This document shows, piece after piece, positions 1 to 64,000 of a stretch of 64,000 bases of DNA; position 1 is the stretch's first letter; each line of letters begins with the position of its first letter. Source of the stretch: Bispira polyomma. Its lineage: Eukaryota. Location of the stretch: NCBI GenBank assembly GCA_965649765.1, contig OZ287754.1, positions 36,828,001-36,892,000 on the forward strand, written 5' to 3'. The notes beneath the pieces were generated by a model. It was not told where the DNA came from and searched no databases. It was given only the letters and a program-made list of their open reading frames with translations. Both the position numbers and the translations under genes were made by a program.

Positions 1-14
1 CCATTGAAACCTGT

Positions 15-382
15 GGCCTGTGGCACCAACCGCCTAGCAAAGGGAGCGTCCTGTCCGTCATGCCCCCTCCTGGCGATGCATTATATGACCCAGGGGAGGC
101 ATAAGAAACAGGACCCCACCTTCACACGGCGCCGTGTTCAAATCTGCCTTAGGCCTTGCTGTCAGGTTTCCTTTTGGAAACTATTTGGACAAAGAATAAT
201 TTTAACTGTGAAAACGGAATGTATAATGGGTTGGAAACCCAAGGGCTGTGGCACCAACCGTCTAGCAGAAGGACTATTCTGTCAGTCATGACATCCTCTG
301 TAGTTGCATCATATGACCCAGGGGAGCATAAGGAACAGAACAGCCCTCCCACACGACCCGGGTTCGAACCCACCCCACATCC
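15..382 (+). ncRNA. Two tandem tRNA/VA-RNA-like structured units (15-155 and 243-382), putative Pol III RNAs
   Basis: Each has a GTGGCACCAACCGYCTAGC A-box-like start, a long covarying hairpin, a B-box (GTGTTCAAATC at 134-144; GGTTCGAACC at 361-370) and terminal pairing (GGCCTG/TAGGCC in copy 1). Confidence 0.4.
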
Positions 383-522
383 ATTACCCAGTGTACAAAA
401 GGGGAGTGTTGTTTAAATCTACTCAATATAATCTATCAATCACTTAGCCCCCAATAATTGCCACAGAATGCTGACCTCCAGTCTAGCAATATGCTGTCGT
501 TAGGGGAGGTGGTGGGTTTAAC

Positions 523-746
523 AAAAATTCTTTCCACTTGTTGTCTCGTTAAAATCGAAGTTTAAAATGGCCAATTCAATATGGAGTTTGTAAAATGAAG
601 CTTAAGCTGCAAGTGTGTGGGCTGTGATTGGCTAGAGGTTGGTACACAATTTTTGGGTATATGTCTAAAGCTAAATTTAAGGTAATGAAGTATATAATGT
701 TTAAGGTGGACTGAACTAACAGTCCCCTGAAGGGGCCTGTTGGGCA
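523..746 (-). repeat. Split direct repeat A2 of the Ngaro element
   Basis: Matches 5756-5979 with only 2 visible substitutions. Confidence 0.95.
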
Positions 747-956
747 CAGTCTACTTGATAGTTGAGATAAGAGATTGACCAACATACATAGTAAGTGAAT
801 GAGATAGTCCATGGGGTAAGTTATTTTTTGAAGATCAGTAATGAGATTTCTGTTTGAGCATTTTATTTTTTATATACATGTTAGTATATATATACAGGTT
901 AACAATTTGTAAAATGAATGTTTAAAATTTTATAAATTTTTAAGCCCCAAGCCCAA

Positions 957-1870
957 CTAGAAAGAAGAAGGTATAGCAGAGGCAAAAGTGTTAGGCACCA
1001 ACGATGCAGCCATAGATGTCTTTTGTAAATAAGCCCAAACTGAGGAAGATCTCCATAAGCCATGTGACATTATGTTTTGTAAGGATACATTATGGTTAAA
1101 CGCAAAAAGTTGCACCAGACCTTCTAAATGTGTGAAAACCATGTGTTGAGTATTGAATACCTATATGTGTTAAGACTTGTTCAGGTGCAGTTCGCACATG
1201 TGTTTCCACTACAGTTTGGAATGGACTTAAGTTTACTGCAAATAGTGGTGCAGTAGGAGGTAAAGGTCTAGAAGCTAATAAGTTCCTCAATGCCAGAACA
1301 GGACAAATAGCCTTGTTCTGCAGCTGTGGAATCTGTATAATATGTGTGTCTGTTCTGTTCTGTAGATTTTTGGCCCACTTCAAAATGATGTGGCCCCTGG
1401 GTGTCCAAAAATAATGTCTTGTCTGAGAAAATGTCTGGTATTATCAAATGAAGCTCTAGAATGTGGGGCAATGTTTGAAAGCCTAAGAAAAGCAACATAA
1501 GCCCTATATAATATGGGATCAAGTAAAATGTCACAAGCCCTAGCAATACCAGCCAACTGTGAAATATCAAATAAGCCCTTATATTTAGGCCGAAATGTAG
1601 AGTTTATTGTGATACTTCTAATAAATAATGCAACAGCGTTGTGGGTGAAGGGTGCCAAATCCCAATTTAGCTTTCTGGCCATAAATTTCAGTGATGATAT
1701 ATAATTGGCTATTACAGCTGGAAAAGTGTTATTCTGAGTAAGATATTCTAAAAATGCCAACACTGAATGAACTGAAACTTGAGTGATACCTGTAAACTGA
1801 TTGAATGCCAGGAATGTCTTAAACTGATTATTATAGCTAGCAGTTGTCTTTGGTCTTAGAGCTGTATCTA
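957..1870 (-). pseudogene. Tyrosine recombinase of the Ngaro element (frameshifted)
   Basis: ORF fragments 1380-1763, 1096-1383 and 957-1142 carry FLRLSN, CPV, HTFRRSGA and HGLWRSSSVWAYL (R...HxxR...H/W...Y catalytic set). Confidence 0.9.
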
Positions 1871-1924
1871 TTCTACTGCATGCTGAATTGATGAAGTGTT
1901 GGCTGGAAGGTGTAAAACCTGAAA

Positions 1925-3861
1925 TTATAATGATAAATTAAGATCAAAATGTGTGATAGGCACCACTTCCCAGTTAAAATTGTTGTATAAATCATACAAT
2001 GTTTGTTTGTTGGGTGGTGTTTCACAGTATATTCTGGATAATGCTTCAGCTGTAACATTAAGTTTCCCTGGAATATGTTTATTATTAATAGTGATATTAT
2101 GTGTTGCAGTTATTAGCCAAATATTCCTTAAACAAAGGGCCAGAAAGTCATCTTTAGTTTTTTGATTCTCTACAACCAGTACAACGGCCATGTTGTCACA
2201 GTGAACAGTTAGTCTACTGTGAACCCATTTCTCCCCCCAAATTTTTAAAGCAATAACTATATTGAGCATCTCAAGATGCACGATGGTAAGTTCCTTAGCA
2301 TATACATTGTAATATGGAGTTGCATACACCTGCTTATTCCAAACACCTCCCAAGCCTGATAAGCAGGCGTCCAGATGTAAATTTGTATCATTTAAACTTT
2401 CTTTTGGATCAATGTAAGTAATTCCATTGTACTGAGGTAAAAATTTTCTAAACCAAGCCAAGTCTGCTTGCATTTCTTGAGTAACGTCAAATTTGTTTGT
2501 AAATTGGTTATGTCTGAATGTGAATAGAAGTCTATTTAAAAAAGAACGTGCAGAACGTACACATTTCTGGATGTAGAGTAGTTTGCCTAACAAAGATTAA
2601 AATTTTGTACGTGAAATGTGGCGCTTATTGGACACGTCCTTAACTGTTTCTAAAATTTCTTTTATTTTTTCAGGTTGTATGCTAATTGTTCCTGCTACTA
2701 TGTCAAAATCTATACCTAAGCATGTAAGTCTTGTAGTAGGAGGGGTAAATTTGTCAGCATTCATGGAAAAACCTAATTTTTCCAATAGCTTACTCAAAAT
2801 GTTGAAGCCTTTTTCTGCTTCCTGCTTACTGCAGACGCAAATGTAGTCATTGATATTACAGAATAGATTGTATCTGTGTTTCTTCATATGTGACGCAATT
2901 GCGTCCTAACAACGCTGAAAAGATGCACTTCCGTGTATCCAGCTGAAGGCTATCGCAGGGTCCACATATTGGCCTTCAGCGAATTGAATTCCTAATTTTA
3001 AGGCATCTACTGGATCAACTCTGAGATTACGGAATGCTCGGGCACTGGATCTATTGTATTACGAATTGCTTCTGTTATATCATCAATTGTAGGAAATTTC
3101 AGTAAAAACTTGACCCCATCGAATCGTGTTCTGTCAACATTTTTATTTACAGAACTGCCCTGAGGGTAAGATAGGTTAAGTATTACTCTGCGTTTATCTG
3201 TGTCCTTTGGTCTAGTGAGAAGAGGGGAGCAGTGGTAGTGTGGCGAATTAACCTTTGCTACTGGGTCCAACATGGCCCCCTTTGACTTTTCTTTGGCCAG
3301 ATATTCCCCAACTTCCTTAGAAAATTGTACAGCAGAGTAGTGATTTATGATCTTAGCATTTCTTAATTGTGAAGGGTCAGTAAGTGATGAGGGGAAACCG
3401 AATTTAATATATTGTAAAAGTAGCTGGTCTGGATAATCTACCAACATTTCTTCCCATGCTTTATGGTGTAAGCCTGAGATAAGTGGAATTCTTGCCTGCT
3501 TATAGTTAGGGAATCCTGTGCCTCTAACTACAGCAGCAATTTTCAACATTTTTTCAATTGAGTCAATTTCCCTAGGTTCTTGTTCAGGGTCTGTAAATTC
3601 AAAGTTTGTTGGAGATAGTGCTATGAAACCTACTTTCTTATCCCTTATGTTAATATCCTTAATTTGCTTGTTACTGATGATATCAGTAGGGTCAAGTACA
3701 CTAGTTTTGAAGAAGAAATCACGGATCGGACATGTGTATATTTTATCACTAGGCACTCTGTCCAGATTCTGTTGCCTATCCATGTTACTTACTGTTTCAC
3801 TGGTTGTATCACCCCATAAAGCCTCAGCTTTGTTTGAGTCTGCAGCTTCAACATTACACAT
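1925..3861 (-). pseudogene. Reverse transcriptase/RNase H of the Ngaro element (disrupted)
   Basis: RT: SPLLTRPK...RRVILNLSYP, decayed YxDD (NINDY), LGIDFD. RNase H: HLDACLSGLGG, IVHLEMLN, HCDN, HIPGKLNVTAEALSR. Several stops and frameshifts. Confidence 0.9.
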
Positions 3862-4242
3862 TTATTCATCTTGTACCTGATGGAAACCCTGCAAAATGTC
3901 GTTGTGACTGGCCTGAAATTCAAATTCAGAAGAAATATTAGAAACAGATTTTTGGCTGCTGTCTGGTATAACAGGGACGTTCACATCATTATCAGTTACT
4001 TCTAAAGGCCCATTCCTGTAACAAGATGAAATAACATTGTTGGCTACATTATGACTATCATTATTTACATTATGATATAAATAATCATTTCTAAATGTTT
4101 TTCCATAAATATTATTTTCATTACACATCATGCTAGAATGACTATTAATATTACTTTCTACTATCTTAGCCTCACATTTTGTTTCTATTCTGCTATTACA
4201 TTCAGTTCTAATTGTTCGTTTAACTGGTTGTCGAAAAATATC

Positions 4243-5653
4243 CTAGCTAGTTTTACTTTGGTTTGATTGACTATCTAGCTGCTTACTATTTGCTCTATAA
4301 CATTTAAATTCCGGATGATTGGAATCTTTCCCTAAAGTACGGCTACAATGCCAACAGACATGCCTGTAATTACTGTGATCTGTCTTATGACTACATTTTC
4401 CATTGTTATAAAGTTTACAGATCATTTTTGTTTCACTATTGCTTGTTACACTACTAGAAGAAGCATCATTCAGCATAACCATCTGAGAAGCACTTAATCT
4501 ATTAAGTGCCCACTGGGTGTCATTCGCCCAAGAGAGCCTGCCCAACCTCATGCATACTAACTGCCCATGCTGTTCTCATGACATGCCAGGGGAGAGACGA
4601 AGCATCCTGAAGTGCTGCAATTACCTGCCAAATCATGTCCCTCATCTTATTAGGATCTGCAATAAGGAGAGAGTTCGCTAGCTGCCCTGCAGCCCACTGG
4701 GCCATCGAGAGGTCGTCGAATGCAGGTTTCTTCTTGGCTGATCCGCCTGCCCAGCCCTCATTGGGCCAAGGTAATCTAGGGTCTACTGTTGTCACATCTG
4801 TGCTGTTAAATCTACCTGACTTATGCTTAAGTGACGGCTTACCTTGAGATAAATCTCTGTTAGCCATGGCCGTGTACTGAGCCAACTGCCTAGATACTTC
4901 TGCCTGGATGTGTGGCAACAAACGAAGCGCGTCTACACTCGGCACGATTCCATCCTGGTGGAAATCAGTCCCTGTGGGAGTAGGTTGTGTAGTGGTCAAC
5001 ATCTGACGTGGAACGTTCTGCATGTAAGTGGGTGGAAGGCCCGTGACAGGTACCGATGAAACGTGAGTAGCCGACCCACTGGCTACTTGTGGAAACGCAC
5101 CCAAGTTGTGCTGTAGGTTGAGTACCCACGGGTGGTGGTTGAGTAATGGGCGCAACCTGGCCAAAAAGGCCAAGGCTGGCCGAGGACGCCCCTGTTGGAT
5201 GGGTCGTGAGCAGTGAAGCCGTCGTCGGAATCTGAGGGATCATCGACCCGTGAGATGTGCCCAATACTGGTGGTAACACTGACTTTGTCGCGTTCGCCAC
5301 AGACGTCCGCTCGACTTTTGACAGTCATTTTGAAAGCTTTGCGTTAGAAGATTCTAATCTTAGTAAAATTGCCATCATATCAGACGAATTGTCGGGTGAC
5401 TGTGAACTCGGCCTAAGTAAATGGCATTTTGTAACATAATAGGCGATGCCTCACTCTGTACTTGCTGGTATACTAGATCAGTATCTGCCGAGTCGTGGGT
5501 ACTAGACGAACCCGCTACCTCTACTAACTGACTGTTAAGGTTCATTATTATAGAATCTGATATCTGTCCTTTTTTACCACGTTTAGTTGACAAAGGCTTT
5601 TTCGTTGACTTCTTTGCAGTACTCTGTGTGGGCGTTTTCTTCGTCCTTCCCAT
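4243..5653 (-). pseudogene. Gag-like ORF1 of the Ngaro element (disrupted)
   Basis: Basic N-terminus, low-complexity middle and a C-terminal CKLYNNGKC...H.CWHC...HPEFKC zinc-finger region, split over several ORFs. Confidence 0.75.
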
Positions 5654-5755
5654 ATTTCACAACATAAAATACACGACTAGTAAGAGTATAAAAAGTATGT
5701 AAACTAAAAACAAATAAAATAAAATCTATCACAGTTCATTTAAACACTTTTTAAG

Positions 5756-5979
5756 AAAAATTCTTTCCACTTGTTGTCTCGTTAAAATCGAAGTTTAAAA
5801 TGGCCAATTCAATATGGAGTTTGTAAAATGAAGCTTAAGCTGCAAGTGTGTGGGCTGTGATTGGCTAGAGGTTGGTACACAATTTTTGGGTATACGTCTA
5901 AAGCTAAATTTAAGGTAATGAAATATATAATGTTTAAGGTGGACTGAACTAACAGTCCCCTGAAGGGGCCTGTTGGGCA
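5756..5979 (-). repeat. Split direct repeat A1 (5' terminus) of the Ngaro element
   Basis: Matches 523-746 at offset 5233. Confidence 0.95.
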
Positions 5980-6269
5980 AATCCCCAAAGACTTTCTTGA
6001 TGCACTGCTCTTTTATATGTGCTTAGGAATGAATTGGTAGCACTTGGTAGTGTCTGAATTAATGTTTTAAACCATGAATGAAAAGTGCTTCATAAAGAAA
6101 TGATGTTAATAATTAATGCATTTACTATATTCCATGTATGAATTAATGTTTTAAACCATGAATGCAAAGTGCTTTATAAAGAAATAAAGGAGTTAAATTT
6201 TAAGGCTGGTATCCATAATTTACTGAATCATAAATAAAATAATTTAAATTTCTCACAATCTGAAATTTT

Positions 6270-6557
6270 AATTCCCCCTATTTTAATCTCGCCTAGGCGG
6301 ATTTAAAATCTGCCTAGGTGAAATCAAAATTTTAACTTGGTCTATGCAGATTTTAAATCCACCTAGGCGAGATTAAAATTCTATTAGACAAACTTGGAAA
6401 TTTTTATTCCGCCTAGGCGAAATCAAAATTTTAATCTCGCCTAGGCGGATTTAAAATCTGCCTAGACCAAATTAAAATTTTTATTTCGCCTAGGCGAGAT
6501 TAGAATTTTAATCTCGCCTAGGCAGATTTAAAATCCGCCTGGATTTTAATTTGGCCT
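6270..6557. repeat. Array of short palindromic repeats with CCTAGG cores
   Basis: Repeated ttttaatctcgCCTAGGcggatttaaaa units in both orientations. Confidence 0.8.
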
Positions 6558-7662
6558 GTGACATATATATAGCTTCAAAGAGCTGTATTAACTTTTTTTT
6601 TTGACACCAGAGTAATAAAAAACTGAATTCCTCTCGAGTCGGATAGGGGTTTTCCTATAATAAGAGTTCGGGTGTTTCATGAGGCATCGAATTATGAAGT
6701 TAAAACTCAAGATCACTTACAATAAGAAAACTCAGTTTTAAGGAAGACACACCAAGGGGGAGTATATCCAGTAACAGAAGACACGATGCTGTGTATGTGA
6801 AATGAAGTGGAAGAATAATAACTCTTACGATAGAATGTCTTAAAATAAGGAGATAGAATAGGATCCTTTGTCACGTTTTTCATTTGTCTGTGAAAAGAAA
6901 CTAACTAAAAAATTAAATGAAATGTTACAGGGGAATACCAGCATAACACCTACGTGTCCACAACCTGGCTTTTGGCATGAATAATCTGCCCCCCCCCCCC
7001 TTTAATAATAATAATTGAAGCATTTATAGACGGCCAAATTGATGAAAAAACATCCTCTAAGACTTAGACATTCCCGTTGTAATATACAACCGAGAAAACC
7101 TACACAGTTTTGCCAAGCCGAAGATTTTACACATATACCATGAACAAACAACCCAGAGAATTTAAGAATATCTGGAGTGAAGTGTAAATCCATGTGGCCA
7201 TAGCTGTGCTTTATAAGTCTTTTGTAAAAGTAAATGTGCCATTTGTTGTGTCAAGTAGGTCTGAAGAAATAAAGTGAGCAATTTTTCATATAATCTGGTA
7301 ACCTAATATAGATCCAATTCTACTGATTGTTAGTTAGCCCTTAAAGAGAGTTTCTTTCAAACCAAGAAGCTGAATCGTGTACATATACATCGTGCAAAGA
7401 TATAACAGGGGTAAATATTAGTACCCAAATACGGCGGAAAATACATCAATACATTTCCTTGTTTCGACTTCTCTCTGTATATACATTTCATCATTTTATA
7501 AAGAGTGTTTTAAAATATATTCATTTAGATATGTTAAAACCGACCTAAGGATATTAGAAAAAACATTTTCTCAGCTATATATGTACATAAAATAAATGAT
7601 AGTAATAATAATAATAAGCTTTATTCTATAAACAATGCTCTAATCTAATTAATGCTATAAAC

Positions 7663-10600
7663 ATGAAGCTACATCAGTATGTTTGGAATCATTGTGTAAT
7701 CTGTGTTTATTATTTTATGTTGTGTGATGGACTACTTCAGCACAAAACAGAGACACAGTGTCTCTGGAGTAAAGAGGATTCTAACCCTGACAATACTCCA
7801 CCTCAAACAAAGGTGTCCCTAAGCTGTTTGGGCAATGTAGATGCTATCATCCACTTATTATAGACGTCTGTGACAATACATGTTTGACTGCCAGTGACTC
7901 GACAAAACAGAGTATTAATTCATCGTGTTGGGCAAGACTGGTGCTTATTGACTACTTATGTGTACAAGAGTGTAAGTGGTCTGGCTTTTTTTGTTTTTGT
8001 TTTGTTATCAGTAAAATAGAAATACTTTAGACACATGTAAAATGCCACTTTCAATGAATGTCACACCTTTTCGGTTTACTGCTAATTGAAAATCCTTCCG
8101 TATCTGCTCCACTTCTGAATGTTTTAAACTGTGTAAAACATCCGTTGCAAAAGCCAAACCATAGCCTGTTTACTCCTAAATGGATGCTTCACCAATCGTG
8201 CACCAATACAACATGAGGTACTGCTTTAATTGCATTTCCATTTTTATGAAATGAAGAACCCCATTTATGACGATATAGTCACATAGATGGACGATTAATA
8301 AATGATATGCGACGTCTTATAATATTTTGAGCTATTCCCAATAACCCCAAAGTGTCTTGTAGAGCCATAATGCTTTCCTGGTGTTAATAATTGGACAAGG
8401 CAGTGTTTGTTTATTAGTTCTAAGAACGTGCCATACATTTCCATATCTTTCCATAAGATTATATGACATAATTTTCGATGTTCAGACCAAAATTACCACA
8501 TTTGCCAACAATTTAAAATACCAAATTAAACTGTTGATGTATTCGCATGGTTATGATCATGCATGTAGGTGTGACCCAGGCATAAGTACAAAAAGCCTTT
8601 GTGTGATGTATTTTGATATTTTACTGAAAAAGCAAATCAGGTTTAAGCAGTTAGACTTTAGTTTAGTCTAATGCAAGGTTATGATTATACTGTAATAGAT
8701 ACTTAGGTCAAAGTGAACCCATGTAAATCTAGAATGCTGTATGACATTGTGAAGTAAATCAGTGAGCACTAAAGTGTCATATAATTATCTAAGAACTTTG
8801 GAAAGCTATTTGTTTGGTTGGAAAATGGATAGTTTATAAAACTAATACTTTAGTGGGTTTGTCAATAATGCCTTAGTTAATTGATTTACTCTACAGTTTA
8901 GAATTGATACTACATAAAGACAGAAACTGATGGTTTTATGCCATAAGTGACATGGGAATTGGCTGACATAAACTCTTTGAACTTTTGATCTTTATCTAAT
9001 CATCTAGAATTGCCCAAATGGTAGCACAGAACTAAAGTGACATTAAGTATGGACTATTTATATGTCATCAAGTGCTAATATAGAAGCCATGAGGTGAATT
9101 CTTAATATTCTATTCTTTATGTGTACCATTTTAGCATGTGACTTGAATGGTGCAATAACTACAACAGCGACAAAAGCAACAATGCCAATTACAGATGGCA
9201 ACTTTGGAGAAACTAATCCAAGTAAGATTCTAAGCTAACTATAAAGATTTATTGCACCTGATACTTACAGAGAAACATTTTATGGGGCAACTATTTGGAA
9301 AGAGTTATTTAAAAACCTGCATATATCAATGTGTCTGCTTCAATATTGTGGCAGACTAAAATTCTTAAGTTAACAAAACTTTAAGTCACATTTCAGTTTG
9401 AATTTTGAAGTTTGTTGGGTTTTACGTCCATTTACGACAGGCAACGTTTTACACAATGGCTAGTTTCCATGGTAAAAGAGACCAGGGCTCAAGCACAAAA
9501 AACCCATAGGCCTACGGCAAGTTTTTGACAAAGTTTTCCACATGAAGGAACGAATGGGATTCAAATCAACATTGCTGAGAGGCCAGTGAATGTGATTGCA
9601 CTTCTAAACACTAGGTCATCATGCCTCAAATTGATATGTACATCAAATAATGCCAAATGATTCTTTTGATTATAAAACATAACACATGACATTTCTCATG
9701 TTAGGAAGCATGGATTTACGTATTTAAGAATACTTTTGTTAGCTTAATAAGTTATTAACCTGGAAGTAAATTGATGATGGAAATTACTAATGGTCAATAT
9801 TACTGAATTGCCGTTCATGCATTACATATGATAACATTCTGTAATTATATTCTAATTTTAATGATATTATATTTGCTCAAAGTTAGGTTAAAGTTGTTTT
9901 TGTTCATATCACTAATTATCTAGATAACCCCAGTTAAGAAGTAAAATAATTAATAACGCAGGATTTCTTTATAACAGATACGTCTACTGATGCTATTTGT
10001 GGTGCAGCAAATAACAGGAAATACCACATTGCATTAGGTGTGATAATACCTATCAGTTTGTTAGCAGGAGCATTTATAATGCTACTGGTCTCAAAGTGAG
10101 TATGTTTTTATTATATTGTATTATCATTAAAATACGAGACTTAATATTTATAATTTAAATACGGGGTAAAAATACAGGATTGAATATATCACAACTATGG
10201 CTGTGCGACCATCCTCAGATTTGAAATTTACTGTACTAAAACAACATTTCAACAGATGATTATTGGCCGTTTTATAACATTTGTTTGATATTTTACTGAA
10301 TGAATGTTTAAAGCAAATATAATATTTTTAATTTATGTTGTGTTAACTGATGTTTACAGGTTTTGTAAGCAGAGATTTTCTCCAGAGAAACCAACTACCT
10401 CAGAGGAAACAACCACAGAGAGTGATTCAAACCAGATATCAGGTCCAAACGACCAACGTCCCACGACAAACCAGTACGCACACATCAGGGAATCTGAAAT
10501 ACAACAGACTGGCTTCAGGGAGGGAGGTGAGCGTACTTTGACTGGCATCAGTGAAAAGTATGAATCTATAAAGTTCAGTGGAAACAGACCATGGGATGAA

Positions 10601-11242
10601 GATGGAACAACTAGGTCTGGTTACCAGAATATACCAACATTACAGACTGATATGTGGAAGGGGCAAGGGATAGAGGGTAAAAGAGGTAGGATTGGGTGTG
10701 AGGATGAAGTAGTAAAGACCCATGATGGAAACATGACCAAATATGAATCATTGAAGTTTGAAAACAAAAACCCCGGGTCAGTGGGAGAGATGGTATCATG
10801 CAGAAATAATGTCATGGAGAATACCAGTTGTAAAAGTAAACCTACAACACCATCAAAACCAAAAATAAAGACACTATGGAAGAATCATGGAAGAAGTGGA
10901 GCGAGCTCTGAGAATGAAGCATTTCGTGCCAGTTTGGCTAGTTTATCTGAGAGGTATGAACCTATAAACTTTAGTGAAAAACCAGGAAAGGAGAATGAAA
11001 CAGATGGACAAATGGAACACAGTATTGATCATAAGAGCCAAGTTAATGAACATATTTACCTTGGCAGAATGACCTCAAACTCCAGTACAGCTCAAGAAGG
11101 TCATTTGGGTACAAGTGGAACGATGAGTGGAACTGACTATTTGACTGTGCAGCACAATAGCATGATGGATGACGTGACTGATGAAGCCTATTACATGGAT
11201 ATGACTAAATGTGATACACATAATGATGAAATTGTTATATAA
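7663..11242 (+). pseudogene. SUEL-lectin-like type I membrane receptor, paralog 1 (exon 1 internally deleted and frameshifted)
   Basis: Exons 7663-7971, 9135-9221, 9978-10095 (TM) and 10360-11242, all GT-AG with phases 1/1/2 as in the paralogs. Exon 1 hits TAG at 7861, while the domain C-terminus (CWARLVLIDYLC) follows in another frame. The Tyr-motif-rich tail is intact. Confidence 0.8.
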
Positions 11243-11650
11243 CCTATAATGTTGAAGGTGCTGTAAAACCCAAAATGAAATACCACCTAATAACTGTTCA
11301 TTGTTATTCTGAGATCATGTCAGATTTTGTGTTTATCTCAGAAAGGTCAAATATAATTGCAACCCAAAATCTGTGACTGGTCATCAATGTTAATCAACAC
11401 TACCCATTAAAATGACAGATTGTAGTTATCCTGTGTCTGAAGCTGTACAAATAGAGGAAAATATAGTGTAAATGCTAGCTCGGCATGTAAAACAACAGTG
11501 CTGGTGTTTACATTATTACGGCACACTTTTGTGAAAAAGTATTTCCACTGTCTGTTGCACTTTTGCGAAAAGGGTGAAATTAACGTTTTGTAAATTTACT
11601 TTGTACAAGAAAAAATTCAACAAAAAATTCACAAACCTGGTGTCAAGAAA

Positions 11651-11770
11651 AGTTGCCTATTGTTGGACAGGGGTTGCCTATTGTTAAACAGGGGTTGCCT
11701 ATTGTTGAACAGGGGTTGCCTATTGTTGAACAGGGGTTGCCTATTGTTGAACAGGGGTTGCTTATTGTCG
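11651..11770. repeat. 21-bp minisatellite (gttgcctattgttgaacaggg), about 5.5 copies
   Basis: Direct tandem units visible. Confidence 0.9.
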
Positions 11771-13044
11771 GATGGGTCCCTATTTTCAGGTCTATTAAGT
11801 GAGTGTGTGCCTATTGTCTCAATTCGGGACAGCCCAGGCATTTTAAAGTTGTTTTGTGTTCGAATGGCAGTGTTGATTAAATTAGTAATATGTGATCCAG
11901 TAATAGGGTGCTTCTCTTTTGTCTTTTACCTCTCTCATTTCAATGTATAGGGCCTTTTAACTTTTGATAGAAACATCACCCTTTATTCTGTAAGGACACG
12001 GGGAGTTTAATTTTTAGGTCATATTGTAGATCTTCTGATTAACCGAGCGCTTACTGAAGGTTTTGGTCAGGTAGAAATAATGTATCGTTTTGTTGTCAAT
12101 CATAGGCTTTGCGCCAGATCATTGGCTGATTGTAAAATTAATTTTATCTTACTGTTCCATTTTGGTATTTTCCTACAAGTCACCCATATCCTTTTCTAAT
12201 CTGACCATTGCTGCCCTTACCACTGAATTTACACAGGCCCTGTTGCTCAACAAAGCTTTGGGGACAACGATCTTTTCAATACATTTATTCCTTGTTTAAA
12301 TAATAATTCAATCATATTTTTCAGCAATATGGGAAATAACAGTCCCTAAAATAAGAATCCCGCTGTATCCTTTTGTTTTAATAACAATCAGTTCAGCATA
12401 TATGTCTTTTAAAGGACTATGTAACATACAAGCTTTATACCGAAGAAGTAACTTGGTTATCTATAGTCCTTTGAAAACCAGTTCAGAAATGTTTGCTCCA
12501 GGATATAGAGATAACCCCTGTCATACAGGCATACACATGTTCAGTCCAGGTGTTACCCACAATAACATTCACGCCCATGAAACACGACTCGAATGATAAC
12601 TCCATTAACCTAAACATTTCATTAACCATTATCTTATATACTAAGTTGGCTATGAGGTGTGAATGACACTTGGATGTTGAAGTCCGCATGAAAATATAGA
12701 TGTGACCTTGTTTCGGATAGATCTGACACTTAAAGTCAGGCTCTGAGGTTTGTTATAGTGGGGCCAGGATTAATGTTGACATCTCCAAGTAAAATATTAA
12801 GGATGAGGCTAATCTAGAAATCACCAGGTCGTTCCATAACTACAGTATGTGGTCCATTTCTATACCTCCCCCAAGGCACTAACATGCCAACCCGTGAAAT
12901 ATCCTGGATCTCTCCTTCTTTGATCTAACCCAAAATTAAATGGATTCCCCCTTGGCCCAAGCCAAAGTGCATGTAAACTGGTTCAGTTTGGTTTGTGCAA
13001 TCTTCGTGAAAACATTCCCTCGGTGGAGGTATCAATATCTATAT

Positions 13045-13150
13045 TTTGGCTTAGTGCGGTTCTAATGGGCCTCCACAGTGCTTCTGTACAACATCTCAAA
13101 CAGCATGGTTACTGGAGAAATGATGCCATATCACACTATCTCTCTCCTCC
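13045..13150 (+). mobile_element. Relic tyrosine-recombinase C-terminus
   Basis: Translation LKQHGYWRNDAISHYL resembles the YR HGxWxSxA...Y motif seen at 957-1142. Confidence 0.4.
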
Positions 13151-13806
13151 ACTACTCAAACAGCCAGTGAACTTCCAGAAGCATTAAAATATACAGAATA
13201 TAGAGCTTCATTTGGGTTTAGTGGTTTTATGTGTAATACAGTCCCGAAATTGATATATGCATGAGAATGTTATAAGTAGTACTAGCTATAGGAAATACAG
13301 CTTCGCCTCAAATACCTTCAAATGATTATTAGACACTTATATGCGGTTATACTGGAAAGTAATATAACCTCTTAGTATATATTAATGTATTACAGGTACA
13401 AAGAGTGTATGTATGAAGGCACACAGAAGTATAATATGTTATTGTAAAGCAACTTGTTAAATATATATATAAATCCCACTAAAATGGAATAGACTACGTC
13501 TGTTTGTATTGTGTTTTGTATTCTACCCGTCCTTCCAACTGTAAATAGAGGAAGTAAAAGATTTAAGTAAACAATACAGTTATTATATACCACAGTGTAC
13601 ACTAGAAAGTGTATACCTATTAGTCCATATATATAGTATATGGGCAAACTTCGTGCCACAGTATTATTTTGACTGTACATACATGTGACTGTACATACAT
13701 GTAGCGTAACGTATGGATATATTAACAACCTTCTTAAAAAAACCTAATTGCACAAGTTGACTTTAAATTTAAAAGCTGGTTTATTTATTCAACTTTCGCC
13801 TCATAC

Positions 13807-16800
13807 ATGATGATGGTTATGATTGTTGATGCCATTTTGGTTTTGTTCATGCTATATGGTATGGTTAGATGTCCTACTCTTCAGTACAAGACCAACACTT
13901 CTTGTTTGTGGAAGCAAAGGTATGAAGTACCCTACTTGACTCCTCCCACGACTGACATCACTCTGGATTGCTCAGGATATGATGGCTCGGTGATCTACAT
14001 CTTGAGTGCCTACTATATCCGACCAAGTTGGAATGGGGACGTGCAGTGTGTCAATAAGAGCTTGCCTGATACCTGCTGCCAGGGAGGTTTTTGGTATAAC
14101 AGTACAAACCACAGGTGCTTAGTGTCCATTCAAGGAATGGTCAAGAAAACTATCGAGGCAGAGTGCAATAACAGAACCACTTGCTCTCCACTCCTTGAAG
14201 CGGTTCAGTTGAATACTAACTGCTTAAATTGTGTCTTTGCTAATGCAACATCAACAGTTAATATCACTGAATGGTGCTTTGCCAGATTAGTAGAGATCTC
14301 GTACATTTGTATACAGCAAGGTATGTCATGTACTATTTATCCTCAGTAATCTGTACTATTAGTAAGAAGTGAAGATTTATTTTGTCAATTTTATTATTAT
14401 TTATAGATTTTGTGCAATGTATAGCTGCATAGCTATCGTATTTACCATTGTACAGATTTTTTTATTACGATAAATACACCTTACCTTATCCTCACTAATG
14501 CTTTAAGTTAGTACACCCAAAAATTCGACCAAAAAATCACTTATGTCTTTTTTTCTAAGACTATTCTTGTGATTTTGATTTTTAAATTTCCCGCCAAACC
14601 TCACTGCGCATGTCCCTGCGTATGTCTCAATGCCAAGTCTCATCCTCGAGAAACCCTTCACAATTAATTTGGTCGCCGTGTTGTCAACACCTTATTCGTT
14701 TTGTTGGAAGTGTTTGTGTGTAGTTATGGTGGAGAAAGTTGTTTCTTCAAAAGCTGTTAAACGGAGAACGGCCCCGAAGTGTGGTCATAGAGTTTTTGAC
14801 TTCGATTTACATCGTTACTGTCTTCCGTGTCGAGAGAAGTGTTTGGGAGATGATCTTTGTGTGGTAGGACAAGCCAACTATTGCTATGTGTGCTTTACTA
14901 TAACAGAAGAGCAGAGTAAGAGATTGAATAGTGCTGCCAAGCTTAGAAGGCGAGAGAAAGGGCGAGAGGAGCGACCTTTAACAGAGGTCATTCCTGCCCT
15001 AACTCCTCAGATCTCAACGCCACCAGGTATGGAGTCGACTCTTCTGGCTCAACTCACCACCATTTCGGATTGACTAACTAAAGTCGAGTCCGGGAATGTG
15101 TCTGGTGCAACGTCTGTACAGAGTAAGGAAGGTGAATTTTCGCCCCATATTTCAGTTGTATCTGCTACTAAGAAGAGGCCAAGGGCTGAATCTCCACAGG
15201 CTATGGATGTGGACAAAGATAAAGGTGAGGATATTGAAGAAGATGATCCTAGCTATAGACAGTTATTGGCTATGGTATGTCAAATTTTAGATCTAGAAGC
15301 ACCTTCTGAATCTCAAGATCAGCCTGCAAAGATTTTTGGTAGTGGTAAGTCAAAACGACCTAGCCTTTTACAGTTTGCCTCCTGTAGAGGAAATAGAGCA
15401 GAGATGGATACATTATGAGGCTTTGGCAGCTGGGAAGCCTGATGCGGATAAACCAGAAGTTTTGGGTTTTTGGGTTTTTAACCTGCAAGAGACCTAAGAT
15501 GAAATTTTACAAGTCTTCTAAGGAGTCTTTTGCTTTGTCAGCACCAAAATATCAAGATGCTTTCAAGGGACTGGCCAAATCTCAGAATTTGCCTACAACA
15601 TATTATTTGCCTGGTTGTCAGTTGGTGAATATGGAAACTGTTCTTAGAGAGAATGTCCAGATTTTTTCATTTGTAAGTCAATTTGTAAGGACTATGGAGA
15701 AGTCATTATCTGATGGAGCTGCTTGTTTGGGGGCCTTGGTGGAAAAGTTAGATACTAAAGATCAGAAAAAGGATATGAATGACTGTATTGTTCATTTACA
15801 AATTGTCCAATCATGCCTGTCATCTATGGACAAAGCTCTGGAGACTACAGTAGATTCCTCTATCGCTCTAGCCTGTAATCTACAGTTGGCTAGGAGAGAT
15901 AATATCTTCTAGTATAATGCACCTCATCTCACTGATCATGAGTCGAATAGAGTGAGAAGAACAGGATTTTGACCTTCAAGATTTATTTGCCCCAGGTACT
16001 TTGGATGATATTGAGAAGAAATTATCTAAGTCAAGATCACCCAAAAGAGCCAGATAGGATCCTGCTTATCACCAGAAGTCTGGTTATAAACCTTATTCTC
16101 AGTCAGCTCATCAGAGTGCTCCCCAGGCGAAAACGAGTTCTTACACAGGTGGTCACAATCAAAGCTACAGTTCCCATAAGTCTGGCTCATTCTCCTCCAG
16201 TTCTACAACTCGTGGAGGGAGAGGGCGTCGTAGGTGACGACTACAGCAGAGGACGACATGGAGGCCGCTTGCAAGATTATTGGCAGGTATGGGAGCGGTT
16301 AAAATGTCACCCTCGAGTTGTGCTGATTCTGAAGCAGGGCTAGTGAATAGTCTTGCGTTTGAGAATCCCGTTAGCGAGATTACTCACAATTCCCAGAGGA
16401 TATGCAAACAAGGAAAAGGAACTAGCTTTAAAAAATGTGTATTGCTAATGCTAGAAAAAGGCGCAATAGTTCCTGTTTCAGACAGCGCAACGCAAGGGAT
16501 TTTACAGTCGTTTGTTTCTAGTTCCGAAACCAAACAAAAAATGGCGCCCTTTGATAGATCTAAGCTTTCTAAACAAGAATTTGTATGTTCCGACCTTCAA
16601 AATGGAAACGGCAGAGGTTATTCGAAACGCTCTGAAACAGGGGGAATGGGTAGTATCTCTAGACCTAACAGATGCGTACTTTCATGTCCCTATACATCAA
16701 AACTCACAGAAACTGCTTCGATTCAATGTCGGAAATCAGACTTACCAGTTTCGGGCTCTTCCGTTTGGAATAGCAACAGCCCCACTCGAGTTTACCCGAA

Positions 16801-19800
16801 TTGCCAGGGAAACGAAATTAGTACTGCAATCACATGGTATCCGAGTACATCAGTACATAGACGACTGGCTAGTTCGTTCAGTATCTCAACAAGAAAGTCA
16901 AATTCAGATACAACAGATGATTCAAATAGTAGAGTCTATGAGTTGGGTGATCAATTACACAAAATCAGAACTCGAACCGACTCAGGAGATCGATTTCCTC
17001 GGTCACCACTTCAATTTGGCCAGAGGTTTGGTATTTCCAACCCAGAAGAAGTGGAAAACGCTTACAGAATCGGTCGTGAAGTTTCAGAAAGCTCAGGTCA
17101 TCACTGTAAGAGAACTAATGTCCTTGATAGGGGTTATGGGCTCTTTAGAAAAGATTGTCCCCTTTGGCAGGCTACATATGAGACCACTCCAGTGGTATCT
17201 AAGAACCCATTGGCGAGTTCCACTATCAATAGAGATGCTGATTCCTGTGTCACACAGGTTAAAGAATCAGCTGATCTGGTGGTCGGATCCCCAGAATGTC
17301 ATGGTCGGGGACGAAATGCATATTTTAGAGCACAGCATTCAAATCTTCACAGATGCTTGCAACACAGGTTGGGGAGCTCATCTAGGAGATTCGGTAAAAA
17401 TTGGTGTTTGGCTAGATTCAGAAAAATATTTCCATGTCAATGTTCTATAGCTAAAAGCTGTTTTTCTAGCCTTAAGGGTGTTTGCAGATCAAATTCAGGG
17501 CAAACGGGTACTTATAGCCACCAACAACATGTCTGTAGTCACTGAACAAACAGGGCGGAACCAGATCGCTAGAAATGTGTCTGTTAGTCTGGAGGATCAT
17601 GGCCTTTGCAATCCTCGCAGAATCAGAATTCGAGCCCGTCACATAGCAGGTTGTCTGAATGTGCTAGCCGACAGCCTCTCCAGGCGGGACAAGGTGATAC
17701 AAACAGAGTGGTCATTACATCCTCAAATGTTCAGGCTACTGTGTCAAAAGCTTTACCAACCACTGGTAGAGTTGTTTGCAACCAGTCAAAACCACAAACT
17801 ACCTCTGTATGTATCACTAATCCCAGATGTCCAAGCACTAGCCATAGATGCATTGAACATCTCTTGGGAGGGTCTGGACGGTTATGCCTTTTGTCCAGTG
17901 GCCTTAATTCCAAAATTAGTTAAAAAAATGTTGAGGTTTCAGTGTCGAATGATGGTCTTAACCCCAGAGTGGCCAGGGATGACTTGGTTTTGGATTCTAG
18001 TAGACCTATCAGTGAGGCCACCATTACAAATACCTCAGTGGCTTCATCTGTTGAAACAACCATTCAGTCTGAAATACCACCAGCATTTTCAGTTTCTGAA
18101 TCTCCATGTTTGGATATTGAACTCAGATCTGACACAGCACTCAAATTCTCACGATCTGTGGAAGATCGAATTAAGGCACCTCAGAGACAGTCCTCAAGAC
18201 GTGTCTATGAATCAAGGTGGTCCCTTTTTGAACAATGGGCAAATGAGAACCAGGTGGTCTGCACAAAGCCTACTATCCCTCAAATAGCTGATTTCTTGTT
18301 ATTTTTGTTTCAAGAAAAAAATCTTAAACCTGCAACTTTGGCTGGATACCGTACAGCTATTGCAGATCATATGGGTACCTTTTGTCCAGAAGTCTCAAAA
18401 AGTCATGATTTGAATAGACTTTTGGCAAATTTTTAAAGGAATAAGCCAATTAAAGATAGAGGCATACCTACTTGGAATTTGTCTGTAGTACTTCTTGCCC
18501 TCACGAAACTTTCGTTTGAGCCTTTAAAGGAGGCTTCTCTAGGGATTTTGACCTTCAAAACTGTATTTTTGATGGCTCGGGCATCAGGTAAAAGGAGGGG
18601 AAAGATTCATGCATGGACTTTTTCATCTCTCAAACATAAGCCAGGATGGACTGAATTGACTGTAGCTCCTCCTCCTGTCTTTTTGGCTAAGAATCAGTTA
18701 GCCTCAGTTGGACCTGATTCTATAAAACCTGTGATCATTCCACCCCCAAGACCATTTCTGGATGAGTCACTTACTGAAGATATCACTTTGTGTCCAGTTA
18801 GAGCTTTACGCTTCTACATAGATAGGACTAAAGGTTTCAGAAAAAGAAAGAATCTAATGTTCATTTCTTTTAGAGAGACTTTTCCTAGTGATACTAAGAG
18901 GGCTACAATATCTTCTTGGATTCAACAGACAATTTTGTTAGGCTATAAGTCGGCAGATCAAGAAATAGCTTCTCTTTGTCAGATTAAGGCTCATGATCTT
19001 AGAGCTATGGCTGCATCACTCGCATTTAAGGGAAGAGTTTCTCTTGACCAGATTTTAGGTTCATGTTATTGGACTTCACATAACACCTTCACTCACTTTT
19101 ACCTGAAAGACATAGCTTGGCAGGCTAAAGAGGACTCTCAGTTTACTCTAGGACCTGTTGTTTCGGCTCAACACATAGTCAAGCTTGATTGAGTTTTGAG
19201 AAGGTATTAAAATGTTTGGTGACATTTTTGAGTGAATTTGTCTGGTATATAGTAATAACAGTATCACAAGTTGTTATTAGTATACTTATGTTGTTCATCT
19301 CTTATGAGTGATTTTGCTGATGACATGTTCTTGTTGTCTCATTACAGGGACTTCCATGATGTGTATATAGGAAATTTTGTATGCAGCTTGGAGAAGTGAT
19401 GTCTTTCTTATGACAGCGACAGCTTGAGAGTGAATGACATCACCTTGCCGACCATGTTTTGATGTTCATTTGAATGTTTGTACAGAAGCAAATTGTACAT
19501 AGAAGTTTCATTGTATACTGGACAGATCTACTACCTATGTTTTAAGGTAGGATGCTGTTTGATTTACTTACTTGCTTCGTCTGAAGTGTATTGAGTAGGT
19601 TACTTACTTTATCCTCAATGCTAATGCTTGATACATCAATGTTAAATTTCCTTAGGGGAGGTTTCTTATTTCAAAAAATAACCCTCCACCTTGAAGGTTG
19701 GATTCAAGCATTAGTGAGGATAAGGTAAGGTGTATTTATCGTAATAAAATGTAAAAATTTTATTATAATTTATCTTTTTGGAAGATAAATACTTACCTTA

Positions 19801-22131
19801 TCCTCACTAAGTCAGATCCCACCCAGCCTACCCCACTCTTAATTTTTGAAATACTGTGAAGGGTTTTGAAATTTTGTGAAGGGTTTCTCGAGGACGAAAT
19901 TTGGCATTGGGACATGCGCAGGGACATGCACAGTGAGGTTTGGCGGGAAATTTAAAAATCAAAATCACAAGAAATATCTTCCAAATAGATAAATTACAAT
20001 AAAATATTTACAATTTCAGTCCTATTTCAGTGATACATCTGTTCTGCCAAAGATTAAATGATATGCCATATTTCTTGAACTAAGTGTTCAGACAAAGCTA
20101 ATTTTTAATTGCATGAATATTTTCCACAAATAAGTCATTCTTAACATTTAATCAGATTTCAATATTTCAAATAGATGCTTTTCCTTATAAGTACAAAGTA
20201 TACTAATCCTTCATTTGCCATATCAGTATGTTAGGTGTTATTTTTCCTTAATGGTAATCACTAAAACAAGTTTTCTTTTGTGGATGTTAGATGAATTTGT
20301 AAAAATAATACTTGTAGTATGTCAAGACTGTGACCTCTCACCGGATGATCAAAGTTCAGAAAGTGGCAAGATAGCTTTAATTGTATTCTTTATTCAAAGC
20401 AATTATATAGCACCTTATTGGTGACAATACAATATCTAAGGCAAGAAGAGATAGTCCTGCGCCACAGTACTTCCAGGAAATAAGTGTATTCACATATTAA
20501 GTAAGAAATTTTACCAACCAATGACAGCTGTGACATTAGTGTGAGTTAAATCTTCGATTATCAACCAAAATCCCTAACCTTTTCAACTATGCAATTAATA
20601 TGAAATAAAGTGACAGCATAACTATGTAAATAATAGAAAATAAAGCTACAGTATAACTATGCAATTAACATAGAATAAAACTACAATATAAGTTTGCATT
20701 ACGTATGTAAGTAAACTGCAGTATAAGTATACAATAGCTGTGCCCTAATGCTATCATATAAATATGCCATTATTGCAAACAAAAATTGGTGAACCATAGA
20801 ATGGTATGTTTACACATTACAATTATTGGGTTTACATTGACATTGTTAAATGTAATAATTCTTGCAGGGAGCCAGCCATCTTCAGATGGGATCAGCTATA
20901 AAATTGGCTTAGCTGTTGCTGTTCCAATAGCCTTGATAATTGGATCACTAGTCACAGTGTTGATATTGAGGTAAGGTTCAGAGAATTATTGCTTTTTTTT
21001 CTGTTTGCAATGTTTATGATGATGTTTCTATTACAAATGGTAAAACTTCTAAAAGAATGATTTAATTAGTTTTCAAGTTACTTTTGAAGAATATTTAAAC
21101 ACAATTCTGTAATTAGCTTGACAAAGCGATGCCACATTGAATTTGGCATATGAATACATAACACTGAACTGTAAGAGTACCACTAAACCCTTATGCTGTG
21201 AACTACATTCAAGATGGCCGCGCCATGTTCCGTGAATTACAGAATTTTTTGTGTTTCTAGTAAATAATTAAATTACTAATGATATCAATTGGTAGAGTAC
21301 CACTAAACCCTTATGCTGTGAACTACATTCAAGATGGCCGCGCCATGTTCCGTGAATTACAGAATTTTTTGTGTTTCTAGTAAATAATTAAATTACTAAT
21401 GATATCAATTGGTATTTTAATAGTACTGTTTTTTTTGTAACTACATGATATTTATACACTCAAGGATTTAACCAGTGCCATTGCTAATGATGTAAATTGG
21501 TATTTTTATTCTATTTCTCATATAACTTGGCTTGGATCACTAGGATTGTGGTAACTGGTTGTAATAGCTTGTTTACTTAGAATCATTAATGAAAAAAGTA
21601 AAATTTGTAAGTTGTAAAATAACCGAAGCAAATTCAGATGAAATTTTTAAATACACTTTAAATATCAAATACAAGTTGTATACAAAGCTTTTTGTGAAAA
21701 ATGTCTATCTGCAAGTATATATTTTTGTATCTTATAGAATTTATAATTGCTGAAATAAATCTACAAGAGAAAAGGCGAGTGTAGAAAGAGCAAATCCCGA
21801 AGGCATGATGTCGCCGGAAGTCAAAAAGGCAGAAAATAATTTGAGTTTTCACCAGGACCAAGGAAAGGTGTATGGCATGGTAGAAAATGCTAATTATGCA
21901 GGCAACAGTCTTCCTGCTAAAGATGGTGAAACCTTTGAAGAAAATCCTTACTATGATGGTTTGGATGAAATGAATGAAGCAAAGGCAAATAGTGGACCAA
22001 GTGATACGGGAAAGAAAGGTGTTGGCGAAGAACCAGGAAGGGTCAAGAAGAAAGATACAACAGGGAATTATGTGTATACTTATGGTCATTTTAGATTAGA
22101 AGGAAGATCAAGAGAACCAGAAACTTCTTAG
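13807..22131 (+). CDS. SUEL-lectin-like type I membrane receptor, paralog 2 (in-frame TGA just after the TM gives a ~226-aa tail-less product or a pseudogene)
   Basis: Exons 13807-14320 (signal peptide and Cys-rich domain: LDC...VIYILSAYYIRP...CNNRTTCS...LVEISYIC), 20318-20365 (GC donor, tentative), 20868-20970 (TM) and 21738-22131. TGA at 21751-21753 is in frame with tail ORF 21805-22131. Confidence 0.75.
14726..16237 (+). pseudogene. DIRS gag-like ORF1 (disrupted)
   Basis: N-terminal Cys/His cluster (CGH...H.YCLPCREKC...C...CYVC) and the NLQLARRD motif; broken by stops and frameshifts. Confidence 0.75.
16238..18287 (+). pseudogene. DIRS RT-RNase H-methyltransferase ORF (disrupted)
   Basis: RT: FLVPKP..WRPLIDL, LDLTDAYFHVP, ALPFG, YIDDWL. 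RH: FTDAC..GWG, HIAG.LNVLADSLSR. MT-like: ELFA...N.KLPLY...DAL..SW...YAFCP. Confidence 0.92.
18100..19192 (+). pseudogene. DIRS tyrosine recombinase (one in-frame stop at 18434-18436)
   Basis: Core-binding region (YESRW..F..W, YRTAI), then ASGKRR, LCPVRALRFY, HDLR, W.S..TF..FY. Confidence 0.9.
21174..21413. repeat. Perfect 120-bp tandem duplication in intron 3 of paralog 2
   Basis: agagtaccactaaaccc...gatatcaattggt occurs twice in succession. Confidence 0.9.
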
Positions 22132-22520
22132 CTGGACTGATTTTTATAACTATGTGTCGACAGATTTACTTTAACTATGATAGACTATAACAATTTATCA
22201 ACAGTTTTAGCTATATCACATTTGGTAATACTTGTGATGTTAAGCATGTTTGAATAAGATCAATTTGGCATTTCAGAATTGCAGAGTTGACGTGATTAAT
22301 TGTCTTCATTATATTCTTATTTTCTGGTATGCTCATTCCAGTAAACCTGCCATGGAATGATGACTCTTCATAGAGCTAGCTCAAAATGCAGCAAATAATG
22401 CTGAATGTTTTCCCTACTGCAATGATTCATAAGATTGTTTCCAATTTCCGGTTACTGTCATGTAAATATAGAACAGGCTGGGGTGATCAGATACAGGCAG
22501 ATACATAGTGGCTCGGATAA

Positions 22521-22610
22521 CTGTGCTAATGTTCTAATATTGCTGTGATAATGTTCTAATATTGCTGTGATAATGTTCTAGTATTGCTGTGCTAATGTTC
22601 TAGTATTGCT
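22521..22610. repeat. 22-bp minisatellite (ctgtgmtaatgttctartattg), 4 copies
   Basis: Direct tandem units visible. Confidence 0.85.
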
Positions 22611-23702
22611 TGGAGCCTCAGTATTTCTGGATCTTGGATAATATTTTCTTCTGGAAAAGACCAAGATCCTTATTGTATTGAATTGACTTTATGTTTAACA
22701 GACTATGCTTATTTAAATTTCCCACCTAAGTTTTATATTTAAGGTTAAGGGGTCGTATTGCTCGATCATCTAAGGTTTCTTGATGGTTTTAGCTAGTGGG
22801 AAAGTTTAAAACTCTGGGCTTCAAGATGGCCGTCATAGTTAAATATAATTGAATAGTGCCTAAACTGAAGGCTGAACGAGATAGAAAAGCTGTACAAAGA
22901 AAAGTTGGTACATCATAGGCTTATATTTAAACAAGTAAATATCATAATATACTCACTTCTTATACATTATATGTAGAGTGCTTCATTCGGGTAGAGGAAA
23001 AAGATTAAAAGATTTAGTCAGCTTAATATCTTAAAAATGATAAATAATACATCTTATTAATAGACAACTTTAAAGTTGTTAACCTTTAATTCTTAACTCT
23101 TTAAGATTGAACGTAAACTCAAACATTTTTCAACTCTTCAAATTTAAACTTTTAAACTCACTTATGTTAAGGTGACCGTATGCCCAGAATATCTTACCTT
23201 GTGATAGAGATGTATATAAACATTGCTAGTGTTAGATATCATATATATAATAAAATATTTAATCACATTCCTTGTCCTCTCTTCAAAGTTGTTGGTTAAA
23301 TGTATTTTATTCTGACCACACACCGTGGAACTGACAATGACAGTACGCTGTCATTAGGTTAAATCTACCCCTATGAGCAGGCTAAAACATGCCGGGACAT
23401 TGATACATGTTGTCATCTTAAAGCCCCTTTTCCTCACTTACCACAATATTTAATGGTGCAACCACAAAAAGTGCATCCTATCCTTATTGGGTCCTCTCCC
23501 CAGCGGTAGGCTAAAATTACTCAAGGACGTTAATAAATGGTCATCGTGTAAACTCTCCTTTTAGTTAGGGACTGACAGTTACTGGTGTTGGTTTGCTGTA
23601 ACCAAGAAAATGTTAATTAGCAATTTGAAAACATGTAAAGGTAGATAAATGTGCTGAGAACTACAGTAGAATATAAGTAGAGCTAGATTTAAGACAGCAT
23701 AC

Positions 23703-24483
23703 TGTTATGGTCAAGGGAGCAAGCGAGGTAGCAATTACCGATTGCTTTTAGGTTGTAACAGGAAAAGACAAAAAGTTTCACTTAACAAATTTATTAACAA
23801 ATAAAATAACAATTACAGAATTACAGAATTACAGTCAACTGAGATACTCATAATGGTTCATACAATAATGCAATAATGAAACCGATCTGACCTGACCACA
23901 GTCCTATCCACATAAATAACAATAAACAAGTTTGTCCACTGTATCCAGCAATCTGTCTTGAGATCTGCTCGGTGTCCACACAATGTCTGTATCCTGTTAT
24001 CCGTTCGGTGTCCACAAACACAAAATGTATATATCCAGAGATTCTGCACAACTAAGCTATCCAGTCCATTATGCAAACAATATCCAATATGCAGTAAATC
24101 CAATCTCTGGTAGATCCACAACTTTTATCTAGTTCACTCCAATGAGTTCACCACAAAAACATATATAGTAATCAGTTTATATCCACAGGAAAAGAAATAA
24201 AATGTTTCACAGTATAGCAGTTCGTATAGCACACCAACTTAATAAACTCTACTCTGTGGCCAGGCTGTCAACCCTTATATATACCACTGCTAGAGGAGGT
24301 TGCTAGAATATGTAAGCAATTGCTAGAACGTTCCAGATTAAAAATGTAAACAGACCAACACAACTTCAATAACAACAGAAACAAAATAGACCCAGCTTCT
24401 AGAAGCTTAGGGGTTCCCCAAATCTATAAATAGATCACTCTAGTAGAGTGCTTTAACATACCACTTTGTCCTTATATGTAACA
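23703..24483 (-). mobile_element. Solo LTR (Gypsy-like)
   Basis: TGTTA...TAACA termini and a 4-bp TSD ATAC (23699-23702 and 24484-24487). TATA-like and AATAAA motifs fit the minus orientation. Confidence 0.8.
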
Positions 24484-25945
24484 ATACGAAACATCAGTTC
24501 ACTGCTTTTTACTTCAAACATTAATGGAATATAAATTTTGTAATAATTTCATGAGCCACCATTTTGTACAGAGAATTGAAATAGGCAAATTGTAATACTG
24601 CCATGTCAGAGTTTGATAAGTCAAGGCACACAGTTCTGATGGTTTGTGTGAGTTTCTTATTCCCACTGAAACTTTAATCTGGTTATTTTATCGATGTCGC
24701 CTCAAAATCTGACACTTGAAAGGTGAACCGGTACACTTATACTATATACATTTATACCATATACATTTATACCATATATATATTTATACGATAATCTACC
24801 CCTGAGCTTGGAAAGCCAGGAACAAACTGGTGACCTTGATTCTGATTTATTATAACTTTTAGGTACAGTTTGTTTCCCATCAGTTTGATTGCATTGGTCG
24901 GAATCGTATTTTTCATAGGCCTCCAATTTTTCCTTGAAGGAAATGGCATGTAAAATAGGTGCTAGAGTGTATTTGTTAGGTCATATTAGCATCTGAGGTC
25001 ATATCATGATAGCCAGATTTATTGGAGGAGGAAACAGGTTATAAAAATATTTACATTTAGTTTGGGGTTAAGATCACGGTGAGTTCACTGGTCGAAGAAA
25101 TTAGAACAAGGTAGTGGTCAAGGTTTTTCTTCATTGCAAACCATCAATCTTTAGGAACTTTCCCAGATACACACTAGGGCAAAGGTTCAAATGCAGAGGT
25201 GGGGGACGAATATAAAGGAATCTATATTAGTACTGCAAGCCAACAAACTTTGTCAAATACCGGACTTACTTTAACACGGAGAGGACATAGCAAATTTTGA
25301 ACCACTGTCCTCAACTGTAAGAGGCATGTGAATGCAACGCTTTTAATGACTAGGCCATTGCCACCTTAAATATGATATCTATAAACCCAAATTTGGCAAA
25401 ACATTCACTCAAAATGTATGTCAACATTATCATGAGATAAATATTAATAAAATTCCCCAACAGGAAGGCGAATATTTAAAAATAAATAGTCATCAAGGAA
25501 TAATTCAAGGGGGAATTCATGGGAATAATTAACTAAATTTGAAGAGATCTTCCTAATCACGTACCGTGATTCCTTAACATAAAAATCAACTATTCTAAAT
25601 ATTTAAAGTATTTGTGTTTTCTATATGTCTTGTAAATCTCATATAAGATCTCTGATAAGACTGGGATAAGTTTCAATCTCTTCTCTATGTTAGTCTATCA
25701 GATATGTCTGTAGTTTTATCACATGGGAAAGAATACTTAGGAATATTATCTATTGCAAAGGTTTTAATCTGTCATCTAAAAATAGCAACAATGGGATTTG
25801 TTCACGTTCTAGGAAGCGCATACTATAAAATACAATACGATTACACCAAATTGGCTGAAGGATTTTTATTAGATTTCCCAGGTAGTTCTGCCAGAAACGT
25901 ACTTGCAGGACATTGTTGATAATCTATTATATTAAGCTTTCTAAA

Positions 25946-28900
25946 ATGAATATATTAAATTATCTGTTAATAGTGATTGTTATATGGGCACATCATAGCA
26001 ATATTATATGCAGCAATAATCTGGAACATAGGTCATTCATATACTGTTTGTGGACAAAGGAGCCTTCAAATGATCAGGGTGGTGTCATTCCTCTCACATT
26101 AAACTGTTCCAATAAGCCTGGCAGTGTTATCCACATAGTGAAGGCTCAATATATTGTAAAACACATAGGTGAAACAGAACACTGCAAAGAACAGTTAACA
26201 TTGGATCATATTCTTGAAGATGACCGGGCATATGGCTGGACAGCTGATTTATCATACAACATGGATGTGCTTGAGAAATTGGTTTTACAATGTGATAACA
26301 AAAGTGTTTGTTCACTGGAATTGAAAAGACACTATTTCGACCTGAAAGAGTCACCCACTTGTGATTTTCAGTCGTGTCAACCAGAGGCATCAGGTGGCAT
26401 GGTGTGGACAGGATATGTGAACATTGACTACCTTTGTCTTTCCAAATGTAAGTGATTGCAATGCTATCGTATCCACTAGAGCATGTGTCTGCTAATATTA
26501 TAGTGTAAGATTAAACTGTAACGATAACCAAAGAATTCATGAAATATACCACAACAGAAAGCAACTTAAATAGGTGTATCACAGTTCTAAGTTTGGGTAT
26601 TTGTATTACATCAAAAACAATACCCTATAGTGTATTGTTGTAGTTTTAATTGATGATCAAACTTTACCCAAATTAAATTTTCGCCACTAAAGTTAACTTC
26701 TTGTCAACGTATATGGTCATGAATGGGTTAATAATTATGTCTTATATAAAAACATATCCTATATATGTTAGTTTATCAATCACAGGTCCAAGTTGTGAAG
26801 GCCACAGCATAACCTCCAACACAACTGACGTCTCACAGGATGACGTGATACAAGATGACGTCACAAGTTGTGGTGAGAGATTTAAATCTGTTAGGTCATT
26901 ATGTACCAAAAAAAAAACCCATTACGATTCAAGATACATTTGAACTCTGAGACTTGGTATATTTGTAAAGCATTTGTTATTAAAATTTGATAACAAAAAT
27001 GGCTATAAATAGCAGGTTGGTGTGTTTGTGGATAACATATGACACATCTTTAAAGTGTATATGACTTAAAGGTCGGCAGTAATGCTGTGGTCACGCTGGG
27101 CTTAAGTTTTGATTACACACAAAAAACGTAAGGTAAAACGTAATAAAACGTAAGCAGAACGTAGTGTACTTAAGTAAAGTAAGCATGCATGAGTAAGATG
27201 GTCCCTTGATGTCCGGTTTTTTTTTAAAGGTAAAAAATTTTCGACCTGCTCGAAATTACTTTGTGGCCATTTTCCTGAAAAGGTTGGTGCATGTACTCAA
27301 TGGCAGGGATAGCAGCATAACAAACTATACATCCAAATAATAACTAGAAACGAGGAGAACAAGAACGAAAGAGGTTTAGAAATGTGGAAACGGATTTTAA
27401 AGCAGGGCTAATGACACAAACATAATTGAAACGGCTATTAAAAACGTGCGAAATGCGTGTACAAACGTGTACAGAACATGATATTTTGCTACATTTCCCC
27501 GATTTTCACTTTGTTTTACTATCGTTTTGTTATGGTCTGGTCACACCTACACATGTTAACGTCCCTCAACGTACCCAAGCAATATTCAATGAAAACGTGG
27601 TAGTTTCGTGTCAAAGTAACGTCATTTCAATAAAGGAGTAGTCGATTGTGACATTTTGTAACGTTTCATGATGATGTTGGTACTTATACGCACGGAGCAG
27701 GGCAAAAAACGGGCCCTTTACTGGTAGGATATCACTACCTACTACTATGTAGAGCTACTGTAGTGCTACTTACTGGTGCGTTCTGCTGTGTTCTGCTACC
27801 TAGTAAAACAAGTGGAGACAATACGACTACTAACTGGGACTTCCTCGCTACCTACTACTAAGTAGAGCTACTTACTGATACGTCTATGCTACTTTCGGAA
27901 ACGTTCAAGGATGCACAGTGAAACTGGGAGAAACGGGAGCAGTGACTGTAGTGCAAAGTAACTAGAAATGTGAACGATGTAGATGAAGCGAATGCAACCT
28001 ATTTAAAATGAGGAGAACAAGGTCGAAACATGTTTAGAAACGTGGCAAACTTATTTAAAATGTGGCTAACATATTTTAAAATGTGGCTAATGCTACAAAC
28101 ATAATTGAAATGACTATTAAAACGTGTTGAATGTATGTACAAACGTGTACAGAACGTGTACAAAACGGCCCACACATTTATTTTTTGTTACATTTCCCGA
28201 ATTTCAATTCGTTTATTTCTGTTTGCTTACATTTAAAATGAAGCAAGCGTAAACATGAACATGCTCAGTGTGACCACCGCATAAAATACTGAAAAATCTT
28301 ACAACAGCTCAAAACAGCTGTGCCTTTATTATCAATCTACATTTAAAAAGTGAGCATAATATTTAGTTAGTATAAGAACTCAATGTAATTATATTTTGTC
28401 AAACGTTAAAATCAATGTTAATTTATTTCTGATGACTGAAGACAGTGAGACCAGCACACAAGACAACCCAGAAACTGGTGACAAGATCATTTTAGCCATT
28501 GCTGTGCCCAGTAGTTTCCTTGTTGGCTGTTTGACTATGTTCTTGTGTGTGAAGTATGTGGTATAGTATCAGCTGAGTCATACTGAACGCTAGGTATAAC
28601 AGAAGATGTATATGAGCAGAAGTGTCAAAGTTGAGCGCTGGTTTTGTATTATTTTGATATCTTAGTGGCATGAAATGCAATTCAATCAAATATTTTTAAA
28701 CAATCCTTACAAATTGTATCTATTGTTTTAAAGATTATAACGCGCCATTAATTTGTCATTTTATTTATTTTATCCCAGGTTTTTTAATAGTGTTCAATGA
28801 ATTTTGTCTAATATTATATTTGCAATATACATAACAATATTTATTGAGAATATAGATGCTAGGTATTATCATGCATACGTTTTTGTAGATTATGCAGACC

Positions 28901-29738
28901 AAAGCGAACTGATACTGTGAGATATAGGACTCAGATAATAGATTCCAAAGGATGCAATGTACCTATCAATAAGCAGGTGGCATTACAAGGCCAATACGAT
29001 GACGTCGAAGAATCAAAAATGAATGTAGAGGTTGAAGAGAAAGCTACACCACGCAAAAGGGCAATGGTGAGAGAAACATATGAATCAGTGATGATAAACA
29101 TCTCTGAAACTTCAAGTGGAGTCAATGGTCTGACAACATCCAGTGGTAAAGAGGTTAAAACTTCAATAAATAGAAGTCTGACATGTGTGTCAAGTGAAGG
29201 GCATAGCAATGATGTTGTGACCAAGACAAATATTGACCAGAAGGATGCTTTGGATGGTAATACTATGGTTGATGAAAATGCTTACCTTGTACTGCAAAAC
29301 GAAGAAGCTGCAGAGAAAGATTGTAAGATGGTTGAAAACAGTTACTACTCCACGGTTGATACTATTACACCTCACAAGAAGTATCATGGGCCAGAGATTG
29401 TTAACGAATCCATGCAGTCTTTAGAAAGAACAAGTAGTGATGAAGCATATGTTAGTGGATCAGTGAAACTGTGTGGTGAAGGAAGTCATCTTGATACCTA
29501 TGTTAATGAATCTGTGCAGCATGTTGGTAAAGCAGTCCACACCACTCATACTAATGATTCTAAGCAGTCTGATGGGATAACAGATGATATTAGGCAAGCT
29601 GTTGAAAAACCCAGCATTAAGGATGCAGGAACGAGCCACCTGCAATCTCGTGCAGCAGACTCTGTGCAGTCGGCCAAGGCACATGTCAGAGACAACTGTT
29701 ATGAACATGTAGAAACTTACGATGAAACAAACTTTTGA
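25946..29738 (+). CDS. SUEL-lectin-like type I membrane receptor, paralog 3 (intact, ~516 aa, Tyr-motif-rich tail)
   Basis: Exons 25946-26447, 26786-26872, 28442-28553 (TM IILAIAVPSSFLVGCLTMFLCV) and 28889-29738 join in frame (1551 nt). Domain: LNC...VIHIVKAQY...CDNKSVCS...YVNIDYLC. Tail: YDDV, YESV, YLVL, SYYSTV, YVN, YEHV. Confidence 0.85.
27083..28281. mobile_element. Non-autonomous PIF/Harbinger-like element in intron 2 of paralog 3
   Basis: TIRs TGCTGTGGTCACGCTGGGC / GCTCAGTGTGACCACCGCA flanked by TAA on both sides; internal duplications. Confidence 0.75.
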
Positions 29739-31656
29739 AATTTGCATCCACGGGGCACCAAGTCTACTGATAAACAAGGAAAGAATAAGACAATAAAAGA
29801 CAGTGTAAACCCTATTAACTCTAACCCCCAACAATTTATATATGGATTATAAATGTATTACTATTGTTCTACAATGATAAATAGTATATTTTTAAGTGTT
29901 TTGTCATTTGTTTCCTGTAGAGCTAGATGTGTAGAATTAAAAAATAAAGAAGACGCATTTGGCATATTGTTAGCACTGTTTTGGCTAAGTTTATTTTAGT
30001 CAAAAATAACAAAATATACTACAACATTACAATTATGTCATTTAACAACAATTAGTTTTATCATTCTATCCTAAATATTTCACTTTTTTTAAATAGAGCT
30101 TTATAATATTTCACATCATAATGGTTCATATTTTAAATATTCTTTTCATTTCTGTCTTGATAAATAAATGTAATATTTAGTACTACTATAATCTTTGACT
30201 CGGGTGTTACAATGTACTGTGCTATCTGTAAGGTTGCACAAAGTAAACATATTTTTTTATAAGGCACATAACTGTTTGATCATTTAGTCTACTGGGTTGG
30301 ATATGCAAATATTGCCAATATTTAGAATGCTATGTCAAGCCTTTATTCTCTTTATTATAAGATTAACTAGAAACTCCTGGTGAACCCAGTGTGTAAAACG
30401 GTTAAACTAAAGATAATCTAATAACATTTCCAACTTGATAAAGAGTGTTGCCGTTTTAATTTCACAAACCCAATTTTGCCAAATAGTGGGATATATTTGT
30501 AACAAGATCAAAAATGGGATATATTTGTAACAAGATCAAAAATGTCTTATATTGTATCAATATAGTCCCCCTTAAGATATTTTTTAAACCCTACAAGCCT
30601 AGCTAAAATCAGACAGTAATAGACTTCAGTCAACAGTTGTTAAAAAAATGTATTAGTAGAACTACATTGTAAAAACAAGCCCATATTAATACTATAATAA
30701 CACAACCATACTAAGACCTAGAAAACTATCTTGCCTCCAAGCATATCGAATATACTGAGTTGTAAACAGCGCTTAATATGTGCTAGCTATGTGAATAATT
30801 CCCTATCTCCTATTAAGAGATATATCCCTCAAGGAAGTATTTCTAATAAACCATTTATGATTCCACAACGGGAAGTAATCCTTTTTCTTATAAGTAGCAG
30901 GTATTTGTCAATAAGAATAACCCCTCCCATACACATGCCTGTTGAATTCTGTTAGGGCAGAAGTGTTGTAGGATGCAGACTATGCAAGGACCATTATGTC
31001 ATACAATCCAAATGTCACATGTTACTGTACTGATACCGCACAGTAAAGGTTACAACTCATATTATTTGTAACTGGAATTTAGTTTTGTTCTGTTGATGTA
31101 CTGGGATACTACAAAAAACTGGTCTATTTGGATACGTTAAAGGCTCTAGTTTGATATACCTCTATACCTTCTCAGTTTTTTTTTTATTATTTGCATAATA
31201 TTTTTTATAGACAATGCCACAACTGTTTTGTCATATAGTGGTGACTCAGAAAAGACATTGTTGAATAAAACCGGGTATTTACCTTCTGCCGTTATATTAG
31301 CTCTGCACTGAACTATGAAGATACTCAGTATAGGAGGCAACATCGTATAAGGGAAACGGAGTTTGAGAAATATTGTGAATCATTTTAGAATTTTTGAGAA
31401 AAAACACTGGAATAAACTAATATTACAATGTTTGTTGGGACACAATTCTTACTATTCAAGCTTATTATGCAAAGGGACTTGTGGTAGGTCTGTGGTTTAC
31501 AGTGCTTCAGCACCTGTTCCACCATTGGATTTGAAAACAACGTGAAACACAACTAAATATTAGCCAAAAAAGCACAATTGAAATTTATAGTGAAAAAAGC
31601 TAAACACTACACTGTTGACTGAAGCTAGGGCTAGTTTAATAGCCTCAATTTCAAAG

Positions 31657-34600
31657 ATGAGGACAACCACAATCTCAGTGTTATTTCTCTGTATATTTAG
31701 TCATCTTTCCACATATCATATACAAAAGGAGACATATTGGCTGTGTTTTGATATCTTTGTTACCAGTCCTGAAGCCATGAATGCCACACTACTGTGTTCA
31801 GATGGCTACATGGAAATCATAGACATTCAATATGTACGTCCCCTTCAAGTGGGTGACAGTGTATGTACAAATAGAACTTATAACTATCTGGAATGCTGCC
31901 AAACATGGAGGGCAGACCATGTGCAATGCATTGTACAGCAAGACTGGTCGATGTTAAAAGAAAACTGTGAACATCAGAGTGAATGCAGCATTTCACTGGA
32001 GCCCCTGAATATGTATGCAGAGTGTGAAGCGTCATGTTCTGACAACAGCACTGATCCTGTTTGCTGGAGTAGAGGTGTACAAATCACTTATGTGTGTTAT
32101 AGCATAGATTTAGGTATGTCTATATTGATCATCTAATGGGTTTACTTTTAGTTTGGATTTAACGCCACTTTTAACATGTTTTTGTTTCATATCGGGACAG
32201 ACAGGTCACTGGTGGAGGAAATAGGAATAGGATGGTTGGTCAAGGTTTTGCTCTGTAGTTTTATCATTTAAGTTTTTTTTATCAAGTATTTCTTGTACAA
32301 CAGTTCAATTGGAAACATTCATAATATTGAAAGGTGTGACAGTAACATTAAGCAATACCAATTTGTAAAACATTGAACCAGCATATTAGTCTGGACGAAG
32401 TAATGTTAAACTGGTGCGCAATCAAATCTATTAATTGGATACCTTTATAAATAAACTTTCTTTTAATGGTATATCCATTGATTCTGCTCTACACTTGATG
32501 TGTTTTAGATTAGTTCGGGATTAACTTCCCTTTCAATATGCCATGTGTCATACCATGACAGAGTAGGGTGGATGGTCAAGCTTTTCTGCTCTCTAAACCA
32601 CCATCCTTCAGCCTACAGTGGATCTACCACCAACTTTCCCACATACATACCAGGGACAAGATACAAACCCATACAGCACAAATTTACTTTTATAGGGTTT
32701 TTAATGTAGAACACAATTCTACCATATCACACTGAGCCTATTATAATATTACATCTATATATAATACCTATAGATTGTGTGTATCAGATATAACCACACC
32801 AGGCACAGCAACAGAAGATACTGACCCAGATAGCACAGTACCTGCGAGTACCACCTCTGATACCACAGTACCCGAGAATAGAAGCCTTATACAGAATAAT
32901 TGTGAATGTTCTGCTGAGTTGAACAGGAGCTCCATACTGCAGAAACCTGAACTTATTACAATAGGTCAGTTAAAATGATGATAAATTCAAGAACAACCAA
33001 TTGGATATAATCAATTACACCCGATTCAAAGATTGTTGGTCAGTTCCAGTTATTTAATGAAGCCATGTACCACATGAATCTAAAATAGGTGTCAGGAAGC
33101 TTAGTATCATCTAATGTAAAAGTTGTTCATCATATTATGAAAGAGTGAAAGTGGTGACAAATAAAGTTTATAAAGGCCTTAAATAATACAAAATTCAATT
33201 CAAGTATGATGTTAGAAAACACTCTTTTACATTTTTCTTAAACAAGTGTATTTACATTTTTATGGTTACTTTTCATATGTAATTAGTGGTAACTCTGAAA
33301 AAGTTAATTCCTTCCCTTCAGAACTTGAATACGGTTTGTATTTTCTAAGGGTTGCAAATGGCTCATACAATAATCTGTGCATAGTAGCATGCATACTCCA
33401 CCAAGGCGCTTTCAGAGCCAAAAATAAATCCTGGATCTGCCCTTTTACCTGGATCTGTTCCATAATAGAGGGACTTCTTCCTTGGCCCATACCCGAGCCT
33501 TCCATGACATTCCATGTAAATTGGTTCACTAGTCCTGTGACAAACAAACCTATTGGATAGGGGTGAAAACAACCTCCTTGGTTTAATATTTTGACGGATT
33601 CACAAAGTCCTAGATATGACAGATTAGATTGTTATTATACCTGTGGCCCTGTTACAAATAACTGTTTAGTAAGTGGTAATACTACCGTGTGTCTAAACCC
33701 TAGGACAGTTTAGAAGATTGTATTGTGACTATAGCTGGTCAAATACCTATTTGGTGGATGTATTTTGATGATATTGATAGTAATTTTCTTGTAAGAAGTT
33801 ACAATGGTAAAACTTTAGCTATTTTCAATATAACGCCCACTTCGTATTGAGCCGAATCTGAATACACATATTTGTCAATTTAAATCAGACATTGTGTAAA
33901 TTTTAGATTCGGTTGAGAAATTTGTCTAGAAATTAGAAAAAAAGGATTGTGCATATTTTATATAGCCCAATATTTAGATCTGGTTTTCGATTAAGTTACA
34001 GTGAGAATGCTTAAAATACATCTCAACGGTATCCATATTTCCAGATTTGGCTGAATGTAAATCAGCCATTACACCATACAGCATCATACATAAACCTGGC
34101 CTTTCTCTGATATTTATACAGAATGGCTCACCATACTGGCTGCAGTCTCCTCCGTGTGTTTTGCTATTGGAGTGACCATTGGCTGGTCGTGTACCAGGTT
34201 AGTTATATTTTGTACTCTTTCTCTGAAGGCGCCTCAATGGAAAAGTGTTAACACATTTGCCTCACACCTCTGCTGTCATGGGTTCAAACCTCGGTCCTGT
34301 CATTTTGTTGCATAGTTTAGAGTAAATTTACTGAAGGTGGATGGTTTGCGGAGCAGAAAACCTTGACCAAGCGCCCTGTTGTTATTTCATCCACTGGTGA
34401 ACTGTGATAGAAGACAAGTTAAAAGTGACGGTAAACCGAAAATAAAGTCTTTCTCTGAAGACAAAGTCTTTCTCTAAAAACAAAGGCTTTCTCTGAGGAC
34501 AAAAGGATTCCAACTTTCATTTGACAGAGGTGCATCTAAAAATCCAACCAAAGAAAGGATTTTGTTTATTAGATTTGGTTCTTAATCCACTCATTATATG

Positions 34601-35693
34601 CACAAAATGTCTTGTGTATTTTGTTCACAGTAAAACTCCTTCAAGTAGAACTCTATTAAATCCTTCAGCTTTTATGTGGAGAAACATGTGTTGTCCTACA
34701 CTGGTCTTTTTCTTTGCAATCTACCCTGTTAAATGAAAATCCTGCTTAAGTAATACTATTTCTCCTGATCCCTCGAGCATAGACTCAAAAGGGGGCGTTC
34801 GAACTGTATTTCACATTTGCTGGCAGGTAAGCTTTCATAGAGCAACCGATCCCATTGCAAGGGTGTTTATGGTATGGTACTAATCATTTTTATGACAAAA
34901 ATTATCATTCTGTAACAAATTTAATGTAAGTTTTGTTTGTGAATTTGTTATCTAATCATTTCTATGTGCAATCTAGTAGTGCAACTACATACTAGTACAT
35001 GTATATACAAATATGGATCATAATCATCTGTACAGCTGTACAGTTCTTACTAGTGTAACTACATCCTAGTACATGTATAAGCAAATATGAATCATAATCA
35101 TCTGCACAGGTCTTACTAGTGTAACTACATCCTAGTACATGTAAAACCAAATATGGATCATAATCATCTGCACAGTTCTTACTAGTGTAACTATATCCTA
35201 GTACATGTATATCCAAAATTATGGATCATAATCATCTGCACAGTTCTTACTCATTTCTCACTGAGTTGGTACATGCTTGTAGGACTTTTATCATGTTTAT
35301 ACTTGACGTGTGTCTGTTGAACATTTATGTTTTTAATTTTATTTCTAAACTGTATTTGGTAGGTTACATTTGTACTGTGAGAAGCATAGGGGAATGGATA
35401 AAAACCTGACAGAAACACAAGAGGTTTTTGTGGTGGAAGAAGTAAATACAAGCAAAGATATAGAAGTTGGAGAGGAGAAACAACATTGCAATACAGTTGA
35501 AAATGACGAAAATGGAACAGTTACTACCTTAGATGATACTAGTATTTTGCATGAGGGAAGGGACACCCAGGAATACAACTTTGAGGGGGAAAATAACGGC
35601 ACAGAAATGTCAACTGAAGACAGTTCACAAGATGCTATTGTAACCGGAAGTTTAACTGAAGCTACTGCAAATACACACAATGTCTGTTCATAA
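31657..35693 (+). CDS. SUEL-lectin-like type I membrane receptor, paralog 4 (intact, ~346 aa, acidic tail lacking YxxPhi motifs)
   Basis: Exons 31657-32113, 32788-32964 (S/T-rich stalk), 34122-34197 (TM) and 35363-35693 join in frame (1041 nt). Domain: LLCSDGYMEIIDIQYVRP...ECCQ...CEHQSECS...CWSRGVQITYVC. Confidence 0.83.
34228..34446 (+). mobile_element. tRNA-derived SINE (Meta/V-SINE-like), decayed
   Basis: tRNA-like head with a GGTTCAAACC B-box and a tail ending aaaagtgacggtaaac. Related inverted fragments lie near 9410-9625, 32150-32250 and 32505-32670. Confidence 0.55.
34972..35250. repeat. ~60-bp tandem repeat in intron 3 of paralog 4
   Basis: ctagtgtaactacatcctagtacatgtat...atatggatcataatcatctgcacagttctta, about 4.5 copies. 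Confidence 0.85.
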
Positions 35694-36879
35694 TGTACCT
35701 AGGCATGCAAGATATACTTGGCTTTACTTTATGGTATTCTAGAACCCATACAGTGACATAGAATTCTACTGAAGATAAAATAAGAACTCTCTCTGTGTGA
35801 TATAGTTGTGCTTGATAAATGCATGGTTTGTTTCTAGGAGCTAATATATAGATAATGGACGAGTAGCACTACATTATGCATAGTTAATGGCTTTATAGGT
35901 GTGAAATACCACTTAAAGTGGAAATTGCACTATTTTTTTGTTCAGTGGAATTAATTTGAACTCCTTTGCCACCGATGGAAAGTAATATATAATACCATTG
36001 GAGAAAACTTTGACCCACTTCCACAATGTTACAGATGACGTTTTTGCTACTACTTATTACCTCCCAAATTAAAACATATATTTAATTTTATGTTAAAAGC
36101 ACTGTACCATATAGATTGTATTCCTGTGTGCTGAGGGAGCTATATAATAATATTAAAGACTGCTGACCAACGGACATTGCACTGGTGAATAGAAATGGGG
36201 TTAAATACTCACTGAGAATTAATTTTTAACATCCCAACTCCTTAGTAATAATAGATAAACTTCTTAGTAATTCTAAATGAAAATTGCCACTTATCCAGTA
36301 TATTATGCAAGTATTATAAATTTGTAACATATTACTATGCCAACTGCCGTTAATTATTTTTGTATTCTGGTGCTACATGTGATACATAATGTAAATATCC
36401 CTAGTGATAATCTATTTATCTTTTAGTTTTCTCCAACATTTGTATTAAAAATGCTTTTATTCAAAGATCAGCTTAAACATTGGAGTTGTACTTTAATAAG
36501 AATGACAGTTTTAACATTAATCTATATATAGCAGACACTGATTTAATTTTTTTAACATTAAGTATCGTTTAAGTTACATCTTACTTTTCATCCTTGTCTG
36601 CCTTTAAATTCAAATAGGTAAAATTTCAAAACCTTCAAACTCCACCAGTAAAAAGATGTCACTTTGTCACAAAAATTTACCATTTTACCTTAACTACTTT
36701 CTGACTTAGACATTATTGCTTGACCCATATTGGTGTAGGGGGCCTTACATCTTGTATAAAGCTATAGATGATGAAACATTGTTCTTACATTGATATATTT
36801 CTTTTTACTACTTTGAGTTTTTTCTGAATCAATTCTTCATATTATAGTTTGTTGTAGTTGGTGGCTAGTGTTCTCTCCT

Positions 36880-37248
36880 GCAGCCGTATTCTAGAAAAAA
36901 AACTTAAGGTTAACATCAGACTCGAGCTCAAATCTGAGATTTTGACTCAGCTAAGTTTTTGCTCAATTTGGTATTCTCAAACACATTTTGACTCAAGCTT
37001 AGTCGTTATTTTTTCTCAGCTCAGACGCAGTTCTAGTGGAATTATTATTACTGTTGAGTCAAAGTACAACCTTGCTCAACTTTCAGCTTAAGTCGACCAT
37101 AAATCTCAGCTTAAAATATTGGAGAATAAAAACTAAGTTGAGATTTAATCTCTGCTAAAATTTAAGTGTGTCACCAAGGCAACTGAGCAAAAACTCAGAG
37201 TTGAGTCTGATTTTAAACTTCTTAACTTTTTTTCGAGAATGTGGCCGC
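36880..37248. mobile_element. MITE with ~28-45-bp imperfect TIRs
   Basis: gcagccgtattctagaaaaaaaacttaag / cttaactttttttcgagaatgtggccgc. Confidence 0.65.
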
Positions 37249-38018
37249 TAATGTCTTTAATAGTAAAGACTCTTGTATCTTGTTGTCTAAAACATGCGTT
37301 TTCTAAGATAAATACTTTAAACTAAATAATTGTTTTCAGTTCACACTAAAATTTGCTATATTAATCCACTTCATTTTTCACATTGACATTCTTTTGCAAG
37401 TCATTTGAAACTCTAAGTATGTTCAAATGTAGACTTGTTACAGGAGCCTGGTGTATGCCAGTATATACAAGCACATAATGAGACAGTTTCCTCAACAAGC
37501 CAAGGAGATCATAATGTACTCCATTATACTAGAAATCTGGGGGAAGTTACAAACTAAAACACCAAATTTTACACATATGCCCTTTGGAGCCTTGAAATCT
37601 CTATGTGAATCCATTCGCTGTACTAATGATGTGGATAATTCCACTATAAAAAGTTCACTTCATTTAGTATTTGATATTTTCTTTCTGCCATAATACTATA
37701 GAAGTGCTTAAACCAACATTGATTCAAGAATATAACTATTGTAAGTTATGATTTGCTTTATTGATATTTTAATAACAAATTCACCATATAACATAACAAC
37801 TTTATCATTGTTATAAAACATATATCCCATTTCTACAACATGCATTATATGTATTTCTTAGCCAACCTATGTAGATTAATACTGTTACAACATGACATTA
37901 AACCCTATAAATCCCTTATAGAACTATTGATGCAGGCGATAAAATATCAAATCAGTGTTTTATTCATAAAAATATACAAGTGAACTGAAAGACATGCATC
38001 AAATACTTTACTGTAGAT

Positions 38019-38270
38019 ACTACACAGGTGAATGGTATCACATTACTCACATATACTCTACACAGGTGAATGGTATCACACTACTCACATATACTCTACA
38101 CAGGTGAATGGTATCACACTACTCACATATACTCTACACAGGTGAATGGTATCACACAAATCACATATACTCTACACAGGTGAATAATAATAATCATCTT
38201 TATTCTCGTATACATGAAACATGATACAGAACAAATTTGTATGGTATCACACTACTCGCATATACTCTGC
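38019..38270. repeat. ~38-bp minisatellite (ctacacaggtgaatggtatcacactactcacatatact)
   Basis: More than 4 tandem copies plus decayed copies. Confidence 0.85.
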
Positions 38271-40434
38271 AATATTCTACGAAATATTCTAGCTTCTGTG
38301 TCTATTTTGACACAAGTGTACTTTAACTCAGTACAGACAACTACTTAATGTCCTCTACTCACACATATTGCATTAAATAAAAAATATCCTCTACTCACAC
38401 ATATTCTATCAAATAAACTTTTCATAAGTACTAGGGTTTAGACTGACATACAAGTTGAATATCTAGCCAGTGGCTTTTTGGCAAAATAAAACTACTCGTG
38501 TTCAAGGGGCTAGACTCACTTTGACTGTGTATTACATTATCGGTGAATAAGGTTTCCTGTCAAACATTAATGGGAAAACCTTAACAACTACTAATAACAA
38601 ATAAAACAACAACAAAAATATTGTTATATATCATAAAGACGGGTGCAATAGTTAAAAAAATAAAACAGGTTATTTCAGCAAATTCAAACAACTGCTCCTT
38701 CCCTTCAATGCGTTATGTCAATTGCTTTGCGTACAATGCACATTACAACATTTGGTTAATTGATGAAAACATTCCAGGTATAGAACTCTACACAGTAGCA
38801 TCCAGTACAAAAGCAGTACAACATAAACACTACGCATATTGTTTCATACAGTTAACAAACAACTTGCAAATGATGGTTTTATCCCAATTCAAGCATTACA
38901 TGTATAAACACAAGCACCGAAGCAGACATACACAAATAACTTGTTTGAGCCACATTAAAGCAAATGTAACACAGGTTCTCATAGTTATTAAAAGCAGTTA
39001 GCATTGCTACTCTCCAAGGAATAAACTTTTACAATATAAATGACACAAGCATTATTAGGCAGAATGTACAAGTCCGAAGGTAAGAAGAAGGAAGAAGGTG
39101 AAATCTAGAAAACATAACACAAGAGGAGAATGGCCTGGCGGCCATATCATGATAATGCCACAACAAAGCAAGTAGTCCAAAAATAGTGACCCAGTCACTA
39201 GTTAGCGGTCGAAATTGACAAGGACACAGTGGATACATGGTCGGCCTTCAGTGGGCGATAACACAAAATACTAGCAATGTTGTTTACGATTTCATCCTCA
39301 TTTTAATTTTTTCTAAATCCCAAAATAAGAGAATGCTAGCAAAACTGATGTCGGTTACCAGGAAGCGTTCGCTAACAGGACGTTTCACCATATATACGCA
39401 ATATGTTTTACAAGTCGATATTTTTGTTTCGACTCTTTTTGAAGGGGACAATAAGATTTAAATATAGTTTATCCTACATATTATGGAATAAAAAAAAAAA
39501 TTTTAAAAAAAATTAAATTTTAGCGATTTTGTCCAAGTTATAGGTTGGTGACAAAAAAATAATTCTAGCTGGGGCGATTTCGTCCAAACATTTAGGGAAA
39601 AAAAAAAAAAAAAAATATTGAAAAAAAAAAATTATGACCAGTGCGATGTTGTCCAAGTTTCGTTGGGTCTTGTTGATTCGAGGGTCTTGTTGATTAGATT
39701 TTTGCCGTTTTTCTTGATTAAACTAATGTGTTTTGAACCATTTACATTGCAAAATAATATTTTAATATATCTAGATTAAAATACAGCCCGAATTTTCGTG
39801 AAGAACGGTATTTGTAAATGTGAAATAAGCCCACAAAGAAGTGGTTAAAATTCGCGAATTTATGAGACCCAATAAATTGGAGACAAGAATTTTTATTTTG
39901 ACCAGGTTCCCTTGTTGTAGGCTGTATGTGGTACATAAATAGAAACTATATCTCTGTAAAAGTCATAACGAGTCGTATTGTTGTAAAAAACGTCTGGATA
40001 CCAAAAGATAAAGCGTCTAGCATCTTCTATTTTTGCTCACGTCTTCGAGAGAATAAATTACCAAGAGGGTATTGATCGTTTTATACTGCGCATGCTCGGA
40101 AGATCATGTGACCTTACTTCGTACTCTAAATTTCATTCACAAAAACAACGAAAACTATCCATGAATGAACCAGCTGATGAGATCGTTCTAGAAACCGAGA
40201 AACCGGAAGTGGGCGGTAATAGACCCTTCAATCACAGCTCACGATCCCAAAACAGAAAATGGCTGTTTCTCACCCCTTTCTAGCTGTATTAACACCGAAT
40301 CACAAATGAATCGTCACTGTAACAGAATCATTTTTTTTTTTTTTAACTTTTTTTTTAGGTTTATTCCCCCTATTAAATATGTTTTCAGACACCCTGTGCA
40401 GAGGGGAGGGGTTGCAACCCTCTCACAAGGACTT

Positions 40435-40770
40435 TACAAATAACTGCATCTCGCAGGGTGACTTATCTTTACAAAACACGAAAAATTAACTTTGTAAAAG
40501 TGGCCAAAATTTATATTTTTTTATACTAGTAAGAATTATTACAAATAACTGCACCTCGCAGGGTGACTTATCTTTACAAAACACAGAAAATTAACTTATC
40601 TTTACAAAACACAGAAAATTAACGTTGTAAAAGTGGCCAAAATTTATATTTTTTTATACTAGTAAGAATTAATACAAATAACTGCACCTCGCAGGGTGAC
40701 TTATCTTTACAAAACACAGAAAATTAACGTTGTAAAAGTGGCCAAAATTTATATTTTTTTATACTGGTAA
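40435..40770. repeat. Three ~113-bp tandem units in the LINE 3' UTR
   Basis: tacaaataactgcacctcgcagggtgacttatc...ttatactagtaag, 3 copies, one with an internal duplication. Confidence 0.9.
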
Positions 40771-40875
40771 GGGAAAATAAACCATTTTGGTTTTGATGCT
40801 ATGTACATTTCAAGAAAGAAGAACATTTTTTGCAAGGAAGAAAAGTAAAAACTTACACAATAGCTTTCCTGTAGG

Positions 40876-43800
40876 TTAGTCTAGCAAAATTTTTAATAAA
40901 TGCCAATTTCTGTTGAATAATTCCTCCTTAAAATCTAGTTTAGCTACTAGCTTTTGTTCGTCATAGATAGTTTTAACTTTTTGCTGAAATTCCATAATAC
41001 TTAAGTGATGTGAGTGTCTTGAATTGGAATAGATATGGGGTTTAGTGGCTAAAAGAATAATATTGATTGGAAGGAAGTTATTATCAGTATTTAGATATCC
41101 TAAAATGTGTTCCACTGGACCCAGCATTATATTAATACCTGTCTTGGTCTTGATCCATTCTTTTACATTTTTCCAAAAGTTTACAGTCACTGGACAAAGA
41201 GAGAAGAGATGAATTATAGATTCTGGAGAGGATTTACACAGTAAGCAATTTGGAGATGACACCATGCCTATTTTATTAAGTAGTTTCTGGGTACCAAGAA
41301 TACGATGCAAGATTCTGTACTGAAACCAAATAAGGTAGTTGTCCTGGATTGTTTTAAAACATGTTTTGAATGCCTGTTGCCATGTACCTTCATCAATATT
41401 TAAGTTAAGCTCAATTTTCCATTTATTTTTAAAGTTCATGTCCAAGCAGGTCTTATTCAGAAGTTTATAAAATCGTTTGGCTCCTTGGTTGCGACAAAAT
41501 AAAGCTGTTAATTGATTTGGTAGACAAGGTTGCTGGAAGTGAAAGTGATCATCCTTTTTACATTTCCTTACAAAAGATTGAACACACGACACGATTTGAC
41601 TCTTAGGTATTCTAGAAAGTTGGTTTTCAAAGGGTTGTATCGTTGTTCTATTTCTCTTTGGCTGATAACATTGCCATTACTATCAATCAGATCTCCAACA
41701 AGGTTTATTCCATGTTTAGTCCAATGGGGAAGATTGAGAGTTATTTCTAAAATTTTAGGGTTATACCAAATTGTTGAGGACAAAATATCATTGTTGTCAT
41801 TTATCGGTTGTATTTCACAAACATTGGCCCATAAAACCATAATTTCTTTCCAGAAATCATTGTGTGAGCTTTTGAATGAAGTTTTACACCATGAAGAACC
41901 ATATATTGAAATTTTTGAAATTGGAAGGATTGTTTTTTCAAAAAGTGTTAACCAGGCTGGAGTTTCACTTTTAAAAAGGCGATTCATCCATGTCAGTTTT
42001 AAAGATTGGATAAAGTACTCCAAGTTTACCATTCTTATGCCACCACTAATATAGTCTTGTGTAATGTATTCACGTTTAATTTTGTCAGGTTTATTACCCG
42101 ATATATATATGCAAACAGACAAGAATTCATCTGTTTCAAGAAAGTTTTATCGGGTGAAGGGATCACCATAAACAGGTGGTTAATTTTGACAGAACAAAGG
42201 TTTTTATGACAGTTATTTTTCCAAAAGGAGTCAAATTACGTTTTTTCCAATTTGTGAAGGTTTTCTTAGACTTTTGTAATGCATTAGAGTAGTTCAAGGT
42301 AATCATTTCTTTAAGGTCAACAGAAAATATAATACCTAGCAAATTAAAGTGTGTAGTTCCCCAGTCTAATTTGAAGGAAACCTGTAATTTATCCTTAGAA
42401 TATTTCTTCCTTCCAATCCATATAATTTTAGTTTCATTAGTGTTCATTTTTAAGCCTGAAAATGTTCCAAAGACTTCAATGGTATTGAGGGCAGCCTCTA
42501 AGGAGCTCTGTGAACCATCAAGAATAAGAGTTGTGTCGTCGGCAAACTGTGTCATTTTTATCTTGTCAGTTTCAGCTATTATTCCTTTGATTTCAAAATT
42601 GATATGTATCAGATAATGTAACATTTGACCACACAGAATATATAAATAAGGAGCAATAGGATCCCCTTGTTTACATCCTCTTTCAATTTTAAAAAAATCT
42701 GACTTGACTCCTACTTGAAGAATTGCAGTTACAAAATCTGTATTCATTAATTTAATCCAACAAATAAAACTTTCTCCAAAGCCTAAAAATTCTAGTGTGT
42801 TGTACATAAATTTCCAAGAAATTGAATCGAAAGCTTTCTCAAAATCTATCAGCATCAGTAACCCATTCTTATTTTTTTTTTCAGTATAATTCATGATGTC
42901 ATATATCAGTCTGGTTGAGTCACCAATATAGCGTCCTTTTATAAAGCCTGTTTGTGACTTTGAAATCAACTTATCCAGTACAGTCTTAAGTCTTTCTCCT
43001 ATGGCTGACGCAACCAATTTATACAGAACACTCAACAGTGAAACAGGACGTCAATTTTTCAAAAATTCTCTGGATTTGTCGCCTTTGGGGATGCAGTTGA
43101 TAATTGACTGACGTAAAGACACAGAGAGTTTACCCTTGATATTACAACAGTTGAGAGCCTTAAGTACTAAGATTTTCAACTTGGGCCAAAAGACTTTAAA
43201 AAATTCACAAGGAAAACCATTAATACCAGGGGTTTTATTATTGCTCATTTTCTTTAAGGCATTACTTAGTTCAATCATAGTCAAAGGTCCTTCAAGGGAG
43301 AGAGCTTCAGATTTAGCAAGTTTCATAACAAAGTGATCTTGAAAAATTTCTAAAAAGGTTAATATCAGGTATATCTTTATCCCTACTTTTAAACAATTGA
43401 GCATAAAATTCTTTAACTTGGTTTAAAATACCAGCTTGACTGGTAATAGTCTCTCCATTTTGAAGGCATACCTTTTTAATTGTTTTGTCTATGAAGTTTT
43501 TACGTTCCAGACCACAGAAAAACCTCGATGGTTTCTCACCTAACTGTAGCCACTTTACTCTGAATCGTACTATATGTCCTGTCATTTTTATTTTTCGCAA
43601 GTTTAATAATTCTGTTTTTTTTATTTCTAAAATTTCTAAAGATTCTAGTGTTCTATTTATACTTTCAATGTTATCTATATCTTTCAACACGTGTTTTTCT
43701 CGAGTTATTTCAGCTTTTTTCAGGGCAGAAGCAAATTTAATAGTAATGGTTCTGATTTTTAGTAGTAGCATTTCTAACAGTAGATCATCTTCAATTGTAA

Positions 43801-44692
43801 ATTGCATTTCAAAATCATTGTCCCTGTTAAGATAGTCAAAGCTATAAACAGGGGCTGCATATTGTGATTTTATTTCCTGAATGGCCTTGTTGACTATCTG
43901 TATATAACTTTCATTTTTCAGAAGACCACAGTTGAATTTCCACAGATCTTTACCCCGCTGAAAATTGTTTATCATTATACTAAGTTCAAGAATTGAATGG
44001 TCAAATCTATAACCGGGTACTATTTTACAGCTAGATACGAGGTCTGTGAAGGGCCCATACAAAATAAAATAATCTAGTCTGGCTTGTTTGATTGGGTTTT
44101 TCCGCCTCCAGGTATATCTTTGAAGATCTGGATGTAGATGTCTAAATGCATCTATTAAACTACGAGTATTTAACATTTCCAATACTTCATTTCTTGACTT
44201 TGGGTTATTAATGCCGATATAATTAAAGCTATCCAGTTTTGGGTCCAGAACTAGATTCAAATCTCCACAAATTATGAGGTAGTCTTGTTCATTTTTCTTA
44301 ACTTGTTCGCTCATATTTTTGAAAAATTCTGGAGTATCAGAGTTTGGTGCATAAACATTAATTAATCTAACAGCGATTGATGCTATATCAAGGTCAATCA
44401 GAAGGAAGTTACCAACTGAATCACATTTAATATTATGGATCTTGTATTCAAAATTATTTTTAATAAGTATGGCGACACCTCTCGAATTAGTTCTTGCTCC
44501 AGATACAAAACATTCACAGCCAGACAATGACCTCAGTTCATTTTCGTCATTTTCAATCAAGTGGGTGTTCTGGAGACAGATTATACTAGGGTTAAAATGA
44601 TTAAAATAATTTATAACATCTGCTCTTTTGGATCTATCTCTTAAGCCCTGACAGTTTGCCGACATTATTTTAACTTGGTCACCTAATATCAT
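40876..44692 (-). pseudogene. LINE ORF2: APE endonuclease, reverse transcriptase and C-terminal zinc finger (frameshifts and stops)
   Basis: APE: SANCQGL, NVYAPN, ICGDLN, TWRR, RLDYF, DHS. RT: IDFEKAFDS, RGCKQGDPIAP, QFADD. Zinc finger: CLLC...ESIIHLFSLC. Confidence 0.95.
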
Positions 44693-46224
44693 AGCTGTAG
44701 GTGTTCACAGAAGCTCCTTGAGGCATGCTTAGAATATACAAAGACATTTGGTCACTTATGGAATTCTTTTCAATGGTTTTTAGCATGTAGCACAAATAGA
44801 AAAAACATAACATTAAAGGTTGGAAGCATATGTAGTATAATATATTCTTAATGACAGATTCAAGCAAGTTAGTGGTAAATGAACTTCTTTCTTGTATAAC
44901 CAAAAAAAACAAAACAGAACAAATATGTATAAGAATAACGGACTAAATCTGAGAAATACATTGAAATAATAAGGAACATTAAAGTTAAATAGTAAATAGA
45001 ACACATTATGTACAAAACCAAATATAAAGAAGAAAAGAAAAGAGAGAAAAAAATTATTGATGACTATAATATACAAGCAGTTGGTTAGCAGACCGTAGGA
45101 AATATAAAGGAACAAGGACAGTCTGCAAAAAAAAATATCACTTGTATTTAAGACAGAGTCTTTAATTATTAAAAAATTTAACATTCACATTTCGAAGTTG
45201 ATCTTCTCAAGTTTACTTATTAGTAATTTTTAGTTTTATGTAGAATACTGTATATCAAAAAAAGTAAAAAGTGTTTAAGTTTAATTGTCAGTTTCACAAT
45301 AAAGTTCACAGATCAGATTATGAATTTTTACATTCATGTATTATATTATGCATAAACTACAATTAATATATGGTACAATTCTATTGATGTATGTACATAT
45401 GTAGGTGGATCCCAAAACCTGTGGTGACCGAACAACCATAAAAAAAATTTGTTATAGATCTTGTCAAATTGGATTTGTAAGTCAGTGATCAATCAGTACT
45501 TGGTCTAAATGAAAAGATATACTATATGACATAGAGCCTATTAATTACTACTGCAATTCTAGTAAAAATAATAATTTAATTCAGTGATTCAAACCATTTG
45601 TACCATTTATATGTGTTTAAAGATGTTAAAATGCTAAAAATGTTTATTAATTCAAGAATTTAAAAAAAAACCAGAGGGTCATTTAGTACTGCTTTAAACT
45701 TTAGTAGATACTAGGGATGGCCATATATTTAATTTTTATTTTTTTAAAACTATATACTTTTTGTGGAAGTGACAATAATTCAACACATGCATGACTTTGA
45801 TGTATTTTACAAGAGTTTGAGAGAGTGCATAAAATACACTACCAACAGAGGGAAAGTTTTAGAGTAAGACTAATAATAGTAGGGATGAGATTGGGACATC
45901 GAGTATAGGTATACAAATTAACAAAGGAAACTGGTAGAGTAAAAGTAGTAATAGAAAGGATGGCTTTAACAGACTGAGTAGAGTTTTACAAATTAACTAT
46001 TGATTCAACTTCTGATGTTGACAACAACAGTAAACATGGTATGAAAAAATAAAGGTAGTACATGCAGTTGTACAGCCTTTTACAATATGTATCCGGCTCA
46101 TGCCTGTAGCATGTTGCTACTTCTGTTCATAATGTACAAGTTGAAATTATTTTGTATATATAGTTAAACCACCTTAAAATCTAACCAGACACATGTGTAT
46201 TAAAGATTGTAGCAGTTGTAAGTT

Positions 46225-47574
46225 TCAAAGGTTAGAACGAATTTCTTCTAGTAGAGTACCAAGAGTGTTTTTCCCTAACCATTTCTGTGGATCCCAAATA
46301 TATATACTAGATAATGAGAGTCCAGCACCCCAGTACCTGTCGTGTGGGTTAGCCTCAACTAACCTGTTATTTCCAGTAGTTTTTAGAAAGTTTGCCAGAT
46401 CTTGATTTTGAGTGAATTTAGCAATCAAACCTGTTTTCATAAGTTCATCACACACAGACCACCAGGAAGCCCCATCGAAGTTTTGCACCTGTCGACCCAG
46501 AGATTTGGCTGTTTTGGGATCTGAGGTATGTAAGATGTCATCTGCTGTCTTGTCATCATGGAATTGAGAAGCTTTGCTGAACATGAAGTACTGCTCAACA
46601 GAGGAGAACTTCTGCTTGTGCACAACAATATTGCAGGGGTAGTGGTTAGACAGGGGCGATTTGTCAGTGAAGAAACCAGTAATATTGTTTTTAGAGACTG
46701 TAGCAAGGTTTGCGGGGTTGAGATCGGCGGGCAGTTTATCCATGTCATCTACTGTGTATTGCCTATCATTAACAAGAAGTTTATCCAAAACCAGTTTGGC
46801 TTTGTACTTGCCATTGGACTGGAAAGCAGCTTGTATGACTGGGGTGAAGGCCTTTCGGCGCGCGAGAACTTCTACGGGGAAATCCTCCACCACTAGGATG
46901 CCTCTACTACGAAAGCTGGCCTTTTCTTTTAAGATTCTCAGTTTGTCCTTAAAATGGTTGAGCTTAATAATGATAGCTCTCTTATTGTCTCTAGTTGGGC
47001 CAATACGATGTATTCTGACAATGTCTCTTCCTTCAAGATGTATTCCTTGACTTTGACAAAGGTTAAGTACTATTGCTTCACAATCTTCAGTGGAGCCTAT
47101 TCTATCGTTGCTGAGCTCTACATTGAGGAATTTGAGGTTGGCACGTCGCATATGACCCTCCAGAGACACAAGTCTGTCAGTTAACTTTGTAATTGCACAA
47201 TCCGTAGCTTGCTATTTTCTCTTCAGTTCAGTATTCTCTGCAACTAGCTCAACTATTTTCCCTCCTAGAGAATCATTGATGGAGTCTAACCTTGCACTAA
47301 AGGTATTGATAGAGCTTTTAATGTCACTGAGGTCTCTATCCGCTGTTTTTAATGTGGTTTCACAAGAAGCCATAAACTGCTTCATTTTATCCATGTCCTC
47401 GTATAGTGGGGATAGTTGTTGGTGTAGTACTGAACGCAGAGTTGCCATAGATAAGTGTGGAGAGAGAGGGGAAACTGAGGCATGATCCCTTTTGGGAGTT
47501 TTTGTAGGAGCACCAGAGCTTGTTCTTCTGAAACTTTGAGCTATTGTTTTGTTGGTACCTGTTCTGTTAGCCAT
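46225..47574 (-). CDS. LINE ORF1p (coiled coil, RRM-like and CTD) fused to a C-terminal NADAR/YbiA-like domain; one in-frame TAG at 47212-47214
   Basis: ORFs 47212-47574 and 46225-47169 are in the same frame (449 codons). ORF1 motifs: RRANLKF, RIHRIG, IIIKL, VVEDFP...RRK. NADAR at ~46674-46228: SPLSN, SVEQYF..SKA..F.D, P..AK.LGR, KFTQN, LVEANPHDRYWGAG, GKNTLG..L.EIR. Confidence 0.88.
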
Positions 47575-47929
47575 AGCGTGCAGGAATTATAAGAGATTAT
47601 AAATAATGTTTATTACAGCTAGTATTCTCAACAAACTAGGGTTAATTATCATAGATTATTTATGTGAATCATGAAGTATCCTTGAGGTCAGTGAAATACA
47701 TAGAACATTTCAGTATTTGTTTACAGATATTTGGGTCATTCAGTGTAACATTTTACTTGACAAGCTTGTGTCAATAACATGAATTCTGCCCTTGTTCCTA
47801 TAAGGGTTAATTAGTACTAATGTTTACATTGTATTCTGATGTAGCACAAACTAATTAATTAAATTGTAGTGCATAAAGTCAGTATCATTAACAGAATCAT
47901 TATGTATACCAAATATGAAAGCTGAAATC

Positions 47930-48560
47930 CTTGTAAGTTCTGAGATTACCCTGTCTACAGAATTTGACGATGATATAACCGTGGTTACTACCTTTCTTCC
48001 CCTATAACCTCCCCCCCCCCCCCCCCCCCTATCTTTGTCATTTTTCAAAAAAATTTTTTTTAGATCATGGCGTTCATCTTGTTTTTCGGAATGGGCCAAA
48101 TACAATCCCATGCTATTAACATAATACACCTTCACAACAAATTTGGTAATGATAGCTGCAATACCTTTCCTTTAAATGTCTGGAAACTGTTTCCAAAATG
48201 GCGGCCATCTTTTTTTTCGGAATGGGCCCAAATACAATCCTAACTGAGCTATTGACATGATACACCTCCACAACAAATTGAGAGATGATAGCCGAAATAC
48301 TTTTCCTTTAAATGTCTGTAAACCTTTTTCAAGAAGGGGGCCGTGGTGGCCAGCTTGTTTTTTGGAATGGGCCTAAATACAATTCCAACCAAGCTATTGA
48401 CATAATACATCTCCACAACAAATTTGGTGCTGATACCTCACATAGTTTTCCTTTAAATGTCCGAAAGCCAAAATGTTGATGGACAGACAGATGGACGGAC
48501 GAACGTCGGACACATTAATCTAATAAGCGCGTTAGTCACATACAACCCGCCGAACAAAAA
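47930..48560 (+). mobile_element. Helentron-associated (HINE/pearl-like) non-autonomous element
   Basis: Three ~130-145-bp internal tandem units (ttcggaatgggccaaatacaatcc...), a (GGAC/AGAC)n microsatellite at ~48480-48510 and a 3' GC palindrome; boundaries approximate. Confidence 0.55.
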
Positions 48561-48731
48561 GGAGAAAGAGATTTCTCCCAGAGAGGAAGTCAGTGCACTG
48601 AAACCAAATATCATTCGGCAAAAGTATGCAAGGATAATGTGGAAGACCAGTTCAATGTAAGTCAACAAGTAGCCTAATATCATGGGTTTGCCTAGATGAC
48701 TCGAACGTCTAACGTAAAGAGACAAAACCAC

Positions 48732-51700
48732 TTATTTTGCTATACTTTGTCCATATTTGACTTTTCCACCTTGTACCACACTGAAATCAAAGCCGGGCGG
48801 TGCCTCAAACAGCAGTACAATGGTAGAGCCCAGGTTAAAGTCCCCCATCTGTTGTCCCTTAGTCAGAGATACACCCTTGTGTTTCTTGGTCACAAAACTA
48901 ACGTCTTGGAACAGTCCCATCTCACTGCTACTTCTCTGGTTGGTTTTTAGTGTCTGAAATACAGGTAGACCGTGTTATATAAGACAGGGTAAGAGATCAA
49001 ATACCTAATACAGGTAGACCGTGTTATATAAGGCAGGGTAAGAGATCAAATACCTAATACAGGTAGACCGTGTTATATAAGGCAGGGTAAGAGATCAAAT
49101 ACCTAGTACAGGTAGACCGTGTTATATAAGGCAGGGTAAGAGATCAAACACCAAATACAGGTAGACCGTGTTATATAAGGCAGGGTAAGGGATCAAACAC
49201 CTAATACAGGTAGACCGTGTTATATAAGACAGGGTAAGGGATAGAACACCAAATACAGGTAGACCGTGTTATATAAGGCAGGGTAAGGGATCAAATACCT
49301 AATACAGGTAGACCGTGTTATATAAGACAGGGTAAGGGATTGAACACCTAATACAGGTAGACCGTGTTATATAAGGCAGGGTAAGGGATTGAACACCTAA
49401 TACAGGTAGACCGTGGTATATAAGGCGGGGTAAGGGATCAAACACCAAATATAGGTAGACTGTGTTATATAAGACAGGGTAAGAGATCAAATACCTAATA
49501 CAGGTAGACCGTGTTATATAAGGCGGGGTAAGGGATCAAACACCAAATATAGGTAGACGGTGTTATATAAGGCAGGGTAAGGGATTGAACACCTAATACA
49601 GATAGACCGCGATTGGGTTTGCTCCCCGACCTCCCCGATTTTGAGGTCGGAGACACGTACGGGGATGTCGGGGAGCAAAAACGGGGTGGTCGGGAAGGTC
49701 GGGAAGAATATCAAAAAAGTTAGAAATTTTGAAAATGGTCCCGACTTTTAGTCCCGGACCTCAAAATCGGGACCATCAATACATTCGATCCTATTGGCGA
49801 TACGTTCTGTCGGCTAAGTTGAGACGCACTGTCAGCCTTTTCTAACGCTGGCCCGTCGAAACGTATAGGTCGGGGGGCGAAAACGGGGTGGTCTGGAAGG
49901 TCGTGAAGAATAAAATGTAAGAAAACACATAAAAAGCCTAATTTGCCAGTCTCGATAATGGAAATCAGTTTAAAAGTTTACCTTACCTTTGAGACATTGA
50001 ACCCACTTCTGGTACAGTTCATGTACGCGAACGATGAATTTTTTTGCTGTAATTTACACCAAACTTCTATCAAAAATGAGGTCTAAACAGTTATTATTTC
50101 TTCTATTTTAGTTGCAATAAGCCTATTTTGTCAGTAATTTTTACCATAATCGTCTCGACTTTGACTTTTAATACGTTCGATCTTTATGGTCTGGGTAGTG
50201 AATCCGTCAGATCCTATTGGCGATACTTTCGATCCTAGGGCGATAAGTCAGATTCTATCACCAGTAAGTTCGATCCTATATAGGTTCAAGTAAGATCGGG
50301 GTCAGCGTCCCGTTCGGTCGGAATGGTCGCCCATATTTCAATTTTCCCGCCTAAAAATGGATTTTATTGATTTTTTCGCCCCGACTTTCCTGACTTTAAA
50401 ATCGGGCCCATTTTGCTGATCGAACTTGGATATGGAACCCCCCTCAAACAATACTACTTAGAAGAGATCAAACTTATCTGATCTAGTCTTTTTATGTGCT
50501 AAATCTTCCCTCTAGTGAAACTCAAAGCGCCATAACATCCTAATCAAAGGCAAAGGAATAAGAGGGGCATGGCCAAGGTCGTCAACAAGAAGATTAGTAT
50601 AACATCAAAATCCTCCAGTAAACATTGGTGCCAAATATGATTCAACAGGACGAGGTTGTGTCCTTAATTTTGGTTGGTCAAAAAAGATAGTAAAATCCAG
50701 AACACACACGTCCTACACCCATATATCCCTGGCTTGTCATGGGTTATTCAGAAAACATCTTTACTTTTCTTTAGACATGAAGTTCTTGAAATCTAATCTA
50801 ACCCACTTTTCTTTTGACAAGAAGTTCTTGAAATCTAGTCTGACCAAGATAGATGTCCACCAGACATGTGGAGTGACACGAATGGTAGTGTATTCATTTT
50901 TAGTCTGTAATTTTACCTGACATTTGAATAATGCAAGAGACCTTCTTAAATAGCAACAATTAAATTGATAAATGACAAATCTTTGTAGATTGGAAATTTG
51001 TTCATAAAAGTGGTTAAATAATAGTAGTTAGATTGTATACTACTTCAGTGAATGTGTCTTGGTCGATACGTGGGTCTTTAGACACAGGTTCAAATATATT
51101 CAGAAAACATAAGTAAAGGATAATTTGAAAGAAGAAACTGTGGTATAATAACCAGATATCTCCTAATTTAGTAAGAGGTGGATGGGTCAAGTTAGTAAAT
51201 TGGTATCTTATTGGGTGGATTGGTTTTTATTTATATAATAATAATAATTTAATAATTACAGTATTTAATGTGCCAATATCTATCTAAAGATAATCACGGA
51301 CACTACAAATTATTACCCCAAATTATAAGGTCCAGTTTGCACTCTAGTCACCCCATTTTACAAGGAATTGGTTCCTTGGACAACCTACACAAACCCACAA
51401 CACCCATAAGTGAATTCTGGAGGCTACCCACCAGTATCCCATTGTAAACCCACACCAGGTACCTGTGGAAAATGTCCATTGCCAGACATTCATCCGATAA
51501 CAAGGCGCATTCATACTTTTTTCTCATCCAACAGTTATTCTGCTGCAACTGTACACCAAAATCTTCACCTCAGAGTTTCACCATTTTAATTTGAGACATT
51601 ATAACGCATCTGATGAGCCTCTTATGCAAAACCCCATGTCACAAATTTTACTTAGGTAATCTGTTTTGTACACCATTTGGACAGCAGATTCTCAGTCTGG

Positions 51701-54700
51701 TCGCTTGGGTTGCAGATACCCGTTTGGATCACTAATTCATACATCTGGTCTCTGATAATGATTTGACTGTATTTATGTATTGATAATCACTCACTTTGTC
51801 AAAGAAGACGTTGATGGAGCCCACGTTGAGTGCACCGACAGCCGTCATCGAGAAGAATCCATACTTCCATCTGCCCACATAGAGCACCCGCTCATTGACA
51901 CAGAACAGGCCCTGTAGCCAGGCTGCCATGGAAGGCTTGACACTGTACAGATTACCTGGAACACACAATACAGGCCCTGTAACCAGCATGTACAGATTAC
52001 CTAGAACACACAATACAGGCCCTGTAACCAGCATGTACAGATTACCAAAAACACGTAATACAGGCCCTGTAACCAGCATGTACAGATTACTTAGAACACA
52101 CAATACAGGCCCTGTAACCAGCATGTACAGATTACCTAGAATACATAATACAAGCCCTGTAACCAGCATGTACAGATTACCTAGAACACATAATACAAGC
52201 CCTGTAACCAGCATGTACAGATTACCTAGAACACACAATACAGGCCCTAGAACACACAATACAGGCCCTGTAACCAACATGTACAGATTACCAAGAACAC
52301 ACAATACAGGCCCTAGAACACATAATACAGGCCCTATAACCAGTATGTACAGATTACCTAGAACACATAATACAGGCCCTATAACCAGCATGTACAGATT
52401 ACCTAGAACACATAATACAGGCCCTATAACCAGCATGCCATGGAGGTCTTTACACTGTACAGATTACCTGGAACTATCAAAGGCCCAGTATTAATTTTGA
52501 CTATTAAAACTCAATAAAACTTGAGTTCCAGTGATACTTTCAATTTATACAGATGCTGTATTTCTGTTGTATTGTAGTATTGAATATTCAATGAACTATA
52601 TTGATGTAAGGTATCTTCAAAAGCCCAACAACATAATCCATAAACCACGTATTCACAAACATTCTTAGAATGCAATTCTTAGATTTATCTTAGTCTCAGC
52701 TAATTAGACTAAACATGTAGCCAAAATTTGGTAAAGAAACTATTCCAAAATGGAACCGTCAATCAAAAACTAAAAAATATTTTTTGATAACAAAAATGAA
52801 GCGTCGCTTAAGTTGAAACAAAAATGAAGTGTAAAAGGTTACAAATGTTTTTAAAAGTTAACATAACCAGAATTAGCCCTGTAAGTCGAAAATGAGCTAA
52901 AAATATCTATCTATCCAGCACGGCTTCCGAGATAACAGCCTTTTAGAGAAAGACGCAGAAATTCAAGATGACCGCCAAAATCGGAATTTTTTTAAAAAGT
53001 TAACATATAAGTAGAATCAGCCTTGTGGGTTGAAAATGGAACTCAAAATCCCTCTATCTAACACTATCGCTCTATCGCTTAATTAGGAATTAACATGCCC
53101 CAAAAATCACAGTAAAAGCCGAATATCGACTCTTTAGTTCTATCGACAACCAAAACAATCTGCCATATCTAGAACTTCGACTATGTCTGTGTAGAAAATT
53201 TGAGACTACAGTTCCCTACCACTTCCAAGATCAGCCAGTCAACACGTTAAAAATGAAAACTCCCCATACTGATAGTACAACATGAATTGCAATAATTTGA
53301 AATCAATACCTGGTGTTGAAGACTTTTAACCGGTTGTCACAAAATCAACCAATAAATGGTTAAACCATTTACAACTCTAATAGAGGTTCTACTACAAACC
53401 TGTAAACAACTACTAACCTGTGAAATGTCTTCTCCCTGTCACAGTCCAGTCTACAGGAGAATGAAAGCGATGATAGTCCCCAGGAGAAAGGTACACAACA
53501 CAGTACTGTAAGGTGGCTCTGGTATTAGTCAGTAACAGCTCTGTAAACACTGACTGGTACTCTCTATTATGCAGAGTGTCCATGTTTACATTGACTGGTG
53601 CCAGTTTATTAGAGGAATGTGTATTGACTAGGTTCTGTCTCACTGACTTCTTCTTGATCACATGATTAAAACACAAGCTGGTGGTCAAATCCTTATCACA
53701 AATTGGCCCCATGAAGCACTTCAGTGGGAATGTGACACCTGAAAAACAACAGTGTATGGGGGAAACTTTCAAAGGCAATAGTATTAGAGAACTGCTTGTA
53801 AAACAGATGCCAAAGCCCCACCACTTTTGGGTGCAATAAGAACATGACATTGCACGCCTAGTCGCCTACAGTCCTTAATGTACCCGCCCATCAGGATGAT
53901 CCAGGTGAAATATATCGGCTATAGGGTAAAAACTCACCTTTGGATATTGCATAGGAGTTTCTACTTGGTTGGGTCATCATAAGCGTTATGTGACACATAT
54001 GACCAAGAATATTTGCCAGGACTAGTATTCAAAGATTGTAGTGTAAGACTTGTAGTCAAATTTATATCCTTGCCAGGGGTAAACAAGATATATAATGATA
54101 CAATGTAAAAATATTGAGACCAAAAACCAACTTGGCTTCAAGGCTACTTAGTATATTATCAGAGGCGAGTGGCAAATCTGTGTTGATATTTAGATTCCTT
54201 TTACTGTATACAAGATGCTGTATTAACTGTACAGTAATCTAGTAGTAATATGTATAGTAATATAGTAGACCTCAAAAAGTCTGATAAAAGGGAATATAGA
54301 AGTACTGTTAGAAATATCTCTCTAAATTATTCTGTCACACAGCAGCCGCTTTGGAAAATTCCATTCATCAATATATCAGAACCAGTTCACCCATCTCAGT
54401 TTTCCTGCAACATTTAGTTTATAGTCTGACATGACCCCTACAAGGTATCATCTACTTTACAGTTTACAACTTCAGCCTGGGTTCATCTATTTATCAACCA
54501 ATTTGTTCACTCTTGGTTCCCTGAGGGAGCATGCTTGTCATGCTGCCACATTAGGTGTGGAGACATGAGTGGCCAAGTAGTACCCATTTATACACCTGGG
54601 TAGAGAGCGACATCTTTGTGGAAAGTACCTTGTCCAAGGGTACAATCTCCAGGTGAGCAGTAAGGATCAGACCTGGACCCTCAGATCTAAAGTCAAACAC

Positions 54701-57700
54701 TCTAACCACTAGGCCACAGAAACTTTCAGTCAACCTTTTCACCTGGGGTATCACACTATTTCTGGACAAATCTCGCTTCTACTAGGACTGAATATCGGAA
54801 ACGATCATTGGCACTTTAAATCCCACATTGTGAGGCAGATACAGCTTCCATAAAGAAAAGTAGCACAACAAAAACAATATCAACTGCCTAAAGTCACGTG
54901 GAGATATGGGCTTAATTTTCTTAACATTAAACATAACATAGTAGAGAATTTTTTTACCTTTAACCTGCTCTAAGAGACCTTCTTGCACGCTACCACAATG
55001 CATAATGCACCCATCAGCGGGACTCACCTACAACCATAATGTACACATTTAACAGAGACTGCAAAACTCCACAAAACTGAACAAAAACATTGTACTACCG
55101 GGTTAGAGAAAGCACTTTGACAAGACCCACCTACTGGGTTAAAGAAAGCCTTCTGATAAGACCCACGTACTAAGTTAGAGAAAGCCCTCTGATAAGACCC
55201 ACCTACTAAGTCAAAGAAAGCCCTCTGATAAGACCCACCTACTGAGTTAAAGAAAGCCCTCTGATACGACCCACCTAGTGGATTAGAGAAAGCCCTCTGA
55301 TAAGCCCCACCTACTGAGTTAAAGAAAGCCCTCTGATAAGACCCACCTACTAAGTTAAAGAAAGCCCTCTCATAAGACCCTCCCACTGAGTTAAAGAGAG
55401 CCCTCTGATAAGACCCACCTACTAAGTTAAAGAAAGCCCTCTGATAAGACCCACCTACTAAGTTAAAGAAAGCCTTCTCATAAGACCCAGCTAGTGGATT
55501 AGAGAAAGCCCTCTGATTAGACCCATGTACTGAGTTAGAGAAAGCCCTCTGATAAGACCCATGTACTGAGTTAGAGAAAGCCCTCTGATAAGACCCACCT
55601 ACTGGGTTAAAGAAAGCTCTCCGATAAGACCCACCTACTAAGTTAAAGAAAGCCCTCTGATAAGACCCACCTAGTGGGTTAGAGAAAGCCCTCTGATAAG
55701 ACCCACCTACTGGGTTAGAGAAAGCCCTCTGATAAGACCCTCCTACTGAGTTAAAGAGAGCCCTCTAATAAGACCCACCTACTGGGTTAGAGAGAGCCCT
55801 CTGATAAGACCCTCCTACTGGGTTAGAGAAAGTCCTCTGATAAGACCCACCTACTGAGTTAAAGAGAGCCCTCTGATAAGACCCTCCTACTGAGTTAAAG
55901 AGACCCTCTGATAAGACCCTCCTACTGAGTTAAAGAAAGCCTCTGCTAAGACCCACCTACTGAGTCAAAGAAAGCCCTCTGATAAGACCCACCTACTAAG
56001 TTAAAGAAAGCCCCCTGATAAGACCCTCCTACTGAGTTAAAGAGAGCCCTCTGATAAGACCCTCCTACTGAGTTAAAGAAAGCCCTCTGATGAGACCCTC
56101 CTATTAAGTTAAAGAAAGCCCTCTGATAACACCCTCCTACTGGGTTCAAAGAAAGCTCTCTGATTAGACCCTCCTACTGGGTTAGAGAAAGCCCTCTGAT
56201 AAGACCCGCCTACTGGGTTAGAGAAAGCCCTCTGATTAGACCCTCCTACTGGGTTAGAGAAAGCCCTCTGATAAGACCCGCCTACTGGGTTAGAGAAAGC
56301 CCTCTGATAAGACCCTCCTACTGGGTTCAAAGAAAGCTCTCTGATAAGACCCTCCTACTGGGTTCAAAGAAAGCCCTCTGGTAAGACCCGCCTAGTGGGT
56401 TAGAGAAAGCCCTCTGATAAGACCCGCCTTTTGGGTTAAAGAAAGCTCTCTGATAAGACCCTCCCACTGGGTTTAGAGGAAGTCCACAACCTCTGGAAAC
56501 TCGGATGATCAGTACACATTCTTAGAAAGGTTACATAAACACCAAGCCGTGGAGGTCACATACTTTAAAGTTTAGTATGACTTAGCTTTAATACACAATA
56601 ACTCAAGGACCTTACTGCAAGCCAAACAAACAAGTCTTATATTACATACTATACATTACTGCTCAAGTGTGTAACACTTGAAATATGACCTGGTCTACTT
56701 CTCTATTCATTACAATTATATATTAAGTACAAATGGATCGAGTCATTATTCATGAAAAGCCTTTATGGTGTTCACTTTGACCTACTTCTACCTTACAGCA
56801 CAAACTGTTCACACACACACAGATATCTCTATACTAAAATAGAACTATTTATAACAAACCATTGCACACTACAGTAAGGCCATTACAAAGAGGGAGAGTA
56901 AACATTTTAGTTATATTTGTGTGTAACCCTTGATGTATGACACAGATCATATACAGCAGCACTTCTCTTATCTGAACAGCGATTACCTGAATACTCCATC
57001 TTATGAACTAAATTTCACTCTTCCAAATTTTGAGGTTTTCCTACTGTTTTATACAAAAATTATTTAAAAAAATCTATTTTATGAACATTCTATTATCCGA
57101 ACAAAATCTCCACCATCATGATTGGATATTAGAGATTCCACTGTACCAGGTATGGTACTGTGCTTTGTTTTGTCCTATAGGCACAAGACAGTGTAACTGA
57201 GTAGGTTCTAATGTGGGGGTGACTAAGAAGTATTGTTGAGTAAGTGACCCTTACCGGGTTGTTTCCCCCATGTATTGGGCGGACCTCTTTCCTCAGTTGA
57301 CGTCTGAAGAATGCCCCCAGTGTTTTATAGGACCTCAAGTCTGGATTGGCTGCCTCCTCTAACTTACACCTGTACAGCCAGATGTAGTACTTCAAGGCCA
57401 GGATACGGAACCAGACCGGGAAGTACGGCAGGTTGACAAACTCACCCCAGAGGTAGGAGATCTGCCGGAGTGGCAGGTTCTTGTAAAACATCAGCTAGAC
57501 AGAAACACAATATACCATAATGTAGGATACATCGCCTAAAATTAAGACTTATGCGCAATACATTTTTATTATTGATGGACAAATATCATTCATTTTGATG
57601 GTTATTTTCACCAGTGAAGTTAAATATATGTAGTAAAATTTTATATAAAGTTGAGCCCCTTTGAGCCGAACCTCAGGAGATAAAGAGAAATAGATGTACC

Positions 57701-60700
57701 TCTACTTTAGCAGGATTTCTACTTAACAGGGTAGATTTTGTGGAATTAAAAAATTTTCAACAAAAAAGGGCAAAAATAGATCGACTTAACAGAGTTCTAC
57801 TAAAAGGGGTTTGGCTGTATCTACACAATCACACCTTATTTTTAATGATTTTGTGAATTTAAGACTGTGACAACACTGCTCAAGGAGAGAGAAGACATAT
57901 ATATACACACAATATGTAGTGGATCTCAACATAAAAGTCTTAACCTACACTTCCTTTCAGCAGATTCAGACGTTAGGCAATTCATTACCATCCTAACCGA
58001 TCCGACAACAGCCGACTTAGTGCTTTCTTTCATCTGATATGTACTCAATATTCAATTGATGGTTTAAATGGCAGAAGAAAGCTTACTTTATTGCGATTAC
58101 TGTGCTTTTTGTTCTACCAAATCAGCTCAGAAATGGCTAATATATTTACAGTTAAATAAAGATACCCATATTTACTTTGTGGTTTGTGGACTGCATGTTT
58201 CAAGTACAGGTGCTTCTGTTTATATACATTTTTGTATATTTTGGTCAGGTACTATGCACTTGCTTACGTCCTCGAGATATGGAGCACCTATGATAGTCTC
58301 CATTTTTTTTTAAAATATTGGGCCGACCTCCCAAATTTTTCGCTCCCTGGCGGATAAATTCTGATGGTGTAACAGGCGTCTACCGACATCTGATCGGATC
58401 GGATGCAAATTTGTTGAAAGGAAGCAGTTCCTAACATTTACAGTGACTCAAATATTCGTCGGAGAAATATCGACTGAAAGAAAGCGTAGGCTAAGTTTTT
58501 CATTTTTTATATTTATAAACAGGGTTTACTAGGCTTTACCCACTTTTAAGACTGCACATTTAATATACTGAATATACTGATTACCAGAAGTAGTTGACAA
58601 ACAGTAACCTGCAATTTGTTGTAAAGAGAACAGAAATTTACTGAAAATATACAGAGCAGGATCCATTTTATGCACTAAAAATGGAGACAGATTAAAATTT
58701 ATTTCTCAACCTCAGTACTTTGCTTACGAAATCTTTTTTTAAAATGAACCAGACTTTACTAAAAGTACTTTCGCATTTGTTTTGACATATAGAAAAGTTA
58801 TGAAATCTTTAAAATCTTTTACATGTAATTTTAAGTGCTTGTTCCCATTCAATCACAGTACACTTGCTACCTTTCCATTGTGCTGTGCGAGTATCTGAAA
58901 GTCCTCAGGATGTGTGAGTACTAACTGCTCCTCCACCGACTGACATACCCTGACTGCATTGTTCCCACTAGAAGGCTGTAAGATATAACAAAGTAGCAAT
59001 ACAACAAGGCATTGAACATTTGCCATATATTTATTAAATTTGGCTCCTGTGAAAAATCAGTTTGTAGGTTCCCAAGATATACTGATCTTTGTTATTAAAA
59101 GTTTACAATTTACCACAAAAAGGCTCATCCTGGCCGGTCTCCCATTTAATTATTTTGTATGTATTTCTAACTTTTTAACTATATTTTCAGCAAACTTTAA
59201 GTTATTTCCATTGGTCAAAACTCAAAACATATCCTGTTGTCTCAAAATATCAGCTTTGTTACACTGGTAGAACTTTCCTTATGCTGTTATTTTTACCTGA
59301 TTTTATTCAGATATGACAACTGTAAAGATGTTTACACTATTAAAACAGTTAATTATTCCTCATATTTTATCTAAAGATCATGGTGTGAATGAGAAACTGT
59401 TTATATAAAATTCTGAGAAAGTGGACATTTTTTTACTCATCAAGTCAAATATTCAGACTACGGATTCTATTACATTATGCAGACCTTCTGTTATTTATAT
59501 AAAATATCTCTCTATAAGGTGTATGAAGAATAGTCCTACTTGTAATACAACAAACAACAACCAAGTACCAAGTCTGACATACCTTGGCTTTCAGCAGACT
59601 GAGCTGTTTCTTGAGAGCCCCTGGTAAGCGTAATGGTCCCACCAGAGCCAGCCACATGGTGATGACCACCACATTGTAGGGCGTCTTGATGATGATTTTA
59701 GTGTACTTCCACAGTGTGGTGCTGTCCTTGACACACAGGAACTTGCCTGAACCCCTGACCCACTGCAGGAGGGTTGTCTGACGGATCAGGGGCCGACAGT
59801 CCAGTCCAAAGTAGATGAACAGGTACCAGGGCTGACAAAGCAGCCAGAAACTACACTTACAGATGTAGAAAAACGTCATGTAGAAAGCCGTGCTCCGGAA
59901 GTAGACAGCCAGCTTTCCAGATCTGTGAATAGATATATAGGAAACTAGAGGTAAAATACACCGCCTACTCGCACTAACAGCATCTTGCATCAAAAAGTTA
60001 TTAAAATATAGGTATGAATAAAATACAATTATATAACCAGATATCTCAGTCTTTAGAAGGAATTTCGACACCAGACAAAGTTTGGGCCATGTCTGCCCCA
60101 GACACAATATACATGTGTATAGGCCAACAAATATGACAGGTCAAGTCAACCTCCGATATTAGCTTGAAGACAGGTGGTTACCAAGTAGAATCAGCATTTT
60201 TAATTTTGTACCTCCAGCTGGCTGATTAAGCCACATGTCGGAAAAATCTAGGTTTAAATAAATACAATTAAAATTTAAAATCGCTTGCATATCTCATATT
60301 TAACCATAAAACACAAGTACTGCAAAATATGAGCCTAATTAATGATGCTTTAACCATTGAACAATTTACAGGTTAAAGCCTCTATAGTGGAGAATATACA
60401 CAACATGTAGCAGAGATTTTCAGACATGGGCTGGTTAAATAATGCATTTTAGACAACATCAATTGAGTAGTTTTTGTGGTAAAACTGGTAGTAGATTTTG
60501 TTTGTTTATTATACATATGTCAACAGTTATTACAAGACTTTTTAAAATCTATTAAAAAAATTCTGTGGGTGCAATTTGATGGTTGTAACTCGCAATGGGG
60601 GCAAGTTGGAATGGGGGCGAGTTGGATGAGTAATTCATACACCCCACACTGGATCATACAGTATCAGTGAAACACTGGTGATTTGTAAGACTATGGTGGT

Positions 60701-63403
60701 CAATATATAAAAAGCCCTAGACAAGGTGGGTGTTAGTCTTTGTGCGCCGTATGTGGCAGCACAGCTAGTATGTTTCTTGAGGGAGCTGAGGCTGAACAAT
60801 TGGGTTGACAAGTGGAAGAACCCAGGCAGGGGGGTGGAAACAACAAAGTTGGCTGAGACCTCATTTTATAGAGGTAATATCAGACTAAAATCTAAAGACA
60901 TTCACATTACACTATCAGTCCCAGACAGAGAGAATTCTTCACCAGACTTTCAACACATATTGACATGTGTTCCATTTGCTGTCTGTGTGATATAGAGAAC
61001 TACACCTATATATAAAAGACACTCTGATATGAATGATGAGGAAAAAATGATGAGGAAAGCTGATTCAAAGTGGTCAACATGTGTGCAGAACCTCAAATAA
61101 CAATCAATAGTTCATTCAATAATCAGTTATTAACAGAAACTCTTGAACTGTTTCTCCCTAGTAATAATGATGTCTATATTTAAAAAAATTGTTTTCTCAA
61201 CTTCTAAATTATGTGTATTTACCATTAAAGTAGGGCTGGGAGATGGTGAAGACATACAACATTATTCCCTAATTTACGACCTGGTTATGTCTATGGGCTA
61301 CACAATTGGTTGACTTCTGTTCTGTTGTTATGCTTTGCAAGATGCTAGCATTAATAAAGCATGGAAAAATGCAGAACAATAATTTTATCTTGAGCTAACT
61401 GATACACATTTCTAATTTGCTAAACACGTAAATGACATAATTTCATTGTTTATGTCATCATAGTCGAAACAATAAACCACTAGACTTTCAATCAACTGCA
61501 CTTCATTCTAAATGTACTATTTATGATAATAGACAAGTGGACCTAAAGATAGTAAAAAAAATGATGTAAGACAAGGACAGAGACATTGACTATTTTTATT
61601 TGTAATTGTCTTTGGGTACAAGCCTAATATGCTATGTGTGTATGAATACTGAACTACATTCCACACTTGCACTGTTGACACAAATAACTACTTCATGTGT
61701 TAAGTGTATGTTTAACTGTGAGAAAAAATTCTTTCTCAGACTCAACTTTTGGTTGATTATTAAATCTTGTGTGAACCTCTAGCATACAAACATGTTGGGA
61801 GAGCAAAGATTCATTCAGATCATAGAATGTTCATAAAATACAAGAAGCATGTAAGTATAAATAATAGCAAAATGTAATGTTGGGATAGTGGAAGTGTGTT
61901 ATTATAATTGAATATTAGGACAACAGAAGTTTGGTTAATAGAGGTTCTACTGTATTTGTAATATACCAGTTTTGTATCTGTCAGAAAACAAACCATTTTG
62001 TATTGTTTTATGTGTAGCTAGTTATTTAGGTAACCCATTCAGATAACTATATATAGTACCAATCCAATACTATCTTTGTTTTAATAACACATCACTACTG
62101 TGTTTCCACTTGTCTCAACTCGTGTGGATATTTCCCCGAATACTCAAGTGTCACTTGCCATGTCTCCTATTCACACATACCCTCTTGAGGGCTTACATTT
62201 ATCATGGTTCAATCTGAGCTGAGCTGTCCCCATTATAAAGATAAGGTTGAACAACAACAAGTTCTTTATCTGGTTGTTTTCTTTTTAACAAGCAGCCTCG
62301 GACTGTCTAAAGTAGCCCTTTAATTTCAAACATGCAAACTATGACATTGGCTTGATTATTGCCGTCAGAGTGTATATTTTGTGTCCAACCTTTCCATCGC
62401 CACGACAATAGAGGCCGATGACACCCACAACCCATTAAAGACACTTGCACTTTACTATTATAGACTGTGACCTTATTTGACTTTTGTCCTTGTTGTAGTG
62501 AGTTTGACCTCTGAAATCATTTAAACCACAAGACGGAGGACAAATGACATCATCAAATCATTGTAGGATGTAGAAGTTAATTAAATATTCTACTATATAA
62601 ACTCCATTTCTAGCTTTGGCTTCATTGCAGTAGCACATGACAGTAAATACCATCATTATGTCCATACAATTATTATTGAAGCATCTCTAGAGCACCCTGT
62701 TGATACATCATCCTCTTAAAAGGGGATCATTCTCTGAAAGGGATAGTCCTACAACATAGCCTGAGCAATGGTATCAGTAGACAATGACATGTTCACATTA
62801 TGCCCAAGGATGTTATCATCTAATGTCAACTTAGCGGTATGAGCATGAATAGAAGCGTCAACCTTCTGATCACCAAACCAATTCCCTAAGTACTACTAGG
62901 CCACAGTAGACTACACTGGACATTACGGAGTGTCAAGAAAAAACATTGTGAACTGTGAACCAGAGACATGTCATGCTATGACTCTATTTACAAATGTTAC
63001 GACAGAAGTTATTCACAGAAGCACCCAATAGGGAAAAGGTCGAAATTAAAGTGAAACCAGGGGTGGGCGATAATGCGAGCATGGGCGATTACACAAACAA
63101 AACCTTGGAACAAACTACATATTTGCCATGGATTCTTTACATCATAAACACTGAACTAAAAAAAGTATAATATGGATGTATTAAACAACGAAAAGTAGTT
63201 TTTATTTGGTATTTAATATAATACCTGTATCACTTCTGGTATGTGTTTTTGCTTGTAAAATTGGGTGTTCAGGAGCTTTTTGGCACATTTTTGGGGTGGG
63301 TGATAATGCGAGCACAGGTGCTCCGTGGATGATTTCGGTATTATATTAGTTGATAGGCTACTTACAGTACTGGTTCTGGGACACACGCTTCCTGCTGCTT
63401 CAT
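48732..63403 (-). CDS. PISD: Phosphatidylserine decarboxylase proenzyme (~498 aa, 8 coding exons)
   Basis: Exons 63403-63366, 59922-59583, 58975-58871, 57494-57255, 55027-54958, 53738-53418, 51955-51795 and 48953-48732, all GT-AG and in frame (1497 nt). Motifs [40 protein letters not shown] and the FNLGST autocleavage site. The first three exons are less certain. Confidence 0.93.
48957..49610. repeat. 42-bp minisatellite abutting the acceptor of the last PISD exon
   Basis: aatacaggtagaccgtgttatataaggcagggtaagagatcaaatacct-type units, about 15 copies. Confidence 0.95.
51945..52472. repeat. 42-bp minisatellite derived from a PISD acceptor and exon start
   Basis: On the minus strand the units read (c/t)ag|gtaatctgtacatgctggttacagggcctgtattgtgtgtt. 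Confidence 0.95.
54470..54720 (-). mobile_element. tRNA-derived CORE-type SINE
   Basis: Minus strand: A-box GTGGCCTAGTGGTTAGAG, a degenerate B-box, then CCTTGGACAAGGTACTT...CCCAGGTGTATAAATGGGTAC core. Confidence 0.7.
55098..56472. repeat. 37-bp minisatellite (~37 copies) in a PISD intron
   Basis: agaaagccctctgataagacccacctactgggttaa-type units. Confidence 0.95.
57950..58424. mobile_element. MITE-like element
   Basis: Inverted termini cttcctttcagcagatt / aatttgttgaaaggaag. Confidence 0.5.
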
Positions 63404-63528
63404 CTTCTGGTGTTAACTGTACTGACAACACTGTCTATGATTTCTGGTAGAATAACCTATGATGTCTCAGCTAAAACAGACAACAAAATATGTGTCACAG
63501 AGAAGGCCAATTTTAGTATAAAACATTC

Positions 63529-63991
63529 CAGGGTTTCCACATGATTTCTGTTAAAAAAATGTTTTCTGTCGGCCACAATCATTTTTTTAGTATTGATGTT
63601 AAGGCATTAGCATCCTACTACCATTCACTATATGGATATTTGAGTTAGAAGTCAATCAACGCAAAGTCCAAATTAGTAGTAAAAAAACACGATTTATCAA
63701 CACAGAAAGCATTTTATAACTGAACAGTCACTTTTTTGAAGTATTTCCAATTTTAAAATGAATGATAAAAGCAAATCTTCCAGTCCATTGCCACAAGAAA
63801 TTGTTTTTGTTTTATTATATTATTTTCAACCTTAAAATTAAGTTCCCTGTATTTTTCCTGAATTTTTCATTTGTATTTCAGTTTCTGTGTATTTTCCCTG
63901 AATTGGGCAGTTATTAACAAAGTGCACTCAGCCTGTATTTTCTATGCAGGGAAAACTTTTACCCATGTTCTCTTGTCCGGTGGATACCCTG
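63529..63991. mobile_element. hAT-like MITE
   Basis: TIRs CAGGGTTTCCAC / GTGGATACCCTG; no clear TSD. Confidence 0.5.
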
Positions 63992-64000
63992 GCTGTAGAA

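Follow-up and report, generated by a model that had tools for sequence, protein, structure and literature searches.

A tandem cluster of putative type I receptors built on remodelled RBL/SUEL-type heads

The 64-kb stretch of DNA analysed here (the window) carries a tandem cluster of genes with the architecture of type I receptors, in which the RBL/SUEL-type head has very likely lost canonical sugar binding. Four head exons start at positions 7663, 13807, 25946, and 31657, all on the plus strand, and a fifth cluster member lies ~6 kb upstream of the window. Homology searches were run exon by exon, and joined exons were translated solely as a frame check. The predicted junctions are GT-AG with phases 1/1/2 across the cluster genes, and the tail frames of 109-293 codons far exceed the expectation from the local stop rate (P 6e-4 to 2e-9). 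The first-pass annotation had described four genes sharing one exon plan. The four same-strand heads, their GT-AG junctions, and the common phases stand; however, stop-free four-exon models were obtained for genes 3 (516 aa) and 4 (346 aa) only, gene 2 has no detectable stalk, the head of gene 1 is frameshifted, and the tails differ. Gene 1 is a broken copy and gene 2 probably a damaged one. A recent duplication inside the window was rejected, the four genes having no mutual DNA similarity. With one gene broken, another doubtful, and no transcripts seen, the exons might be read as chance frames or as a wholly dead array outside any expressed gene. We regard this as extremely unlikely, as the models of genes 3 and 4 are open and agree in phase, and another species conserves the transmembrane (TM) and tail exons at a dN/dS below 1.

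The damage in gene 1 lies in exon 1 (7663-7971), which retains a signal-peptide-like start and both ends of the RBL-fold head. This exon measures 309 nt against an expected ~510, a loss of ~68 codons, and is frameshifted, with a TAG at 7861-7863 and reading resumed in a different frame. Each half matches family members. Six cysteines have been lost, along with the Y-x-R motif, the helix, and the CC pair. An intron rescuing the exon was considered and rejected, since the lost motifs occur nowhere in 6000-13700. The remaining predicted exons encode a Thr-rich stalk (9135-9221, phase 1-1), a TM helix (9978-10095, phase 1-2), and a 293-aa tail (10360-11242), in which a motif scan found three YE[SP][IL]xF repeats and three ITIM/ITSM-like hexamers. 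Gene 2 begins with an exon (13807-14320) encoding a signal-peptide-like start and an intact 12-Cys RBL-fold head. Its first intron contains a retrotransposon on the same strand (14460-19994) with inverted terminal repeats, a reverse transcriptase, and interrupted frames, which we take to be DIRS-like from the layout familiar in such elements. No stalk exon was found in a search of the gene 2 locus, and candidates at 20020 and 20031 were discarded for in-frame stops. The TM exon (20868-20970) is 63% identical to that of its counterpart in another species. The tail exon (21738-22131) encodes an NPYY motif and, at 22066-22119, the C-terminal motif NYVYTYGHFxLEGRxREP, which is common to most C7 paralogues and to the other species. 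The strongest tail acceptor, giving an exon start at 21738, is followed by a TGA at 21751-21753, and a full 326-aa protein is reached only through a weaker AAG acceptor with an in-frame exon start at 21768.

The two intact models differ in their heads. Exon 1 of gene 3 (25946-26447) encodes an outlier that retains the RBL fold without four of the 12 cysteines, the C4 equivalent among them, and without both conserved arginines. It is followed by a predicted stalk exon (26786-26872, phase 1-1), a TM exon (28442-28553, phase 1-2), and a tail exon (28889-29738) of ~282 aa with 11 tyrosines and five YxxΦ motifs. Exon 1 of gene 4 (31657-32113) encodes a 12-Cys head of the other subfamily, whose orthologue in another sample is 56% identical with a dN/dS of 0.16. 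The predicted Thr/Ser-rich stalk exon carries a CxC pair (32788-32964), and a similar exon lies 3′ of the orthologue's head. The predicted TM exon (34122-34197, phase 1-2) precedes a tail exon (35363-35693) encoding 109 acidic residues, in which a scan for YxxΦ, ITIM, and NPxY motifs found none.

Four methods agree on the SUEL/RBL fold that had been proposed for the heads. All seven matches in a PDB profile search with the head were RBL proteins. The AlphaFold models of genes 2 and 3 (pLDDT 79 and 77) were evaluated with VIA, and for both the best eight structural matches were all RBL-fold chains, with Z scores of 5.0-6.6 for gene 2 (next fold 4.0) and 7.1-9.0 for gene 3 (next fold 4.8). Foldseek by itself reached a best E of 0.006. 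Atlas features of the head indicate SUEL, and by structure a molluscan cluster of the C1q family matched best there (TM 0.60, rmsd 2.0). Against the Pfam gathering cut-off for PF02140 SUEL_Lectin of 31.4 bits, gene 3 scored 15.4 bits, genes 2 and 4 gave no match, and the best family member had an E of 0.0012; this genome holds at least 150 ordinary PF02140 matches besides the receptor family. The head alignment returned nothing in a word-index protein search, which carries little weight because the method sees only proteins of similar length. The closest solved fold is the RBL domain of latrophilin (ADGRL; Z 6.4-9.0), which likewise retains the buried Arg of YGR and is used in protein-protein contacts. 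The present family differs from latrophilin at 20-29% identity, with two extra cysteine pairs and no olfactomedin, GAIN, or 7TM domains.

The cysteine scaffold of the heads is present as first described. SUEL, CSL3, and SUL-I (PF02140) share the fold and, by alignment, eight core cysteine positions, whose pairing in RBL/SUEL proteins is C1-C3, C2-C8, C4-C7, and C5-C6. Most family members align at these eight positions and have four new ones, for a total of 12; judged from sequence, the two extra pairs would be capable of forming disulfides. In member P0017 the equivalents of C4 and C7 are jointly lost. Unlike SUEL, CSL3, and SUL-I, the present proteins are membrane-bound, fall below the Pfam cut-off, and have replaced the YGR, DPC, and KYL motifs together with the binding residues.

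Loss of the rhamnose site has stronger backing than was originally argued. The canonical motifs are altered to Y-[ILVM]-R-P and R-[LV]-V, with DPC absent, and both monosaccharide-binding residues are gone in all 33 aligned members. The position of Glu42, next to the first Cys (+1), is F, L, or Y in 33/33 (Glu in none), and that of Lys120 in loop 2 is R in 32/33 (Lys in none). In latrophilin, binding is weakened or lost with the substitutions E42D, E42Q, and K120R (PMC2430599). The Gly117 position is a cysteine in 32/33 members, and the structural Arg65 is retained in the same proportion. In gene 4 the 'DPVC' had been taken for a displaced DPC; we do not retain this reading, since the cysteine in question aligns with Gly117 and the DP is missing from the orthologue. 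The Gly117-position cysteine may link loop 2 with the loop 1 CC pair, closing the old sugar pocket, and the two long loops may form the binding surface. We hold with moderate confidence that the remodelled heads bind a protein ligand and not rhamnose or galactose. It is distinctly unlikely that they are still lectins whose site has been rebuilt for a different glycan and which serve in pattern recognition or symbiont binding. The Tyr63 position does remain Y or F in 30/33, an invariant-like GD and a W lie close to the former site, and secreted RBLs bind LPS (PMC10817417); against this stand the Gly117-position cysteine and the absence of Glu and Lys from every member.

The family comprises ~25-30 copies in this genome. 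The ENA sample ERZ22147071 has head, TM, and tail exons in identical order and phases, and of 16 genome matches to the tail motif, 15 have a same-strand family head no more than ~12 kb upstream. A single array in the related species corresponds to two loci here, 4.9 Mb apart, and an inversion relative to contig ctg31146l of ERZ22147071 is presumed. The proposal of birth-and-death evolution is borne out by broken or partial copies at four loci and by lineage-specific duplicates, seen as species-specific pairs in the family tree. The paralogues in the window are old: their counterparts in other species are 41-56% identical and evolve under purifying selection, and dispersed members appear to have one-to-one orthologues (42-60% identity). 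The relatives checked yielded no named, annotated member, pointing to a narrow lineage. We read the genes as part of a long-established, lineage-restricted family of type I membrane receptors, the architecture itself being very probable. In the related species two heads precede one tail. This hints that several head exons might be spliced alternatively onto a common stalk-TM-tail, as in protocadherins; we give that reading a slim chance at best, and partial duplication is the simpler account. Alternative first exons were also rejected for this genome, where the sole tail-less head (C7:41908.7 kb) seems to own a stalk-like exon.

Selection acts unevenly on the heads. Among recent duplicates the core is constrained (dN/dS 0.46) and the loops are unconstrained (0.95-0.99, or 1.12 with cysteines excluded, CI 0.84-1.49, from a pairwise counting method only). 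Between species dN/dS is 0.16-0.25, with the loops at 0.12-0.27 under purifying selection. In no region was dN/dS significantly above 1. The suggestion of rapid evolution under positive selection is therefore unsupported, as no exon-wide excess exists and the loops are indistinguishable from neutral. Gamete- or species-recognition receptors diversifying between lineages would have been in keeping with loops that vary freely among duplicates and with the first isolation of RBL domains, which was from eggs. The low between-species values, the opposite of those of typical fertilisation proteins, make this very unlikely, and many-copy arrays with signalling tails are atypical of such proteins.

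The four tails are mutually unrelated and three are tyrosine-rich. In the motif scan, genes 1 and 3 have ITIM/ITSM-like hexamers, gene 2 has NPxY, and gene 4 has neither. The tails of genes 1, 3, and 4 each returned no other match in genome searches, and no tail matched Pfam, the FAM176 domain included. A word search with the tail motif returned only the query, the Atlas gave no match for the tail, and the literature searched held no relevant work on the motif or on receptor clusters of SUEL type with tyrosine tails. Charged residues through which an adaptor could pair are absent from every TM segment. Disordered tails readily acquire short tyrosine motifs, which counts against a signalling reading. 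In the mechanism that we propose, ligand binding would cluster the receptors, a Src-type kinase would phosphorylate tyrosines in the tail, and recruitment of SH2/PTB proteins would follow, so that differing tails could give differing outputs: phosphatase-type motifs in gene 1, NPxY and the family motif in gene 2, several YxxV/L docking sites in gene 3, and no docking sites in gene 4, which may act as a decoy or in adhesion. Protein-ligand receptors on a remodelled RBL domain that signal through diverse tails form our best explanation as a whole, though one that is evenly balanced between right and wrong.

The closest precedent for this layout is EVA-1/C21orf63 (EVA1C), which likewise has an RBL ectodomain, one TM helix, and a cytoplasmic tail, which has lost the Glu/Lys sugar residues, and for which a protein ligand has been proposed (PMC2430599). 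EVA-1 has two RBL domains, whereas the present family has one 12-Cys domain with long inserts, encoded by one head exon per gene, and includes 25-30 paralogues with tyrosine-rich tails. The EVA1C-like Atlas cluster carries a FAM176 domain that the present tails do not match. The receptors could be expanded EVA-1- or latrophilin-like co-receptors for host proteins such as guidance cues or adhesion partners, serving developmental or neural recognition with tyrosine-tail signalling. Membrane-bound RBL domains already described work in axon guidance and at synapses and often lack the sugar residues (PMC2430599), latrophilin domains in complex with teneurin and TOL-1 are among the best structural matches, and the orthologues are conserved under purifying selection. 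We nonetheless consider this somewhat unlikely given the tandem arrays, frequent decay, partial duplicates, unrelated tails on related heads, and apparently narrow lineage.

Self/non-self or pathogen recognition is the single most likely role, at about even probability, although purifying selection and one-to-one orthologues fit conserved host ligands as well as immunity. Biomphalaria GRC/PTC2 and Hydractinia Alr are likewise invertebrate clusters of divergent single-pass receptor genes, a likeness of layout for which we claim no homology. PTC2 is linked to parasite resistance (PMC7494358) and Alr to allorecognition. As in those clusters, we find tandem, predicted single-pass genes, divergent ectodomains, and gene turnover. 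The defining traits of PTC2 and Alr are allelic hypervariability and a link to a phenotype. The SUEL/C1q genes described in oyster (PMC6835236) encode C1q-domain proteins, and the present family has no C1q domain. Tentatively, two-loop variable heads with activating, inhibitory, or non-signalling tails could represent germ-line recognition with the RBL fold as its scaffold in place of Ig, LRR, or C-type lectin domains, as paired immune or allorecognition receptors of a lophotrochozoan-type animal.

In most invertebrate phyla little is known of self/non-self receptors, and Pfam thresholds miss this family. Two things limit its weight: RBL receptors that are not lectins have been described before, and the function is a candidate one. 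Going by its sequences, the family would clearly exemplify a lectin fold that has become, in all its members, what is probably a protein-binding module. It offers as candidates a fixed scaffold, two variable loops, and an undescribed tail motif, together with natural variants in the form of a tail without tyrosine motifs (gene 4) and a head minus four cysteines (gene 3).

The four SUEL-lectin-like genes in the window (genes 1-4, + strand, head exons starting at 7663, 13807, 25946 and 31657) encode ectodomain heads that gave only sub-threshold SUEL matches in Pfam. The family falls below the Pfam cut-off and belongs neither to the functional rhamnose-binding lectins nor to EVA-1. A SUEL/RBL fold had nonetheless been proposed by the first-pass annotation, and two lines of evidence now agree on it. 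First, every PDB match to the family profile was an RBL protein. Second, the top eight structural matches to the AlphaFold models of gene 2 (Z 5.0-6.6) and gene 3 (Z 7.1-9.0) were all RBL-fold chains, ahead of any other fold. The domain is ~135-145 residues long, with 12 conserved cysteines compared with 8 in RBLs. A separate Atlas structure search with the gene 2 model returned a molluscan C1q-family cluster as best match (TM 0.60, rmsd 2.0 over 98 residues), suggesting that C1q proteins may carry similar remodelled SUEL heads.

In the latrophilin RBL domain, sugar is bound by Glu42, Tyr63, Gly117 and Lys120, and the E42D, E42Q and K120R substitutions reduce or abolish binding (PMC2430599). 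Among 33 aligned family members, the Glu position is F, L or Y in all 33. R occupies the Lys position and C the Gly position in 32 each, and the buried structural Arg65 is retained in 32. The earlier proposal that the rhamnose-binding residues are altered is thus borne out, and the alignment indicates that sugar-binding residues were dropped across the family with structural residues kept. The new cysteines would bridge loops 1 and 2 across the old sugar pocket. The gene 3 head departs from this pattern: four cysteines and both arginines have been lost, yet its model shows the same fold. A new glycan specificity is our third choice of role for the family; we consider it improbable.

A shared plan of head, stalk, transmembrane (TM) and tail exons had been claimed for all four genes. 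The exon junctions of all four are predictions, and the signal peptides were judged by hydropathy alone. The plan stands for genes 3 and 4, whose predicted GT-AG junctions give open four-exon models on the + strand with phases 1, 1 and 2: gene 3 (25946-26447, 26786-26872, 28442-28553 and 28889-29738) encodes 516 aa and gene 4 (31657-32113, 32788-32964, 34122-34197 and 35363-35693) 346 aa. It does not hold as claimed for genes 1 and 2, of which gene 1 is broken and gene 2 probably damaged. The downstream exons of gene 1 are good (363 codons open), but its first exon is ~68 codons short, with a stop at 7861-7863 after which reading continues in a different frame; the middle of the RBL domain was not found in the gene 1 neighbourhood. 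Either gene 1 has recently become a pseudogene, or the sequence represents a null allele or an assembly error. In gene 2 the head is intact and no stalk exon could be found. At the tail acceptor matching the other genes, just before the juxtamembrane cysteine, a TGA follows four codons later; a weaker acceptor 30 nt downstream gives 326 aa. The counterpart in another species has a stalk exon; in gene 2 it may have been displaced by the 5.5-kb DIRS-like element in intron 1 (14460-19994; split inverted terminal repeats, interrupted frames).

The layout receives independent support from ERZ22147071, an ENA sample of a related species. There, the order and phases of the head, TM and tail exons are identical in the counterparts of gene 2 and of a fifth family member, which in Bispira polyomma lies ~6 kb upstream of the window. 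Gene 2 and its counterpart share 63% identity in the TM exon and 54% over the last 82 tail residues, and in the Bispira polyomma genome 15 of 16 matches to the gene 2 tail motif lie within ~12 kb downstream of a same-strand family head, on three contigs. In another sample, a gene 4 counterpart (56% identity) has a similar stalk exon after the head. One ERZ22147071 stretch (L073:5272-15318, ctg31146l) has two intact head exons before a single set of stalk, TM and tail exons; each head has its own start and phase-1 donor, with no convincing TM exon between them, and the arrangement is a partial duplicate or alternative first exons.

The gene 2 tail carries NPYY and a C-terminal motif common to the family and across species, for which no literature match was found. 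No relative of the gene 1, gene 3 or gene 4 tail occurs elsewhere in the genome: gene 1 has three YE[SP][IL]xF repeats, gene 3 five YxxΦ motifs, and gene 4 a short, acidic tail with neither type. No TM helix contains a charged residue. Related heads on unrelated tails suggest that tails were replaced or turned over very fast.

Profile searches found ~25-30 heads, broken ones included, on contigs C1, C2, C5, C7, C8, C9 and C10. A full-library search gave 43 matches, ~35 of them with the 12-Cys pattern in apparent single-exon gene calls; none of the 19 relatives looked up is a named member. Ordinary SUEL (PF02140) matches number at least 150, among them large arrays on C2 (98.7-98.9 Mb) and C4, and by this count SUEL domains are strongly expanded in Bispira polyomma. 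In the tree, genes 1-3 and the upstream gene group with three copies from a cluster at 41.8 Mb on C7, the window's contig, and with proteins of the other species (support 100/99); gene 4 falls outside. Orthology of P0010, a relative's protein outside the tree, is based on best-hit scores. The window genes are old: their proteins are 20-41% identical and their DNA shows no similarity. For dispersed members, apparent one-to-one orthologues exist at 42-60% identity. The head at C7:41917303-41918356 is in two pieces ~0.6 kb apart, and its counterpart P0012 is continuous; the split is an insertion or a gained intron.

Within 140 kb of ERZ22147071, and all on the same strand, come counterparts of the upstream gene, of gene 2 and of the C7:41917-kb gene, followed by a relative of the genes at 41828/41869 kb. 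In Bispira polyomma, the second half of the array is found on the opposite strand at a distance of 4.9 Mb, and its most distant member is the 41917-kb gene. This matches the expectation from one inversion, and on five anchor genes we infer that a single inversion, with a breakpoint just after gene 4, separates the two arrangements. A phosphatidylserine decarboxylase gene (PF02666), with exons at ~51700-57500 on the - strand and tandem repeats within the introns, may border the putative breakpoint on its far side.

Rapid birth-and-death evolution had also been proposed, with dN/dS above 1 in exon 1 named as a check. In six recent paralogue pairs, none from within the window, dN/dS was 0.46 (0.35-0.61) in the core, and 0.95 and 0.99 in the two loops. 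Exon-wide values were 0.53-0.87. Judged by these rates, the loops can vary freely once a gene has duplicated; at 1.12 (0.84-1.49) with cysteines removed, they do not demonstrate positive selection. Cross-species pairs gave 0.16 and 0.25, with dS near-saturated, and this conservation tempers the rapid-evolution reading.

Beyond the architecture, the proposed mechanism is inferred. A glycosylated head with a short stalk and two disulfide-tied loops would bind a protein ligand, receptor clustering would lead to tail tyrosine phosphorylation and SH2/PTB recruitment, and signalling output would vary from paralogue to paralogue. Self or non-self recognition is our first choice of role, at roughly even confidence. 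An EVA-1-type developmental or neural role comes second and is rather unlikely. In fold and probable ligand type, the family resembles EVA-1 and the latrophilin RBL domain; in layout, the cluster resembles PTC2 of snails and Alr of Hydractinia. What the window itself contributes is the second arm of the array, where two of the four genes are in a damaged state and three tails are unrelated, together with sequence conservation between species.

The host genome (1.035 Gb) is intron-containing, and the window (C7:36828001-36892000), which has no N, holds further repeats. A tyrosine-recombinase-type, Ngaro-like retroelement (517-5979, - strand) separates gene 1 from the upstream family gene; its 230-nt direct repeats (517-746 and 5750-5979) are 99% identical. 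Smaller repeats are a palindromic minisatellite (6280-6556), a 21-nt tandem repeat (11670-11770), an exact duplication of ~120 nt in the last intron of gene 2 (21170-21410) and a 36-nt tandem repeat (38020-38180). In a LINE with endonuclease and RT-like frames (40876-47574, - strand), the upstream frame (46225-47169) encodes a complete NADAR domain (E 5e-43).
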